Positions 1 through 64,000 of a DNA stretch of 64,000 nt are shown in pieces. The position numbers were made by a program, and so were the translations under genes. The DNA comes from an uncultured candidate division Zixibacteria bacterium (GTDB lineage Bacteria > Zixibacteria > MSB-5A5 > UBA10806). The DNA lies in assembly GCA_963801605.1 (NCBI GenBank), contig CAWDFP010000006.1, forward strand, positions 736,001 to 800,000, in the 5' to 3' direction. Below the pieces are notes generated by a model that searched no databases, was not told where the DNA came from, and saw only the letters and a list, made by a program, of their open reading frames with translations. Each line of letters begins with the position of its first letter. Position 1 is the stretch's first letter.

Positions 1-436
1 CCCATAAATATGGGTTGTAATAATTGTTATATCCATTATAAACAGGGACCTGACGAAAATCGAGCATTAGATGAAAAGCTGATGATGGTCTCCAGTCGAC
101 CGAAACGCCGGGGACAAAAGCTCCGGATTTTGAAGCCGAGGAGTTACGAGAGAAAAGAGCCGATGGATTATGCACAAAGCCCAGATCAACTCTGACTTTC
201 AAAGGATTCGATATGGTATATTCAAGGGAATTAAGATAGTAACCGATACTGCCGCTGGTGCCTCCGCCTGAATAATATCCAAAAGAATAACTTTGACTCA
301 TCTTGAGTCGGGATGGATCAAATAGTGATGTTGAGCTCTTTGTGAGATAAGGCTCTTTCTGAATATCCGGAGCATTTTGCGCTAACGCTGTTATCGGGAT
401 CAGCGCCAAAATCACCAATGTAATCGTCTTTTTCAT
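1..436 (-). CDS. Secreted hypothetical protein, runs off the left window edge
   Basis: Hand-translated from ATG at 436: MKKTITLVILALIPITALAQ (signal peptide)...RLKMSQSYSFGYYSGG..., open to position 2. Not in the ORF track because it is truncated. Confidence 0.7.
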   Translation of the reverse strand, partial: MKKTITLVILALIPITALAQNAPDIQKEPYLTKSSTSLFDPSRLKMSQSYSFGYYSGGGTSGSIGYYLNSLEYTISNPLKVRVDLGFVHNPSALFSRNSSASKSGAFVPGVSVDWRPSSAFHLMLDFRQVPVYNGYNNYYNPYLW

Positions 437-492
437 TTGTTCACCGCTTGAATTATATTTTCAAGGCCCCCTCTTGTCAACCTATATTACAG

Positions 493-1250
493 CTAATCGG
501 CCCTGCTTGTTCCATTTTTAATGATATTCTCCACCATCTCCAACTCACTTATGGAGTTGATGCCAAACCCCTCAAGCGGGTCCGTTGCCACGATGGCTCC
601 TACCTTTTTCCCTTGCCCAACCAATATTGATACAGTGTCTGTTAGATAATATTCCTTCTGATCATTGTTATCGCTAAGTTTGTTCAATATCGGTTTTAGT
701 GACCCCCAGTCGAAACAATAAGCTCCGGTATTAACTTCCTTGATAGCCCTAATCTCTTTATCGGCATCCCGATATTCCACTATTGCTTTGAGAAGCCCAT
801 TTTCATTGCGTACTATTCGTCCATAGCTGCCAGGATCATCTAGAATTGCGGTCAAGACTACCGCGGCCGCGCCCAGTCGATGTCTATCGTCTACTAAGCG
901 CTTGATGGTTGAAGGTTTAACCAGAGGCATATCGCCGCATAGAACCACCAGGTCGCCGCTAGAAACCTTCCAGCATCGATTCAGCCATCATAACAGCGTG
1001 GCCGGTCCCGAGTTGTTCCGCTTGAAGCGCGAACTCCACGCCGTAGCCGGAAAGCGCTTTCTTCCACCATTTCGGCCTGATGCCCGATAACCAGAATCTG
1101 ACGACCCAAACCGGCCTCGCGGGCGGCATCAATCACATATTCGACAATATATCGTCCATTTAGTTTATGCAAAACCTTGGGAAGATCGGATTTCATCCGT
1201 TTGCCCTTACCAGCAGCCAGGATTAAGGCGATTTTATCGATATCAATCAA
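493..1250 (-). CDS. GlmU-like sugar-phosphate nucleotidyltransferase (pyrophosphorylase domain only), two apparent frameshifts near 1065 and 961
   Basis: LAAGKGKRMKSDLPKVLH in the first fragment, QAEQLGTGHAV in the intervening frame, LCGDMP/YGRIVR/EVNTG/EYYLTD in the last; no hexapeptide acetyltransferase domain. Confidence 0.85.
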
Positions 1251-1304
1251 TTGAGATTCCCCTCTCGAAATGGAATTGAAGATATAACGGAAAGCCCGAA
1301 AGGC

Positions 1305-1646
1305 TCAGATTGGCTTATTCTTGGAATCTACCTTGACGATTCGAGGCTGAATCTTGGCGGCCTCATCATAGGGCAGAATGCAATAGCTAAGGATAATGAC
1401 CAGATCGCCGGGCTGACCCAGTCTGGCGGCGGCGCCGTTCAGTGTGATTTCGCCGGGTTTGCCCTCGATGGCATAGGTTTCGAAGCGGGCGCCGTTATTA
1501 ATATTGACCACATGGACCAACTCATAGGGCAGGATATTGGCCGATTTCATGAGCTTTTTATCAATAGAGATAGAGCCCTCGTAATTGAGGTCAGCGCCGG
1601 TAATCGAGGCGCGATGAATCTTCGATTTTAATACAGTTACTTGCAT
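1305..1646 (-). CDS. panD: Aspartate 1-decarboxylase
   Basis: [12 protein letters not shown] self-cleavage site, [15 protein letters not shown]. Confidence 0.95.
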
Positions 1647-1802
1647 AATTGAGCCGAAATCTAATCAAATTGATACGTATTTGACAAGGGAAAAGAGACC
1701 CAAAATAATCAACTGGCGCCAGGACCATTAAGGCTTTGATAGATTGACGGTTGGGAACCAAATTTGGGATAAATTTCAACCCAGGGAGGACTCAAACTTT
1801 AA

Positions 1803-2207
1803 TTATTGCTCTTCCTCTTGAGTTCCGCCGCTTGCTTCTTCCATGTCAACATCGTCTGCGAGACGGCTGCCGCTTTCGGCAAGCTCGGCAAGAAGCGCCC
1901 TGGCGCGCTCGGCATCCTGCCCGCCAACCTGGATCACCATCTTGTGCTCGTCGAAATAAATATTAGCTCGTCTGTTTGTGATATACACAATACCGGCCTC
2001 GTCGAGAATTTCTTTGGCGATAGCGATATCGGGGCCACTATCGGATTCAAATATTATTATCGAATCGCCCCGGTTCGCAGGTCCCAGGGGATCCGCGCTA
2101 CGCTTATCAGGAATTTCTGGTGGGAGGCTGTAGAGCAGGTCGGCTCCGCAATCGGGACAAATTGTTACTCCCGGATTATATTCATAGCGGCAATTGGGGC
2201 AAATCAT
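1803..2207 (-). CDS. Zinc-ribbon + DUF2007-like protein (paralogue 2)
   Basis: CPNC...CPDC N-terminus; AKEILDEAGI...IQV...DAERARALL core. Confidence 0.7.
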   Translation of the reverse strand: MICPNCRYEYNPGVTICPDCGADLLYSLPPEIPDKRSADPLGPANRGDSIIIFESDSGPDIAIAKEILDEAGIVYITNRRANIYFDEHKMVIQVGGQDAERARALLAELAESGSRLADDVDMEEASGGTQEEEQ

Positions 2208-2267
2208 ATTGATTGGGTGTCCATCGATTCGTTTCAGCTAAATCGCGAAAGTCCTAATCTTTTCGAA

Positions 2268-2624
2268 TTACCCTTCTTCTTCCGGCGGGATTTCTTCGAT
2301 CATTCCCGATGCCGGCCTACCGTCGGCCAAGGCCTCCAAAATTTCGCGCGCCTGAGCCTCATCGGATCGATCAACTTGAATTTCCACCGGTCCCACGGCC
2401 AGTTGTTCCATGGGAAACTCTCCTTTGGCAACAAAAGAAATCTCAGATTCCTCAAGCAGAGACTTGGCAAGAGCCACGGTGGATAAATCAAGAGTCGTAA
2501 GCACAGTCACAAATTCCGAGTTTTCAGGCGTTTCAGGCGGAAGCTCCTTTACAAGCTGAGCGCCGCAATCGGCACAAACAGTAATTCCTTCCTTGTATTC
2601 GGTTCTGCAATTGGGACAAAACAT
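2268..2624 (-). CDS. Zinc-ribbon + DUF2007-like protein (paralogue 1)
   Basis: CPNC...CADC; AKSLLEESEI...VEIQVDRSDEAQAREIL. Confidence 0.75.
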   Translation of the reverse strand: MFCPNCRTEYKEGITVCADCGAQLVKELPPETPENSEFVTVLTTLDLSTVALAKSLLEESEISFVAKGEFPMEQLAVGPVEIQVDRSDEAQAREILEALADGRPASGMIEEIPPEEEG

Positions 2625-2647
2625 AAATAATCCTTCCTAAATTAATC

Positions 2648-3505
2648 CTACTTAAGTTCTTTAATTACCTTATATATCGCCGAGAAGTCAAGGGTTTCCA
2701 TTTTATCGGAAATTGCTCTGTCGTAAAGCTCTTTGGCCACAACCGATGAATAGAGCGGTCTTTTCTGAGATTTAGCAAGAGCATCAACATACCCTAAGTC
2801 CTTGGAGATCATTGCCACAGAAAAATGCGGGGAGAAATCCTCGGTTAAAAGCTTATCCTTCTTAGCGGTTAAAATCATCGAATTGCCTGCCCCGGCCGAG
2901 AGAATATCGATAATCGTCTTTTTATCTGCGCCGGTATCTTCGCCCAACACCAAAGCCTCTGCAATGGTAGCCATGAAAGATCCCAATACGAAATTGGTGA
3001 CAAGTTTCATTTTGGTGGCCAGGGCTGGTTTTTCAAGATAGAATACCTGCTTGCCAATTTTATGAAGCAGCGGGAGAGCGGTTTCGTACGTTTTATTGTC
3101 GCCGCTTACCAGAACGATCAGGTTTCCTTGCGATGCTGGTATAACGCTGCCCGATACCGGCGCCTCCAGATAAGAAGCCCCTTTCTCGCCAAGCTTTCTA
3201 TAAAATCCCAGGACCGAGTCAAAATGATTAGTGGTGATATCGATTATAACTTTTCCCTGGCAATCGCCCTGCAGGATACCCTGGTCGTTTTCCAGTACCG
3301 CTTTGACCGAATTGCTGTCGGCAAGACAAAGGAAACATATCTGAACTTTGGATATCAGTTCGGCCGGTGATTCTGCGATTTTCGCTTTGAGGCCGTTCAT
3401 TTTCTGGCTGCTACGGTTCCATACAATGAGTTCTTCGCCTTCAGCGACGAGGCGTCCCGCAATCGCCTTGCCAAGGTTCCCCAGTCCGATAAAGCCTATT
3501 GACAT
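2648..3505 (-). CDS. NAD(P)-dependent oxidoreductase, 3-hydroxyisobutyrate dehydrogenase family
   Basis: IGFIGLGNLG Rossmann motif, EAPVSGS, KMKLVTN, KDL. Confidence 0.9.
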   Translation of the reverse strand: MSIGFIGLGNLGKAIAGRLVAEGEELIVWNRSSQKMNGLKAKIAESPAELISKVQICFLCLADSNSVKAVLENDQGILQGDCQGKVIIDITTNHFDSVLGFYRKLGEKGASYLEAPVSGSVIPASQGNLIVLVSGDNKTYETALPLLHKIGKQVFYLEKPALATKMKLVTNFVLGSFMATIAEALVLGEDTGADKKTIIDILSAGAGNSMILTAKKDKLLTEDFSPHFSVAMISKDLGYVDALAKSQKRPLYSSVVAKELYDRAISDKMETLDFSAIYKVIKELK

Positions 3506-3852
3506 TATTTATATGCCCCTTTCGTTTATTCTAATTTCTCAATTTCTTAACAACGTTATAATACGTAGAACGTTGGAATTTAACAACAGAAACCAACATT
3601 TGAACGAAATCTCATCCTCTATTGTTCTCTATAATTCGACGAGATAGGAATATTGGACGAGATTTTTAAATTGATAATAAAAGCCAGCGGAATCCATCCT
3701 CGGTTTCCGCCGGCCGACACCCCTGATTTCCTTGAAGGAGGTGTTAGGAGAAACAGCAGGAAACACGGCCCTGCAATATTTCCCGTCTAATTCCGTAAAC
3801 CACAAAACGGTCCAAATATTTCCCAGAAATTGCCACATAGACCGCTTTTTTA

Positions 3853-3881
3853 TTGAGCAAATTGACAATATTTGGTATAAT
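3853..3881 (+). promoter_or_regulatory. Sigma70-type promoter for the ABC ATPase gene
   Basis: TTGAGC-17 nt-TATAAT with TG upstream of the -10. Confidence 0.55.
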
Positions 3882-3889
3882 TAAAAGAT

Positions 3890-4952
3890 ATGAAATTGGT
3901 TTTAGAGAATATTCGTAAGGCATATTCCGGCAAAACGTTGGCCGTTGACGATGTCAGTTTGGAAGTGTCCGAAGGCCAGATGGCAGTCCTGCTTGGACCA
4001 TCCGGTTGTGGCAAAACAACTCTTTTGCGCCTTATATCCGGCCTTGAGGTCCCCGATAGCGGCAGGATTACTCTCGATAACCATGATATTACTGCATGGG
4101 AACCAAAGCGTCGCGATATCGCCATGGTCTTCCAAAATTATGCTTTATATCCTCACATGAGCGTCAAAGGGAATCTCGAATTTGGACTCAGGGCCCGTAA
4201 TGTTGCACAGGAAGAACGGGTAAAATCGGTCGAGTGGGCGGCTAATATGCTGGGCCTTTCCGAACTGCTTAATCGTCAACCAAAAGAGCTTTCCGGCGGG
4301 CAGCGTCAACGAGTGGCTTTGGGACGGGCGATTGTGCGGCGGCCCAAACTTTATCTTTTCGATGAACCTCTATCTAATCTCGATGCCGAATTGCGAATGC
4401 GAATGAGAGGGGAGATATTATCTTTACACCGTCGCGTGGGGGGAACCTCGATTTATGTAACACATGATCAGGTCGAGGCCATGAGTCTGGCAGATATAAT
4501 CTTCATTATGAGGCATGGTAAAATAGTCGCGACCGGATCGCCAAAAGAACTTTATCATAATCCCCCGGATCTTTTCACCGCTGGTTTCCTGGGATTTCCA
4601 GCTATGAATCTTATCGAGGGAAATATTAAGGATAACGTTTTTATTTCATCGATGGGGTTAAAGTTGCCCCTTGTGGCTGCGAAATCCAGGAAGCAAGGCG
4701 CGGTTGTTTTCGGCATTCGGCCCGAGGATGTAACAATAGCCGATAACGGAGATGTAACAGGGGAGATCATTTCAGTCGAAAACCTGGGTCGCCAGGAGCT
4801 ACTGCTTATTCAAACTGATTCAGGAGATAGATTAAAACTTGTGGCAAGCGGAAGTTATTCGATAAACGATAAAATGAAAATTTCTATCGACAGAGAATAA
4901 AGCGTATCTATTCGACAAAGAATCCGGCAAAAAGATACAAGATTCATTTTAG
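3890..4952 (+). CDS. Sugar ABC transporter ATP-binding protein (MalK/UgpC family), frameshift near 4895
   Basis: GPSGCGKTT, VFQNYALYPHM, LSGGQRQR, DEPLSNLD. The typical tail NKAYLFDKESGKKI continues in another frame to TAG at 4950-4952. Confidence 0.9.
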
Positions 4953-4961
4953 CGAATTTTC

Positions 4962-5351
4962 CTATTTTATAATTTTATAAATTGTCATAGGGGAGACAAG
5001 AGTCAGAAAGGGCACCATCACCCAGATTCGACCTTTGGCGAGATTGTAATCGGCCAATAGCTTGCTCCAGGGATTCCCAAAAAGATAATGTCCTGCCAGA
5101 AATTCAAACGCCAATGTCAAACTTGTCCAGAGAATCCCAACCAGCAAAAAGGACAATAGGGTGTGGCCCGTTAAATTCGCTTTGACGAAAAAATATGCGA
5201 TGAAAAGAAAGATAGCGCTGAGCAGGATAGTGCTGACAATATGAGCGATGCCCTCCGAAAGAAAGCGCAGCAGTACCAATTGCCGAAATGTTCCGTTCAG
5301 AATTGCCATTATCATGACAATAAACCAAACGCCAATTGCCTTAATTATCAT
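4962..5351 (-). CDS. Small membrane protein (about 4 TM), unknown function
   Basis: Hydrophobic segments; W.LTLAFEFLAGHY and LLADYNL..GR.W motifs. Confidence 0.75.
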   Translation of the reverse strand: MIIKAIGVWFIVMIMAILNGTFRQLVLLRFLSEGIAHIVSTILLSAIFLFIAYFFVKANLTGHTLLSFLLVGILWTSLTLAFEFLAGHYLFGNPWSKLLADYNLAKGRIWVMVPFLTLVSPMTIYKIIK

Positions 5352-5436
5352 AGGTATTAATGATCAGATTGCCCCAGTCGGGTAAGTCCCGTTAAAACGA
5401 ATTGGGCAGACCGTGCGACCTGCCCATTACCGCTAA

Positions 5437-5676
5437 TTAATCTTCTTCGTCCTGTACAGCGACGACGCGCTTGACCTCGGGTACTTGCTGCTTCATCACC
5501 CGCTCGATACCCATCTGAAGTGTCAAAGCTGACATGGGACATCCTTTGCAGGCTCCTACCAGTTTAACCTTAACGATTCCCTGATCTTCTATTACATCTA
5601 TAAGCTCAACGTCACCGCCATCGGCCTGCAACGAGCCCCGAAGCGAATCCAAGACTTGCACGACTTTCTCTCTCAA
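5437..5676 (-). CDS. NifU/NfuA C-terminal domain Fe-S scaffold protein
   Basis: LQADGGDVEL...LVGACKGCPMS..TLQMGIE; AAGGAG RBS upstream of a TTG start. Confidence 0.9.
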   Translation of the reverse strand: MREKVVQVLDSLRGSLQADGGDVELIDVIEDQGIVKVKLVGACKGCPMSALTLQMGIERVMKQQVPEVKRVVAVQDEED

Positions 5677-5869
5677 CGCTAACTCCTTAAAAAACCTAAC
5701 CTTACTTCAACTGGCCTAACCCTTTTGAGGTTGTTGGCCAGGCCCAAATATAATCGGTTTGAATTCGTAATGCAAGATAATAGACCCGTATATTTGCCAC
5801 CATTCCGAAGACTCATTCTGATTATGAGGACATCAATTATTCTGTTCGACTTGGGAAAATTTATTTTTC

Positions 5870-7808
5870 CTATCCCTCAGATTTCAGAAATATCACTGAA
5901 AGCGATGGCAGCGTCAACGAAAGCGAAAACGGCCGGCCCTGCATCGGAGATTCGACCGCCTCGGCGCCACCGGCATTGTTTACTGCCGCGCCGCCAAAAC
6001 GCTCATCATCACTATTCAATATCTCTTTCCAGAAACCACCACGCGGCACACCCAGAGTAGTAATTGTCGCGTTGAACCGGAGTAAAATTGCAGACAATCA
6101 GGAAAATATCCGATGTCGTCTTTCCCTTTCTGATAAAACTAATGACGCTCGATTCCCAATCCTGGAAATCGATCCATTCAAATCCGGCGCGTTCGAAATC
6201 AAGTTCATAGAGAGCTTTTTCATTTTTATAAAGATAGTTGAGTTCCCGCACCCATTCCTGCATCCCTTTATGAGGAGCATATTGCAGCAGATGCCAGTCG
6301 AGACTGGCCTCATGGTACCACTCGTTCCACTGACCGAATTCGCCACCCATGAAAAGAAGCTTTTTACCGGGATGACCATACATATATCCCAGGAGCGCCC
6401 GAAGGTTGGAGAACTTTTGCCAGAAATCTCCCGGCATTTTACCGAGAAGAGAACCTTTGCCATAGACTACTTCATCGTGAGAAAGGGAGAGCACGAAATT
6501 CTCATAGAAGGCATACCAAATTGAAAAGGTGAGCTGTCCGTGATGAAATTTTCTATATAAAGGGTCTTTGCTGATATAATCGAGCGTATCGTGCATCCAA
6601 CCCATATTCCATTTGAGGCCAAACCCCAGGCCGCCGGCATAAGTCGGGCGGGTGACCATCGGATAAGCGGTTGATTCCTCGGCCAATGTAAGTGTATCGG
6701 GGTAGTTGCCGTAAATAACTTCATTAAGCCTTTTTAGCAGGGAGATGGCTTCGAGATTTTCCCGTCCGCCGAACTCGTTGGGTATCCATTCACCTTCATT
6801 GCGGGAATAATCTAAATAGAGAATAGAAGCCACGGCATCGACCCTGATGCCATCGATATGATATTTATCGAGCCAGAAAAGAGCGCTGGAGATCAGGAAA
6901 GAACGTACCTCGTTACGGCCGTAGTTGAAAATATAACTATTCCAGTCGGGATGGAATCCCTTGCGCATATCAGCATGTTCATAAAGATGAGTGCCATCGA
7001 AATAAACCAGGCCGTGCTGATCCGATGGGAAATGGGACGGGACCCAGTCCAGGATGACACCGATATTGCGTTGATGGAGTGCATCGATCAAATACATTAA
7101 GTCTTGCGGAGTGCCGAAACGACTTGTAGGCGCAAAGTATCCGGTGGTCTGATACCCCCATGAACCATAAAAAGGATGTTCGGTAATCGGTAGAAATTCC
7201 ACATGAGTAAAACCGATATCGTTGACGTATTCGCTCAAGGAGTCGCCCAGTTCACGGTAGGTCAACCAGCGATTCCCCTCCTCAGGATTTCGTTTCCAGG
7301 AGCCGGCGTGGACTTCATAAGCAGCGATCGGGCTCGATAAGGAATTATGCGCTCCGCGCGTCATAAGCCAATCGGAATCCTGCCATTTATAGCGAAGGTC
7401 CCAGACGACCGAAGCAGTTTTAGGTGGCGTCTCGCAGTGAAATGCAAAAGGGTCAGCCTTCTCAACGGTGTAACCATGATTTTTCGAGATGATATGATAT
7501 TTATATAAAGCCCCATTGGTAACGCCGGGAATAAATCCCTCCCAAATTCCCGAGGCATCCCATCTGACACCGAGCAGATGCGCTCCCGGATTCCATCCGT
7601 TAAAATCACCAACCACAGAAACCCGGGCGGCATTAGGCGCCCAAACCGCAAAAAACGTCCCTGTTACGCCGTCAACTTCCCCAAGATGGGATCCAAGTTT
7701 TTCATATAGCCGAAAGTGGTTACCTTCTTTGAAAAGATATATATCCTGGTCGGTCAAGAGGCTCTTAAGGATTACTGTTCCTACGGGGGGCATATCCGCT
7801 GTTTTCAT
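5870..7808 (-). CDS. glgB: 1,4-alpha-glucan branching enzyme, frameshift near 6060
   Basis: [48 protein letters not shown]. The C-terminus (GVP...WKEILNSD...LTLPSL) is in ORF 5870-6097. Confidence 0.93.
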
Positions 7809-8376
7809 TGTGGTCCTTTTACTGGTTTGCCGGTTAAGGTATCTGTGAACATCAGATACGCTAAGGATGGAATTTCGTTTCAGCTATCTTTTGACTATAT
7901 TATCGGTCACATCTTGATTTTGCCACCTAATCATTATATTGCCTCAAGTTATTAGCATCTTCCCAATATTAAAACAACCTCAAATTTTACACGCAACGAT
8001 TATAATTGCTTTGATCACCCGCGATGTTCCGAAAAATATGATCGAACATCGAATCATTTATTCAATTGGGGGAAATTATTTTCTCATGGAAATATAAGGC
8101 GTTTATAAGATGAGTATACCAAAACTCGGCGCGGATTCTATATAATGACCTTAAGTATAAGTCAGGTAAAATAATAATTAGGCAATAAAACACGTTTTTA
8201 ATGCGGGGATTTCATCATATTGCGCGCCCGCAATTTTATAAGTCTATGTTATATTATAAATTATATGGAAAACAGAGAAACGTTTTCAGTCTCTATAAAC
8301 GAATATTAATTAGGGGGTTATTGCGAATTTTTCCCAATTAGAACTTGAAATTATTGCTATTTTTTTCACAATCCTA

Positions 8377-8405
8377 TTGACTTTTTTCCCTTGCATCTTT
8401 ATTAT
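8377..8405 (+). promoter_or_regulatory. Sigma70-type promoter of the hydrogenase operon
   Basis: TTGACT-17 nt-TATTAT. Confidence 0.6.
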
Positions 8406-8408
8406 GGC

Positions 8409-8426
8409 TTGTGAAAGGAGTCACAA
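8409..8426. promoter_or_regulatory. Rex/CRP-like palindromic operator over the predicted TSS and RBS
   Basis: TTGTGAAAGGAGTCACAA: 1 mismatch to TTGTGAAnnnnTTCACAA and a perfect TGTGA-N6-TCACA core. Confidence 0.65.
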
Positions 8427-9607
8427 TGTCAGTTCAGCATGCTAAACCGGGCGACAGAATTACAATAAACCTAAACGACTTACAGGGCCTCATCGATACG
8501 CTAGCCAAAAGCGGATACCGGAATATTGGGCCTACTAAGCGTGACGAAGCTATTGTATATGACGATATTTCTCGGATATCCGACCTTCCTAAGGGTTGGA
8601 CCGATGAGCAGAATAACGCCACCTATCGCCTTTTAAAACGCCCCGATGAAGCGCTTTTCGGCTACAGTCTCGGCGTTCAGTCGTGGAAACGATTCTTACA
8701 TCAACCAACCAGGCAAATTTGGGCGGCGACTAAGGATCGTCAGGGGTTTAAGATCGAGGATAATGTTAAAGATTTTCCCAAGATGGCCTTCATTGGCGTT
8801 CGGCCATGCGAACTAAGCGCCATTGCCATACTTGATAAAGTCTTAATTGATGGACCTTACCGCGATCAATCCTACGCTTCGCTTCGCAAAAAAGTCTTCG
8901 TGGTGGCGGTAAATTGCTCTCATGCCTGCGGAACCTGTTTTTGTGTATCCATGAAAACCGGTCCCAAAGCTATATCAGGTTTCGATCTGGCCCTGACCGA
9001 ACTTATAGATAACGATACTCATCAGTTTTTGGTTGAGGTGGGAAGCGATAGCGGCGCCGAAGCCATTTCCACGCTTCGCGGACGCAATGCCACTCAGTCT
9101 GAAATCGATGCCGCCGAGGCAATCACATTACAGACTGCCAAACAGATGGGACGATCAATCGATACCGCCGATATAAAGGAGATATTATATCGCAACTACG
9201 ATAATCCTCAATGGGATGCGGTTGCCAAAAGATGTCTCACCTGCGGTAACTGTACTATGGTTTGCCCCACCTGTTTCTGCACCACAGTTGAGGATTCCAC
9301 CGATCTCTTGGGCAGCCGCGCAGAACGCACTCAGAAATGGGATTCATGCTATACGATAGAATATTCATATATTCATGGCGGCAGTATCAGAACCTCGACC
9401 AAATCGCGATACCGTCAATGGGCAACCCATAAAATCGCTGCCTGGCATGACCAGTTCGGAAGCTCTGGTTGTGTAGGCTGTGGGCGTTGTATAACCTGGT
9501 GCCCGGCCGCTATCGATATTACAGAGGAGGTCCGCGCAATTCGCGAAAGCGAACGGACTGCTATGGCGACAGTCAAAGTGAAGGAGGGCAGTAATGCAAA
9601 CAATTGA
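8426..9607 (+). CDS. hydB: Group 3b [NiFe] hydrogenase (sulfhydrogenase) beta subunit, 4Fe-4S dicluster
   Basis: [50 protein letters not shown] before ATG 8426. Confidence 0.9.
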
Positions 9608-10049
9608 GCCGTTGCTGGCGGGACATCCCTTTTTCAGGGGCCTCGATCCCAAACATTTACAACTAATCGTTGGATGCTCATCCAATGTGGTATTTAATCC
9701 CGGCCAATTTCTATTTCGCGAGGGTGAAGAGGCCAACACTTTCTACATCCTAAGGAGTGGGCGGGTAAAAGTGGAAACTTTTTCGCCGCAACATGGCCCG
9801 ATTACAATCCAGACCGAGGGCGAAGGGGAAATCTTGGGCTGGTCATGGCTGGTACCGCCTTACCATTGGCGCTTTGATGCCGAGGCGGTGGAACAGACTC
9901 GCGCTATCGCCATCGATGGCAAATGCCTTCGAGAAAAATGTGAGACTGATCACAATTTGGGATATGAATTAATGAAGCGCTTTGCGCTGATAATCGCTGA
10001 ACGACTTGAGGCCACCAGGCTTCAACTATTGGATATTTATGGCAAATAG
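9594..10049 (+). CDS. Stand-alone cyclic-nucleotide-binding (Crp-type sensor) domain protein without HTH
   Basis: [19 protein letters not shown]...GEILGWSWL...RFDAEA. Confidence 0.85.
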
Positions 10050-10908
10050 AATAGAAAAACAAAATGTGGCGCAGGAGGACACTAGGGACCCCATGATGAC
10101 ATTTCCTTATTATGTCCAGAGGTTGCGTCATGAGACCTACGATACCTTCACCTTAGAGCTGAAGCCGGCCAGGGACCAGGAAATTGGCCCTTTTGCTGCC
10201 GGGCAGTTTAATATGCTCTATATTTTCGGACTTGGTGAGGTACCGATCTCAATTAGCGGGGACCCTGGCAACCCCGATCGTTTGATCCACACCACCAGGG
10301 CGGTTGGGCCGGTAACCAAAGCCATGAGAAAGCTTAGACGCGGCAATATGCTTGGCGTGCGCGGCCCCTTTGGCACCAATTGGCCGGTTGATAAGGCCGT
10401 TGGTAAGGATGTAATGATTGTCGCCGGCGGCATCGGCCTGGCTCCGCTTCGTCCCGCTCTTTATCACATCTTAAATCATCGGGATGATTACGGCAAGGTC
10501 TGTCTGCTTTATGGCGCCAGAACGCCTGAAGATCTCCTCTATACTCGCGAACTGGAAAAATGGCGCTCCCGCCTCGATCTCGAGGTTCTTATCACGGTCG
10601 ACCGCGCTGTCGGAGAGTGGAAAGGCAATGTGGGAGTGGTAACCACCCTAATTCCCAAATCTTCCGCCGATCCGAAAAATACGGTTGCCATGGTTTGCGG
10701 CCCGGAGATCATGATGCGATTTACATTACTGGAACTTCAAAAACGCGGCCTGGCCAGCAAGGACATATACATTTCCATGGAGCGCAATATGAAGTGCGGC
10801 CTGGGAGTTTGCGGACACTGTCAGCTTGGCGGGGTCTTTGTTTGCAAGGATGGGCCCGTGTTTCCTTATGACAACCTAAAAGATGTGATAGCAAAGCGAG
10901 AGATTTAA
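10039..10908 (+). CDS. hydG: Group 3b hydrogenase gamma subunit (FAD/NAD-binding, 2Fe-2S)
   Basis: [46 protein letters not shown]...CKDGPVF. Confidence 0.9.
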
Positions 10909-10909
10909 T

Positions 10910-11689
10910 ATGGCCCGTAAACCTAAACCAAAACTTGCCGTTTGGAAATTTTCCTCCTGCGATGGTTGCCAGCTAAGCCTTCTCGATTGCGAAGACGAGC
11001 TTCTGACGGTTGCAGGGGCGATAACGATAGCCAATTTCCCCGAGGCCTCGCGGGCAGTAGTCAAGGGGCCGTATGATGTCTCATTGGTAGAAGGCTCTAT
11101 CACCACTCCGCATGATGCCGAACGTATTCATAAAGTGCGTCGCGCCTCGAAATTTCTGGTGACCATTGGGGCTTGTGCTACCGCCGGAGGAATTCAGGCT
11201 CTTAAAAATTTCAAGGACGTTAAAGATTTTATTTCTATCGTTTATGCCAACCCGCAGTATATCGAAACCCTAAAGAAATCTACGGCCATCTCCGATCACG
11301 TTCCAGTCGATTTCGAACTGCGCGGTTGCCCCATTAATAAATACCAGCTCGTCGAGGTGTTGAGCGCCTATCTAAATGGACGAAAGCCTAATACGCCGCC
11401 TCATAGCGTATGTATGGAGTGCAAAAGAAAAGGCACTGTTTGCGTCATGGTGGCTCGTGGTATTCCCTGCCTGGGCCCGGTAACTCATGCCGGCTGTGGT
11501 GCAATATGCCCGTCATATAACCGTGGTTGCTTCGCGTGCTTTGGACCTAAAGAAACACCCAATACCGCCTCGATGGCTGAGCGTTTCCATGAGTTAGGAG
11601 TTTGGAAACCTGACGTGGTACGCGCTTTCCGCGGGTATAATGCTTATGCTGAACCATTCCGTAAAGAGAGTGAATCGCATGAAAAGTAG
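10910..11689 (+). CDS. hydD: Group 3b hydrogenase delta (small) subunit
   Basis: [43 protein letters not shown]. Confidence 0.92.
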
Positions 11690-12969
11690 GACGATTAAAG
11701 TAGATTACCTGGCCCGTGTCGAAGGCGAAGGGGCCTTGTTCGTAAAAATAAAAGACAACGCCGTTTCTGATGTCAGATTAGAAATCTTTGAGCCGCCGCG
11801 TTTCTTCGAGGCTTTCCTTCGCGGCAGAAAATTCAGCGAGGCTCCCGATATTACCTCCCGGATCTGTGGCATCTGCCCGGTTGCGTATCAGATGAGCTCC
11901 ATCAACGCTATGGAAACTGCATTTGGAGTACATGTCGATAGCCAAATCCGCGCCCTGCGCCGACTACTGTACTGCGGCGAGTGGATTGAAAGCCACGCCC
12001 TGCATATCTATATGCTTCATGCGCCGGATTTCCTGGGATATGAAGATGCTATCCAGATGGCAAAGGATCACCCACAGGCGGTTATTAAGGCCCTGGAGCT
12101 AAAAAAGCTCGGCAACGATATCATGATTACTCTTGGGCGGTCGGGAAATTCATCCCATGAATGCACGCGTTGGCGGCTTCTACCGCGTACCGCATAAGAG
12201 TGAATTAGCTCCATTTGTGGAACGTCTCAAACGCGCCATCGATCTTTCGGTTGAAACTGTGAAGCTTGTAGCTACTTTTCCCTTCCCCGATTTCGAACAG
12301 GATTATGAATTTGTGGCGCTGCGTCATCCCGATGAATATGCCATCACCGAAGGACGACTCGTTTCTAATAAGGGACTCGATATTCCCATTAGCGATTATG
12401 AGCGTCATTTTGCTGAAGAACACGTAGCCCACGCCAACGCTTTGCACTCGGTGCATATCGGTGTCGGCAACTATTTTGTTGGTCCTCTGGCTCGTTATGC
12501 TCTCAACTATGATAGGCTCACGCCGCTTGCCAAAGAGACAGCCAAAGCGGTTGGCCTTGGCAAGGAGTGCAAAAACCCCTTCAAGAGCATCATTGTCAGA
12601 AGCGTTGAGACAATCTATGCCTGTCAGGAAGCGCTGCGGTTAATTAACGAATATGAAGAGCCCGAGAAGCCGGCGGTCGAAGTCGAACCGCGGGCTGCGA
12701 TAGGTTACGGTTGTACAGAGGCCCCCAGGGGCATCCTCTACCACCGTTATCGTATCGATGAGCATGGCGATATTCTTGATGCCAAGATTGTGCCTCCCAC
12801 ATCCCAGAATCAGAAGACGATTGAGAAAGATCTCTGGCATTTTGTAAATAAGAACATCGATCTTCCCAAGGATAAGCTTACCTGGCAATGCGAGCAGGCC
12901 ATTCGCAACTACGATCCGTGTATCTCCTGCGCCACGCATTTTATTAAGCTTGAAATTTCGCGGGAGTAA
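11679..12969 (+). CDS. hydA: Group 3b [NiFe] hydrogenase alpha (large) subunit, frameshift near 12138
   Basis: ARVEGEG, L1 [16 protein letters not shown]2 DPCISCATH followed by a cleavable tail (FIKLEISRE). Confidence 0.92.
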
Positions 12970-12972
12970 CGT

Positions 12973-13449
12973 ATGTTACCCGGCATGGAGTCCCGCGGCC
13001 TAAAAAAGCTCGTTATCGGCGTCGGTAACGAATTTCGCGGGGATGACGCTGCCGGACTGCTTGTCGCCAGAAAGCTCGTCAAGCTTCAGCCTTCGGGCGT
13101 TGAAATTATTGAATCAAATGGCGATAGCGCCGCCCTGCTTGAACTCTGGAGAGGATCGGACCTGGTCGTGGTGATCGATGCGGTCTTCTCCGGAGAATCA
13201 CCCGGCAAAATCTACCGTTTCGAGCCAATCTCAAATCCCATTCCTCAAAAACTATTTTCCAAAAGCTCAACTCATGACTTTGGTTTGGTGGAGGCAGTTG
13301 AATTATCGCGGGCCTTGGATAGTCTCCCCAAACAGCTAATCGTATATGGAATTGTTGGGGAATCGTTTGATCCGGGGGCAGGTCTTGGCGTGCCTGTAGC
13401 CTCTGCTATTGAGGAGGTTACTTCAAAGGTGCTTGAGGATATCTCTTAA
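12973..13449 (+). CDS. Hydrogenase maturation protease
   Basis: GVGNEFRGDDAAG, IDAV, STH. Confidence 0.9.
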   Translation: MLPGMESRGLKKLVIGVGNEFRGDDAAGLLVARKLVKLQPSGVEIIESNGDSAALLELWRGSDLVVVIDAVFSGESPGKIYRFEPISNPIPQKLFSKSSTHDFGLVEAVELSRALDSLPKQLIVYGIVGESFDPGAGLGVPVASAIEEVTSKVLEDIS

Positions 13450-13566
13450 CGTAATAAAGTAGTGATTGAAAAGGGTGGCGGCCATGAATGTAAAATCGAA
13501 TATAAATGACACCTGTGCTCAAATGGCTGTTTTTTGGGGATTTCATAGTTAAGTGGGGACGGATTA

Positions 13567-15861
13567 ATGCCAGAGAGCAAGAACATATTAGGCGCAAGGA
13601 AGGAACGGCTTAGGATCGTTTTACATGGCGCCGTACAGGGGGTTGGATTTCGCCCCTTTGTTTATCGTCTGGCAACCGAAATGGACCTTGCAGGTTGGGT
13701 GAACAATTCGCCTCAAGGCGTTTTTATCGAGATTGAAGGGGAAAAACCTATCCTCGATAACTTTCTTATCCGCCTCGAAAACGAAAAACCGCCACGTTCA
13801 TTTATTCAGAGTTTGGAATCATCTTATTTGGATCTCGTTCATTATGATGGTTTCGAAGTTCGCCAGAGCGACCAAAGCGGCAAAAAAAACGCGCTGGTCA
13901 TGCCTGATATCGCAACGTGTCCCGATTGCCTTAAGGAAATATTCGATCCCGCGAACCGGCGTTATCTATACCCCTTTACCAATTGCACCAACTGCGGACC
14001 GCGCTTTACGATTATTGAAAATCTCCCTTATGATCGTCTCAATACCACTATGAGAAACTTTCCCATGTGCCCTAACTGCCGGAGAGAATATGACGATCCC
14101 AAAGATCGCCGTTTTCATGCTCAGCCGAACGCCTGCCCTGAGTGCGGACCTCATCTGGAACTATGGGACAGGGATGGGAAAAAGATCGATCTGCGTCACG
14201 AGGCTCTTTTACAAGGGGCCGCAGCTTTAAGGCAGGGGCAAATCCTGGCGCTTAAGGGCGTGGGCGGATTCCATCTTATGGTCGATGCCAGAGATGAGGA
14301 AGCGGTTAAGAGGCTTCGCTCGAAAAAAGCGCGTGAAGAAAAACCTCTGGCCTTGATGTACCCGAATATTGAGATGCTGAAACAACACTGCTATGTGTCG
14401 GAGGCTGAAGAGAGGCTCCTGTTATCGCCGGAGGCTCCTATTGTTCTTTTGAGGAAGAAAAACACCGGAGGACTGGCCGAGTCGGTCGCGCCCGGAAATC
14501 CCTACCTCGGTGTAATGCTGCCCTACTCACCGCTGCATCATATTCTACTTTCCGAACTTGGCTTTCCGGTCGTCGCTACCAGCGGTAATCGCAGCGAAGA
14601 ACCAATTTGTACCGATGAGAATCTGGCGCTTGAGCGGCTTTCCGACATTGCTGATGTCTTCTTAATTCACAACCGCCCGATCGCACGTCATATTGATGAT
14701 TCCATTGTGCGGCTGGCTGCTGGGCGAGAGCTCGTCATGCGGCGGGCGCGCGGTTTTGCTCCGTTACCCATTTATCTCAAAAATCAAGCCCCGCCAATTC
14801 TGGCTGTCGGGGCTCATTTGAAAAACACAGTGGCTTTGGCCATTGATAACCAGGTGGTCATAAGCCAGCATATCGGGGATTTGGAAACGTCACCAGCCCT
14901 TGAAGCTTTTGAAAAGGTGATTGACGACCTCACCAGGCTTTATGACATTAAACCTGATCTTATTAGTTGTGATCTTCATCCTGATTATCTTTCAACGAAG
15001 TATGCCCGAAAACGAGAAGGGGAAATTGTTTCGGTACAGCATCACTACGCCCATATACTGTCATGTATGGCTGAGTGTGAAATTGAAGCTCCGGCGTTGG
15101 GTGTTTCCTGGGATGGCACTGGTTTGGGGCCGGACAATACCATCTGGGGCGGCGAGTTCTTGAAAATAAATAATGCTTCATTTGAACGCGTTGCTCATCT
15201 TCGCCAATTTAAACTTCCGGGAGGCGAGAGGGCCGTTGTTGAACCGCGCCGCGCCGCCCTGGGAATTCTTCATGAGATTTATGGAAGTGATTTCGCCGAA
15301 GCGCTTGATCTGCCCACACTCCAGGCATTCGGTAAGGAGGAGCTTACTCTTATCACCAAAATGCTTGAGCAAAATCTTAACTCTCCGATAACATCAAGCG
15401 CCGGCCGCCTGTTTGACGCCGTAAGCTCCCTTATTGGAATAAGGCAAATCATGCGCTATGAAGGCCAGGCCGCTATGGAGCTTGAGTTTATAATCGGAGA
15501 TTACGTCACCGATGAAAGCTATCGATTTGAAGTAATGGAAAATAATGGAATCATGGTTGTGGATTGGGAGCCATTAGTCTGCAATATAATAGAGGATTGC
15601 AGGAAGGGGCTTGCATCCGGGCTAATTTCGACTAAATTCCACAATAGTATGGCTGAGATAATAGTCAAAATCGCCAGGCGCGAAGGGGAGAGGAAAGTGG
15701 TTCTCTCCGGTGGATGTTTCCAGAATAAATATCTTCTGGAGCGAAGCATTACCCGCCTGGAAAATGAGGGTTTTCGTCCTTACTGGCACCAGCGGATTCC
15801 CCCCAACGATGGTGGTATAGCGCTGGGGCAAATTATGGCGGCCATCAGACAGAAGGAGTAG
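13567..15861 (+). CDS. hypF: Carbamoyltransferase HypF
   Basis: GAVQGVGFRPFVY acylphosphatase domain, zinc-finger CxxC pairs, HHYAH, DGTG, NDGGIALGQ. Confidence 0.97.
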   Translation: MPESKNILGARKERLRIVLHGAVQGVGFRPFVYRLATEMDLAGWVNNSPQGVFIEIEGEKPILDNFLIRLENEKPPRSFIQSLESSYLDLVHYDGFEVRQSDQSGKKNALVMPDIATCPDCLKEIFDPANRRYLYPFTNCTNCGPRFTIIENLPYDRLNTTMRNFPMCPNCRREYDDPKDRRFHAQPNACPECGPHLELWDRDGKKIDLRHEALLQGAAALRQGQILALKGVGGFHLMVDARDEEAVKRLRSKKAREEKPLALMYPNIEMLKQHCYVSEAEERLLLSPEAPIVLLRKKNTGGLAESVAPGNPYLGVMLPYSPLHHILLSELGFPVVATSGNRSEEPICTDENLALERLSDIADVFLIHNRPIARHIDDSIVRLAAGRELVMRRARGFAPLPIYLKNQAPPILAVGAHLKNTVALAIDNQVVISQHIGDLETSPALEAFEKVIDDLTRLYDIKPDLISCDLHPDYLSTKYARKREGEIVSVQHHYAHILSCMAECEIEAPALGVSWDGTGLGPDNTIWGGEFLKINNASFERVAHLRQFKLPGGERAVVEPRRAALGILHEIYGSDFAEALDLPTLQAFGKEELTLITKMLEQNLNSPITSSAGRLFDAVSSLIGIRQIMRYEGQAAMELEFIIGDYVTDESYRFEVMENNGIMVVDWEPLVCNIIEDCRKGLASGLISTKFHNSMAEIIVKIARREGERKVVLSGGCFQNKYLLERSITRLENEGFRPYWHQRIPPNDGGIALGQIMAAIRQKE

Positions 15862-15865
15862 TATC

Positions 15866-16114
15866 ATGTGTTTGGCAATACCGGGGAAAATTACTGAGAT
15901 AATCGATAACGATCCTATTATGCGAACCGGAAAAGTGAGTTTCGGTGGAATCGTTAAAGAAATTAATCTCGCTTACGTGCCTGAAGCTGGAATCGGCGAT
16001 TACGTCATAGTGCATGCCGGTTTTGCCATCAGTAAACTTGACGAGAAAGAGGCAAATGAAGTTTTGGCCTATCTCAAAGAGATTGGTGATCTGGAGGAGT
16101 TGATCGAGCCGTGA
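15866..16114 (+). CDS. hypC: HypC chaperone
   Basis: MCLAIPG...[11 protein letters not shown]. Confidence 0.97.
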
Positions 16115-17214
16115 AGTATCTGGATGAGTATCGCGATCAGGCAGCCTGCGAGAAATATGTGGAGGCTATCTCGCGTATCACCAAACGCGGCTGGACCATC
16201 ATGGAAATCTGCGGCGGCCAGACGCATAGTATTATCAAATATGGGATTGATCAACTTTTGCCGAAAGAGATTACTCTCGTTCACGGGCCTGGCTGCCCGG
16301 TTTGTGTAACACCGTTGGAGTTGATCGAAAAGGCCATTGAGATTGCATCCAGGCCAGAAGTCATCTTCTGTTCATTTGGCGATATGCTTCGTGTCCCCGG
16401 AAGTAATAGAGATTTGCTTGCTGTTAAGGCTTCCGGTGGCGATGTGAGAATTGTCTACTCTCCGCTTGATGCGCTAAAAATTGCCCGTGAGAACCCCGAA
16501 AAGGAAGTCGTATTTTTCGCAGTCGGCTTTGAAACCACAGCTCCTGCCAACGCAATGGCAGTTTTTCAGGCCAATCGCGAAGGCCTAAAGAATTTTTCAA
16601 TCCTCGTTTCTCATGTCCTGGTTCCTCCTGCAATGGAGGCGATACTTTCAGCAAAGGATAATCTCGTACAGGGCTTCCTGGCTGCCGGCCATGTCTGCGC
16701 CGTTATGGGTTACGCAGAGTATGAGCCGCTGGCGAAAAAATATAATGTCCCTATCGTCGTTACGGGCTTTGAGCCACTTGATATTTTTCAGGGGATATAT
16801 ATGACAGTCAAGCAGCTTGAGGAAGGTAGAACCGAGGTTGAAAATCAATACAGCCGGGTGGTGCGTCGCGAAGGAAACGTATCTGCTAAAAATTTGATTT
16901 CCGAGATATTCGAAATTGTGCCTCGCAAGTGGCGCGGCGTAGGCGAGATTCCGCATAGCGGCTTGGGGATTCGCGAACCGTATCGGGTATTTGATGCTGA
17001 ATTGCGCTTTGGCCTTTCCAATCACAAAGTTGATGAGCCTTCGGAATGTATTAGCGGAATCATTTTACGCGGCCTTAAAACCCCGTTCGAATGCCCGGTA
17101 TTTGGAACTCGCTGCACGCCGGAGCATCCCTTTGGGGCTACCATGGTTTCTTCCGAGGGAGCTTGCGCAGCTTACTACCGTTATCGTAGAGCGGAAAACG
17201 GGTTAAAATCATAA
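16111..17214 (+). CDS. hypD: Hydrogenase formation protein HypD
   Basis: [33 protein letters not shown]. Confidence 0.97.
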
Positions 17215-17222
17215 AGGATATT

Positions 17223-18264
17223 ATGGAATTTCTCCAGTTGCCCGCTTCCAATTCAAAACTATCCCAATATTCTGTTGGCTCATGGCGGCGGCGGCAAACT
17301 CATGCATGATTTAATCGAGAAGATCTTCATGACATCCTTTTCCAACCCCACACTTGAAACCCGTCACGATAGCGCCGTCATAAATCTCGGAGAAATCAGA
17401 ATTGCCTTTACCACTGATTCCTATGTGGTCCATCCTCTCTTTTTCCCCGGGGGTGATATCGGCGCTCTCGCGATCAATGGTACTGTAAACGATCTGGCCA
17501 TGTCCGGAGCGTGCCCCAAATTTCTTTCAACTGGTTTTATTATCGAGGAGGGCCTTCCCACCGAAACGCTGTGGAAAGTAACTCAATCTATGAAATTTGC
17601 CGCTGAGGCTGCCGGAGTTTCCCTTGTAACCGGCGATACTAAAGTAGTCGATCGGGGAAAAGGCGATGGGCTTTTCATTAATACCGCCGGGATTGGGATT
17701 ATAAATCATAATTTGAATATTGCGCCTTCGAGTATTGCCCCCGGTGACGTTATCATCTTAAACGGCGATATCGGCCGGCATGGAATCGCAATCATGGCAG
17801 TCCGTGAGGGATTGGCGTTTGAAAGCGAAATCGAAAGCGATTGTGCGCCATTAAATGGCACCATCTCCAAACTTATTGATTCCGGATTAGCTGTGCATTG
17901 TCTGCGCGATCTCACTCGCGGCGGTTTGGCCAGTGCCCTGGTTGAATTAGCGGAGGCTTCGCGCCAGCACATTAATATCGATGAAAATTTTATTCCGGTA
18001 CGTGAGGATGTTCAAGGCGCTTGCGAGATAATGGGATTCGATCCAATTTACGTTGCCAACGAGGGACGATTTATTGCGATAGTCCCCGAAGCCGAGGCGG
18101 GCCGGGCATTAGAAATCCTATCGGGCGACCCTCAGGGAATAGGTTCTGCTATTATCGGTCATGTTGGAGGCGGCAGGCCGGGTTTTGTCACTATGAAAAG
18201 TAAAATAGGAGTTAACCGCGTCGTCGATATGTTAAGCGGCGAACAACTTCCGCGAATCTGCTAA
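17223..18264 (+). CDS. hypE: HypE; probable start ATG 17223 with a frameshift near 17230
   Basis: [47 protein letters not shown]-terminal LPRIC; AAAGGA before 17223. Confidence 0.95.
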
Positions 18265-18795
18265 ATGAGGCAACAGATGAACCATCGATACTTGATTGTG
18301 AGCCTTTGCGTATTAACACTTTTCGGGGCCTGTTCAAAATCTGAAAAAAACAATGTAATAAGAGAATATCCGCTTAATAACCAGGATTATGTTATCGTTA
18401 GTGAAAATGTGTTTTTCGATAAAGATATCTCCAGCGATAATCATGGTTCTCTTCGGATTGAAGCTGAGAAGCCTACAATTATTCCAATTATAAAAGTTAC
18501 TGATCTTAAAATTGATAATACTCGCCTGATTTTTTCCGCTAAAATCAGGACTCAACAGATCATTGGGCAAGTATACCTGGAAATGATCTGTAATCTTCCC
18601 GAACAAAATTCTCTTTCTGCAACGGCGCAAGCAACTCTACTATCCGGCTCCAGCGATTGGAAGGAACAAGCGGCCTCCATTGATCTTCAAAAAAATCAAG
18701 TTCCTGATTCGCTGATTTTAAATCTTGTCATTAATGGGCGGGGCTTAGTTTGGATAGACGATATCAAGCTTTCCAGCGCTCCGTTAAATAAGTAA
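18265..18795 (+). CDS. Lipoprotein, possible jelly-roll/CBM-like domain
   Basis: LFGAC lipobox; beta-rich with C-terminal G.VWIDDIKL. Confidence 0.6.
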   Translation: MRQQMNHRYLIVSLCVLTLFGACSKSEKNNVIREYPLNNQDYVIVSENVFFDKDISSDNHGSLRIEAEKPTIIPIIKVTDLKIDNTRLIFSAKIRTQQIIGQVYLEMICNLPEQNSLSATAQATLLSGSSDWKEQAASIDLQKNQVPDSLILNLVINGRGLVWIDDIKLSSAPLNK

Positions 18796-19046
18796 ACAAT
18801 CCTCCGATAAAATTTATGAGCTTTTAGCCGACCCCCGTTCTAATAACATTTGACGCGTAAGCCATTATTCTTCATCGGGTAACGGTAGACCATAAAATGC
18901 GCGTATCCCATTTTGGATGCACGATAGCGAACGTCTTTGCTTTTAGTATGTAGCGTCCAAGCTATTTTTATCACGGGAGTTGCAAAGCAATAAGGCATTT
19001 TTACCCTAAAGTTAAAACGATTCAAAAAAATGACGATAATGCCAAT

Positions 19047-22000
19047 ATGTCAGATAATACCCTTTCAGTTCAGATTCCAACTCAAGCGCCCGCAAGCGAT
19101 AAAGTTCGGCCTGACGCTAGTTCGTTCCAGGCTCAACACATATCAATGTTTAAACTTGGATTCGAGCGATCTTCCGAAGCCATATTCTTCACCGATCTTG
19201 AGGGGATAATCCTTTACGTCAACCCCGCATTTCAGAAAATTTATGGTTATAGCCAACAAGAGGCTATAGGCAATACTCCTCGTATTCTTAAGTCTGGCCT
19301 TCTTTCTCAAGAGAGCTATGTAAATTTCTGGGAAAGGCTGCTAAATAGGGAAGTAGTCTCCGGAGAGTTAGTAAACAAGACCAAGGACGGGCGCTATATC
19401 GTAATTGATGCTTCGGCTAATCCTGTGCTCAATGACGATGGCAAGATAATTGGGTTCCTTGCGATTCAAAGGGATATTACTGAACGAAAACAAGCTTATG
19501 ATGCCTTACGCGAAAATGAAGAACGCTTTCGTACGATTTTTGAAATGGGGCCGTTTCCCATGGTTTTATCGAATAAATCATTCAAATTCATTCGAGCTAA
19601 TGCTGCATTTTGCAGAATGCTGGGATATTCAGAAGACGAACTAACCCAACTTACATTTCAGGATATTACTCATCCTGATTACGTAGCTCGGGATACCGAA
19701 GCGGTTCTAAAGGTTTGTTCGGGAGAACTACCGGTATTTAACGCCGAAAAAAGATATCTGCGAAAAGATGGCAGTATCGTTTGGGGTGCTGTTACCTTGA
19801 GCCGCATATGCAATACCGATGGTCGTCTTTTATACATATTGGCTATGATCGAAGATATTAATGAGCGAAAAATTGCAGAGCAGGCCCTGCGAGAAAATGC
19901 GGAAAGATTCAGAGGCGTCTTCCAAAATGCCACGATAGGCCTATATAGAACCACGCCTGACGGCAAAATTTTAATGGCAAATCCCACGCTAATCAGGATG
20001 CTTGGATATAATTCATTTGAGGAATTGACCGAACGGAATCTTGAAGAATTCGGCCATAGCCAACAACATCCTCGATCCATTTTCAAGAAGATGATGGAGC
20101 AGGTGGGCGTTGTTCATGGACTTGAATCTGTCTGGCAAAAAACCGATGGAAGCTTTGTTCAAGTATTGGAAAGCGCCAGCGCCTTAAAAGACGAAAACGG
20201 TAATATTGTCTTTTATGAGGGTACCGTAGAAGATATTACCGAGCGAAAGCTGGCCGAGGAGGCGTTGCGGGCCTCAGAGGAAAGATATAAGCTGTTAATT
20301 GAAAATGCCAACGATGCCATCTTTGTGGTTCAGGATCAACAAATAATCTTTGCAAACAGCAAAATCTCCGGGATCATTGGATATGATGAAAAAGGAAATT
20401 ATCAACAGGCCATTTTCCGATTTTATTCATCCTGATGATAAGAACATGGTGGTAAAACGCCATCTGGCGCGAATAGCAGGGGAACAAGCAGAAAGCACCT
20501 ATACTTTCCGAGTACTTCATAGGGATGGCAACACCAGGTGGCTGGAAATAAACGCGGTTAAAATTGATTGGCAGGGAAAACCGGCGACCCTGAATTTTGG
20601 ACGCGATATTACAGCGCGCGTCCAGGCCGAAAAGAATATCAAAGATAGCGAGCAGCGCCATCGAATATTATTCGAAAATATGATGGAGGGGCTTGCTTAC
20701 TGCCAAATGATTTATGATGATAAAGGCGATCCGGTAGATTGGATTTATCTCGATGTAAACACTGCTTTTGAGCATCTGACCGGAATAAAAGACGTGGTTG
20801 GCAAGAAAGTTACCGAGATATTCACAAATATAAAGGAAATAACTCCAGAGTTATTTGAAATTTATGGGCGAGTGGCATCATCGGGTCAGCCGGAGACATT
20901 CGAAATTAACTTCAAGCCCTTATCCGCGTGGCTTCACGTTTCGGCCTATAGCCCATCGAAAGGATATTTTGTAGCCGTATTCGAAAATATCACCGGACGC
21001 AAACAAGCAGAATCCCAAATACAAATCGAGAAAGCTTATTTTGAACAGCTGTTTGTAACTGCTCCCGAGGCAATCGTCGTCGGTAACGCCGATGGTAAAG
21101 TTATTCGTACCAATCCGGAGTTTACCCGGATGTTTGGTTACTTCCAGGAAGAGGCGATAGGGAATTTAATCGATGATTTATTAGCACCAGGAGAGACAGC
21201 GCAAGGAGGCCAATTCCCTTACCGTTAGGGCTGCTTTCGGCGAAACCATTATAAGCGAAGGAATCAGATATCGAAAGGACGGTCAGCCGGTCAACGTATC
21301 CATCCTGGGTACCCCGGTCAGGATCGGCGAAGATCAAATCGCAATTTATGCCATTTATCGGGATATCACGGAGCAGAAAAAAGCGGAAGAAGCTCTGCGG
21401 CATAGCGAGAGATTCCTGAAAGACTCGTTTGATGGGATACAGGACGGATTGTGCGTCATAGATCGGGAATTAAATATTCTTCTGGTAAATAAAACCGAGG
21501 AAACAAGATATTCTCATGCCTTACCCCTGGTGGGAAAGAAGTGTTTTCAGGCATATCATGGTAGAACTGTCCCCTGCGAAATATGTCCGACTATTCGCGC
21601 CATGGAGTTGGGGATACCTCAAATGGATCGTATTCCCCTTGATAGCCCGAGCGGAATTACGGCCTGGCTGGATGTTTACGCTTATCCCATGAAAGATGCC
21701 GATGGGAAGATAATCGGGGTAATTGAAAATGCCCGCGATGTGACCGAGAAGAAAGTTGCGGATGAGTTAATTCAGGCCCGTACATTGTTTTTGGCCAGGC
21801 TGCTTGGGTTAACCGATGCCAGTGAATTGGCTACTCTGGCGTTCGAACACATACGTCATTTTATGCCGATAGATGCCGGAGCCTTAACCATAGCCCATAA
21901 CAATAAAGCCGAATACGAACTTGTATTCTCCGCGGATACAGATGAAAACGGAAACCTTTCGGTTACAACTAATCGCGGCTATATTGCGATGGATTCCAAC

Positions 22001-23836
22001 ACTTCCACAGACCGCGTATTTCGAAACGGCCTAAAATTGATCATTCATCGAACCGAAGAAGAAGCCAGCCAAATTATTCCCTTCAACAAAAGTATGCCGG
22101 CTTATAATAATCGCGTTTCAAGATCGCTGGCCTATTTCCCGTTAATAGTGCACGGCAATACCCTGGGAGTCTTCAGTATATTAAGTTATCAACCTGATAT
22201 TTTTACCGAATCGCGGTTAAATCTTCTAGAAATAATAATGGCGGATTTGGCATTGGCGCTGACCGCAGTCAGGATGACTGAAGCCCTCAAGTCATCCGAG
22301 GAGAAATACAGAAATCTCATAGAAACCATGCCGAATGGTATGCTAATAATAGATATCGATTATAATATAAAATTCGCGAATCCCATTGCCTGTGAGATGT
22401 ATGGTTATTCACTATCCGAAATTCTCGATATGAACTTTAGTAAGCTTGTTTGCCAGGATTCGCTCGGTATATTTATGGAGCAAATGCAAAAGCGCCGTAA
22501 TGGCGAGGGCGGGGAATATGAAATACAAATTACGCGTGGAGATGGTGAAAAGCGCACAATTATGATTGTGGGAGCGCCGTTGCGCGATCAAAGCAATGCC
22601 TTTTGCGGAGCGATAGGAATCTGTAGCGATGTTACGGAGATAAGAAGATCAGAAATTGAAAGGCAAGAACTGCGTGAAAAGCTTGCTCGCGCCCAGCGTA
22701 TGGAGTCTCTGGGAGTATTGGCCGGCGGAGTGGCCCATGACCTCAATAATATCCTGGGGCCGCTGGTGGCTTATCCTGAACTGATAAGGATGAAGCTACC
22801 GACCGAAAGCCCAATTATAAATCAGATTACTAAAATTGAATCATCGGCTCAACGCGCCGCGGAAGTTGTCCAGGACCTTCTTTCCATGGCTCGTCGCGGG
22901 CGCTATGAAATGCGTCCTATCTGCTTGAATAAGGTTGTTGAGAGCTATATACAATCGCCGGACTTTTTCGATCTTAAAATGCGATTTCCCGGCGTTTCCT
23001 TAAATTTAGAGCTTTCAGATGACAGGCGTTTGGTATTCGGTTCCGAACTGCATCTCTATAAAGTTGTCATGAATTTAGTCCTCAATGCCATGGACGCTAT
23101 GCAAAATGGTGGCGCTCTCACAATAAAAACGGAATGTCGCCAGATTGACAAATTGATAGGCGGTTACGATAATATTGAAGCCGGCTATTATAATATTCTA
23201 ACCGTCAGCGACACCGGAGTGGGGATTGAAACTAAAGACTACAAACGCCTGTTTGAACCATTTTATACCAAGAAAGAGATGGGCAAAAGCGGTAGCGGCC
23301 TGGGATTGGCAATCGTTTACGGCGTGGTAAAAGATCATAACGGATATATCGATGTGCGCAGCCAGACCGACCACGGGAGCGATTTTATCGTTTATATCCC
23401 TGCCACGTCCGAAATCGCTGTGGAAGATACGCCAGAGCCCTCCTCAATCAAGGGTAACGAGCGTATTCTTATCGTGGATGATATCCCCGAGCAGCGCGAA
23501 TTAGCGGTAACGATTTTGGGAAGTCTGGGCTACAATGCCGAATGCGTTCCCGACGGCCATGCCGCCGTGGAATATCTTAAAACTGGAACCGTTGATGTCG
23601 TTGTACTTGATATGATTATGGAACCGGGGTTCGACGGACTCGATACTTATCGGGAAATTCTGAAAATTCATCCTGGCCAAAAGGCGATTATTACGAGCGG
23701 TTTTTCGGAAACTGATCGAGTCAAAGAAGCCGAAAAATTGGGTGTAGGCAAATATATTAGAAAGCCCTATACCATGCAAAAGCTTGGGAAAGCCATTAGA
23801 GAAACGCTGGATTGCCCGCTCGCCCTCAATACTTAG
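19047..23836 (+). CDS. Cytoplasmic hybrid histidine kinase (8 PAS, GAF, HisKA, HATPase, REC), frameshifts near 20390 and 21195
   Basis: Repeated PAS/PAC ends (DITERK, DINERK, NITGRK, DITEQK); AHDLNN, NLVLNA.DAM, DTGVG, FEPFYT, GSGLGL; receiver IVDD...LDMIM...KP. The stretch 21200-21448 is open in frame with the last ORF. Confidence 0.88.
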
Positions 23837-23969
23837 TTTTGGGTATTATTACAAATGAAAGCCTAAGTATTTATGACCTGGAATTAATATTCACGCAGAG
23901 TATTACTGCTATTAATCCACTACCAAAAAATATAACGCATAGTAATCAACAGATCTTCAGGATAATGCT

Positions 23970-25157
23970 TTATCCTTTTTCGAGAACCAGAATAGGAGCT
24001 TCGGCTGGTACTCCCAATCTGAACGGAAGCCAATGCCCCATTCCGGCGGACGTATAAAGAGTGGTATTCCCGCGTCTATATGTGCCCCAGAAATATTTTT
24101 CGGGGAATATCGGTTCAAAAATGGATCTTCCGCCATAACCTACCTGGCCGCCGTGCGTATGGCCAGAGAGCACTAAATCGATACCCTTCAGAGTCGAGTA
24201 ATTAAACCCCTCCGGCCGATGACACATTAAAAGTTGAAAGGAATCGGGCGAGGCACTATTCATGGTACGTTCGATTGTATTTTGCAGAAATTGGCTATAA
24301 TCACGACGTAAATACCGGGGATCGTCAGCGCCACCAAGAATAATTTTGGTACCGGCGATACTAAGATTGATATGCTGATTTATTAAAATCGGAAAAGGAG
24401 CAGTTTTAAAGATCCGTAAAACTTCCATAATTCCGCGATAATACTCGTGATTCCCTACGCAGGCATAGGTGCCATAAATCGGGGCCAGACTATTGATGAT
24501 CTTTAGGGCATCCGGTAGAATGTCGAGATCATCTGAAATGTCGCCAGTCACCAGAACCAAATCCGGTCGGTGGGGTTCCAGTTTCTCTACGGCCTTTTCG
24601 AGATCGTCTAAGTGTACATAGTAGCCCAGATGAAGATCCGAAAGATGAGCGATCTTAAAACCCTCCAATGCCGGAGGCAGCGACGCAATCGGTATTTTTC
24701 TGATGGGGATTCCGATCGGTGCGTATGAATCGACCACCCCGGCCATGCCGGATGGTATCGCCGTTGCGGGAAAAACCGCCGCGGCGAGTTTTACAAATCG
24801 TCGTCGGCTTTTGGAGAAAGGCTGATCCGTTTTACGGCGTTTGGCATAGTCAATAATCCGAACAGCGGAATGCATTATCCCTGAAAGCGGCAGCGAGATC
24901 AAAAGAGAGATTTCCAGAACAAACAAGGCTGGTGTGATGGTTGCCCCGAGTTGAGTGAGCGACGGTAAGCTTTTCAAATGACCCCAGGCCCAAAATATCG
25001 TCGAGGCTACTGCTAAAAGCGGCACCACAATGGCAGGAATGCGAACCAGTTTTAGTTTCCACCAGGAGGGGTGTAATACCCAAAGAAGCAATATATTGAT
25101 AAGTCCTATGGCTGCAATAAAGGCTGAGGCGGCAACAACAAGATTTATTAAACCCAT
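23970..25157 (-). CDS. Membrane-anchored metallophosphoesterase (YkuE/YaeI-like)
   Basis: DLH, GD, GNHE, GHTHGGQ; N-terminal TM segments and an SRRRFVK motif. Confidence 0.9.
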   Translation of the reverse strand: MGLINLVVAASAFIAAIGLINILLLWVLHPSWWKLKLVRIPAIVVPLLAVASTIFWAWGHLKSLPSLTQLGATITPALFVLEISLLISLPLSGIMHSAVRIIDYAKRRKTDQPFSKSRRRFVKLAAAVFPATAIPSGMAGVVDSYAPIGIPIRKIPIASLPPALEGFKIAHLSDLHLGYYVHLDDLEKAVEKLEPHRPDLVLVTGDISDDLDILPDALKIINSLAPIYGTYACVGNHEYYRGIMEVLRIFKTAPFPILINQHINLSIAGTKIILGGADDPRYLRRDYSQFLQNTIERTMNSASPDSFQLLMCHRPEGFNYSTLKGIDLVLSGHTHGGQVGYGGRSIFEPIFPEKYFWGTYRRGNTTLYTSAGMGHWLPFRLGVPAEAPILVLEKG

Positions 25158-25396
25158 TAAGCTAAACCTGAATGTTATTCATTATCAAACACGCCGACAA
25201 TCATCATAAAAATTCCAACGACTATGGCAGATAGTATGTTCCAGATGCCATTTTGTCGTAACCAGTATCAATTATATTCGTATCCATCTTAAAGGAAAGG
25301 TTTTTATTTGGAATTATCGAATTTTTTACATAAATTTCCCAAAATTGATGAAAAATATGATCAAGATTATCGTCAGAATAAGAAAAGGATTAAAAA

Positions 25397-26915
25397 ATGG
25401 CTGAAAAAAATGATAAACTTCTTGAAGGGTTATACAAAGACATTCGTGAAATCTCGATTCTCAGATCTTGCGAGGCCCTTTTAGATTGGGATGAGAGAAC
25501 TTATATGCCGCGCAACGGCTCGGAGCATCGCGGTAATCAAATGGCCCTCCTGTCCGGCATCGCTCACGAAAAATTCGTATCTCCCAGAATCGGGGATTTA
25601 CTCGATAATCTGCTTAGCAACGGATCGTTATCCAAAAAACGACAATCCTGATGCTGCTAACGTTCGCGAAATTAAGCGAGTCTACGATAAAGCGGTAAAA
25701 CTTCCCAAATCGCTCGTGGAGGAGTTGAGCCGCACCATCATTATGTCCCAGGGGGTATGGCAGGAGGCTAGAGCCAAATCGGATTTCGCAATGTTTAGGC
25801 CCTGGATGGAAAAGGTCGTTAATCTTAAACGGCAACAAGCCGAGGCTATCGGCTATAGCACCGTGCCATACGATGCCGCGCTTGACGATTTTGAACCCGG
25901 AGCGTCAACAGCAAAGATTACGGAGGTATTCGCCGGGCTTCGAGATGAATTGGTATCGCTGATCGCTCGAATTAAGGCCAGTGGCAAAAAACCCGACATT
26001 TCGATAATTACCCGTCAATATCCCGTTGATATTCAAGAAAAGGCTGGTCTCGAAGCAGCCAAAACCATAGGATTTGATTTCATGTCGGGCCGTCTCGATA
26101 TAACGACCCATCCATTCTGTACCGGTATAGGGCCATCAGATATCCGAATCACGACCCGTTATAATCCCAATCATTTTCCGCAAGCTTTCTTCGGTATTTT
26201 GCATGAGGCTGGACACGCTCTTTATGAGCAGGGACTTCCCAAAAATCAATATGGATTGCCTTGCGGGGAGGCAGCATCATTGGGAATCCATGAATCGCAA
26301 TCGCGTATGTGGGAAAACCTGGTCGGACGAAGCTATCCTTTCTGGAAATATTTTTATCCCAGGATTCAAAAAGCTTTTCCTGGCGCCTTAAACGGAACGT
26401 CGCTTGACCAATTTCATTTCGCGGTAAACGATGTTAGGCCGTCGTTTATCAGAGTTGAGGCTGACGAGGCGACATATAATCTTCATATTCTTCTGCGTTT
26501 TGAAATCGAAAGCGCCTTTTTCAACGGCGATCTTAAAATTGCTGATGTGCCTGCTGTTTGGAATGAAAAGTTTAAAAAGTATTTTGGGATCGTTCCAACA
26601 AATGACGCCGATGGGTGTTTGCAGGATGTCCACTGGGCGGCCGGGTTAATCGGTTATTTCCCAACATATACTTTGGGAAATCTTTATTCGGCGCAGTTTT
26701 TCGCGAAAGCAAAATCCGATCTTGTTAATCTCGATGACGCTTTTGGCAAAGGTGATTTTAGCAATTTATTGGGCTGGCTTAGGAAAAATATCCATGCTCA
26801 TGGGCAACGATATCGCGCGGAGGAACTCGTTGAACGAGTTACGGGCAAGCCACTTTTACATCAACCACTAATTGAGTATCTCAATGGAAAATATGGCCAG
26901 CTATATGGCCTTTAG
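25397..26915 (+). CDS. Carboxypeptidase family M32 (Taq-type), frameshift near 25640
   Basis: LLDWD...TYMP, HPFC, HEAGH, HESQSR, IRVEADE, GCLQDVHW, GYFPTYTLG. Confidence 0.93.
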
Positions 26916-26939
26916 AAACTATTGAGAAATCTTTGGGTG

Positions 26940-26970
26940 AAAGGCGACAAACCAGGCAGTCGCCTTTTTT
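26940..26970 (+). terminator. Intrinsic terminator after the M32 gene
   Basis: AAAGGCGAC...GTCGCCTTT followed by a T run. Confidence 0.75.
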
Positions 26971-26987
26971 ATTGGGGGCTGTTTCCC

Positions 26988-27211
26988 GGCCCGCGGGTTC
27001 CGCCTTTCGGTCCTTTAGACCGAAAGAAAGAAATCCGATCAGGGGCGCTAGGATGCGAAATCCGGGATTCCAGCGGCAAATAGCCCTCAAATAAATGCGT
27101 CAGTTCCAGTCAGATAAAATCGGAAGCTGAACTGACGCATCCTAAAGCGGAGCAGGCCCTCTGATCGGATTTCGTGCCCCGACTTTGTCGGGGCCGCGGA
27201 ACCCGCGGGCC
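26988..27211. repeat. Nested inverted-repeat element (REP/MITE-like or structured RNA)
   Basis: Perfect 16-bp IR GGCCCGCGGGTTCCGC (26988-27003 / 27196-27211), 13-bp IR GAAATCCGATCAG (27030-27042 / 27161-27173), plus internal hairpins. Confidence 0.75.
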
Positions 27212-27254
27212 ATGAGTTTGATTGTAATAACCCGGAATACGAGTAACTTTAAGA

Positions 27255-28190
27255 CTATTGACGAACGAACGTCACTTGCACCGAACCATCAGCCGAAATC
27301 GGCCAGGTTTGGGGTTGCTGGTCGGGGACTCCCGAGACAGTGACAGTTCCCTCGTAATGCATGTCGAGTTTAGAGTTCAAAGGCAAACCCGTGGCCTCAT
27401 CGACTTCAATTGTACCATTCTGCTTGCCCTTTATATCGTAAGCCATGGTTAGAGATCCCATAGTGACCGTGCCCGTTGATGAATCAGAGCTGATAGTCGA
27501 GGCCACATCAATGACGGCCTTTCCGTCATTTCTGGATTTTAACGTATATTCGGAATTGATATGCATGGGAAGTCCGCCGGAGGCAATATCGAAATTTGAG
27601 TTCCAGCTATCGCCCGGTACGACAGGTTCAGAAGGGTAAAAAGATGTAATTTGCTCGAGTGATTGCTTCATGGCATCGGTGCCCCACTGTTTTCGAAGAT
27701 CAGCAATAACTTCTTCTTTTTGATCGGGATTGGGCATTGCCATCGCCTTGATCATCTTATCAAGCATGGCATCTACTCCTTTTATTTGAGCGACTTTGCC
27801 GTCGGTGGTCATGCGCACTGTCAAGACTGCCCCGGGCATCGATGCCAACCCTTTCATCGAGGGGTCAAGGTATTCGGGAGGATTATCGGAGTCGTATGAT
27901 GATGATTGCTCGTTGAATTTCTGAGTTACCTTTATGCGTTTGTAGGTCAGCTTGAGATTCATTTCGTTGGATTTCTCAAGACCGGTGACATCATATTTCC
28001 ACTCTTCAAGCATTTCCTGAGAAAGGCTTTGGTTTTGATTCTCAACCGATTGCACTCTGGTCTGGGTCATATCCATTGTGTAAATGTAGCTGGTTTGAGG
28101 TTGAAGATTAAGCCTCAAAACTAATTCGTCGTCGGCCTTGACACTGAACGGCCATAATAGAAGCATTATTATTGTAAGTTTAAGTTTCAT
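27255..28190 (-). CDS. Secreted beta-rich protein (DUF6263-like)
   Basis: Signal peptide; YDSD, P..PV.PGDSW, G.I.VD..TGLP pattern. Confidence 0.65.
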   Translation of the reverse strand: MKLKLTIIMLLLWPFSVKADDELVLRLNLQPQTSYIYTMDMTQTRVQSVENQNQSLSQEMLEEWKYDVTGLEKSNEMNLKLTYKRIKVTQKFNEQSSSYDSDNPPEYLDPSMKGLASMPGAVLTVRMTTDGKVAQIKGVDAMLDKMIKAMAMPNPDQKEEVIADLRKQWGTDAMKQSLEQITSFYPSEPVVPGDSWNSNFDIASGGLPMHINSEYTLKSRNDGKAVIDVASTISSDSSTGTVTMGSLTMAYDIKGKQNGTIEVDEATGLPLNSKLDMHYEGTVTVSGVPDQQPQTWPISADGSVQVTFVRQ

Positions 28191-28472
28191 TTTTCCTCTC
28201 TATTAGAAAATCGCACCTTTTGGGCTCAGCTAATTTTTTGATAACTTAATATTCTATTTTAATATATTTGCCTTACAAACCACTGTCAATAGAACAAAGA
28301 TAGCTTATTAGCGTACGGTCGTGTGAAAACACCACGGGGCGTGGCGCCAATACGTGCAAAAACAACACGCAGCCGTATTCAATGTATCGCTAACTGCATA
28401 TATGTCAGCCTATTAGTTGTCGGGCATATTGGCATCTTCTTTGCTTTAATATATATCGAAGGAGAATATGAT

Positions 28473-30167
28473 ATGAAAAGAGAGATATTTTTTGGATTAC
28501 TTTGGGGATTAGCGTTAGGGCTTCTTGTTCTGCTTGTTTCAAGCGCCAAATCCGCTGAACCCGTTGGAAACGATGGTAGTACCATTGATATTTCCATTTC
28601 AGGCGATTCCGTTAAAGTGGAACTCGATAAAGACGGGATAGTCAGATCGGTCATCGTGTTGGGCGATTCTCTTAACAGGAACGATGCTGTCATCAAAGTC
28701 GATAATAATCTTCTGATAAAGGATGGCAAGATATTTATCGATAGTGTTGAATTGGGTGAACAGGATCTTCAAAGATTATCGGTTAGCGAGGAAACAGGAT
28801 GGGAATGGCAGCCGCGCGGTCATAGGCATGCTCAAATCAAGCGCAAAAGATTGGCCACCATTTATGCGGGCACGGGCGATTTGGTCCGGTTTGGCGATGT
28901 CTTAGTCGATAGCGCCACCAGTGTTAAGGGCGACGTTGCAAGTATTGGAGGTAATGTCACCATATACGGCGAAGTCAGCGGCGATATTGTCTCTGTTTTC
29001 GGTAACGTCTATCTCAGGAACGGCGCCATTATCCGCGGCGATGTTGCGGCGCCATTGGGTCATATTGAACGTGAGCCCAACGTTACTCTTCGCGGCGAAA
29101 TGGAAGTCCATAAAGAGGCAAAAAAGAATGAGTTGAGCATGGCACTGTCAGCCAGGTTTAATCGCGTCGAGGGTTTTACTTTGCTTCCGAGTATCAAATA
29201 CGAAGACATTAAAGGCAGATTGCCCAAGCTTTCAATTGGCACTGCCTATGCTTTTACTCTCAAACGTTGGGAGTATGATTTTGGTGTTTGGCATCGTTTT
29301 GGAAAAGAAATAATGCCATATTTTGATATCCACTTGTTTCAGTTAGCCGAATCATCTGATAAATGGATGTTGACTGAGACCGAAAATACAATCGCCGGTC
29401 TTTTTTCGAAAGAAGATTTCTGGGATTTTTATTGGGAAAGAGGATTTAGGGGCGAAGCAGGATTGTACATTACAGACGATTGGCAGGCCGGTGCAACCTA
29501 TGATGCCTCCCGTATCTCAAACCTCGAAAGAACCGCCCGCAAAGCGATATTTGGGGGCAAGAAAAAATTGCGCGAAAATTGGTCAACAATTCTTCCCGAT
29601 TCAAACGATATCCTGGCCATACCTGGCGATCTGAAGGAAGCCGGCCTGAAATTAGGATATGATACTCGTCACGACCAGGCCAAGCCTGCTAAAGCTGGAG
29701 CAACGGCGCTATTGGAATGGGAAAAGACAGTCGGCAATAGCGAGTTTGATTACCAGTTGACAACAATCGATGCTAAAACCTTTATGCCGATTGCTTCCAA
29801 TCAGTTGTTAATTTTGCGCGCCAAAGGCGGTTATTCAGATGATAAGCTCCCCCTATTTAGAAGATTCTTTTTGGGCGGTATCGGATCTCTACGCGGATAT
29901 GATTATAAGGAATTCCAGGGCAATCGATTTGCTTTTCTTAGCGCGGATTATGTCTGGAGATTTTTCAGCAGCGATTTTGGCGCCGGAGTGTTTCTTGATT
30001 CCGGCAAGGCTGCCTCCAGCGGCCGTGATTTTAGGTCCGGCCAGCTCAAAACCGATGTTGGAATCAGTTTCTTGATAGAGGATGCTTTCCGCATAGATTT
30101 GGCACAGAGGCTTGACGACCTCGATCGTCATCCAGTGGTTTCGGCTCGGCTTGATTTGCCTCTATAG
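28473..30167 (+). CDS. Omp85/BamA-TamA-type outer-membrane protein with an N-terminal polymer-forming beta-helix
   Basis: GAAGGAG RBS; GDV..GG.V.I.GEV.GD.V..FG repeats; RFNRVEG; FFLGGIGSLRGY loop motif. Confidence 0.7.
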   Translation: MKREIFFGLLWGLALGLLVLLVSSAKSAEPVGNDGSTIDISISGDSVKVELDKDGIVRSVIVLGDSLNRNDAVIKVDNNLLIKDGKIFIDSVELGEQDLQRLSVSEETGWEWQPRGHRHAQIKRKRLATIYAGTGDLVRFGDVLVDSATSVKGDVASIGGNVTIYGEVSGDIVSVFGNVYLRNGAIIRGDVAAPLGHIEREPNVTLRGEMEVHKEAKKNELSMALSARFNRVEGFTLLPSIKYEDIKGRLPKLSIGTAYAFTLKRWEYDFGVWHRFGKEIMPYFDIHLFQLAESSDKWMLTETENTIAGLFSKEDFWDFYWERGFRGEAGLYITDDWQAGATYDASRISNLERTARKAIFGGKKKLRENWSTILPDSNDILAIPGDLKEAGLKLGYDTRHDQAKPAKAGATALLEWEKTVGNSEFDYQLTTIDAKTFMPIASNQLLILRAKGGYSDDKLPLFRRFFLGGIGSLRGYDYKEFQGNRFAFLSADYVWRFFSSDFGAGVFLDSGKAASSGRDFRSGQLKTDVGISFLIEDAFRIDLAQRLDDLDRHPVVSARLDLPL

Positions 30168-30191
30168 ATAATAGGGGAATTCCTTGCATTA

Positions 30192-30920
30192 GTGCCCGGG
30201 AGAGATTATAAATTCCGTGTGAATAATGAAATCGGAAGAATGATGGGGCAATCGGGTCGGCGGTATTTAATTTTCGGAGCGCTTTTTTTCACTTTTATAA
30301 TATCGTCAAAATCTAAAGCGGTCGAACCGGCCTTCAGCAATCTTAAATATGGTAATGGCGCAATTCAATGCGGCCTAAAACTTACCGATTCTCTTCCGAG
30401 CGAGCTTATCGGATATATTAACAAAGGCGTACCGATACTCTTCATCTACCGTTTGGAGCTTTGGCGCGAGAGATCCGGATGGTTCGATAAGCTTCTTGGC
30501 GCCGCCGAAACAAATTTCAAGGTTCGATTCGATTCCTGGGAGAAACGCTACTCCGTGGTACAAAGCACTGAGGATTTAATTATCGAAAACTCATTGGGAA
30601 GCGAACGTGAGACGATCGAACTTTTAAGCTCCATCGAACCTGATTCTTTTGAAGTTGATGACACCTCCGGCGTGTTCTATCTTGTCGGACGGCTTACTAT
30701 TAAAACCATGAGTTTCTCCAACTACAAGGAAGTGGAATCATGGCTTAAGGGAGGAATTTCATCGGCCAAAAAACCTGAGCTGGAGAATGCTCCCGACAAG
30801 CTCGGCGAGTTTGTTTTTAATATGGCCCTCAGAGTAACGGGATTAAAGGATATATCGAGGGAAGTCCGAAGCGAAAGCTTTACTATCGATCATTTACCTC
30901 GATTAGATGATCGTAAATAA
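30192..30920 (+). CDS. Exported protein, DUF4390-like
   Basis: Hydrophobic N-terminal segment; GVP..F.Y.LEL.RER..WFD, FD.WEKRY. Confidence 0.6.
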   Translation: MPGRDYKFRVNNEIGRMMGQSGRRYLIFGALFFTFIISSKSKAVEPAFSNLKYGNGAIQCGLKLTDSLPSELIGYINKGVPILFIYRLELWRERSGWFDKLLGAAETNFKVRFDSWEKRYSVVQSTEDLIIENSLGSERETIELLSSIEPDSFEVDDTSGVFYLVGRLTIKTMSFSNYKEVESWLKGGISSAKKPELENAPDKLGEFVFNMALRVTGLKDISREVRSESFTIDHLPRLDDRK

Positions 30921-31026
30921 AATTTCCCAACTCTTATTTAATCGCATATTTATTCGTCAGACATTTTTGATAAAACAGCCGAAATAACTTTGCGGGCGAT
31001 ATCAGGCTTTATATATTTGAATCGAT

Positions 31027-31872
31027 ATGAAATTTTGGCCCATATTTATCCCGCAAATCGATTCTTTGCAGTTTCTGGCTGGTTTGGCGTTATCTATTGC
31101 CATAGCGCTCATATCTTACAAGTTTAAAGCGGTTTCGCGCTCTGGCGCCTGGGGCATGATAATTATCGGAACGATTATATTTGGATTAGGCGGCATTGCT
31201 TTCGCGATCCCCCTTTTATTTTTCTTTATCTCATCAAGCATCTTAAGCGCCATAAAAACTTACGAAAAGGAAAAAGCTTTAAACGCTGTCCATAAAACCG
31301 GACCGCGAGATATCTGGCAAGTTTTTGCCAATGGCGGAATAGGGGCTGTAGCTGTCATTATGTTTTTCATTACCGGAAAAACCATTTGGTTCTTTCCATA
31401 TCTGGCCAGTCTCTGCGAGGCCACATCCGACACCTGGGCTACCGAAATCGGGACACTATATCGGCGCTCTCCAATATCAATTATTACTTTTAAAAAAGTT
31501 AATCCCGGGCAGTCTGGCGGGATAACGCTGTTGGGCACTATAGGCGCTGTCGGAGGTTCCCTCATTTTGGTGCTTGTAGCCTGGTGGGGAAGAAGTTTTT
31601 TGCATGGGCTTTCTATGTTCGATTCCAATATCTGGATTATGGCGGCCAATACCGGCCTGGTTGGTTCAATATTGGATTCAATTTTAGGTGGCTCAATTCA
31701 AGCGCAGTATAAATGTCCTCATTGTGGCAGGCTTGTGGAACGGGAATTTCATTGCGGTTATGCTACAACCCTTATCCGAGGACTGGCTTTTATGAGCAAT
31801 GATTTGGTTAATTTTATCTGCACAGCATTTGCTGGCAGCTTTGCGGCCATTATCATTGTTTTCGGAATCTAA
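31027..31872 (+). CDS. DUF92/TMEM19-family membrane protein
   Basis: RD.WQVFANGG, SDTWATEIG, PGQSGGIT..GT, DSILG..IQ, ND.VN. Confidence 0.88.
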   Translation: MKFWPIFIPQIDSLQFLAGLALSIAIALISYKFKAVSRSGAWGMIIIGTIIFGLGGIAFAIPLLFFFISSSILSAIKTYEKEKALNAVHKTGPRDIWQVFANGGIGAVAVIMFFITGKTIWFFPYLASLCEATSDTWATEIGTLYRRSPISIITFKKVNPGQSGGITLLGTIGAVGGSLILVLVAWWGRSFLHGLSMFDSNIWIMAANTGLVGSILDSILGGSIQAQYKCPHCGRLVEREFHCGYATTLIRGLAFMSNDLVNFICTAFAGSFAAIIIVFGI

Positions 31873-31923
31873 TGATTACGCTGTTTATACTAATTGTTCA
31901 GCTAAAAGAATTGAAACGCCAAT

Positions 31924-31967
31924 AAAAAAAGCGCCAGGAGTAGTCCTTCCGTACTCAATCCCGGCGC
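31924..31967 (-). terminator. Intrinsic terminator downstream of the GlpX-like gene
   Basis: GCGCCGGGA...CCTGGCGC then T7 on the minus strand. Confidence 0.6.
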
Positions 31968-31989
31968 AGTATTTATTTTCAAAATAAAT

Positions 31990-33669
31990 CTACTTATCCG
32001 AGTTTGTAAACCACTCCCTTGCCAGGCGGGCAGTAATATTGATAATTTCCCGGTCGCATTCATTTAAGGCGCCGCGCTCAATCAACGAATCGACCGCATT
32101 ATGCAATAGCACCATCTTGTTTTGAACCGGGATCAGGGCCGGATAATACTCGTTATTAAAGAAAATCCTGAACCTCTTGCGCAGGAATTCATCATCAAGC
32201 ATCCCGCCGATAGCTTTTTCCAATTGGGGGCCGGTTAGTTTCTCAAGATCGCCCTTTGGCGATGCCATTAGCTTTTGGGTATACTCCAGATTTTTACGGC
32301 ACTTGAAAGACATCAACCAGCATTCCACCATTCCCAGCGAATTTACCACCAGGACATTTACCTCAACCTGGCCTTTTTCCAAATTTGCCACTACGCCTTT
32401 CATAAACGGCAGGTAATAATTATCGGTTATGGCTCCGAAGGCGCTAATCCCGGCGGCAAACGGATCATCCAAAATATCCCAGATTGTGAAATACGGTTTG
32501 CGCTCGAATCGAGCGTCCTGAATAGACATTATTTCTTCTTCAGTAAAATTAAAACGCGATTTCCATTTGTCCTCGGGGCTTAAATCTTTCCGGGAAAGCG
32601 CGGATTGGCTGGTAAGCATCCCAATAGCTTGTCCGCCCCGCCAGGCAAGAGGCAGAACACCAACGGCCCATTCAGCCGAGCCGCCAATTTCGCCAATCAT
32701 CGAGGTTAAGCCGCGATCATCCGGGAAACGGAGTTCATCCATACCAATAATAACGGCTGGCATCAGATCGCCATCCTTATCGAAGGGGGTCGAAATACCG
32801 GCGCCATTTAGGATATCCATGGCCGGGTAATGCCGAGAACGATCCAGAAAGAAGGCGCTTAGCTTTTCGACTTTTGAATATCCGTAAGAATCCGCGATGA
32901 CTTTGGCGGCGTCAAGAAGATCGACATCGCGAGGATTAAATTTTTGGAAATATTTGCCAGACATCCAGCGCTGCACATATATATCGGGAAGGTGACGCTT
33001 GAGGTTGGATTCGGTGATGAACAACGCCGTCAGGCTTGAATGCAGGCCTTTAATGGATTTACCTGTACCATCGATTACGTCATTTCCCATCGAAAGCAGG
33101 GTTACATTTTTCGGCATATCCAAGCCGTAAATATCGCAATGTTTTTCTTTTCCAAATAGCGCCCCTACCGCGATTGTAGGGTTACCGCCGGCTTCTTTAC
33201 CTGGTTTGATTCGAACGCCTTCGGTTATTGTCGATTCAATTAGGACTTCTTCTCCCAAGGGCAGTGTCTCGGTTGTTACTTGCAGCACTTCAGACATCAC
33301 CTGGGCTGCCGTCCGGTCGTTATCTCGTTTGAGACGATCGGCCAGGCCATCGGATTGCTGATCTTTAGGGTACTTGTTTAAGGCACCCCGCCCATGCAGG
33401 CTAACCGATACTGCCGCCAGGGCCGCGGACAGAACAACCGATTGCCGCATCTTCCGATTACGAAGTACACCCAGATTTGACCTGTTATTAACCTTGTCGC
33501 TGATATTTATGATGCGGCAGGATCCCAGCGAGAGATCATAATTGGCTAATGCCCATTTATGGCGATGATTAAATTCGATAATGCGATCCTGGTCGAATAC
33601 CAGTTCTTCGTGCTTCCCCTGGTAAGAAAGCCGTCTTTCCGCGATGTTCATTCGTAAATCGCTTTTCAT
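31990..33669 (-). CDS. Divergent, extended class II fructose-1,6-bisphosphatase (GlpX-like)
   Basis: GRG...D..A...M, ITEG, DVIDGT, PDIY, DRSRH, DGD, IGGSAE in GlpX order. Confidence 0.65.
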   Translation of the reverse strand: MKSDLRMNIAERRLSYQGKHEELVFDQDRIIEFNHRHKWALANYDLSLGSCRIINISDKVNNRSNLGVLRNRKMRQSVVLSAALAAVSVSLHGRGALNKYPKDQQSDGLADRLKRDNDRTAAQVMSEVLQVTTETLPLGEEVLIESTITEGVRIKPGKEAGGNPTIAVGALFGKEKHCDIYGLDMPKNVTLLSMGNDVIDGTGKSIKGLHSSLTALFITESNLKRHLPDIYVQRWMSGKYFQKFNPRDVDLLDAAKVIADSYGYSKVEKLSAFFLDRSRHYPAMDILNGAGISTPFDKDGDLMPAVIIGMDELRFPDDRGLTSMIGEIGGSAEWAVGVLPLAWRGGQAIGMLTSQSALSRKDLSPEDKWKSRFNFTEEEIMSIQDARFERKPYFTIWDILDDPFAAGISAFGAITDNYYLPFMKGVVANLEKGQVEVNVLVVNSLGMVECWLMSFKCRKNLEYTQKLMASPKGDLEKLTGPQLEKAIGGMLDDEFLRKRFRIFFNNEYYPALIPVQNKMVLLHNAVDSLIERGALNECDREIINITARLAREWFTNSDK

Positions 33670-34174
33670 GGTCTCACCTCAATTACAGCGGAATGATCTG
33701 TTCCGCAAGTTTGCTTTCCCCCCGCTTAAATCAAGCGAAATTTATGTTCCTCAAAATCTTAAACCAAATTTGCCGAAAATTCAACAATAATCATTTTACA
33801 TCCTGGGGATGAAAAATTTCCCATCCCCGGCAGGCAGCTTGGTTCAATATAAAATGAACGGGTTGAATCGTCCACTTCATTCTTGCCAAGAAGCCGTACT
33901 TCGTATAGGCACATATATCAATTGAATTTGTACCATGGCCTTATGTCAAATTAGAAAATTGGGGAGACACTGGCATGTTTTAAATTAAAAAAAGCCATCG
34001 TATCCCCCTCTAAACGACGGCCAAAAGGTGGGAGGGTTCCCGAGTCGAGAACGTCATTCCCCCTTGGGTCTCGAGTGCCAAATCCTCGGGAACGCCCACG
34101 AGGGTAATAAGGGATATTATAAGGATTGCGCAATACGACAACTTATAGCTATTTTTACGTATATCAACGTGCCG

Positions 34175-35062
34175 TCAATTACTTCTTAAATACGTAGATA
34201 AATTGACGTCTTTTTTTACCAAAATCAGCTTTTTCCTGATCCTCTCGCGATGCTTGTTTACGGTAAGCACCGAAATATCAAGGGCTTTGGCAACCTCTTT
34301 GGAAGTAGCGCCACCTTTTAGCAGATTACAGATATCTACCTCTCGGGGGGTAAGTTTTCCGTACGCATGCGCTATTCCTCCGGCCTCAGCCGCCATCTTC
34401 GCCAGGTCATCCTGAAGAGCATCTAAATGGTCTTTCGATAGTGTACCATCCTCGTTGACCAGTCTTTCAAGATTCGGCGCTAACACCTGATCGATAGTCT
34501 CGGCAATTTGCTTTCTATACTTGAGTTTCTCTTCTTCCAGATGGGCAAGTACCTGATTTAGGGCCGTGTTCTTTTCTTTATAGGCAAGCTCGGATCGTTT
34601 TTGTTCAGTTATATCCCTAAAACTGGCCAGAAGCAGACTTTCGCCTTTTGATCTATGAATCGTGGCGCCGACCTCGGTATAAATGAGTTTGTCATCCTTG
34701 CCTACTAACGGAATTTCACCATTATAATCCATGGAGCTTGCTAGGGATTTGGTGATTTCAGAACGAAACTTATTCCACTTCTCTTTGGAAATATAGTCCC
34801 CCAAGTCGAAGCCAACCAACTGACTATCATCATAACCAAGCATTTTACAGGCGGCTTGATTCACAGCGGCTATTTTAATTTTGTCATCTATGAGAATTAT
34901 GGGTGCCAGAACCCTATCGAAAAGGAGCCGATAATTACCCTCGGATTCCTTCGTTTTTCTGCTGTGCATCACCATACTAAGCATGATGACCCCAGCCAAT
35001 ATCAGAAAAAGGACCATAATGGAGACTATGCTCCAGACCATCTCTATTGCCGACATTTGCAT
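34175..35062 (-). CDS. Membrane-anchored PAS-LuxR(HTH) transcriptional regulator
   Basis: N-terminal TM; PAS (VNQAACKMLGY...RDITEQK); LTPREVDIC..L..G.TSKEVA..L.IS..TV..HR..IRKKL. Confidence 0.88.
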   Translation of the reverse strand: MQMSAIEMVWSIVSIMVLFLILAGVIMLSMVMHSRKTKESEGNYRLLFDRVLAPIILIDDKIKIAAVNQAACKMLGYDDSQLVGFDLGDYISKEKWNKFRSEITKSLASSMDYNGEIPLVGKDDKLIYTEVGATIHRSKGESLLLASFRDITEQKRSELAYKEKNTALNQVLAHLEEEKLKYRKQIAETIDQVLAPNLERLVNEDGTLSKDHLDALQDDLAKMAAEAGGIAHAYGKLTPREVDICNLLKGGATSKEVAKALDISVLTVNKHRERIRKKLILVKKDVNLSTYLRSN

Positions 35063-35709
35063 AAAAATCCTATCGCAAATAGTATATATGCCAAAGCATT
35101 AACTACTGAAAAGATTCCCCATAAAAGTACCAAATTGTTTTGAGCTATTAAGGGGTAGAATCCAAAATAGGCAAGGCTTCCGGATGAGTATAATAGCAAA
35201 CCTGAACAAATCCAAAAGCGCGGATCAAAAATCATTTCTCCACGATCGTCTCTCCTCAAGATAATTAGATTAAACACAGCAATCAGAGCGTAAATCATAC
35301 ACGCCAGTGAAAGGGCGAAGGAATTCAATTTAGTCATACCGCCAGATAAAACCAAACTGATGAACCAAATGACCGCAAAGCCGGCAATGCTCCATTTCAG
35401 GTACTTCTTTAACTGGATATTATCTTGCCATAACGAAAGAACCGAAACAATAAATGCATATTCAATAGGAACATATATGTTGATGAGCCACAAGACGTTA
35501 AGGTGTCTGGTGCCGCAGTAGAAGTTGTATGATTCCACGGCGACTGTAACGGCAAATAGCCAAGCCAGAAGCCTGAAGGTTCGGTCAAGGTGGGGATATC
35601 TGTATACTCCGGCTGCAAAGGGGATCAGCGGAGAAAAGGAGGACACGAAATGAAGGAAGTGCACCTGCCCCGCCCTTAAGATTTGATAAGTGGGCTGTTC
35701 ATATCGCAA
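35044..35709 (-). CDS. Polytopic membrane protein (about 7 TM)
   Basis: Multiple TM segments; N.W..NIY..IEY and P.FWI..GLL.Y..GSL motifs. Confidence 0.75.
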   Translation of the reverse strand: MRYEQPTYQILRAGQVHFLHFVSSFSPLIPFAAGVYRYPHLDRTFRLLAWLFAVTVAVESYNFYCGTRHLNVLWLINIYVPIEYAFIVSVLSLWQDNIQLKKYLKWSIAGFAVIWFISLVLSGGMTKLNSFALSLACMIYALIAVFNLIILRRDDRGEMIFDPRFWICSGLLLYSSGSLAYFGFYPLIAQNNLVLLWGIFSVVNALAYILFAIGFLCKCRQ

Positions 35710-35993
35710 AAAGGAGGGCAGGGAGTTGCTACTTCAGCGAGCTCGCCTTCGTAAATATCCTTTTCATCTTTCGTGGCGCCGACCAAAATGAAGCACTCTT
35801 CATTGTTGCTCTTTTCCCCCAGGTAAATCCTTATACCAACGCAGTTTTCCTGATCTATCAATTTTTGAATGGTTGCTTTTCCAAAAAATCCAGCTAATAA
35901 TGTCCCTGATGGTACCGATTCTCTGTATCTTTTGGTCAACTCGATAGCTTCCATCAGGCTGATACGATGATCCTCAGCTCCCGTAAATGACAT
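35676..35993 (-). CDS. Small soluble protein with a C-terminal PCPPFC motif
   Basis: AAGGAGG RBS; ISL.EA..LT..YR, CVGIRIY.G, LVG, PCPPFCD.NSPL. Confidence 0.85.
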   Translation of the reverse strand: MSFTGAEDHRISLMEAIELTKRYRESVPSGTLLAGFFGKATIQKLIDQENCVGIRIYLGEKSNNEECFILVGATKDEKDIYEGELAEVATPCPPFCDMNSPLIKS

Positions 35994-36784
35994 TGAACCT
36001 CCTTGCCGCCGATTTTAATATCAAATTCTGAATCAACTTTAGACGTTATCTATTAACAAAAAGTTAATTGGTAAACAGAATTAGTTATTCCTTAGGGTTC
36101 TTTAGCTTTTTGGTTTTAGTTTCATCGAGCCACGGGTTTTTGATCTTTGCCCGGCTAACAAAATCGGTTAAAAATAATTTTAATATTGGTCACAATATAG
36201 CATCTTAATGTTTCCGGTCAAGTTTTTTTAGGGGAGTCTTAGACGTAAAGCGTACCTAATGCCAAATATTAAAAAAACGATTCCGTTGATACATAATAAG
36301 TTAGCTTTTTATTTTGCGTAATAGGCCGTACGTAATAATAGCTATATCTTGTCGCATTGACTTTTTTCCCGGAAGAGGCTATCTACTTTCGCGTACGACG
36401 TAAGTTTTGTAATGCGGACGCAAGAGATTTGTATAAAATGCGCCTGACGAATGACTATTGAGTCGTTTGCAAATTAGTGATGCCAAAAATCAGAGGCGCC
36501 GATCAACCCCAGTATCCCAACCGCAAATAATTGATCGGCGCCTTTTGAGCATTTTTTGCCAAATAACTGTTTTTTCCAATTCCTGCCACACCTTTAAGAT
36601 CTTATTTACACAATCGCCAACCTACTTTCAAAATTTTTAATTATTAGTGGAATAAGGCAATTAAATATTGTAAAAATGGGAATTAATAAGAAATTGATCG
36701 TTATTGCGGCTAATCTTAAAAACCTGTAAAATTATTCAGATACTTGGTTTTTGCACCCACTTATTATGATTTTTCACAACAAGT

Positions 36785-36814
36785 TTGACTAAAATCTGTG
36801 TTGTATGTTAATAT
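36785..36814 (+). promoter_or_regulatory. Putative promoter of the first cytochrome operon
   Basis: TTGACT-18 nt-TAATAT with upstream TG; a TTCACAA half-site ends 5 nt before the -35. Confidence 0.45.
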
Positions 36815-36926
36815 AGAGGCATTAAGGGAACCTGGTGATTGGTTCTACTTTATGATTTGCGTCATATTTCCCTTGACGGAGCTGATAATGATGTTTAGTA
36901 TAGTTATCAAATATTTGGAGGCGATT

Positions 36927-37388
36927 GTGAAGGTATTCACATCAGCTAAATTTCCTTTACTTCTTGCTCTTCTTACTGCGCTTCTGACCTTATCATGCGA
37001 AACCGAGGTTAAGGAGTTAACTATCAGGGTAACAAGTCGTATGTACTCTAATTTCGAAGAAGAGCATAAGGTCAAGATGTACGAAAAATTTCAGATATCC
37101 GATACTGATCTTGAGGCCGTGGCGGTTGAATTCTATCCTGATTTCGATCTCGATACCCTGACGTTTAAGGCTTATTCCAAATCGGATACGTTAAATAATC
37201 CTGCCGTCAAGATTCTGATCATCAAAGGAAATGAGAAAAAAGAGGAAGCCTGGGCGTTTTTGCCGGGGCTGGTTCCGCATTTCTCACCTCGTTCTTTTAT
37301 TGGTTTTGAACTGATGGATTACAAAACTGGCAAGAAATATATAAAGCCGCTAAAACCCAGTCCTGAAAAAGGGAAGGAAAATGAATAA
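36927..37388 (+). CDS. Lipoprotein, weakly reminiscent of the ResB periplasmic region
   Basis: GGAGG RBS plus GTG at 36927; LTLSC lipobox; F.PDF...S....NNPAV.I...W.F pattern. Confidence 0.65.
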   Translation: MKVFTSAKFPLLLALLTALLTLSCETEVKELTIRVTSRMYSNFEEEHKVKMYEKFQISDTDLEAVAVEFYPDFDLDTLTFKAYSKSDTLNNPAVKILIIKGNEKKEEAWAFLPGLVPHFSPRSFIGFELMDYKTGKKYIKPLKPSPEKGKENE

Positions 37389-40300
37389 AAGGCTACTAAT
37401 CTGCATTGCGCTTCTATTTTGTTTTGGATCATCCTCCCTTTACGCGAAGCAAAAGGAATGTTACGATTGCCATCAAAAGGCAAAAAAAACCTTCGATTCG
37501 TATAAATATTCGCACGAACCTGTCAAAAGCAAAGATTGTGCGGCCTGTCATGATTCGCATGGATTTTCGCAAAAGCTTGTTCTGAAGGCATACGATAACA
37601 GCATTTGCACCAAATGCCACAAGGAATTTGCGGCGGGCTATCCTCCCAGCACGGCAACTTATGTTCATCAGCCTATGAAAGATCGCGTTTGTTGGTCTTG
37701 TCATGAGCCTCACGGCAGTAATCTTCCATCGCTGGTGCGGGTGGTAAATGACACTTTGGTTTGCTTTATATGCCATGACGACGTAGGCAATCTTCAAAAA
37801 AAGACAGTGGTACATGAGCCATTCGCAAAAAATCAATGTTCGGCCTGCCACAGTGCACATGACAGTCAAGTCGCAGGGCTTCTAAATAAAAATCAAAAGG
37901 AGCTATGCGCCGGATGTCACAGCTTAACCGATAAAGATTATTTGGCTAAACACTCAGTTACGGGTATCGATAAAATCGATTGTGTTACTTGTCACAATCC
38001 TCATGCCTCCGACAAACCAGGCCTGATCGATCCACTGGCACATGCTCCGATGGTAGAGGGTAGTTGCGAAAGTTGCCATAGTAATTTGGCCGCGGGAGAT
38101 ACCACAATTTCGACCACGCCCGGCGAACTATGTGTTACCTGCCATGATGATATTGGCAAGAAAATGGCCATGGCAACGCCTCATCCGCCGGCGGCGGGCG
38201 GAGAATGTCTAACCTGTCATTCGGCTCATAAGGGTAAAGAAAAATCGTTATTAGTATCCAAGCCCGGCGAACTATGCCTGGGATGTCATACCGAGTTCGC
38301 CGACACGTTAAAACTCGAAGGTGTCCATACTGCATTAAGAAATGGCGACTGCAATCTTTGTCATGATTCTCACGGTTCTCCCAATAAAAGCCTGGTTAAG
38401 GATACATCGGATAAACTCTGTCTCGATTGCCATACCGCCCTCAGGGATTCGATGTCTGTTGCAAAGACTCCTCATCCTGCCGTGGAGACCAAGGGATGTC
38501 TCGGTTGCCATCAACCGCATTATTCCAAAAAGATGCCCCTTTTGGTTGATGACGAGAAGCTGATTTGCTTACAATGCCATGACAATCTTAAAGAAGAGAG
38601 CAAGGCCGGAACGGTTCATATTCCGTTTATGTCGGGGCAATGCGGAGCCTGCCATAATCCGCATGGTTCATCCCAGCCTAATATGTTTCGGTCAAGCGTA
38701 CCGGCCGTTTGCGGGCGGTGCCACAATGACGTTATCCAGACTCTCTCTTTGCCGTCAACACACCCGCCTGCCAAAGAGGGTGAATGCCTTTCATGCCACA
38801 AACCGCACTCATCAGATTTTGCCAGGCTTTTAAAGGCAAATGAAAGTCAAAGCTGTGCCGAGTGCCATGGCGATCTGGATGGTAAGCTCGCCGTAAAGAA
38901 TCTTCATACGCCTGTTAAGAATGGCCAATGTACAGCTTGCCATAATCCTCATGGCGCCAAAGAGGCAAAGCTTCTGCCTGCAAGCGGGAAAGATCTTTGT
39001 TTATCATGTCATAAGGATAAAGCGGAAGAGCTGAAAAAAGCAGTGGTGCACCAGCCGGTCAAAGACGGGGAGTGTACCACCTGTCATTTAGCGCATGGAT
39101 CAAATGAGCGTAATAATCTTATTAAACCTGTCGCCGAGCTCTGTCAGGGTTGCCATGATCCCAGTATCGATAAAATTAAAACAGCCCACGGCGGATATGT
39201 TGTCCGAGGTTCCAACTGCGTTACCTGCCATAATCCTCATGCCTCCGATCAACCGAAACTCGTTAATAAAGTTCAACATGCACCGTTTGCGGAAAAAAGC
39301 TGCGATTCGTGCCATAAAGGTTTAGGCGAGGGCGGCAAGGTACAGTTAGTGGCTGAAGGCGACGCTTTATGCGCTCAATGCCACGATGAAGTCGGCAAAA
39401 TTATGGGGCAGCCGAATATTCACACGCCGATTAAAATGGGCCAGGGATGTATAAGCTGTCATGATCCGCATGCCTCGCGAAACGAGAAGATGCTTATTGA
39501 TAAGGTCCCGACGCTCTGCTACAATTGCCACAGCGATTTACAAACGAAATTCGAATCCGATAAAGCCCACTCGCCTGTTAAAGATGGCAACTGTTTAGCC
39601 TGCCATGAAAAACACAGTGGTCCAAACAAGGGACTTCTGATTACCAAGAGCACACAACTCTGTTATAGCTGCCACACAAAAGAAAAAGAAAAGTTTACTA
39701 AAGAGGTAGCTCACAAGCCGGTGGCCGAGGGAAATTGTTTCCAGTGTCACGATGCTCATTCTACCGATAACAATTTTATGTTAGTAAAGCCTGAAAGCAA
39801 GCTCTGCGTAACCTGTCATTCACTGACCACGCCGGCGTTTCAGCAAGCTCATCATAATTTCCCGATGGAGACCGCCGAATGCGCCAAGTGCCATGATCCT
39901 CATTCAACTCCGAAAGGATCGGTCGCGCTGCTTTATCCTGATCAGCATAGTCCTTTTAAGATTCGAAACTGTAATGCCTGCCATGTATCTAACAAGAGTT
40001 TCGCCACGATAAAGAGCGGTAAAGAGCTTTGCCTACAATGTCACACCAAGTCGGATGCCCTCTTTGCCAAGAAAAATGTGCACAAGGCGGTTTCGATGCC
40101 GGGCGAATGTGTCAACTGCCATTCGCCGCATACAGGATTTTCCGCAAATATCCTGTCAAAGCCGGCGGGGGATGTCTGTTTTAATTGTCACAAAAAGGCG
40201 GAATTCGAGGGTAAATTCAAACACAAACCGGCTACCGAGAACTGCTCCATTTGTCATGAAGTGCATTCATCGGATAACGCCAGCCTTTTAAATGGTGATG

Positions 40301-40497
40301 ATGAGATAAAGCTCTGTCTTAAGTGCCATAACGCCGATAAAACGCACATGCATCCCATGGGCAAGGATTATAAGGATCCGCGTAACGGGGAAAGGTTAGT
40401 CTGTACAAGTTGCCATTCGCCGCATTCGAGTAATTTTGAAAATATCCTGATGGCCGATAAACAGAGGGAGCTTTGTGTGGCCTGCCATGCTCTGTAA
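37381..40497 (+). CDS. Giant 42-heme cytochrome c built from doubled-CXXCH repeats
   Basis: Signal peptide; 42 CXXCH counted by hand in 1038 aa; repeating H.P....CxxCH.PH......L.....LCxxCH unit. Confidence 0.95.
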   Translation: MNKRLLICIALLFCFGSSSLYAKQKECYDCHQKAKKTFDSYKYSHEPVKSKDCAACHDSHGFSQKLVLKAYDNSICTKCHKEFAAGYPPSTATYVHQPMKDRVCWSCHEPHGSNLPSLVRVVNDTLVCFICHDDVGNLQKKTVVHEPFAKNQCSACHSAHDSQVAGLLNKNQKELCAGCHSLTDKDYLAKHSVTGIDKIDCVTCHNPHASDKPGLIDPLAHAPMVEGSCESCHSNLAAGDTTISTTPGELCVTCHDDIGKKMAMATPHPPAAGGECLTCHSAHKGKEKSLLVSKPGELCLGCHTEFADTLKLEGVHTALRNGDCNLCHDSHGSPNKSLVKDTSDKLCLDCHTALRDSMSVAKTPHPAVETKGCLGCHQPHYSKKMPLLVDDEKLICLQCHDNLKEESKAGTVHIPFMSGQCGACHNPHGSSQPNMFRSSVPAVCGRCHNDVIQTLSLPSTHPPAKEGECLSCHKPHSSDFARLLKANESQSCAECHGDLDGKLAVKNLHTPVKNGQCTACHNPHGAKEAKLLPASGKDLCLSCHKDKAEELKKAVVHQPVKDGECTTCHLAHGSNERNNLIKPVAELCQGCHDPSIDKIKTAHGGYVVRGSNCVTCHNPHASDQPKLVNKVQHAPFAEKSCDSCHKGLGEGGKVQLVAEGDALCAQCHDEVGKIMGQPNIHTPIKMGQGCISCHDPHASRNEKMLIDKVPTLCYNCHSDLQTKFESDKAHSPVKDGNCLACHEKHSGPNKGLLITKSTQLCYSCHTKEKEKFTKEVAHKPVAEGNCFQCHDAHSTDNNFMLVKPESKLCVTCHSLTTPAFQQAHHNFPMETAECAKCHDPHSTPKGSVALLYPDQHSPFKIRNCNACHVSNKSFATIKSGKELCLQCHTKSDALFAKKNVHKAVSMPGECVNCHSPHTGFSANILSKPAGDVCFNCHKKAEFEGKFKHKPATENCSICHEVHSSDNASLLNGDDEIKLCLKCHNADKTHMHPMGKDYKDPRNGERLVCTSCHSPHSSNFENILMADKQRELCVACHAL

Positions 40498-40503
40498 ACG
40501 CTA

Positions 40504-41031
40504 ATGCCCAATAGACGCCATCAAATCTTCGTAAGAGGAGGAGACCACCGCGGGCTGCTGGTGGGATCGATTATCCTGATTCTTGTCCTGGTAGTAGTGG
40601 CATCAGGCTTGTTTTATATTTTAGCGAACAGAAATTTGGAACAGGCCACTTACCGGGCACATTTCGAGACTTTGCGGAACACAATGCAACTGCTTCTTCC
40701 CTGGCTTCTGATAGTAAATATAATCGCGCTGATTATAGTGATAATTCTGGCTCTGTTTTTCACTCACAAGATCGCCGGACCGGCATACCATCTAATTGTT
40801 GATCTCAAAAAGGTTAAGGATGGGGATCTAACGGTGAGAACTGCATTTCGTAAAGGTGACCGCCTCAAGGAGGTAGCATCTGCAATGTCTGAAACGACCG
40901 AGAATCTGCGTTTAATCGTTGCGGATATTAAAAATGATGTTGCCAATATTTCGGAAGTTTGCGGAGACGAGAAAACCGTTAAGGAGAAACTCGAAAATCT
41001 CAATAGGACTTTGGGCAAATTAAAAACCTGA
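40504..41031 (+). CDS. 2-TM protein with HAMP domain and short coiled coil
   Basis: Two TM helices; THKIAGP...GDL....FRKGD.L.E.A. Confidence 0.8.
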   Translation: MPNRRHQIFVRGGDHRGLLVGSIILILVLVVVASGLFYILANRNLEQATYRAHFETLRNTMQLLLPWLLIVNIIALIIVIILALFFTHKIAGPAYHLIVDLKKVKDGDLTVRTAFRKGDRLKEVASAMSETTENLRLIVADIKNDVANISEVCGDEKTVKEKLENLNRTLGKLKT

Positions 41032-41586
41032 TGTGGCTGGTATTATTAGCCGTTTTGATGGCGGTAAATGAAAATTCAATTTCGCCGAATATTATGGCGG
41101 AGAATATTATCGGCCATACGGGGACGGTATTTCGGGAAAACGCCGGTTTGAAATCGGATAGCTGTACCATCTGTCACAATGACGGGGGATTTGATTTGAG
41201 CGCGACCACCAACCAACTCTGTTACCACTGCCATGACGATGTCGAATCCAAATCACTAAAGAGGTTCAAGCATACGGACGTTGTTAACCCCCAATATCCC
41301 GAGCGTAAGTTGCGAGGGATGCCATAAGCTTCACAAAGCAGGCGCGAGACCGTTACTGACTCAAAACGAAATGGAGCTTTGCCAGGGCTGCCATCCGGAA
41401 ACAAAGCAATACCTATCTCATCCGGTTGTAACCGGCTTACAGGGACAGACGATTACCGGGAGCGATGGGCGAGTTATTACCTGTGCATCACATTGTCATG
41501 ATGTTCACGGCACGGACAATAAATATTTCTGCAAATTGGAGCCGGGGCGAGAATTGTGTATTTCATGCCATAAGGATTTTGAGTAA
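41031..41586 (+). CDS. Small multiheme cytochrome c (5 CXXCH + 1 CX3CH), frameshift near 41300
   Basis: CTICH, CYHCH | CEGCH, CQGCH, CASHCH, CISCH. Confidence 0.8.
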
Positions 41587-41593
41587 GATCGAT

Positions 41594-42481
41594 ATGATTA
41601 AAGAGCGTACGAAAATTTCGCATTTTCTTATTTCGATATCTTTATTGATGTTGTTTTCCGTTTCGGCTGATGCTCAATTCAGCGAACAGCATAAAGGTTA
41701 CGCATTTGAAAACCCGGGCTTTTTAAGCATCCCCGGAGCACTATCATACGATAGCGGACGACATCGTCTGGCCATTGCCGACAAAGGCCGTCAGTTAGTT
41801 TATCTATTCGACCTCACCGATCACTCCTATCAAACCCTTGGAGCGGATAAAGAATTAGGAGAGCCTGCCGGATTGGCTTTTAGCCGTCAGGGTACATTAT
41901 TTATCGTCGAGGACAAAAGCCCTTATATCCTAAAGTTTCCATATTCAATCGATCAACCGGAAACGCTAAAATTCGGAGATAGTGGCAGCCCGATTCATCC
42001 TGGAAAGTTATTTATCAAAAACGATGGCGGTATATTAATTGCCGATAAAGACGATGCTGCCATTTATTCAATTGATTCCACCGGAGTACTTACCGGGAAG
42101 ATCACCGAAAAGTTAAGGCAGCCAGATGGAATTATGATCGATCTTTCTGGAGAAATCCTTGTGGCCGATAAAGGTGTTGACCCTATTTTGGTATATAGCT
42201 CAAAAGGTGAATTCGAGCGTAAACTCTCGCGGCCGGAATCTCCCACATCGCAGTTTAGCTTTGCCGCATCGGGGTTGGCAATTGATCAAAGCGGTTGGAT
42301 ATATACTCTGGATATGACAAGAGAGCAAATCGTTACTTTTGACCCTACCGGAGTTAATCGTTTGGAATGGGCGCCTGAAGCGCCATTTTTCCCGGAGGAT
42401 ATCGCAATTGACCGCTATAATACGATCTATGTTTCAGAGAGCGGCTCAGGCAGCGTTCGTATTTTTTCGAGGAGCAACTGA
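41594..42481 (+). CDS. Secreted NHL-repeat beta-propeller protein
   Basis: Signal peptide; P.G.A....G...VAD repeats. Confidence 0.85.
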   Translation: MIKERTKISHFLISISLLMLFSVSADAQFSEQHKGYAFENPGFLSIPGALSYDSGRHRLAIADKGRQLVYLFDLTDHSYQTLGADKELGEPAGLAFSRQGTLFIVEDKSPYILKFPYSIDQPETLKFGDSGSPIHPGKLFIKNDGGILIADKDDAAIYSIDSTGVLTGKITEKLRQPDGIMIDLSGEILVADKGVDPILVYSSKGEFERKLSRPESPTSQFSFAASGLAIDQSGWIYTLDMTREQIVTFDPTGVNRLEWAPEAPFFPEDIAIDRYNTIYVSESGSGSVRIFSRSN

Positions 42482-42483
42482 TA

Positions 42484-43356
42484 GTGCATCCGATATTGGC
42501 GGCGATAATACTCAGTGCAAACATTGGATCGTCCAGGATTGAATTTGCAGCCGTTACTCCGGGGACGATCGATGGGCTTCCTATGAATAATGCCCAATGC
42601 CTGGCAGTCAACCCGCGCACTGAGGAATTTTTGGTGGCTGACGCCCTAAACGATCGCATCCTGGTTTTTGATACCACCGGTCTGCCCGTATTTGATTTTC
42701 AGCTTGGAGCGAATCGTCATAATCCCTTTGGGATTGTAGTCGATTCATCCGATCAGATAATTGTGGGGGCGATGGATTCTCCGGTGCTTTGGATATACGA
42801 TTATAGCGGCGAGTTCGTAGATAATATCGAACTTCCCGATAGCGTATATCCGGGTAGGCTTTTAGCCTTACCAGGGGGCAATCTATTGGTTATAAACCGT
42901 TCAGGTCGGGGTGCGCTGCAAATTGATCACAGCGGGAATATCGTTTCGAAATATGAGGTATCCCGGGAAGAGTGTAAACCTTCAGGCATATGTCTCGATG
43001 CAAAAGGAAATATCATTATAGTTTCCTCGGCCGGGCCGGTTATCACTGCATTTGATCATTATGGGAAAGCGATATTTTCCTTTGGGGAACATGGCCGGGA
43101 GCCAAAAGATTTTTCCCGGCCGACAGCCGCCGCGATTGATGACCACGGCAACTATTGGATAGTTGACTCATTTAGGCATGAGTTAAAGCTTTTTGATTCC
43201 GATCATAATTTCAAGGAGGTTTTTGGACAACGCGGCACTAATAAAGGAGAGTTTTATTTCCCGGCGGATATAAAGATAACTTCAAGCGGTAAAATGGGGA
43301 TATTGGATAAGGGGTCAGGAAGGCTTCAGATATTTAGATTGAATTATGACAAATAA
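42484..43356 (+). CDS. NHL-repeat beta-propeller protein
   Basis: PFGIVVDS, FGEHG....FSRP..AAID, FGQRG...GEF..P.DI repeats. Confidence 0.88.
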   Translation: MHPILAAIILSANIGSSRIEFAAVTPGTIDGLPMNNAQCLAVNPRTEEFLVADALNDRILVFDTTGLPVFDFQLGANRHNPFGIVVDSSDQIIVGAMDSPVLWIYDYSGEFVDNIELPDSVYPGRLLALPGGNLLVINRSGRGALQIDHSGNIVSKYEVSREECKPSGICLDAKGNIIIVSSAGPVITAFDHYGKAIFSFGEHGREPKDFSRPTAAAIDDHGNYWIVDSFRHELKLFDSDHNFKEVFGQRGTNKGEFYFPADIKITSSGKMGILDKGSGRLQIFRLNYDK

Positions 43357-44329
43357 GCTAATAAAAATCGGACTTACAGTTCTATTGCTTCAGTTGCCGG
43401 CTATTGGAGGAGAATACCATCAGCAATCGGATGTTATTTGCAGCGATTGCCATACAACTCACTATAGCGAGCATGGCACGCTGCCTGAAAAGGCCGAACC
43501 GGGCGGGCCCTTCACCGAGCTTCTCCTGGTTGGGTCAATTAATAAGCTGTGTCTATCTTGTCACGATGGCACCGACCCGGCGGCTCCCGATGTGCTTTTC
43601 CCCGTGGCGATGTATAACGGATCAGGCTCCGAATACTCGGGGGCAGGCTTTTTTTCCAATGCGGACGGCGTGATTTCCGTTAATGGCCACTCTCTCGGTG
43701 TTCCGCTTGAGATTCCCGATTCTAATCCGGCGCGGACGGTGATGCTTTCCTGCATCAGTTGTCATGACGCGCATGGCACATCCAATTACCGAAATCTGGT
43801 TTTAAATCCGGATAGTTTGGGTATCGACATAAATCTTTCAATAGGCGCCGATGTTTTTGAAAATGTTCATCCTCAGAATCCGCCCGAAAGAAATGCGTCT
43901 ATCCAGGCGTATAAATCGGGCAACAGCGGATATGTCGATAAAATTACTTTATGGTGTACAGACTGTCATAACGCTCTGTCTGTGGATAATCCCGGAAATC
44001 CGCCGGCTCATTTTATGCGTCATCCGTCCGGAGTGAGTATGGATGGCGTTTCCTATCATCTGAGTCCGGCGCATTGGGTAAGCGGAGAAGGGGACGGGTT
44101 TGGATTAGCCACCGGGGATGGCCTCGAAGGAATCCCCAGGGTACGTTTCCAGTCTGAAGGGGCGACTGATTATAACACTGCGATTACGCCATCAAGAACG
44201 AATCAGGTGTTTTGTTATTCATGTCATTTTGCTCATGGCGGCCCGTATGAGGCTTCATTAGTATGGCCATATAAAACCAGCGGTGCAGCGGATATGTACT
44301 CGGGGTGTCAGCAATGTCATTACAAATAA
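43346..44329 (+). CDS. Hexaheme cytochrome c with OmcS-like motif layout (paralogue A)
   Basis: YH-x6-CSDCHTTH, LCLSCH, GH, CISCHDAHG..YRNL, WCTDCH, RHP, VFCYSCHFAHG, terminal CQQCH. Confidence 0.85.
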   Translation: MTNKLIKIGLTVLLLQLPAIGGEYHQQSDVICSDCHTTHYSEHGTLPEKAEPGGPFTELLLVGSINKLCLSCHDGTDPAAPDVLFPVAMYNGSGSEYSGAGFFSNADGVISVNGHSLGVPLEIPDSNPARTVMLSCISCHDAHGTSNYRNLVLNPDSLGIDINLSIGADVFENVHPQNPPERNASIQAYKSGNSGYVDKITLWCTDCHNALSVDNPGNPPAHFMRHPSGVSMDGVSYHLSPAHWVSGEGDGFGLATGDGLEGIPRVRFQSEGATDYNTAITPSRTNQVFCYSCHFAHGGPYEASLVWPYKTSGAADMYSGCQQCHYK

Positions 44330-45883
44330 AAAAACGATCCGAAATATATTTGGCGACGGCGCTCACCTTAGCGGTCATTGTGATACTGGCCGGTTTAGTG
44401 TATGCCGATTCCGGCGCATATAAGACCACCAAACACGCAGACCCACAAATCGGAGTGAACCGCGATTCCAATCTTCCTCGGGGCAATTGTAGTCAATGCC
44501 ATTTGGAACATAACACCGATAATCCCAACGATTATGCTTTATTCGCCCCGCCGGATAACTCACTATGTCTTTCGTCCGGTTGCCATGAGTACGAATATCA
44601 ATGGCCTCCGGGAAACTATTACTGGAGCTATCCCGGCAATGTGCCCGACTGGTATAACTCGGCCCACGGATCATCGACAGCGCTATTCACACCGGGCGGT
44701 AACCGCGAAGTGCGGCTTTGCGTGCAATGTCATAATCCGCACGGCAAAACCGATTCAACGTATGGCGTTTACCCCTCGGAGACAAGTTTCCTCGAAGAAG
44801 GCGGCTGCTATTCTAACGGCGGATTAATAGGGCAGGGATGCCATGGGAATAATTCAAGTAACAGGCCGATCGGGGCTGCAGATATTTATTCGGAAATTCT
44901 TAAATCATCGCGGCATAATGTCGAAGCGACCACCAAGGAGCATTCCTCTGATTGGATAGCGGTGTATCCTTACGGCAGAGAATCGCGAACGCCTGTCTCA
45001 GGTTTTTTCGCTGGTGATAGGCGGCATGTCGAGTGTGTTGATTGTCACAATCCGCACAAGGCGATTACGGGAACGCATCAGCCGGCGACAGGAGAAATCG
45101 GCGGTCCGCTTTTGGGCAATTGGGGAGTGGAACCCGGTAGCAGCGCACCCTGGACCGTCCCAATGAGCTTTAATGCTGTTGATTTTTCCTCGATATCTAC
45201 GGCCAGAGAGTATCAGCTCTGCCTGAAATGTCATAGTTATTTTGCCTATGGATATAGTCCTCCCACGGGATACACCGATATCGCCCGCGAAATAAATCCG
45301 GCTAATGCTTCATTTCATCCAATTGAGGATACAATTCGAACCAACTCCTACACATCGCCGTCCCCAAATAACAATTTTACCGAAACGATGGAAACACCCT
45401 GGGATGATGGCCGTCACAACCAGATGACATGTTCCGATTGCCATGGTTCGGAAAACGGTGCTGATCCCAAAGGCCCGCATGGTTCAAACCAGCCCTATAT
45501 CCTCATGGCTTCGCCGGCCGCAGGCGAAACCGCTTTATGTATCAAGTGCCATAAAGCATCGGTTTATGCGCCGCCGTTTGATCCGGGCGCACAGGAGACA
45601 GGCAGTAGATTCGATTTGCAAACGACGGGAAACGATAAGGCAAATCACTACTATCATGTAACAATCATGAGACTTGGCTGCCGGCAATGTCACGCGGCAC
45701 GGCAGACGGTCCCCCCCGGCAATCCCTGAACAGCGGACCCCTTATCCGATTCAGGTGGGTTCGGCTCACGGAACTAATTTGTTTGCCGGTCTACTAAATG
45801 GTACGAATATTAATTCGTATTCTCCGGGAAGCTGCGCTCCCACTTGCCATGATCCGGTCACTTATAATGCAGGGCCGGAATAA
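44314..45883 (+). CDS. Multiheme cytochrome c (7 CXXCH + 3 extended motifs), frameshift near 45725
   Basis: CSQCH, CVQCH, CVDCH, CLKCH, CSDCH, CIKCH, CRQCH plus CLSSGCH, CYSNGGLIGQGCH and CAPTCH (tail in ORF 45674-45883). Confidence 0.85.
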
Positions 45884-47502
45884 TGCCGAGAAGATTTGTG
45901 TTTGTCATTATTATGCTGGCATCATTAAAAGCTTCTGCCTCCGATTTGAGAGGAAATCTTAATCTCAGCTATCAAGGCACTGATGGAGGGGCGGAAAATC
46001 CCGCGTCTTCAGTGTTCAGCCAGGTTGCCAATCTTTATATTACCGACCGTATCTTTTACGGCAATGATTTAACTCTGGGAGCATTTATTTTTCACACCAA
46101 AACCTCAGGAGCGGCCAGAGGCGATTTGCGCGTTAGATATTCTGCGAATCTTTTAGGCAATAGATATTCACTTTATTCGTCGTATTCACCATACACCCTG
46201 TACCGCCCCGGAGGGGGTGCACTCAAGGTACGAGTATTTCAAGGATCTCTTACTTACCGTCCAAAATTGCTCCCGGATATTATGGGCAGTTACGCCTCTA
46301 CTCGTCAGTATACAACCGACAAACCGCGATCCCAGGACGGGCTAAATTATTCCTGGAATTTGGGGACTCAGTTTTCCAAATCGTTTGGATCGTTCAGCGG
46401 CGTCTATCAAAGGCAGCAAACAAAAAACGATCAGGCTCTCGTTCAAACCAAACAGATAACACGAACTATTAATTTGGGATATGATATTTCAAAACAGTAT
46501 CCGGCCAATGTTAATTGGTCGGCGGGATATAATTATATAGGTACCACTACAGAGAACCCGGGTATTCAAAAGGATAATAGCCGAACGCATATCGGCTCTT
46601 TTCAGGTTGGACGGAATTTTGGCAAATGGTTTTCAATGTCAGGGGCGACGTCTGGCCGAATTTTCGATCTTGAGCATTTGTCCAGAACAACCAGGATCGA
46701 AGATTTTCTTGCCAATGGCTCGGCCAGCATGAAGCTTCGCGAGAACATCACATTTGTACTTCTTCGAGGCTATAATATCAGTCAGAACAAAGAAGATTCT
46801 ACCACGAAAATTATAAACGATTATATAAATCTGGGGGGTGTCTGGGGATTTTCGGTTGGACGAGGCGCCGATACGCGGCTGGCGTTGTCGAGATCGTATT
46901 ATTATGCTTCAATCCAGGGGCGCAATATCGTTGATAATGGCACCCTGATTTTTGATATGAATCTTTATCGCCGCACCACCGCGACGGTCAATCTGGGAGT
47001 TGCTCGTAATCAGAAGATTCTTTCCGGCTTTGGGAGATATCAAATGACGCGTAATGTCGATATTATTTCGAGGCCGCTGAGGTCAATATCGCTAAACATG
47101 AATTACCAGTCATCCGAAACCTCAAACTCGATCAATTTCAAGAACAGCAACAGCGACAATTTTTCTGTGAATCTAACACATATTTTGAAATATTATTTTA
47201 ATTATGCGTTAACTTATACGCGGTCTGCCTTTCATTCGCAAGGGATGAATAATTTCTCGACATTATCGGTGGCATTTAATTACCGATTGAGCAATACGCT
47301 TTCGTTACTCGGAACGTATAGCAGGCGAGATCTGGGCGAATTATCCACAGCACTTGAAAGCGGTATCGATCAAACTGTGGGAGGCAGAATTTCCTGGATT
47401 ACCTCACCAAGAAGTAATTTGACTTTGAATTATTCCGTTTCCAATATTAATACCACACGTCAAACACAAGGTTTTGGCGGTTATTTTGTGACGAGCTTTT
47501 GA
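45883..47502 (+). CDS. Large outer-membrane beta-barrel protein
   Basis: Signal peptide; alternating aromatic/polar strands rich in Y/N/S/T throughout; C-terminal Phe (GGYFVTSF). Confidence 0.8.
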   Translation: MPRRFVFVIIMLASLKASASDLRGNLNLSYQGTDGGAENPASSVFSQVANLYITDRIFYGNDLTLGAFIFHTKTSGAARGDLRVRYSANLLGNRYSLYSSYSPYTLYRPGGGALKVRVFQGSLTYRPKLLPDIMGSYASTRQYTTDKPRSQDGLNYSWNLGTQFSKSFGSFSGVYQRQQTKNDQALVQTKQITRTINLGYDISKQYPANVNWSAGYNYIGTTTENPGIQKDNSRTHIGSFQVGRNFGKWFSMSGATSGRIFDLEHLSRTTRIEDFLANGSASMKLRENITFVLLRGYNISQNKEDSTTKIINDYINLGGVWGFSVGRGADTRLALSRSYYYASIQGRNIVDNGTLIFDMNLYRRTTATVNLGVARNQKILSGFGRYQMTRNVDIISRPLRSISLNMNYQSSETSNSINFKNSNSDNFSVNLTHILKYYFNYALTYTRSAFHSQGMNNFSTLSVAFNYRLSNTLSLLGTYSRRDLGELSTALESGIDQTVGGRISWITSPRSNLTLNYSVSNINTTRQTQGFGGYFVTSF

Positions 47503-47516
47503 TCTCTGGAGGATAG

Positions 47517-48101
47517 ATGAAAAATAAATGCCTTATTTTGGGAATTACATTGTTATTGGCAGTCCTCGGATGCGGCGGTCCCCGGACCTTTCTCAACGGC
47601 AACACAGATTGGACATTTTATAAACAGCTTGGCGTCTTGCCATTTGTTAATCTAACAACCGATCGTTTTGCGGGCGAAAAGGTGCAGTCGGCCTTTATTA
47701 CCGAACTTTTTCTTTCGGAACGCTTTCAGGTTATGGAACCAGGAGAGTTTAACTCCAGAGTAGCCCAGGAACTTAAAACCTCGGCATCGCAGCCCGTCCA
47801 GGAACTTTCCCTTGACCAGATCAAAACGATCGGTGAAAAAACCGGAGTTCAGGGGGTAATCGAGGGTGTTGTCAGAGAATATGGTACTACCCGAGTGGGG
47901 CAAACCGATTACCCGGTCATTAGCTTAAGTATCAGAATGATCGATGTTCCTACCGGAACAGTAATCTGGATGACATCTTTCAGCAAAAAAGGCGGCCCTA
48001 ATTTGCCGATCGTATCGATTGGAGAGACGCATACGCTAAGCGAACTGACGCAGAAGATCTGCCATGACATTGTTTCTGATTTTGTAAGCCGTGCCTTTTA
48101 A
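47517..48101 (+). CDS. Lipoprotein, CsgG/PelC/GNA1162-like
   Basis: VLGC lipobox; GVLPFVN...AG..V...F..EL...F.VME.GE; G.V.EYG; IRMIDV.TG.VIW. Confidence 0.75.
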   Translation: MKNKCLILGITLLLAVLGCGGPRTFLNGNTDWTFYKQLGVLPFVNLTTDRFAGEKVQSAFITELFLSERFQVMEPGEFNSRVAQELKTSASQPVQELSLDQIKTIGEKTGVQGVIEGVVREYGTTRVGQTDYPVISLSIRMIDVPTGTVIWMTSFSKKGGPNLPIVSIGETHTLSELTQKICHDIVSDFVSRAF

Positions 48102-48112
48102 GGAGAATTCGG

Positions 48113-48688
48113 ATGAAGCTTTACTCGAAAACAAACTGGATAATAATTTTATCGTTGGCGTTTTTGTCATGCGGTCCAAAGCCAAGCGTTTACCTGCAGG
48201 ATAACAATGGCGCCAAAGCGTCCAAGACGCTCGCCATTTTGCCATTCGATAATTACTCCGGAAAAGAGGATGCCGGCAAGCAAGTGGCCAATGCCTTTTT
48301 GGTGGAACTTCTCAAGAATCCATCGTTTCATGTCGTAGAGCCGGGAGAAGTCGATAGGGTGATGAGGGAGGAACGGATTCGCTCATCGAGCCAGATTGAT
48401 CTGAATGCGGCTCGGCTATTTAAAGATAAGCTTTCGTCGGATTATATTTTAATTGGCGCGGTCAATGAGTTTGATTATCTCAAAGACGGCGATCGTGATG
48501 TTCCCCTGGTGGGATTTACGGTAAGGTTGCTCGATACCTCAAATGGACAGATTGTTTGGGCGGCCAACTACAGCAGGCGGGGGGACGATCACGAGCTTGT
48601 TTTCGGCTGGGGTTTGGTAAGCTCGCTTTCGGAACTAACTCAAATCAGCGTTCGCGATGCAATTTCCCGTATAAAGATTGCACAGTAA
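48113..48688 (+). CDS. Lipoprotein, CsgG/PelC/GNA1162-like (second paralogue)
   Basis: FLSC lipobox; AILPFDN.SG...AG..VA..F..EL; VRLLD...GQIVW. Confidence 0.75.
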   Translation: MKLYSKTNWIIILSLAFLSCGPKPSVYLQDNNGAKASKTLAILPFDNYSGKEDAGKQVANAFLVELLKNPSFHVVEPGEVDRVMREERIRSSSQIDLNAARLFKDKLSSDYILIGAVNEFDYLKDGDRDVPLVGFTVRLLDTSNGQIVWAANYSRRGDDHELVFGWGLVSSLSELTQISVRDAISRIKIAQ

Positions 48689-48764
48689 ACGTAACTCATT
48701 ACCTCTCTTTTGGTTAGCTTGCCGTCTTAACGGTAAGAATAACGATAATTATTTGAAATAATAC

Positions 48765-48855
48765 TTGACATAGTAATTGTTACTAATATATTTATGACGA
48801 ATATCATAAATCCCGAGAGGATTTTTGTTAAACGCTCTTGTGAAGAACTTCACTA
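48765..48855 (+). promoter_or_regulatory. Internal promoter with palindromic operators for the second cytochrome transcription unit
   Basis: TTGACA-16 nt-TATATT; palindromes TAGTAA-N3-TTACTA (48771-48785), TTTATGA-N6-TCATAAA (48791-48810), TTGTGAAGAACTTCACTA (48838-48855). Confidence 0.6.
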
Positions 48856-48874
48856 ACCTCGATGTAGAAAAAAA

Positions 48875-49823
48875 ATGAGAAGATACTTTATCCCGCTGAT
48901 TTTCCTACTTGTCAACCTGGCTGTCTCGGCCGAACCGTTGGTCGAGCCCAATGTCAGTCTTGTCAGTGTGGTTAAAGGTTATTCGGATCGTAAAGCATTT
49001 GGAAATCCCACAGGAATATTCCTCGATCCCATAAAAAACGAAATCTATGTCGCCGACGCCGGTAATCATCAGATTGGGATATTCGACAAGCGCGGCACCA
49101 GCTTGTGGACATTCAAGCACTGGGTAACGGATAGCCGGGAGGAAGGCGCCAGGATATCTGGGCGATCCTCATTCAATAGTGGTTACCAAAGACGGCGACA
49201 TCATCGTCAGCGACAACAAAGCTGATTATATCGATGTTTTTGATTATCGCGGCTCACTTCAATTAAAAATATCTCCTGAAGATTATCCTGAGGCAGGCCC
49301 ATTCAGAGGCGCCATTCTGGCGCTTGATAAATCAGGCAATCTTTATATCGGCACGATTCTTGAAAAATCGGAAATCCTGGTGCTCGATTCCGATTATCAG
49401 CTTATCAAGCGATTCGGGAAAAAAGGTGAGGAGCCGCAGGATTTCCAGAATATCTCGGGAATCTGGGTGAACGGTGATGGCAACATTCTGGTCACCGATG
49501 CCCTGGGCACTCCAATTTTGAAGAAATTCAATTCCAACGGCGAATATCTCGGTGGTTTTGGAGAGCATAGTATCGAGAAAAACGATTTTTCGTTTCCAAG
49601 CGGAGTGGTGATGACCTCAAGCGGGCGGATCTGGATCGTCGATCAACTTCGACAGGTAGTCAAATGCGTGAACGATTCGGGAGCTTTCATCACTATGATC
49701 GGCGGCCTGGGATATGCTCCCGGCGATATGTGCTATCCCTCCGGAGCCGCTTCCGACGGAGATTCGACGCTGGTAGTAGTCGAGAAAAACGGTAATAGAT
49801 TTCAACAATTTATCATCAGGTAA
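48875..49823 (+). CDS. Secreted NHL-repeat beta-propeller protein, frameshift near 49140
   Basis: Signal peptide; NPTGIF.D...IYVADAGNH; FGKKG...F..ISGI; FSFPSGV; YPSG.A.D. Confidence 0.85.
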
Positions 49824-49937
49824 TAAAATGATTAACCCTAAAGTAAATATGCCAGAAGGAGGTGGTACGGTAGTTACAATTTTCACAACTCAGATTGTTA
49901 TTACACGCACTTATTATCAAATTCGAGAGGTTTTGTA

Positions 49938-50987
49938 ATGAAGAAAATTTTCGCACTAACTCTGGCAATGGTATTCGTTTTCGCGATGACGGCATTCGCC
50001 GGTGAATACCACATGGGAAGCTCATTGAGCTGCTACCAGTGCCATTCAATGCACTATAGCCAACAGCATATGTTTGGCTATGCTCACGAGGATAGTATTC
50101 CGTTCCTCGGCCCCGATGGACCATACAACAAGCTGCTTCGTTCGGATGTCAACGATCTTTGCCTTTCCTGCCATGACGGGGGAGATGTCATAGATGTTTA
50201 CGGCGTATCCGAAGTCAACGCGACAGTTAACCGCGAGGGCGGTTTCCTTAGCAGAGTCGGCGACGGCAATGAGAATCACGGCCATACGCTCGGAGCCACC
50301 AGCACTGCTCCCGGTAGCCTTCCAGCTTGGAGCCCGGATCAGACAGAGGGTCTTACCTGCGTCAATTGCCATAGCGCACACGGCAGCGCCGGTTCAGGGA
50401 ATCCGGATCAGGTTAAGGGTCAGTGGAGAAACCTGACCAGGAATCCTGGCAACGGAACCAACAGATACGTCAACTACGAAAAATCCAGCGAGCCCGTAAA
50501 CACGACCCGCGACATCAAGTGGAGATCCTCCAGCGCCCACGACGCCGGCGCTTATGAAACCGACAATGTCGATTTTTATGAGCCCGTGTCATCTGAATCC
50601 CGTTACGGCGCCTGGTGCCAGGGATGCCATACCAATTTCCATGGTAATTCCTCAAGCGACAATATGGCTAATGCGGACGGATGGATCCGTCACCCGACAG
50701 CCGACGTTAATCTAGGGACCTCTGGCGCAACCGATTTTGCATCCCATGCTTATCGTCCGCAAGTGATGAGCCCGACAGGCAACTGGGGCACCCAGGGCGA
50801 TTCCACCTGGACTCCGCCGACCGATCTTACCCCGACTTGCGTTACTTGCCATAAAGGCCACGGCAACGGTAATGCGTTCGGTCTCGTTTATATGGATGGC
50901 CGCCATCCGCGTACAGAAAACGGCGATGCGGTATCTACCAAGATTACTGCTACCTGCAAAATCTGTCACAGCCAGGGCGGTTATTAA
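49938..50987 (+). CDS. Hexaheme cytochrome c with OmcS-like motif layout (paralogue B, likely major subunit)
   Basis: AFA signal cleavage site; YH-x6-CYQCHSMH, LL..LCLSCH, GGF..GH, APG..LTCVNCHSAHG, WRNL, WCQGCHTNFH, RHP, CVTCHKGHG, terminal CKICH. Confidence 0.88.
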   Translation: MKKIFALTLAMVFVFAMTAFAGEYHMGSSLSCYQCHSMHYSQQHMFGYAHEDSIPFLGPDGPYNKLLRSDVNDLCLSCHDGGDVIDVYGVSEVNATVNREGGFLSRVGDGNENHGHTLGATSTAPGSLPAWSPDQTEGLTCVNCHSAHGSAGSGNPDQVKGQWRNLTRNPGNGTNRYVNYEKSSEPVNTTRDIKWRSSSAHDAGAYETDNVDFYEPVSSESRYGAWCQGCHTNFHGNSSSDNMANADGWIRHPTADVNLGTSGATDFASHAYRPQVMSPTGNWGTQGDSTWTPPTDLTPTCVTCHKGHGNGNAFGLVYMDGRHPRTENGDAVSTKITATCKICHSQGGY

Positions 50988-50998
50988 TAGTCCGCTTG

Positions 50999-51034
50999 AA
51001 GGAGGGTGTCTCGCACACCCTCCTTTTTCTTTTC
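50999..51034 (+). terminator. Strong hairpin with U-tract after paralogue B
   Basis: AAGGAGGGTGT-CTCGC-ACACCCTCCTT followed by TTTCTTTT. Confidence 0.8.
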
Positions 51035-51057
51035 ATACTTTTACTGCGGGATAAATA

Positions 51058-52176
51058 ATGATCAAACACACAATTGTATTTCTTTTTGCGATGATTTCTC
51101 TTTCTACCGCCGGAACTATTTTACAGAATGACGGTTTCCCGCACAAACCCGGTTCCGGTTATCAACCCGGCGCAATACTCGATACGCCGCCCTTTACGCC
51201 AGGTTATCACAATGGCAACGACATGGTTTGCTCAGATTGCCATATTATGCATGCCTCTATGCAGCATGATTATGGTACCCCTGATTCTTATACCTATCCT
51301 TATAACGTTGAGCCTCCCGCAAATCATCTTCTTAAGGCTGCGAACGCCTTAACGCTGTGTCTGTCCTGTCACAACGATAAGGTTGGTATTCCCGATGTTG
51401 TCGGCGCCGACGTCAATGGAGGGAGTGATCGTGCGGCGGGACAGCTTGGCGAAGTTGGCGAAATCAACAACAACGGGCATAATATTGCTCCTGATCCGGG
51501 GGACCTCTGCAATCGATGCCATTTTGGAGGGGAGTTTCACACCGCTTCTGTAGAGTGTATCGATTGTCATGCTCCACATGGTACCCGGTATTATCGCAAT
51601 TTACAGTGGGCGTCATGGCCGGGTCATCAGCCACCTATTGTCGCTTTTGTCAGGCCTGGTTCGCAGGGACTTGACAAATATCAAACTGCCAATGTTCGAT
51701 ACGGCGCTCCCGGTTATGGACGTGGTCAGGCGACCTGGAGAGAGGTAACTAATATCTGCATTGATTGTCATCATACCCTGGTTGACGCCTCGCCCAACGG
51801 TGGACGTTATACCAATCCGGAGCTTGATGATCATTGGAATAGACACCCCGGTACAAATAGCGAAGACGGCGCATATCGGCCTATTGGCGGTTTACCGGAT
51901 GATCCCGATGTTTACACCGATCCTCAGAATTGGGTAAGCGGTGAAGGTTCCGAATTTTCTGTTGGACGAGTGCCTTATATCGTAACCGAGGCTCACTCAT
52001 TTCAACAGGCGGACGTTGTTTCCACCAGTAACGAGGTTTTCTGTCTTTCCTGTCATAGCGCTCACGGCACCGATAAGCCGTTTGGTTTACGATGGAATCC
52101 GACCAATAACTCAACTCCACTGGCTACTGCTGGATGCCGTCAATGCCATAACAATACAGCGAGCAATATTCCATAG
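51058..52176 (+). CDS. Heptaheme OmcS-like cytochrome c (paralogue C)
   Basis: YH-x6-CSDCHIMH, LCLSCH, extra CNRCH, CIDCHAPHG..YRNL, CIDCH, RHP, VFCLSCHSAHG, CRQCH. Confidence 0.85.
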   Translation: MIKHTIVFLFAMISLSTAGTILQNDGFPHKPGSGYQPGAILDTPPFTPGYHNGNDMVCSDCHIMHASMQHDYGTPDSYTYPYNVEPPANHLLKAANALTLCLSCHNDKVGIPDVVGADVNGGSDRAAGQLGEVGEINNNGHNIAPDPGDLCNRCHFGGEFHTASVECIDCHAPHGTRYYRNLQWASWPGHQPPIVAFVRPGSQGLDKYQTANVRYGAPGYGRGQATWREVTNICIDCHHTLVDASPNGGRYTNPELDDHWNRHPGTNSEDGAYRPIGGLPDDPDVYTDPQNWVSGEGSEFSVGRVPYIVTEAHSFQQADVVSTSNEVFCLSCHSAHGTDKPFGLRWNPTNNSTPLATAGCRQCHNNTASNIP

Positions 52177-52247
52177 AGGAAATTAGAAGTATTGGAGTAG
52201 AGAGAAACTACCCGTAATTCGATTTTAATTAATAAGAAATTTTTGCT

Positions 52248-52284
52248 TAATAAGGTATCCATCCGGGTACCTTATTATGTTTTT
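52248..52284 (+). terminator. Probable terminator ending the cytochrome cluster
   Basis: TAATAAGGTATCC-ATCC-GGGTACCTTATTA then TGTTTTT. Confidence 0.55.
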
Positions 52285-52471
52285 AGGCAGCATAATAAAA
52301 TAAGAAATAGTTTAGGAAATTTAAGATTGTTCTCGCCGGGTTTTCATTAATTATATTGCCACTGATTATAATCGAGGATTGGTTATTTTCATCTTGGGTT
52401 TTCAACAATTAGGTTCTATTATAATCATCATGAGTATATGTTTTAGGAAGTTCATTTGGTAAGGCAGGCGA

Positions 52472-53374
52472 ATGAACCCCATTTACGGTGAAATTGCCGC
52501 ACTATCAACCGCGCTCTGCTGGGCTTTCGGATCAACTTTTTTTACGCTCGGCGGATCGAGAATTGGCTCTGCCAATGTAAATCGGGCACGGTTGGTCATT
52601 GCTGCGATTTTTCTATCCTCGATGCACTTTCTATTAACGGGTAATCCACTGCCTATTGATGCAACTCAGGAGCGTTGGCTCTGGCTTGGATTTTCCGGGA
52701 TAGTCGGATTTATAATTGGGGATGGAATGCTATTCGAGTCTTTCATCATTGTGGGGCCACGGCTCTCGATGCTTCTAATGGCGCTTGTCCCGATAATAAG
52801 CGCAATTCTGGCATGGTTATTTTTGGGCGAATCACTCAGCGCGCTGGAAATTTCCGCTATCGTTATTACAGTCTCGGGAATCTTCTGGGTTGTAGCCGAT
52901 AAAAAGAAAGTAAGCACCCATATCCCCGGAAAGAAGCTTGTTCTGGGAGTCGCCTTGGGATTTGGCGGCGCTCTCGGTCAAACATTTGGTTTGATCCTTT
53001 CAAAAAAAGGGCTTGAGGGAGGATACCCGGCGCTCTCAGGTAATTTAATACGGGTTCTTTGCGCGATGGTGATCTTATGGTTGATTACTCTCCTAAGCGG
53101 AAAGGCGCGGGAGGCCCTGAAGAGTTATAAGGATAAGAAGGCGTTTTTGGCGCTCACAGCAGGGTCGTTTTTCGGGCCATTTATTGGCGTCTGGTTTTCA
53201 CTGATATCAATTAAATATGCCAGGCTCGGAATCGCTACCACGTTAATGTCCCTGACTCCCATATTCCTGATTCCCATCACGCGCATAGTATTTAAAGAAA
53301 AGGTAACCGTCGGAGCGATTATTGGAACTGTGATCGCCGTCGCCGGAGTTGCAATCCTGCTTTTGGCAGGATAA
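52472..53374 (+). CDS. DMT/EamA-family transporter
   Basis: About 10 TM in two repeats; G..AAL..A..W, SG..G..IGD, P....LA..FLGE, F.EK.T..AI.G. Confidence 0.9.
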   Translation: MNPIYGEIAALSTALCWAFGSTFFTLGGSRIGSANVNRARLVIAAIFLSSMHFLLTGNPLPIDATQERWLWLGFSGIVGFIIGDGMLFESFIIVGPRLSMLLMALVPIISAILAWLFLGESLSALEISAIVITVSGIFWVVADKKKVSTHIPGKKLVLGVALGFGGALGQTFGLILSKKGLEGGYPALSGNLIRVLCAMVILWLITLLSGKAREALKSYKDKKAFLALTAGSFFGPFIGVWFSLISIKYARLGIATTLMSLTPIFLIPITRIVFKEKVTVGAIIGTVIAVAGVAILLLAG

Positions 53375-53420
53375 AGCCGGTGGGCTTTTAGAATTAAATG
53401 TTTTATTGAAAGGAATTTTT

Positions 53421-54182
53421 ATGTATGGGAAGCTAAAGCCTAAAATAAAATTTCCTCATCGTGGTTCGATACTCAGCGCAATCGTATTATTTTTGTTGGC
53501 ATCACTATTGTTCCGGGAGCCGGGCGAAGCTCAGATTAAAAAAACAAAAAAACCGGCTGCCTGGACAGAGGAATTTGCCGTAGATAATTGTCATTTTACC
53601 ACTATCGGACGAAACGGATATTTCATCCTTGAACCGAAATATCAATTGGTGTTGGCCGGCAAAGATGGGAAAGACAGCGTGGTGCTTACGATCACAGTAC
53701 TGAATGAAACTCAGAAAATCGGAACAGTGGAAACGAGAGTTGTTGAAGAGCGGGAAAAGCGTAACGGGAAACTCAGCGAGGTTTCGAGAAACTATCTTGC
53801 TTTTTGTCTTCAAACCAGCGATATCTTTTATTTTGGCGAGGATGTCGCTAACTATGCCAAAGGCAAGATCGTAAATAGCGAGGGAAGCTGGAAAGCCGAT
53901 TCGGCGGGCGCCAGGGCCGGGTTGCTATTACCGGGTACCGCGCTCATTGGCGCCAGATATTATCAGGAGATGGCGCCCGGAATCGCCATGGATAGAGCCC
54001 AAATAATAGACAATATCGTTACTCTTAAAACTCCCGCCGGCAATTATCGGAATTGTCTTAAAACCCTGGAGACTTCGCCTCTGGAGCCCGGAGTTAAGGA
54101 TTATAAAATATATGCTCCCGGAATCGGGCTTATCAAGGATGGCAATCTGCTTCTTATAAAAACAGGGTTCTTAAAGAGATAA
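53421..54182 (+). CDS. Exported hypothetical protein
   Basis: AAAGGA RBS; hydrophobic signal; YFGED, G.RYYQE.APG.AMD, TPAG, K.YAPGIGLI. Confidence 0.7.
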   Translation: MYGKLKPKIKFPHRGSILSAIVLFLLASLLFREPGEAQIKKTKKPAAWTEEFAVDNCHFTTIGRNGYFILEPKYQLVLAGKDGKDSVVLTITVLNETQKIGTVETRVVEEREKRNGKLSEVSRNYLAFCLQTSDIFYFGEDVANYAKGKIVNSEGSWKADSAGARAGLLLPGTALIGARYYQEMAPGIAMDRAQIIDNIVTLKTPAGNYRNCLKTLETSPLEPGVKDYKIYAPGIGLIKDGNLLLIKTGFLKR

Positions 54183-54300
54183 TTTATATCGAATGCCGGC
54201 GGCTTCCTAATATTAATAAGTCGCTTAATATTGCTTGTAATATCATGTCGCCGAATGTTAATATTTATTATAAGAACCGGACATTTACAGGTTTAAACCA

Positions 54301-54780
54301 ATGAATCATCCTTACTTTATCGGCGTAGTAGGCCATAAGAAAAGCGGCAAAACAACTCTGGTTGAGCTTTTGACCAAAGAGATGGTTTTGCGAGGGAAGT
54401 CAGTTGGCACCATTAAAATTACTTCACATGACCTGCAATTTGACACACCGGGCAAGGATACTCATCGTCATAGAGCAGCAGGTTCAATAGTTACCATGAT
54501 CAAATCAAAATCACAAATAGCATTATTTTCGGATCACGCCTATTTTGACGATGAGCAAATAAGATCTATCTTCATAAAATGCGATTTTGTATTTATCGAG
54601 GGCGATAGCGGTTCGCAAAACCCCAAAATTTGCGTATCCGATGAACGGGAAATCCGAAAGGATATCGCGGGAGAAATTATAGCTATTTGGGGCATGAGAC
54701 CTGATAGCGAGGGCACTCCTTATTTCAATACAAACGAAACAAATAGTCTCTGTGAATTTTTACTTCAAAAGTATCACTAA
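54301..54780 (+). CDS. mobB: Molybdopterin-guanine dinucleotide biosynthesis protein B
   Basis: VG.KKSGKTT, D.PGKDT.RH..AG, D...IEG. Confidence 0.85.
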   Translation: MNHPYFIGVVGHKKSGKTTLVELLTKEMVLRGKSVGTIKITSHDLQFDTPGKDTHRHRAAGSIVTMIKSKSQIALFSDHAYFDDEQIRSIFIKCDFVFIEGDSGSQNPKICVSDEREIRKDIAGEIIAIWGMRPDSEGTPYFNTNETNSLCEFLLQKYH

Positions 54781-54792
54781 CAGGCGGTGAAT

Positions 54793-54960
54793 ATGGCTGA
54801 TACATCAGATTTAAAAGTAGAACTGACTGTCAACGGCAAAAGCATTCCCATGAATGAGTTTGTTCATAAAATCGTAGGCAATCTCATGTTAGCCATTCTA
54901 AAATCAATCCGGCTCGATGAGGAGCCACGTTCAGCGGTAATAAATTTAACAATCAAATAG
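54793..54960 (+). CDS. 55-aa protein resembling the C-terminal extension seen on some MobB proteins
   Basis: Hand-translated MADTSDLKVELTVNGKSIPMNEFVHKIVGNLMLAILKSIRLDEEPRSAVINLTIK; GGTGA RBS; below the ORF-track cutoff. Confidence 0.7.
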   Translation: MADTSDLKVELTVNGKSIPMNEFVHKIVGNLMLAILKSIRLDEEPRSAVINLTIK

Positions 54961-55125
54961 GGATTTTGGTCGAATCAAATCCACCGCGTATAGGTGTGCT
55001 AAGCGCCGGCGTTTGTATTTCCTTAACTATGAGTCCTTTTGATTGTAGATGAGTTGCCTTTTTGTTTTACTTATATAATTTCGTAAAAATAATAATTATA
55101 ATCAAACAGCGTTTTATGGTCCGAA

Positions 55126-56406
55126 TTATCGCATACAAATTCTACTGATTCGTTTTGCGAGCGCCATGATAGTTAAAATTGGTGGATTCCCCAAAGATTC
55201 CGGAAATAGAGTTGCATCAGCTACGTAGAGGTTTTCAGGCAGACGATCGTTATGAAATGAGGCAGCATCTTTCCTCGTGAGTGGCAGCATTCCACCGGGA
55301 TGCCCAGCGTTGAGTTTTCCTAAAAAGATAGCGTCTTTCTTTACTCCCAAACGGCTAAACAGTTCGGTACAAAGCTCAACCCCTTGGTCAAGATTAGTTT
55401 TATCTTCCGCTGTGAGTTTTTTATCAACGCCTTTTTGCGAAATATGTCCGGCGGTAGCGTCTGCTAATTTAATCATCAAGCTAAATATATCGCTCATGCC
55501 CGGCTTCCATTTTCTATTGAAAAAGAAGCTGAGGTAGTCGAAATACGGGGCGATAATAAAGTGACTCCTCTGAATGGCAAAGGGCATTGATATTTCTTTG
55601 TTTTGAAAAGAGTCTTTCCATTCGGCAGCGACGCATAAGACAGGATCAACGAAGAGCCGTTTATCGCATGTGATGCCGGAGTTTTCCAGAATGATCGGTG
55701 TTCCCAATCCTCCCGCGGCCAGGACGAAAAGATCGGCGTTGTATATTTTAGATCGGCCCTTCTCTTTGACTGCGGCTCCGCTGACAGCGTTACTATCGAT
55801 TAACAATTTTTCTACTCGGCAACCGGTGACCAGATTAGCGCCCTGTTCAAGCGCCCGACTGACAAATTGCCGGCTATCCCATTTGGCTCCACCGGGACAT
55901 CCCAATACGCATTTACCGCAGTTTGTGCAACGCCCGGCATAACCCATTTTGGGAAGCGGGATTGGATTAAGACCCATATCTGTGCATATTTCAAAAAGAC
56001 GCTTTGTTGAAGTTCTCCAGTTCTTCTGATGCTCAGTATGAATAGGGATTTCAGCCAGAAGCTCCTCGAATTCCTCATCGAGACAGATTCCCAGAGCCTT
56101 TAAATCCTTATCCATCCTAAGGGCATTACCTGTCGCGAGGGTAGTGGTGCCCCCGACGGCGAGGCCGTTTATGAGGCTCATCTGGTCGGACGTTTTTCTT
56201 ATCTGCATCGCTGGAAAAAGAAGGCCAATCTCTCGTTCGTCAAAGAGCAATCCAAGTCTCTTTAGTTTTTCGATTTTGGAAAGCCCGACCGCAAATGGAC
56301 GAAACTCCCCTCCGGCCTCCAATATGGTAACCTCATACTTACCCTGAAGTTCTTTTGCGACAGTGGCGCCGCCAGCCCCGCTCCCAATAACGATTGCTTT
56401 CTTCAT
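55126..56406 (-). CDS. GMC-family FAD oxidoreductase with a ferredoxin-like Cys cluster
   Basis: IGSGAGG, VGGTT, CTNCGKCVLGC, AAGGLGTP, HPGG, YVADA..FP...G.PP.LT.MALA. Confidence 0.88.
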   Translation of the reverse strand: MKKAIVIGSGAGGATVAKELQGKYEVTILEAGGEFRPFAVGLSKIEKLKRLGLLFDEREIGLLFPAMQIRKTSDQMSLINGLAVGGTTTLATGNALRMDKDLKALGICLDEEFEELLAEIPIHTEHQKNWRTSTKRLFEICTDMGLNPIPLPKMGYAGRCTNCGKCVLGCPGGAKWDSRQFVSRALEQGANLVTGCRVEKLLIDSNAVSGAAVKEKGRSKIYNADLFVLAAGGLGTPIILENSGITCDKRLFVDPVLCVAAEWKDSFQNKEISMPFAIQRSHFIIAPYFDYLSFFFNRKWKPGMSDIFSLMIKLADATAGHISQKGVDKKLTAEDKTNLDQGVELCTELFSRLGVKKDAIFLGKLNAGHPGGMLPLTRKDAASFHNDRLPENLYVADATLFPESLGNPPILTIMALAKRISRICMR

Positions 56407-56951
56407 CCTGATTTCCCGGTAACTGATAGTTGGCCCTTACAGCAGGATTTCATTTCGGTGATTCTCTGGCCGAACTCAAGCTTCCAGCCATTTGATAATC
56501 CCGCTACCAATCCGGCATCAAGCGCCGATATCAGCTTGCAAGTCTCGGAATTATAATAAGAACTGAAATAGCATTTTTTTATCTCAACCGCGCCTTGAGG
56601 ATCGCAATGAAAATCTATTTTAAGTAATTTATAAACAAAAGAAATAGCCGAGAGAATATCTTCCCTGGAATCTAAGTTTAGTTTTTCTTTCAACTCAATT
56701 CCCATTTTATAAGCGTGATCATAAAGATTGCTTCGGATAGCATCGAGATCGCGGCCATCGGATATGGCAGTATCGGCGGCTCCTTTGGTGAAAAGCGCGA
56801 AACTTTTCAGATTCTGATTAAAGCAAACACTATTAAGGTTAGGGGGATTGTATCCAAATGCCCGTGCCGTTAATTCCGACAATTCGCGCAGCTTCGCATT
56901 TTTCACGAATGTTGGGATGTATCCCTTAAGTAACCAGATACGCATATTCAT
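56403..56951 (-). CDS. V4R/ATC-hydrolase-like small ligand-binding protein
   Basis: C.F...Y...C...S.LD.G...G; terminal I.E...CC. Confidence 0.55.
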   Translation of the reverse strand: MNMRIWLLKGYIPTFVKNAKLRELSELTARAFGYNPPNLNSVCFNQNLKSFALFTKGAADTAISDGRDLDAIRSNLYDHAYKMGIELKEKLNLDSREDILSAISFVYKLLKIDFHCDPQGAVEIKKCYFSSYYNSETCKLISALDAGLVAGLSNGWKLEFGQRITEMKSCCKGQLSVTGKSG

Positions 56952-57355
56952 TTAGCTGATCTTCCTATTGCTCTGGGATAAAAAATGGCCAGGCCCACGC
57001 CAATCAAACCATCAACAACCCCGTTAGCCAAGAAAATGAGATATGGTCCGGTTATAAAATACAATGCAAACGAAAAGGCCGCACTTGCGATTTTGGCATT
57101 AACTAAAAGCATAGGGAAAATTCGGTTTTCGGGATGTTTATACATGAGAACGGCCAGCAGCGTGACCAGATACATATATGCCACTGCCAAAGCGAGGAAA
57201 AAGCCTCCTTGGTTTGAATCAACAGTAATCATGCCGAATTGGAGTGCGATACTATTAAAAAATGCCAAAAGATGATTGGGAATCAGGAGGAATATCAGTC
57301 CCACCAAGGCAAAGCAAACTGCCAATATCATACTTATAGTTTTATAAAGACTCAT
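56948..57355 (-). CDS. 4-TM membrane protein
   Basis: Four hydrophobic helices; overlaps both neighbours. Confidence 0.7.
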   Translation of the reverse strand: MSLYKTISMILAVCFALVGLIFLLIPNHLLAFFNSIALQFGMITVDSNQGGFFLALAVAYMYLVTLLAVLMYKHPENRIFPMLLVNAKIASAAFSFALYFITGPYLIFLANGVVDGLIGVGLAIFYPRAIGRSAK

Positions 57356-58574
57356 CAATTGGCCTCGCGCTTTTCCCATAATAAAGTTCATAGAATTTCG
57401 AATACGAATCGAATTTGACTTCTTTCATCATTTCAAGAGTCGCTTCTCTTGGAATAGGATATTCTCCGCTATTGTATTTTTGCAAAAGTGTATAATTTTT
57501 ATTTATAAAGCAGCTTCCTTCGGACGGAAACCGCTTTTTCATCTCAAAAAAGATATTCTCTATCGAGGCGTTCTTAATATTTCCGAACGTAATGGGAGTG
57601 AAAACGCAAGGACCTACCTCACCAAAAGAATCGATATAGATCATTTTGTGACCGGCATTGCAGCCAAAATGTTCCTTACCCTCGAAATGACTGAGGTAGT
57701 TAACGGTGATCCCATTCTTTTTATTATACCGATCTTGAAGAGCAACGAGATAAAGGCGATCTGCCTCCGTAATTACAAACTTTTTATCCCAAAAAGCCTC
57801 AATTGATGGTTTGGTTTCACTAATCCAGGCCTCATCGACTCCCAGTCTCTCCAAAAAATGCAGAAAAGTTTCGACCTGCCCGTTTCTTATCATATCGACT
57901 GATAATACAGACGAGACGCTAACGTGAATGCCACCTGTTTCCTTAAAAAGCTCAATAGCCTTTAGGGCTGTCTTGAAAGCACCTTTGTATCCTCTACCGA
58001 GATCATGTATGTCCTCTGTCCAGTGATCCAGGCTCACCGATACCGAATAGAGTCCGGCTTTTCGAAGATCGTTCGCCATCTGTGATGTTAGTGTGCAGCC
58101 CGTGGTAAATAGCTTGCTGGCGCAATTGTCTCCCACATGTTCCGTAATTTTTAGCAAGTCTTTGTTTAATAGAGGTTCTCCACCGGTGAAGCCGATCCAG
58201 AATACGCCCATCTTTTTCAGGTCGTCAATCAGGCTCATAATGGAAGAAGTATCTAAAAGGACCCCTTTTCTATTCTTATTATAGCAATACTGGCAGTTTT
58301 GCGGACAAAGATTAGTGAGTCCGATCTGCGCGTGGGAGGGACCAGTGGTTCGAGCAAGAAGGTGTTCCTCAATAAAGCGGGAAAAAGCTGGGCTGTTCAG
58401 AGGAGGCAGGTGAGAGTGCAGCACGAGTTTGCCTTCTATATCCTTAACCTTAAATTTTCGTAAGTAATTACATAGAAATAGATCCATGGCAGGGCCGGCC
58501 ATAACAATTTTCGGATTTGAGAGCAGTGCGCCCACAGTCTTAATTTTTGTATTGATCCAGGACATTCTATTCAT
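57342..58574 (-). CDS. Radical SAM protein with SPASM/twitch domain
   Basis: CPQNCQYC, FTGGEP, VSLD, GCNAG...YIDSFGEV.PCVF. Confidence 0.9.
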   Translation of the reverse strand: MNRMSWINTKIKTVGALLSNPKIVMAGPAMDLFLCNYLRKFKVKDIEGKLVLHSHLPPLNSPAFSRFIEEHLLARTTGPSHAQIGLTNLCPQNCQYCYNKNRKGVLLDTSSIMSLIDDLKKMGVFWIGFTGGEPLLNKDLLKITEHVGDNCASKLFTTGCTLTSQMANDLRKAGLYSVSVSLDHWTEDIHDLGRGYKGAFKTALKAIELFKETGGIHVSVSSVLSVDMIRNGQVETFLHFLERLGVDEAWISETKPSIEAFWDKKFVITEADRLYLVALQDRYNKKNGITVNYLSHFEGKEHFGCNAGHKMIYIDSFGEVGPCVFTPITFGNIKNASIENIFFEMKKRFPSEGSCFINKNYTLLQKYNSGEYPIPREATLEMMKEVKFDSYSKFYELYYGKSARPIDESL

Positions 58575-58724
58575 TACCCCGTTGTAGACGGCCCCGCCGA
58601 CAAACGAAATTTGCGTCGAGCCTCCAATATTTATTCTAATGAAAAATAACAAAGATTCTTTAGATTTCAAAGCAATTTAGATTTAGAGGATAGATCACAT
58701 TTTTATTATATGGATATTAAAAAC

Positions 58725-58755
58725 AAAAAAAGAGGGCAGCATATAAGCTGCCCTC
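58725..58755 (-). terminator. Intrinsic terminator after the C25 gene
   Basis: GAGGGCAGC-TTATAT-GCTGCCCTC then T7 on the minus strand. Confidence 0.85.
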
Positions 58756-58782
58756 ATCGACTTGAATATTTATTTCTGCGAA

Positions 58783-61700
58783 CTACTCTGTGCCGCCAAC
58801 CTCGGGCTGATTATTCAAGATGGGGCTAACTGATGGCATTAATCTCGGTGAAAGGGGTGCCAAAATGGTTCCGGGTGGGCAATCCGGGCAGGGATGAACC
58901 AGGGGGCCGCCTTTGAAGTAGCTGACCATATAAGTTACATCCAATCCGTTAAAGGAACAGCTTCCGTTAACGTCGCCGGTTACATACCAGGTATGGCCGA
59001 CGGTGCATTCGCAGGTATACGTCGGAGCAGCTCCGCCTTTGAAATAGCTTACCGAATAAGTCACATCGAGACCGTTCAGAGTATTGCTGCCGTTAGCGTC
59101 TCCCACAACATAATCGCAGTTAGCGCCTTCGGGGCTAAGGTTCAGATTAACCGCAATGGTATCATCCGAAATTACCTGAATACTATATTGTGTTCTGGTA
59201 TTATAGGTATCCTTAGAAGCTTCAAGATTTACCTGAATAACCGGCAAGCTTGGCAAGAAATAATTCCCGCTGGCATCGGTCGTGTCGCGTCTAATCTCGG
59301 CAGCTCCGTTCAAGGCCCTGATTAGGACTCCCTCAATCGGGGTGGTACCATCGATTTCGGTTACTCTGCCCTGCATTGCTCCTGGAGGAACGCCCGCCGT
59401 GCCACTCTCTTTATTAGATGGCTTCGATTCAGCAGTCCATTCCGCGCTCGAATATTTAGCAGTGACATAGTACCAATAGATTGAGGAATCGGGTACGGTG
59501 TTATCCGTATAATTTGTCACCAGGACAGGATCGGTATTAAGCTTTACGTATTCGCTATTTTGCCAGAGGCTTCGGTAGATGTCATAGCCAATGAAATTTT
59601 CATGACTGACGCCTATCCAGCCGAGTTCAACTCGATGCAAAAGGCCGTGTGAAGCTGTTAGATTGGTAGGGACCGGGCAGGGGTTAAGTGCGAAATTGAT
59701 GCCCTGCGCGGACATGTTGGCAGTAACCTCGACTCCGCTTGTCGCGCCCGGGAAATATCCGATCTTTTCGGCGTCAACGTCATAGCTTCCCGGAACGAGG
59801 TCTCTTACCAAATAAGCTCCGTTAGATGCAGAGACCGTATGGCTGCCATTCGATACTGTAATGTTAACTCCGCTATCAATGTCGGTATCCAGAAGATCGG
59901 CAACGCCTTTAATTCCGCCTCGATTATTATTGGTAGTTATCTTAATCGCTCTACCATTAGCAACGGGAGCTGCCCCGGGCGAGTTGATATTGTCAAAGGT
60001 ATATTGAATGCCGTCCAGCTCGTCCATACTTTCCAGGCCCACCGAACAATAATTCTCCTCAGCGTCATTATTGGTAATTGTGCTGTATTGGAAAAGCATC
60101 TCAGCATCGCCGGTCACATTTGGATAGTAGGAAGGATCATAAATGATAATCTCAAAGGTTTCGGTTGCACTTGTGTTTCTGTGGGTAGCGCCGCTCCATT
60201 CAATTACGTAACGATGATTGGCGATGTCATTCCATGCGAAAACACCGAGATTGCCGCTTGAAGAAATTTGTAAATCATCCCAGAATGGAGAAATCTGGGC
60301 TTTGGCATTGCCTGGATCCGGAATTGGCCAATTGAAAAAGTTGGCCCAGTAATTTCCGGCCATATCCATTCTACTGGTATCAGGGGATATGAAACCATTT
60401 GTACAGACTATTATTCTGGTATAAGGCTTGCCGTAATAGACAAAACTGAATGGAAGCGTAACCAGAACGGATTTGTCATCAGTATCGGTAAAATTGATTC
60501 TGGCGCCCGAACCACCCAAGCCGGGAACGATTTCAACCCAGCCATAAGTTGGATGCAAGGCGTTGGCGACATCTGTATTGTCATAGATATAATAACCATA
60601 TCTATCGGGTCCCATCGGATCGCTGGCGGCAACGACTCCTACCGTAGCGCTAAATGGAATATTTTCTTCCATTCCATTTGAGGTAATGGTATGCAAGGTT
60701 AAATTTACCTGCCTGCCGTTATAGGCATCGCTACTGCATTTAATCACCAATGGGGACGAGTTTGTATTGGTTCCTCCGACCGCGATATCTCCGAAGCTTG
60801 CGTCTGGGGTTACGATCGTTACATAAGGATCATCTGATCTAAGAGTCGCGGTTACCCCCAGGGCCGGCAATGCGCCGATGTTTTTAATCGAGAGAGTGAC
60901 ATTACAGGAATCTCCTGGATCGAGCCTGCCGTTGCCGCCCGGAAATGCCGTGGCTATGATATTTAGCTTGGGAGCTGAAACGGTAATATCAAATCCGGAT
61001 TCCCACATGTCATAATACGGGTCGGATGATTCAATTCTAACTCTGGCAACTGCACCGTTGGTTGCAGTCGGTTTAATAAAGAAATTGAACGGTGTAGAAT
61101 TTCCGGTTCCTCCGGCTTCTATGGTGCCATAGTAATGAGCAGCATCGGAAATACTTACCAAATTAGTATCCAATGTTTGAAGAATGGCCCTGACACCGGT
61201 AGCCTGCAGAGTACCGAAGTTTCGCAATACTACCGCCAATTGGACCGTCTCGTTGGGGCTGAGAATGTTATCGCCGCCATCGACATAAAGCGAATCAAAT
61301 CCCACTGTCACGCCAGGTTGATACATAAGGATATTACTCTGATAGGGAATCAGGTTTTTCCCGCTGACCGTAATAACGATTGTATCCGGGGTGCTGGTCT
61401 CAAATGTGAATTCGACATAGCCATCGGCATCGCTTTTGTCAACCCGGAATACATCTTCGGAAGGGCTGTGACCCTTGATTATGGTGACAATCGCGCCCTC
61501 AATCGGATTTCCCAGGGTATCGGCAACATGAGCTCGAATATATCCAGTGCCCATTGGTATGTTGGCTGGATGCTGGACTACAATTCTCTTTGGAATGGCG
61601 GTGCGCAGTTCAAGTTCAGGATCGCCCAACATATTGTAGGTATTAAAATATTGCTGAACATAGCCGCTTGGATTACCCGGGAATGTGCGGAACATTTGAA

Positions 61701-63338
61701 GCTTTCCTGCAACGGCCGCTGCCGCAAAATGCTCGATATCTAATTCGAAAACGCCGTCGAAATAGCCGACCATAATTGGGTTATTCCATTTGGTATGCGT
61801 AAAGTGGTCGCTGACTCCGAAGAAAGCCGGACCTCCTTTGAGACTGTCGGGAGTGTATCCCATACGAATCCAGGTTTCTCCGAAACACTCTGTGCCAAAA
61901 TCGCCCAATCCGCAAGTGAGAGGAGTCATGACTCCCAGCTTTTGACTGTTAGGCATCGAGAGAAGATTCGAAATCGTAAGCTCCGGACCCCACCAATGTG
62001 ATTCGTCACCGGCGCCCCTGTACCATATCATGCCTGGGCCTGTATTCATGTAATTTAGAACCCTGGGATCAATACTTGTGCCATATACGGTATCAACACG
62101 AGCAAAACCGTCCTGAAGTACAAGTTGTCTTACCCAGAGAGTAGTCAAGCGAGAAGTATTATAGTAGGTATAGCCCACTGAAAGGCCGCGAATCCAATGT
62201 TCGGCATCGCGCATGAGAGGAGTTTTCTCGTATTTGAATATCTTTGAGATGGCAATTCTGAAATCAAGCATAGCATCGACCGACATTCGCGCTATAAAAA
62301 TATCGGGTATATAATCCGTTCCATCGACACAAGCGTAACCGTTGTCTGAGGGGTAGCCCGAGTATGGGTAATACGGGACGGATATGAACCATCCACGTCA
62401 CCGACAATCATTACATATTCGGGAGGAACTTCCCAGGTTTGATAAGCTGTCCTGAGGTAATTAAAGATCTGAGTGTAAGTCGGAGATCCTCCCGGTGCAA
62501 TTTCGGTAGTTGGCACAATTCTCGATATATAACCTTTTTGGTGTTTCCATAAGGCTACCGCCTTAAGTGAATCGACCAAAGCCGCCTTGGCAATGATTAC
62601 ATAACCGCCCCTGGCAGGTTCATAGGATGCCAGCATTTCGTCAGCGTTGGGTACCAACTCGCGGTAAAGCGGCAGAAAACTTTCGGAAATGTAATTTGAA
62701 CGTCGAATTTTAACGTTCCGATTGTCGGTGCCCGAATAATTCAAACGATATTGAATATCGGTATATACTTTCAACTGTTTCGTAACGGGATTATATTGAA
62801 TAGGATTTACAACAGTTTGAATCATTCTCAAATCACGCATGATGATCGGCTCGCCCAATTGAACGACTTCCGATGGGAAAAATTCATTTTTCTGATACGC
62901 TTGCTCATCTTTGGTAAAGGCATACTCTTCGTCCGTACCTTCCAAAGGAGGAGGCTGAGTTGGCATGATATCGTAGTTTTCAAGGATTTCAAAAGAGGCC
63001 GAAATAATTTCAAGGGTTACACCGGCTTGATCAGGAATAGCTACAAGCTGTGTAAAAAGTGGAAGATCCGGCAGGCCAAGTTCGGCTATTTCTCCGAATT
63101 TATCTGGTTGTGACGTGATCGGCGTAACCTTTTGCGCGGTCACTCCGCCAGCCTGTATTTCTTCATTTTCGATGCCCGCTATCTTGAACTCAAGCGAGGT
63201 TTCGGTATTTGAGGAACTGAGCTTTTGAATTGGGGCTTCCTCGATATTCCCCGGCGCCAGCACAACCCTGTTTGTAGCGGCATTTAATGCCCAAACAGGA
63301 AGACACAATAAAACGATACACCAGATCCCAACTTTCAT
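58783..63338 (-). CDS. Large secreted gingipain-like (C25) protein: propeptide, C25 domain, Ig/FN3/carboxypeptidase-regulatory-like domains, dockerin-like tail; frameshift near 62380
   Basis: GGAGG RBS; G.PDLP...LVAIP, P.QYNPV, WK.QKG, YVMIVGD, SD..Y..VDG.D.IPDIFIAR (shifted frame), YNMLGDP, GDANG/GDVNG repeats. Confidence 0.85.
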
Positions 63339-63746
63339 GTCTCCTCCCAAGAAAACATCGTTTTTACATTCGAAAAAATATTTTAGAATCACATTTTATT
63401 TGCGAACATGCTACAAAGAAGTATTATTTCGCTATTGGCTATTTCCCCGTATCCCAAAAGAGCTTGCAGAATAAATAATTGCACCAATAATATAATGCCT
63501 CGTCTCAGGAAAACAAGCATTTTATGCTGATTTTATTAGCCGCCAAAGGCATGTGAATGTGTATAAGATATTAATTTATAAGGCTTTATAAAACGAAAAC
63601 TGGGCATGGTACAAATGTAGAAACAAAACACCTCGTCTAAAAAAAACCTGATTAGTCTTGGCTTAGTTCAGAGATTTAATTTAGAATAGGATATACCCTG
63701 TTTCCAGCTTGCAAACGGCGCGATGACGGATCGGCATCGCTTAATA

Positions 63747-64000
63747 TTATTTATCTATCCCTACGCCAATTTCAAATGGTGCCGGTTTGGTCGAATCGGA
63801 TTTAGGGGTTATCCAACGAGTCCCGTTTTTTGCCCAACTTTTGCTGTAATTATCATTTCCGGAACCATCTATAAAAATGCCGAAGGTGTACAAATATGCC
63901 CTGGCTCCCTGATTAAGTCCATTGGCGCCACCAAGAGTAAAATCCCCCTTGGCGCTGTAAGTATCGTCGCCGCTCCAGTCATGGAATATTCCGATTCCCT
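63747..64000 (-). CDS. C-terminal end of a protein with G.F.D..G.D.Y repeats, truncated by the right window edge
   Basis: Hand-translated GIGIFHDWSGDDTY...FGIFIDGSGNDNY...GVGIDK*. Confidence 0.6.
   Translation of the reverse strand, partial: GIGIFHDWSGDDTYSAKGDFTLGGANGLNQGARAYLYTFGIFIDGSGNDNYSKSWAKNGTRWITPKSDSTKPAPFEIGVGIDK

Follow-up and report, generated by a model that had tools for sequence, protein, structure and literature searches.

A block of multihaem cytochrome genes in an uncultured Zixibacteria bacterium raises the question of whether this phylum encodes an OmcS-type filament system like that of Geobacter, and which parts of such a system are present. The window (the whole stretch of 64,000 nucleotides analysed) contains 14 co-oriented genes on the + strand at 36927-52176, forming a block of about 15 kb (36.9-52.2 kb). 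Judged from sequence comparisons, the cluster is real and conserved, with a predicted role in moving electrons out of the cell, and it is probably a compact osc-type (omcS-companion) extracellular electron-transfer system.

Gene content of the cluster

The six cytochromes are a 42-haem protein, a small cytochrome, hexA, a nonahaem protein of 474 aa, hexB and hept372, and their open reading frames carry 42+2+3+6+7+6+7 = 73 CXXCH motifs within the 5,482 aa of the cluster's open frames, with none in all other window open frames of at least 100 aa (20,777 aa). The remaining genes encode three NHL proteins, one Cys-free protein of 539 aa, two lipoproteins of LpoB/CsgG/PelC-like type, each with a lipobox, a further lipoprotein that probably starts at 36927, and one protein with TM and HAMP-like segments (Table 1). 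Because two genes are frameshifted in the assembly, 16 open reading frames are read for the 14 genes. An earlier note on this DNA had listed the same inventory, and every item was found again on the strand and span given above, together with its count of 73 CXXCH; it did not mention that two genes are frameshifted, that the 42-haem protein is a fusion or that a prolyl isomerase is lacking. It had also counted four extended haem motifs; three such motifs (CX4CH and CX10CH in the 474-aa protein, CX3CH in the small cytochrome) are kept in relatives. The probable Zixibacteria origin that it proposed is consistent with the named homologues that match best (72% and 61% identity; L001), and the genome is not that of a Geobacter relative, an origin that the note, for the case of an already described cluster, had named as fatal to its reading.

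Table 1. Positions of genes and signals of the cluster, in window coordinates
Feature	Position	Strand	Details
lipo196, small lipoprotein	36927..37388	+	ORF open from 36798; lipobox LTLSC
42-haem periplasmic cytochrome (predicted)	37381..40497	+	1038 aa, signal peptide, 21 doubled-CXXCH units
Small membrane protein, HAMP-like segment	40504..41031	+	175 aa; weak NCBIfam matches
Small cytochrome	41031..41586	+	5 CXXCH + 1 CX3CH; ORFs 41031-41327, 41281-41586
NHL beta-propeller 1 (NHL1)	41594..42481	+	signal peptide; NHL 1.2e-09
NHL beta-propeller 2	42484..43356	+	NHL 1.4e-15
hexA, OmcS-family hexahaem	43346..44329	+	327 aa; signal peptide, then GEYH...CxxCHxxH; 6 CXXCH
Nonahaem cytochrome	44305..45729	+	474 aa; 7 CXXCH + CX4CH + CX10CH
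Outer-membrane beta-barrel, 28 predicted strands	45883..47502	+	539 aa, no Cys, signal peptide, C-terminal Phe
lipoE, PelC/DUF799/LpoB-like lipoprotein	47517..48101	+	lipobox LAVLGC; Pfam LpoB, CsgG
lipoF, second PelC/LpoB-like lipoprotein	48113..48688	+	lipobox AFLSC; Pfam LpoB, CsgG
Promoter-like site before NHL3	48765-48792		11/12 matches, consensus only
NHL beta-propeller 3 (NHL3)	48875..49823	+	frameshifted; ORFs 48875-49225, 49179-49823
hexB, second OmcS-family hexahaem	49938..50987	+	349 aa, 6 CXXCH
Strong terminator-like hairpin after hexB	50998-51026		12-bp stem, then T run
hept372, third OmcS-family paralogue	51058..52176	+	372 aa; seventh CXXCH inserted
Terminator-like hairpin after hept372	52248-52277

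The 42-haem cytochrome and neighbouring genes

As a reference block we used the genes that follow a clear OmcS ortholog (full-length match to PDB 6EF8, E=2.5e-147) in the Desulfobacterota genome G628, with Osc names assigned by gene order in that genome. The 42-haem protein carries its 42 CXXCH at a spacing of about 24 aa, matching Paired_CXXCH_1 in 21 stretches (2.2e-217) and DmsE/MtrA-type decahaem models in 10 (TIGR03508, 2.8e-133). Its residues 2-645 align with a 26-haem protein of G628 (36% identity, E 5e-129) and residues 663-1036 with a 16-haem protein (35%, E 3e-66), and the same correspondence is seen in L025, L038 and L051; by these alignments it unites in one chain, in colinear order, what split clusters of this kind encode as separate 26-haem and 16-haem proteins, and is thus a fusion of the two.

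The upstream lipo196 has no family in Pfam or NCBIfam, with tblastn matches in seven loci (L004, L005, L007, L009, L010, L014 and L031) and in a same-genus genome (62% identity), and in L005, L014 and L031 its homologue lies immediately upstream of the 42-haem gene. The HAMP-like protein has weak NCBIfam matches only, to TM/HAMP parts of chemoreceptors and kinases; its homologues occur in Zixibacteriota loci only (L031, 6e-40; a same-family genome, 53% identity), with none found in the same-genus genome when the window protein was the query. The CX3CH motif of the small cytochrome recurs in L031.

OmcS-family and nonahaem cytochromes

A profile of 43 sequences groups hexA, hexB and hept372 as OmcS-family members and matches OmcS (PDB 6EF8) at E=1.4e-17, with the alignment spanning the N-terminus, haem motifs 1-5 and five of six further conserved His. 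Exactly 12 His are invariant or near-invariant across these sequences, and the His that aligns with the N-terminal His of OmcS, behind haem motif 1, is invariant (43/43). We take OmcS His16 to be the inter-subunit haem ligand. As published, OmcS has 12 His ligands, one of them supplied by the neighbouring subunit (PMC6584659). Single window proteins give no OmcS match, which the profile alone reaches; hept372 is the best match in the window to the G628 OmcS ortholog (E 3e-10). The structure model of hexA is poor (pLDDT 54), so that the OmcS fold of this hexahaem is putative, and its sole structural match is OmcS, weakly (Foldseek E=0.079, TM 0.23; VIA Z=4.0). The OmcS-like nature that the earlier note had given the hexahaems, to be checked by HMM and Foldseek, is thus upheld by the family profile and only faintly echoed by the hexA model.

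All nine haem motifs of the nonahaem protein are invariant in 9/9 relatives, including CX4CH (C88-H94) and CX10CH (C168-H180). Against the hexahaem family it aligns over 118 columns (hhalign probability 98.9%, E=1.5e-17), and against the PDB it gives generic multihaem matches only; at the sequence level, its N-terminal three-haem part is OmcS-family-like.

Barrel, lipoproteins and NHL propellers

The barrel is modelled by AlphaFold2 with 28 strands (pLDDT 88.9), and Foldseek returns large barrels, with MtrB showing the highest TM among the matches listed (0.49, E=1.5e-9), followed by LptD. By sequence it belongs to no Pfam or NCBIfam porin or MtrB family, and it aligns with the barrels of about 700 aa of split clusters (hhalign probability 99.2%, E=1.3e-19) and with the G628 barrel (probability 93%). 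Immediately upstream of lipoE, 28 of the 30 loci that carry this gene have a Cys-poor ORF of 448-793 aa. PelC forms a ring beneath the PelB barrel, and the Pel structure entries contain 12 PelC chains; the lipoE profile matches the PelC structures 5T11, 5T10 and 9H80 (E=2e-8 to 5e-7). Within the G628 block, lipoE corresponds over its full length to a 200-aa lipoprotein (31% identity, E 1e-22) and lipoF to the C-terminal domain (residues 283-431) of a 438-aa lipoprotein (28% identity, E 2e-15). NHL1 is found at 50% identity in the same-genus genome, NHL3 matches the NHL protein that ends the G628 block (E 6e-13), and an NHL gene lies immediately upstream of a hexahaem gene in L008, L025, L038 and L051.

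Conservation and relation to the osc cluster

The companion genes matched to the G628 block are those of the 42-haem protein, both PelC-like lipoproteins, the 28-strand barrel and an NHL propeller, in line with the resemblance to osc companions that the earlier note had proposed. The omcS-companion cluster that the note had mentioned, with its beta-propeller and barrel proteins, is described in PMC13194489 and PMC12977616; this is osc, G. sulfurreducens GSU2504-GSU2493 (Shen et al. 2025, Cell Chem Biol 32:239). No counterpart of the G628 block's prolyl isomerase (OscH-like) or large propeller (OscD-like) exists in the cluster; both are treated as functional in the Geobacter literature. For the isomerase, the rest of the genome gave weak general PPIase matches only.

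A synteny survey, among the checks that the note had suggested, placed a giant cytochrome, both lipoproteins and an NHL protein together in 24/78 loci around relatives, and in 20/48 loci of at least 15 kb. The entire cluster is colinear in one same-genus and one same-family genome. Of 285 Zixibacteriota genomes, 99 encode members of its OmcS family, and syntenic clusters were found in at least 8 phyla besides Zixibacteriota. The homology of the parts and the conservation of the gene set are direct observations. Two further ideas of the note found no support: the novelty it implied, since the osc system was described as widespread in 2025 (Shen et al. 2025), and the self-contained module, since the cluster has no quinol oxidase and the Ccm genes are on another contig.

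Proposed electron path and alternative explanations

In the scheme that we infer for localisation, direction of electron flow, polymerisation and accessory-protein roles, electrons would leave an inner-membrane quinol oxidase encoded elsewhere, pass to the 42-haem cytochrome in the periplasm and cross the outer membrane at the 28-strand barrel, whose periplasmic face the two PelC-like lipoproteins would serve. Outside the cell, hexA, hexB and hept372 would accept the electrons and, by analogy with OmcS, may polymerise head to tail, with the invariant His three residues past haem motif 1 ligating haem 5 of the adjacent subunit. The nonahaem protein could link the base of the filament with the barrel or the periplasmic wire, and the NHL propellers may be scaffolds or assembly aids.

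The same proteins could instead form a conduit without a filament, with the 42-haem protein threading the barrel (as MtrA in MtrB, or the proposed PCC3) and the OmcS-family and nonahaem proteins acting as surface monomers or short oligomers, terminal reductases or oxidases, an arrangement that we consider possible but rather unlikely. In the Pel system, PelC-like ring lipoproteins serve as export accessories, and they are not known as parts of Mtr-type complexes; the conduit is further opposed by the invariant N-terminal His and by a barrel that lacks a porin or MtrB family match and is homologous to that of the OmcS-linked block. The barrel's best TM analogue is nevertheless MtrB of the porin-cytochrome complex, so that a filament-less conduit fits equally well on this point, and the DmsE/MtrA-type matches of the 42-haem protein also favour it. 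In the PCC3 complexes predicted for iron oxidisers, too, a porin and an extracellular cytochrome accompany a periplasmic cytochrome of 21-27 haems (PMC10734462). In Geobacter, OmcS is the one protein among its paralogues that is known as a wire former, and OmcS-family homology is therefore no predictor of polymerisation.

An osc-type system might also run inward, taking electrons from Fe(II) minerals, partner cells or cathodes with the same hardware rather than serving dissimilatory metal reduction. Multihaem conduits are described as reversible in Mto/Mtr systems (PMC10734462), and similar MHC/NHL/barrel clusters (Uet) are described from cathode-oxidising bacteria, but nothing in the sequence sets the direction and the experimentally studied relatives, only OmcS and osc, serve outward transfer; we regard inward flow as unlikely. 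Quite improbable, in our judgement, is that the cluster is decaying in this strain, with both frameshifts real and the small cytochrome and NHL3 being pseudogenes. Two of the 14 genes are indeed interrupted and both are intact in relatives, the small cytochrome as a single 172-aa ORF in L031 and in one frame in the same-family genome, and the NHL3 halves in one frame in L027 and in the same-genus and same-family genomes. The break in the small cytochrome, however, falls in a run of five C (41289-41293) on a contig of 1.9 Mb, and homopolymer-run breaks are a typical consensus error of long-read assemblies; that in NHL3 lies at about 49140-49180. The remaining 12 genes have open frames and share 43-74% identity with their counterparts in relatives, and public contigs matching the region at 99-100% cover neither frameshift site.

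Comparison with known systems

Uet of 'Ca. Tenderia electrophaga' and Gallionella comprises, by its description, multihaem cytochromes, two NHL proteins, a beta-barrel and a prolyl isomerase; unlike in the window cluster, the cytochromes described are undeca-, tetra- and trihaem, with no OmcS-family subunit or PelC-like lipoproteins among the parts given. MtrCAB and the predicted PCC3 share with the cluster a large barrel, a long periplasmic multihaem protein with MtrA/DmsE-like units and extracellular cytochromes, but MtrB families have no sequence match to the window barrel with its 28 predicted strands, and PelC-like lipoproteins and OmcS-family subunits are features of the window cluster and not of those systems. 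In the Pel system (PelC-PelB; PDB 5T10, 5T11, 9H80), as here (lipoE, E=2e-8), a PelC homologue directly follows an outer-membrane barrel gene; Pel exports polysaccharide, whereas here a haem protein would be the exported cargo, and the barrel is unrelated in size.

The OmcS nanowire (PDB 6EF8/6NEF) has, like the window family, six CXXCH in the same order and 12 conserved His, and its mature N-terminus aligns with the family's N-terminal motif (aromatic-His ... CxxCHxxH). Identity is about 20% or less in structure-based alignments, and the window subunits (327-372 aa) are some 60-80 residues shorter than the 407 mature residues of OmcS.

Compared with osc, the window cluster lacks the prolyl-isomerase chaperone (OscH-like) and the large YncE-like propeller (OscD-like), joins the separate 26-haem and 16-haem proteins in one 42-haem chain, has a barrel of 539 aa rather than 700-770 aa (an insert of about 150 aa is missing) and a lipoF of one domain rather than two, and adds the OmcS-related nonahaem protein, the small cytochrome, the HAMP-like membrane protein, a further lipoprotein and two more NHL proteins. 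In both, several OmcS paralogues share one locus (omcS, omcT and oscC in osc), and the OmcS-family cytochromes have as neighbours a large outer-membrane barrel, a pair of PelC/LpoB-like lipoproteins, periplasmic cytochrome with 26+16 haems and NHL propellers. The cluster would thus be a system of a kind already known, in a phylum that has received little study: a compact Zixibacteria version of the Geobacter gene set for making and exporting conductive OmcS filaments.

Gene content and order of the cluster

The cluster comprises 16 open reading frames (ORFs) that resolve into 14 genes, all on the plus strand and within 36.9-52.2 kb, and the Pfam and NCBIfam labels of these ORFs are generic (doubled-CXXCH, cytochrome c3/c7, NHL, LpoB/CsgG). 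The tally of 73 CXXCH motifs made earlier from the sequence alone was reproduced on recounting (42 + 2 + 3 + 6 + 7 + 6 + 7 = 73). All 73 lie within the 5,482 aa of the cluster's open frames, against 0 in the other 20,777 aa of the window (open frames of at least 100 aa), which rules out chance CXXCH density as their origin.

Genes of the cytochrome cluster and associated features, with positions in the window
Feature	Position	Strand	Product	Motifs and family matches
Whole cluster	36927..52176	+	14 genes
Gene 1	likely start 36927	+	small lipoprotein	no Pfam or NCBIfam match
Gene 2	37381..40497	+	1038-aa cytochrome (42-haem protein)	42 CXXCH
Gene 3		+	TM/HAMP-like protein, 175 aa
Gene 4		+	small cytochrome, two ORFs	2 + 3 CXXCH
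Genes 5-6		+	two NHL propellers	NHL (Pfam/NCBIfam)
Gene 7		+	hexA, 327-aa hexahaem cytochrome	6 CXXCH
Gene 8	44305..45729	+	474-aa cytochrome	7 CXXCH
Gene 9	45883..47502	+	539-aa protein, Cys-free	no Pfam or NCBIfam match
Genes 10-11		+	lipoE and lipoF, lipoproteins	clear lipoboxes; LpoB/CsgG (Pfam/NCBIfam)
Gene 12		+	third NHL protein (NHL3), two ORFs
Gene 13		+	hexB, 349-aa hexahaem cytochrome	6 CXXCH
Gene 14		+	hept372, 372-aa heptahaem cytochrome	7 CXXCH (the hexahaem six and one inserted)
Frame break, small cytochrome	41289-41293		run of five C
Frame break, NHL3	near 49140-49180
Hairpin 3' of hexB	50998-51026		terminator-like
Hairpin 3' of hept372	52248-52277		terminator-like
Upstream regulator and intergenic stretch	34175-35062 (-) and 35994-36797		PAS-domain LuxR-type regulator

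As judged by consensus matching, terminator-like hairpins lie 3' of hexB and hept372, and the region's best promoter-like site sits before NHL3. The flanks are unrelated to the cluster, with a divergent PAS-LuxR regulator upstream (~800 bp intergenic between) and an EamA transporter and MobB downstream. From its adjacency, the PAS-LuxR gene is a possible local regulator of the cluster. The GC minimum of the window (0.387) falls in the 36-38 kb bin.

Two reading frames are broken, that of the small cytochrome at a homopolymer and that of NHL3 between its halves, NHL3a and NHL3b. The small cytochrome is a single 172-aa ORF in the Zixibacteriota locus L031, and its halves share one frame in a same-family genome; the NHL3 halves share one frame in the related locus L027, a same-genus genome and that same-family genome. 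Both breaks are therefore specific to the source assembly, with a consensus error being the likelier cause at the five-C homopolymer. Near-identical public DNA (99-100% alike) covers 41.5-43.6 kb and 46.2-46.8 kb, with neither frameshift site inside. Among sequencing sets, the only two listed with small parts of the region are soil-metagenome contig sets (shares of 0.07 and 0.06), and neither is on record as RNA.

Cytochromes of the OmcS family

The source genome holds three OmcS-family members, hexA, hexB and hept372, all within the window. We observe 222 database relatives of hexA at E <= 0.001. Among the matches listed, those with names that lie nearest to hexA come from Zixibacteria (72% and 61% identity), and the contig's origin from a Geobacter relative is rejected; the other labels among the matches listed are Planctomycetes, Deltaproteobacteria, Poribacteria, Abyssubacteria and Anaeromyxobacteraceae. 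A profile of 43 sequences (40 of the 120 listed relatives, picked for spread, plus the three window paralogues) matched the hexahaem nanowire cytochrome OmcS (PDB 6EF8) at E=1.4e-17 and 66.8 bits, with a weaker match to OmcE (E 7.6e-4). The profile was needed for this, single sequences of the four smaller window cytochromes giving no OmcS match at E up to 1 in the PDB search. The alignment begins at residue 1 of mature OmcS, pairs aromatic-His...CxxCHxxH with the same OmcS motif, and pairs haem motifs 3, 4 and 5 together with their following His.

Exactly 12 His are conserved in the 43 sequences (H25, H36, H39, H115, H140, H143, H208, H226, H294, H297 and H325 invariant, H73 at >=90%), six of them belonging to the CXXCH motifs and six being additional. 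An OmcS subunit is described as having 12 His ligands, of which it supplies 11 itself, while the adjacent subunit contributes the twelfth, to haem 505 (PMC6584659). The twelve conserved His match this count of axial ligands, and bis-His ligation is predicted for the family. With respect to the link between subunits, hexA H39 (in CxxCHxxH), invariant in the family, aligns to OmcS position 16. In OmcS, His16 of the mature protein ligates haem 5 of the adjoining subunit, and H39 may act likewise between chains or within its own.

The haem-free AlphaFold2 model of hexA is poor (pLDDT 54). Searched with this model, Foldseek gave OmcS as its sole match, a weak one (E=0.079, TM 0.23), and VIA placed OmcS first of 48,161 chains (Z=4.0, rmsd 5.3 A over 187 residues; runner-up Z=2.0), a predicted structural likeness that is consistent with OmcS kinship but weak. 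On profile and conserved residues, we identify hexA, hexB and hept372 as relatives of OmcS.

Nonahaem and 42-haem cytochromes

Nine haem motifs are invariant in 9/9 relatives of the 474-aa cytochrome, two of which appear as CX4CH and CX10CH in the window copy, and the protein is therefore nonahaem. Over the first 118 columns of its alignment, which take in three haems, hhalign relates it to the hexahaem family (probability 98.9%, E=1.5e-17), and its profile gave generic multihaem matches, and no others, against the PDB.

The 42-haem protein is matched in two parts by G628, a Desulfobacterota genome with an OmcS ortholog: residues 2-645 by a 26-haem protein (36% identity, E 5e-129) and residues 663-1036 by a 16-haem protein (35% identity, E 3e-66). 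We identify this chain, by homology and colinearity with the separate 26-haem and 16-haem proteins of G628 and of loci L025 (Zixibacteriota), L038 and L051 (Desulfosudis oleivorans), as the fused counterparts of OscI and OscJ of the omcS-companion (osc) cluster. Elsewhere in the source genome we observe Ccm-type haem attachment, one NapC/NirT-like domain and a few other multihaem proteins. The Ccm-type genes are at a contig end (G000 C7:164-4645; 222-aa and 751-aa PF01578 matches) and adjoin a 353-aa multihaem cytochrome ORF.

Barrel, lipoproteins and proposed electron path

The 539-aa protein has 23 relatives among 1.84 billion representatives. Modelled with AlphaFold2 from 17/23 relatives (six fragments left out) and three syntenic ORFs, it forms a confident 28-strand barrel (pLDDT 88.9), and Foldseek with this model returned 292 matches at E <= 0.001, all of them large outer-membrane barrels. 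Its look-alikes in the ESM Atlas are clusters without names and one porin-named cluster (rank 22). Over its full length, the barrel matches the ~700-aa barrels of split osc-type clusters, including that of L051 (hhalign probability 99.2%, E=1.3e-19; alignment drawn from 14/28 upstream ORFs), and the L051 barrel in turn matches the G628 barrel at E 5e-33. Compared with the G628 barrel alone, the window barrel is matched in the N-terminal 213 columns only (hhalign probability 93%). The ~700-aa barrels carry a conserved ~150-aa insert with invariant D, W, R and K (alignment A7: L025, L026, L028, L030, L036, L038, L040, L043, L051, L055, L064 and L067), and the window barrel is without this insert.

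The lipoproteins lipoE and lipoF match the two lipoproteins of G628, lipoE that of 200 aa over its full length (31% identity, E 1e-22) and lipoF the C-terminal domain (residues 283-431) of that of 438 aa (28% identity, E 2e-15). A lipoE profile (26/32 syntenic ORFs plus the window lipoE) found PelC among structures at E=2e-8 to 5e-7, followed by GNA1162 and LpoB. No Geobacter-named homologue of the L051 lipoprotein is among the 120 matches listed of 1,824.

By analogy with studied relatives, the fused 42-haem cytochrome would act as the periplasmic electron wire, the 28-strand barrel with its PelC-like lipoproteins would provide the outer-membrane passage, and the OmcS-family subunits would polymerise outside the cell. 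The main rival to this reading, a porin-cytochrome conduit whose surface cytochromes do not polymerise, draws on MtrB as the barrel's top listed structural match (TM 0.49, ahead of LptD at 0.40-0.43, with TonB-dependent receptors and the FimD usher further down) and on MtrA/DmsE-like repeats within the 42-haem protein (NCBIfam). The barrel sequence has no match among Pfam or NCBIfam families, those of MtrB included. We consider the conduit the less likely reading, though a serious contender.

Within the filament reading, a hard-wired path can also be imagined, in which the fused 42-haem protein would span the periplasm and the nonahaem cytochrome would be a base subunit seated in the 28-strand barrel, its N-terminal part mimicking an OmcS-family subunit and plugging into the filament's first subunit through the same link of His to haem. 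This specific arrangement is a conjecture that we hold to be quite improbable.

Synteny and distribution

A search with the hexahaem profile gave 139 relatives and 78 retained loci, against which the 16 window ORFs were run with tblastn. In this synteny survey, a check named by the earlier note, the giant cytochrome (E <= 1e-30), both lipoproteins and an NHL protein occur together in 24/78 loci. Among loci of at least 15 kb, the full companion set is present in 20/48 and at least one companion in 33/48. The 24 complete loci are labelled Ignavibacteria/Ignavibacteriales, Nitrospirota, Acidobacteriota/Thermoanaerobaculia, Gemmatimonadota, Fibrobacteria, Krumholzibacteriota, Zixibacteriota, FCB group and Desulfosudis oleivorans, in addition to several unclassified MAGs. 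As identified by homology, syntenic clusters are found in at least eight phyla besides Zixibacteriota.

Maps of ten loci show a recurrent order of NHL protein, hexahaem, second cytochrome or propeller, Cys-poor 550-790-aa protein, lipoE and lipoF. What lies 3' of lipoF comes in two versions, either a SurA-like prolyl isomerase with 26-haem and 16-haem cytochromes (L025, L038 and L051) or one cytochrome of 41-42 haems. Of the 30 loci that contain lipoE, 28 have a Cys-poor ORF (448-793 aa) ending at most 120 bp upstream of the gene.

The whole cluster is colinear in one same-genus and one same-family genome (43-74% identity); window queries recovered neither the HAMP protein nor the small cytochrome in the former, and the 16 kb retrieved from the latter showed no hept372 orthologue and no counterpart of the first lipoprotein. 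The hexahaem family occurs in 99/285 Zixibacteriota genomes (E <= 1e-10), including 73/198 of high quality, and in 48/130 genera, so that about a third of the genomes sampled carry predicted nanowire hardware of the OmcS type. This distribution, with the eight or more phyla outside Zixibacteriota, lends support to the wide occurrence that has been published for the machinery. Iron cycling has long been inferred for Zixibacteria, and the cluster would give it a concrete genetic foundation.

Four loci labelled as Actinomycetota, that is, Gram-positive lineages (L046, L061, L066 and L073), show hexahaem relatives adjoining 813-942-aa, 7-CXXCH, nonahaem-like cytochromes and NHL proteins, and in these loci window queries detected no giant cytochrome or PelC-like lipoproteins. 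In one class of ~2-Mb genomes (G286-G381, reached from L059, L062, L068 and L077), OmcS-like genes of ~430 aa are present in 30/96 genomes, one to five apiece and often in tandem.

Comparison with the osc cluster

As described in papers citing Shen et al. 2025 (PMC13194489, PMC12977616), the osc operon of Geobacter sulfurreducens is headed by omcS, omcT and oscC (GSU2501) and has an eight-gene block, GSU2500-GSU2493, tied to OmcS maturation and secretion, in which OscI is a 26-haem protein of about 70 kDa (GSU2495) and OscJ (GSU2494) is counted among the cytochromes. In the literature searched on Zixibacteria and OmcS or multihaem cytochromes, the statements found are general and of the FeGenie type, with none describing this cluster, and the survey of Shen et al. 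may itself include Zixibacteria.

G628 comes from a bridge search of 401 genomes sampled from the phylum to which Desulfosudis locus L051 belongs, and OmcS-like genes are present in 14 of them. Its ortholog matches OmcS over residues 1-407 (E=2.5e-147) and is followed by two small cytochromes, a second hexahaem and an eight-gene block: a 552-aa propeller, a 770-aa barrel-type protein, 200-aa and 438-aa lipoproteins, a 615-aa prolyl isomerase, the 26-haem (658 aa) and 16-haem cytochromes, and an NHL protein. To the extent that the citing papers describe osc, this block fits gene for gene, and Osc letters are assigned by G628 gene order. The two small cytochromes (G628:C9, L116 2380-3990; 307 and 219 aa, four CXXCH each) have no counterparts in the window.

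The window hexahaem paralogues match the two G628 hexahaems at 23-29% identity (E 2e-5 to 3e-10), and NHL3b matches the 299-aa NHL protein (23% identity, E 6e-13). The earlier note had likened the hexahaems to OmcS and the cluster to the omcS-companion genes. The former is borne out by the profile match and the twelve conserved His, and the latter by the 42-haem protein, lipoE, lipoF, NHL3 and the hexahaems, each of which matches the OmcS-linked genes of G628. With respect to OscH, no rotamase domain is present in the 16 cluster ORFs or 12 flanking ORFs, and the source genome (87% complete) elsewhere gave only weak matches to the L025 prolyl isomerase (best 21% identity, E 3e-12). The OscD-like propeller of G628 has no window counterpart, its sole match being 27 residues of NHL3a (E 5e-4).

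The compact architecture, with a fused 42-haem wire and an added nonahaem, suggests that the prolyl isomerase and the OscD-like propeller are dispensable, whereas the barrel with its two PelC-like lipoproteins, the giant cytochrome, an NHL protein and an OmcS-family subunit are always kept; this division may be useful for the design of minimal heterologous nanowire systems. As a compact osc variant, the cluster opens no new kind of biology. By G628 gene order, it resembles osc in encoding a large outer-membrane barrel after OmcS-family genes (OscE position), two PelC/LpoB-like lipoproteins after the barrel (OscF and OscG positions) and an NHL-repeat protein, NHL3, in the OscK position at the block end, and it also has counterparts of the 26-haem OscI and the second periplasmic cytochrome OscJ, as one chain. 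Unlike osc, it has the OmcS-related nonahaem cytochrome at the position of the OscD propeller and adds further small parts. By homology and synteny, we identify the cluster as a compact variant of the osc kind, with OscI and OscJ fused and OscH and OscD absent.

Follow-up and report, generated by a model that had tools for sequence, protein, structure and literature searches.

Three distant OmcS homologues encoded in an osc/oet-type gene cluster of a Zixibacteria-like genome

Results

Three paralogous cytochrome genes lie in one cluster

Three multihaem cytochromes, A, B and C, are encoded in the window, a stretch of 64,000 nucleotides from an uncultured candidate division Zixibacteria bacterium (GCA_963801605.1 CAWDFP010000006.1:736001-800000). 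Judging from profile and motif comparisons, and for A also from a structural model, they are distant homologues of OmcS and belong to the OmcS fold family. Their genes belong to a cluster of the osc/oet-type, an extracellular electron-transfer type, which spans ~15 kb (about 36.8-52.3 kb of the window) and contains the following features:

37381..40497, + strand: 42-haem cytochrome of doubled-CXXCH units (21 Paired_CXXCH_1 stretches, 42 CxxCH), presumed periplasmic wire
41031..41586, + strand: small multihaem cytochrome, two overlapping ORFs (41031-41327 and 41281-41586)
41465..42481, + strand: NHL-repeat beta-propeller (Pfam NHL/SGL)
42484..43356, + strand: NHL-repeat beta-propeller immediately 5' of A (Pfam NHL, E 1.4e-15)
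43346..44329, + strand: paralogue A, ORF of 327 aa with six CxxCH, predicted secreted hexahaem OmcS-family cytochrome
44305..45729, + strand: multihaem cytochrome cyt474, at least seven CxxCH, start overlapping the stop of A
45883..47502, + strand: predicted outer-membrane beta-barrel, ~28 strands (AF2 model all beta, pLDDT 64.5)
47517..48101, + strand: LpoB/CsgG-like lipoprotein 1 (Pfam LpoB 3e-06, CsgG 1.4e-05)
48113..48688, + strand: LpoB/CsgG-like lipoprotein 2 (Pfam LpoB 1.7e-07, CsgG 2.3e-07)
48765..48792, + strand: promoter-like site ahead of the NHL-B unit, a consensus match alone (11/12 positions)
48875..49823, + strand: NHL propeller 5' of B, here in two frames (ORFs 48875-49225 and 49179-49823)
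49938..50987, + strand: paralogue B, 349 aa, predicted secreted hexahaem OmcS-family cytochrome
50998..51026, + strand: terminator-like hairpin after B, 12-bp stem with a T run behind it
51058..52176, + strand: paralogue C, 372 aa, heptahaem variant with an extra CNRCH and an N-terminal extension of ~30 residues
52248..52277, + strand: terminator-like hairpin after C, 13-bp stem, cluster end

The first gene beyond the hairpin of C encodes an EamA transporter. Both halves of the NHL gene upstream of B are contiguous and in a single frame in eight loci of relatives. The first haem motif of cyt474 is likewise CxxCHxxH. A Foldseek search with the barrel model returned 193 matches with E <= 0.001, including TonB-dependent receptors, LptD, MtrB and other large barrels of the outer membrane, and among the 47 of these matches listed the best TM-score was that of MtrB (6r2q_B, TMq 0.49).

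An earlier note on this DNA had placed three OmcS-like paralogues of 327-372 aa at 43346..52176; the coordinates proved exact, and all three ORFs lie on the + strand and encode paralogous, apparently secreted c-type cytochromes. The first-haem motif YH-x6-CxxCHxxH reads CSDCHTTH in A, CYQCHSMH in B and CSDCHIMH in C, and is followed in each protein by LCLSCH, GH, CxxCHxxHG, (Y/W)RNL, CxxCH, RHP, CxxCHxxHG and a terminal CxxCH. The motif list given earlier is thus complete and in the right order in A, B and C, and has to be amended for C by a seventh CxxCH, a CNRCH located 16 residues ahead of the haem-3 motif. Identities to A are 33% and 36% for the other two proteins (MAFFT), and BLASTP connects A with B (E 9e-24) and B with C (E 1e-17). 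On these alignments A, B and C are true paralogues rather than chance motif matches. They are the only OmcS-family members in the whole genome (exactly three; 3.06 Mb, 86.9% complete). The closest relatives of A are Zixibacteria proteins with 70-72% identity.

The N-termini of all three proteins are hydrophobic with AxG/AxA sites (judged by eye). Removal of the signal peptides by eye leaves mature chains of ~306, 327 and 354 aa for A, B and C, and these proteins are, as proposed earlier, shorter than OmcS, with precursors of 327-372 aa and mature forms of ~306-354 aa vs the 407-aa solved chain. A position of YH at the mature N-terminus had been claimed for all three. This holds for A and B, in which the mature N-terminus, again with cleavage judged by eye, lies 2 residues ahead of YH; it does not hold for C, where ~30 residues containing a conserved His intervene between signal peptide and YH. 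Among the 221 six-/seven-haem relatives that lack the additional C-type haem motif, YH follows the hydrophobic signal segment at a median distance of 4 residues. The extension is present in 8/12 sequences with the extra haem motif vs 2/221 others, thus extra motif and extension go together. C-type sequences, recognised by the extra haem motif, are rare (12 of the 233 examined), and the tree sister of C, a Gemmatimonadota ORF, likewise has seven motifs. This heptahaem subfamily bearing a His-carrying N-terminal arm is a fresh lead.

The three proteins are related to OmcS

Single-sequence searches of the PDB with A, B and C gave no OmcS match from any of them, and Pfam and NCBIfam assigned the window proteins to generic families only (Paired_CXXCH_1, cytochrome c7/c3). 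A family profile, in turn, matched OmcS (6EF8) with E 4.1e-17 when built from 38 sequences and with E 3.1e-24 when built from 147. The profile alignment runs from residue 1 to 347 of the OmcS chain and covers haems 1-5 and the landmark motifs; in the HMMER alignments OmcS residues 1-16 (FH-x6-CEGCHTMH) stand opposite YH-x6-CxxCHxxH of the family. One ORF from a related locus (L078) matches OmcS directly (E 6.4e-10, residues 17-407) and is itself retrieved both with paralogue A as the tblastn query (1e-16) and with the family HMM (1e-46); it therefore serves as an intermediate linking the two.

The structural alignment to OmcS proposed in the earlier note was carried out with a model of A (pLDDT 62; residues 17-120, including His39, below 50), and the fold comparison covers A alone. 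The model matches 6ef8_A over its whole length with Z 10.2 and rmsd 4.7 over 237 residues (VIA-align; model residues 27-327, chain residues 6-406). Only 4 of 48,161 chains reached Z >= 2, the runner-up being OmcE with Z 4.1; with Foldseek the top match is likewise 6ef8_A.

The failure of single window sequences to retrieve OmcS and the generic Pfam/NCBIfam assignments would also be expected if the resemblance were a general multihaem-cytochrome similarity caused by CxxCH spacing, and the profile does match NrfA-type nitrite reductases as well (1e-7 to 1e-2). OmcS, however, is 16 orders of magnitude ahead of the next match (3e-24 vs 7e-08), the alignment to it extends end to end and includes the non-haem landmarks GH, YRxL, the W before haem 4 and RHP, the structural Z drops from 10.2 to 4.1 for the next structure, and the intermediate ORF connects both groups. 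A merely generic similarity is thus extremely improbable, and the OmcS homology claimed in the earlier note is borne out.

The distal histidines are conserved

Exactly six histidines outside the haem motifs are conserved in the family, for six haems (93-100% of sequences): among 137 sequences H25 is present in 132, H39 in 127, H115 in 136, H143 in 137, H226 in 134 and H297 in 133. Each of them aligns with a histidine of OmcS, and all six are found in A, B and C. His39 of A, the last residue of CxxCHxxH, is the counterpart of OmcS residue 16. That A, B and C all keep this histidine, as had been noted earlier, is correct, and its retention in 127/137 family sequences identifies it as a haem ligand throughout the family. 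Because it is conserved family-wide, its conservation is uninformative on inter-subunit ligation or filament formation. In OmcS every haem is bis-His ligated and the haem-5 histidine is supplied by the adjacent monomer, according to two reports (PMC7096707, PMC9473688). His39 lies 3 residues past the proximal ligand of haem 1 and therefore would be unable to reach haem 5 of its own chain in an OmcS-like fold.

Related loci share the gene neighborhood

Accessory genes were searched by tblastn (E 1e-5) in 48 related loci, each of at least 15 kb and carrying family genes. An NHL gene adjoins the family genes in 31 of them, at least one LpoB/CsgG-like lipoprotein is encoded in 27 and matches to the 42-haem cytochrome were obtained in 29; NHL gene, lipoprotein and giant cytochrome occur all together in 23/48, and 14/48 yielded none of the accessory genes at this threshold. 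The order A-cyt474-barrel-Lpo-Lpo-NHL-B is identical in four Ignavibacteria loci (L005, L006, L009, L010). In these and in L008 (5/5 loci) the cyt474 homologue begins ~150 nt or less from the end of the A-type gene.

A-type and cyt474-type proteins also occur as natural fusions (P0214, P0157, P0124). In P0214 residues 24-349 are A-like and residues 349-752 cyt474-like, and the fused chains retain a free N-terminal YH-CxxCHxxH arm. The fusions indicate that family modules work end to end with another cytochrome that starts with CxxCHxxH, and they are no less compatible with a fixed heteromeric complex than with an open homopolymer. These fusions of an A-type protein with its downstream cytochrome are a second fresh lead.

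Discussion

Filaments or fixed complexes

By analogy with OmcS, the chance that A, B and C are electron-carrying filament formers can be put slightly above even. They would be exported through the barrel/lipoprotein machinery and would join head to tail in OmcS fashion; haem 5 of each subunit would receive its second histidine ligand from the CxxCHxxH of its neighbor (His39 in A), and this inter-subunit ligation would yield a continuous haem chain, which may pass electrons to or from the 42-haem periplasmic cytochrome and the barrel-associated cyt474, in mineral reduction or in electron uptake. Alternatively, A, B and C could be non-polymerising extracellular or outer-membrane cytochromes, either monomers or fixed porin-cytochrome partners, which we consider possible but rather unlikely. 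A, for example, would then be docked on a barrel-seated cyt474 like MtrC on MtrAB, and the CxxCHxxH histidine would serve a haem within the same chain or in a different partner protein, with no long filament. The overlap between the stop of A and the start of cyt474, followed by the barrel gene, is in line with such a complex, as are the fused chains and the proximity of the barrel model to MtrB by TM-score among the 47 of 193 matches listed; moreover, of the Geobacter OmcS paralogues only OmcS itself is known as a wire, as stated in part of one source (PMC12977616). On the other hand, fold and ligand set agree with OmcS over the whole length, and we infer from PMC7096707 that the OmcS fold offers haem 5 no in-chain sixth ligand and its N-terminal histidine no in-chain haem. 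B and C have no neighboring cyt474-type partner and appear to form separate transcription units, and the free N-terminal arm persists even in the fused forms.

If A, B and C do polymerise, the most likely products are separate homopolymers or short oligomers, separately transcribed, rather than one composite filament. The earlier note had suggested that they co-assemble as base, shaft and tip of a single filament. Their common end motifs make mixed head-to-tail contacts chemically conceivable, all three share one cluster, and another Zixibacteria locus (L031) likewise has three family genes. Of these, though, one is of A-type and the other two are of B-type, with no C-type, and the Planctomycetota loci hold B-type pairs only. 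The number of family genes varies altogether: 31 of the 48 long loci have one, 11 have two, one has three and one has four. The B clade is separate with an SH-aLRT of 95 (23 rows; Planctomycetota, Ignavibacteriota, Acidobacteriota, Zixibacteria), and by their placement in the tree A, B and C are members of old, distinct clades. Together with the rarity of the C-type and the strong terminator-like hairpins that follow B and C individually, this makes the base-shaft-tip arrangement quite improbable, and we do not uphold it.

Comparison with known systems

The nearest characterized protein is OmcS of Geobacter sulfurreducens (GSU2504; PDB 6EF8/6NEF). Its six CxxCH recur in identical order in the window proteins, as do its six distal histidines, residue 16 of the first CxxCHxxH among them, and the GH, YRxL and RHP landmarks, and the model of A has its fold over the full length; the solved OmcS chain begins at FH, as the mature N-termini of A and B lie near YH. 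Identity in the structural alignment is, however, ~20%, and the window proteins are 50-100 residues shorter, the loss being spread across loops; a 34-residue insert after the haem-3 motif of OmcS is missing from them. C additionally differs by its seventh haem motif and N-terminal extension. The host of OmcS belongs to the Desulfuromonadia, that of the window is Zixibacteria-like, and OmcS is a filament former, A, B and C putative ones. OmcE (G. sulfurreducens, PDB 7TFS) gives a weak profile match (E 1.3e-06), in the alignment it likewise shows CxxCHxxH at haem 1, and it too uses inter-subunit His ligation (PMC9473688). With four haems and a fold that differs outside the haem core, it is a far weaker match than OmcS; membership in the OmcE family was rejected because A, B and C carry six or seven haem motifs, not four, and the Z of 4.1 extends over 127 residues only.

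Descriptions of osc/oet-type clusters already exist for Geobacter and for sulfate reducers. The osc cluster (Shen et al. 2025, as cited in PMC12977616, PMC12307469 and PMC13748539) comprises the OmcS-like hexahaem GSU2501 and the block GSU2500-GSU2493, whose eight genes include those for the cytochromes GSU2494 and GSU2495 and the lipoprotein GSU2497 (PMC3495685); the NHL protein GSU2505 adjoins omcS (PMC9070056). The conserved osc-type block is tied to OmcS maturation and secretion in the section of PMC12977616 cited here. By gene kind alone, the window is similar in having an OmcS-like hexahaem gene beside large multihaem cytochromes and lipoproteins, and likewise NHL genes, but its order and content follow the pattern of FCB-group relatives. 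Its giant cytochrome is one 42-haem chain, while a Desulfosudis locus has neighboring ORFs with 26 and 16 motifs.

In syntrophic sulfate reducers the oetABI cassette encodes OmcS-like, OmcX and Apc2a cytochromes, and filament formation has already been proposed for the OmcS-like proteins of such cassettes (PMC10553843, in part). As described there, the cassette resembles the window in combining periplasmic and extracellular cytochromes, an outer-membrane barrel and two to three putative filament cytochromes; in the same part of that report it is described for Desulfobacterota only and, unlike the window, without twin LpoB/CsgG-like lipoproteins or NHL genes. Predicted extracellular multihaem cytochromes beside NHL-repeat genes are also encoded by DFE_0448-0451 and DFE_0461-0465 of Desulfovibrio ferrophilus, and the available portions of their descriptions (PMC5815863, PMC9769857) mention neither barrel nor lipoprotein genes, which the window has. 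By description, the window shares with these clusters the combination of multihaem cytochromes and NHL propellers, and as iron-cycling markers they flag Zixibacteria and Ignavibacteriales (PMC8478452).

Three OmcS-type paralogues and their motifs

The earlier note described three paralogues resembling OmcS, the hexahaem nanowire cytochrome of Geobacter sulfurreducens, here termed A, B and C. The corresponding open reading frames (ORFs) were found at the coordinates claimed, all on the plus strand:

43346-44329, plus strand: A, ORF of 327 aa
49938-50987, plus strand: B, ORF of 349 aa
51058-52176, plus strand: C, ORF of 372 aa

The motifs that had been reported are complete in each of A, B and C and occur in the order described; the description had overlooked, however, a seventh CxxCH in C (CNRCH, located 16 residues ahead of haem motif 3). 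The placement of YH at the mature N-terminus does not hold for C, where about 30 residues lie between the signal peptide and YH. A, B and C are genuine paralogues, with identities to A of 33% and 36% (MAFFT) and BLASTP E values of 9e-24 for A and B and 1e-17 for B and C. They are the only members of the family (A, B, C and their OmcS-like relatives) in the source genome (3.06 Mb, 14 contigs, 86.9% complete). With a subunit size of 306 residues, A uses about 51 residues per haem, compared with 68 in OmcS.

Relationship to OmcS

Searches of the PDB with the single sequences of A, B and C (phmmer) did not match OmcS. This null result carries no weight against homology, as OmcS is reached both by profiles and through a bridging sequence. 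A profile of 38 sequences retrieved OmcS (6ef8/6nef) from the PDB at E 4.1e-17, and one of 147 sequences did so at E 3.1e-24, with chain residues 1-347 aligned; a nitrite reductase followed at 7e-08, and the profile searches of the PDB returned no close relative besides OmcS. The profile alignment begins at residue 1 of the solved OmcS chain, so that FH-x6-CEGCHTMH is aligned with YH-x6-CxxCHxxH, and GH, CxxCHxPHG, YRxL, W-CxxCH, RHP and CxxCHxAH are further landmarks matched between OmcS and the family. The bridge is a deltaproteobacterial ORF (locus L078), which matches OmcS directly (6.4e-10) and is itself matched by A (tblastn, 1e-16) and by the family HMM (1e-46).

A structural comparison with OmcS, as the earlier note had suggested, gave the expected partner. 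The AlphaFold2 model of A (pLDDT 62, pTM 0.65; residues 17-120 below 50) aligned with 6ef8_A at Z 10.2 with an rmsd of 4.7 Å over 237 residues (VIA-align; model residues 27-327 against chain residues 6-406). Only 4 of 48,161 representative chains reached Z 2, the next after OmcS being the tetrahaem nanowire cytochrome OmcE with Z 4.1. Using Foldseek against the PDB, 6ef8_A was the sole credible match of the model, and a weak one (E 3.6e-3, TM 0.30). Profile, model and bridging ORF therefore make the homology of A, B and C to OmcS well supported, though remote. Pfam and NCBIfam, neither of which has a dedicated OmcS family, assigned A, B and C to generic multihaem cytochrome families only; the ESM Atlas yielded nothing beyond generic names, and the names of cluster members were uninformative for ten longer relatives.

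Distal histidines and cross-subunit ligation

OmcS has six distal ligands for its six haems, and the same holds for the compact family. Conservation was determined in an alignment of A, B, C and 134 of the 149 listed representatives of 50%-identity clusters, 15 having been dropped as lying outside 290-460 aa (n=137).

Conservation of the distal histidines (A numbering)
H25: 132/137
H39: 127/137
H115: 136/137
H143: 137/137
H226: 134/137
H297: 133/137

The inter-subunit ligand of haem 5 in OmcS is said to have been assigned by Wang et al. in 2019 to residue 16, which in our alignments is the last His of CEGCHTMH and corresponds to His39 of A. Every haem of OmcS is bis-His ligated and the adjacent monomer supplies the haem 5 ligand, according to PMC7096707 and PMC9473688. 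His39 is located three residues past the proximal ligand of haem 1; given an OmcS-like fold, it should be out of reach of haem 5 of its own chain, which would make cross-subunit ligation by His39 the natural reading. The N-terminal third of the A model, which holds His39, is unreliable. Since this residue is conserved family-wide, filament formers cannot be told apart by it. On the basis of homology, we consider polymerization through inter-subunit His ligation the most likely mechanism, with slightly better than even confidence.

Paralogue C belongs to a heptahaem subfamily

Family sequences were scored for an extra CxxCH 12-22 residues before haem 3 and for an extension of at least 20 residues from the signal segment to YH. 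The extra motif was present in 12 of 233 scorable sequences, and 8 of these 12 had the N-terminal extension, compared with only 2 of the 221 others; seven of the eight extensions contain a His. C and its Gemmatimonadota sister both have the extra haem motif and the extension, and C is a member of the heptahaem subfamily:

Window 51058-52176 (C)
L014:9575-11014 (related locus)
P0123, P0141, P0142, P0143, P0165 and P0180 (cluster representatives)

In this subfamily the extra CxxCH lies 13-19 residues before haem 3 and occurs together with a 22-41-residue extension bearing a conserved His. The extension His stands out as the candidate sixth ligand to the extra haem. On such a C-type arm, the His could serve as a latch for the seventh haem and might do so from one subunit to the next, giving a 'double latch'.

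The surrounding gene cluster

The cluster extends from about 36.8 to 52.3 kb of the window. It contains, in this order, a 42-haem doubled-CXXCH cytochrome, a small membrane protein, a small two-frame cytochrome, two NHL propellers and A, followed by the multihaem cytochrome gene cyt474, an outer-membrane barrel, two LpoB/CsgG-like lipoproteins, a two-frame NHL gene, B and C. A PAS-LuxR regulator on the opposite strand flanks it upstream and an EamA transporter downstream.

Further features of the cluster
36798-37388: ORF of 196 aa without Pfam family, overlapping the start of the 42-haem gene
40504-41031: small membrane protein, 175 aa, with a weak HAMP-like match
41031-41586: small multihaem cytochrome in two overlapping ORFs of 98 and 101 aa
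44305-45729: cyt474, its start overlapping the stop of A by 25 nt (44305-44329)
48875-49823: NHL propeller upstream of B (NHL-B), divided between two frames as overlapping ORFs 48875-49225 and 49179-49823

Both halves of the NHL-B homologue are in one frame in eight loci of relatives, and Ignavibacteria loci show the identical order A-cyt474-barrel-Lpo-Lpo-NHL-B, also with the NHL gene in one frame. The split of NHL-B reflects a frameshift, which would make the gene a pseudogene, or else a mistake in the assembly. The cytochrome at 41031-41586 may be another frame split; the call of a 338-aa NHL ORF (from 41465) overlaps it, and the true NHL start is probably later. About 28 strands make up the modelled barrel (pLDDT 64.5), with MtrB giving the best TM-score among the Foldseek matches listed. 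An NHL gene was present in 31 of the 48 related loci that span 15 kb or more, a lipoprotein gene in 27 and a giant cytochrome in 29; all three occurred together in 23 and none in 14. In L052:3371-6789 (Desulfosudis oleivorans MAG), adjacent ORFs have 26 and 16 CxxCH, compared with the single 42-motif ORF of the window (37381-40497).

One filament, or several partners

The earlier note had suggested that A, B and C perhaps form base, shaft and tip of one three-part filament, all three carrying the complete motif set. In a quick IQ-TREE analysis of 95 ORFs, limited to trimmed sequences of 270-470 residues carrying 6-7 motifs, A clusters with sequences of Zixibacteria, Planctomycetota, Acidobacteriota, Nitrospirota and Ignavibacteriota. 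Next to the A clade, C pairs with a Gemmatimonadota ORF as its sister (SH-aLRT 100); B is in a separate clade (SH-aLRT 95, 23 rows), and a third group (SH-aLRT 99) comprises the sequences matching OmcS directly. The same 48 loci have one family gene in 31 cases, two in 11, three in one and four in one, with none by the strict criterion in the remaining 4; the combinations observed are A alone, A+B, B+B and B+B+A. Strong terminator-like hairpins end both B (50998-51026) and C (52248-52277), and ahead of the NHL-B unit lies a promoter-like site that agrees with the consensus at 11 of 12 positions. Separate clades, varying copy number, terminator-like hairpins and the promoter-like site therefore argue against a fixed base, shaft and tip, and such a filament is unlikely. 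A, B and C are old and no obligate trio.

For cyt474, a closer tie to A comes into consideration. The first haem motif of cyt474 is likewise CxxCHxxH, and in three of the 149 listed representatives (P0214, P0157 and P0124) an A-type module is followed by a cyt474-type part in one chain, which aligns from cyt474 residue 33-44, i.e. past the signal peptide. The fusions and the CxxCHxxH motif suggest a contact of cyt474 with the C-terminal end of A, and cyt474 could be a fixed partner of A. Alternatively, cyt474 could cap or anchor the filament, plugging into haem 5 of the terminal A subunit and linking the filament with the barrel. The long relatives P0124, P0157 and P0264 (14-24 motifs) were examined as possible tandem OmcS-like repeats, which would have spoken for head-to-tail contact. 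They are not built this way: in each, a single family module at the N-terminus precedes a multihaem part, cyt474-like or of another type.

Membership of cyt474 in the family is not claimed: hhalign against the family profile aligned the terminal paired-CxxCH region only, and a relaxed hmmsearch matched cyt474 residues 229-468 to positions 130-333, the C-terminal two thirds of the profile, in a weak, composition-biased way. In addition to its seven canonical CxxCH, two longer-spaced candidates can be seen by eye in cyt474, CLSSGCH and C-x11-CH, which fall where relatives carry nine canonical motifs. Family-like modules were also seen inside two open frames, one of 3,497 residues and 56 CxxCH (L076:1670-12160, Coriobacteriaceae MAG) and one of 1,416 residues (L064:6791-11038), pointing to giant fusions encoded by Gram-positive and Acidobacteriota genomes.

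Implications and comparison with known systems

OmcS filaments are the best-understood biological "wires", and to our knowledge the structure of such a filament has been solved for the Geobacter protein only. The family studied here comprises 1,505 clusters at 50% identity (E <= 0.001), with members in Zixibacteria, Ignavibacteriota, Planctomycetota, Acidobacteriota, Nitrospirota, Gemmatimonadota, Actinomycetota and others. This much larger, shorter-chained branch retains all haem and ligand positions, and helper genes travel with its cytochromes in many related loci. If the compact forms polymerize, long-range extracellular electron transfer would be far commoner in sediments and aquifers than model organisms suggest, and structural biologists and engineers would have in the 306-residue subunit an attractive minimal scaffold. 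Through the fusion and heptahaem variants, the question of how such wires are capped or anchored can be approached in concrete terms; a cap or anchor role of cyt474, if true, would answer how OmcS-type wires terminate and connect to the cell. The joint reading, in which the smallest OmcS-type filament subunits occur with two unreported assembly variants (the C-type double latch and the cyt474 cap or anchor), is tentative and rather improbable as a whole.

In the literature on OmcS together with Zixibacteria, Ignavibacteria or Melioribacter, which did not cover Shen et al. 2025, no description of compact or heptahaem forms was found. PMC12977616 presents OmcS as the only proven wire and states that the OmcS-like hexahaem cytochrome GSU2501 is a constant companion of the eight-gene block GSU2500-2493, which it cites Shen et al. 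2025 as tying to OmcS maturation and secretion. According to further papers, oetABI cassettes contain OmcS-like genes, for which filament formation has been proposed (PMC10553843), the NHL protein GSU2505 adjoins omcS (PMC9070056), D. ferrophilus has NHL-linked cytochrome clusters (PMC5815863, PMC9769857), and Zixibacteria and Ignavibacteriales have been flagged as carriers of iron-cycling genes (PMC8478452). A, B and C with their surroundings represent a type of system that is already known, in which an OmcS-type cytochrome is accompanied by an osc/oet-type cluster. They occur here in a host phylum where such a system has not been characterized; at present, the finding adds an expected example to a kind of system already described.
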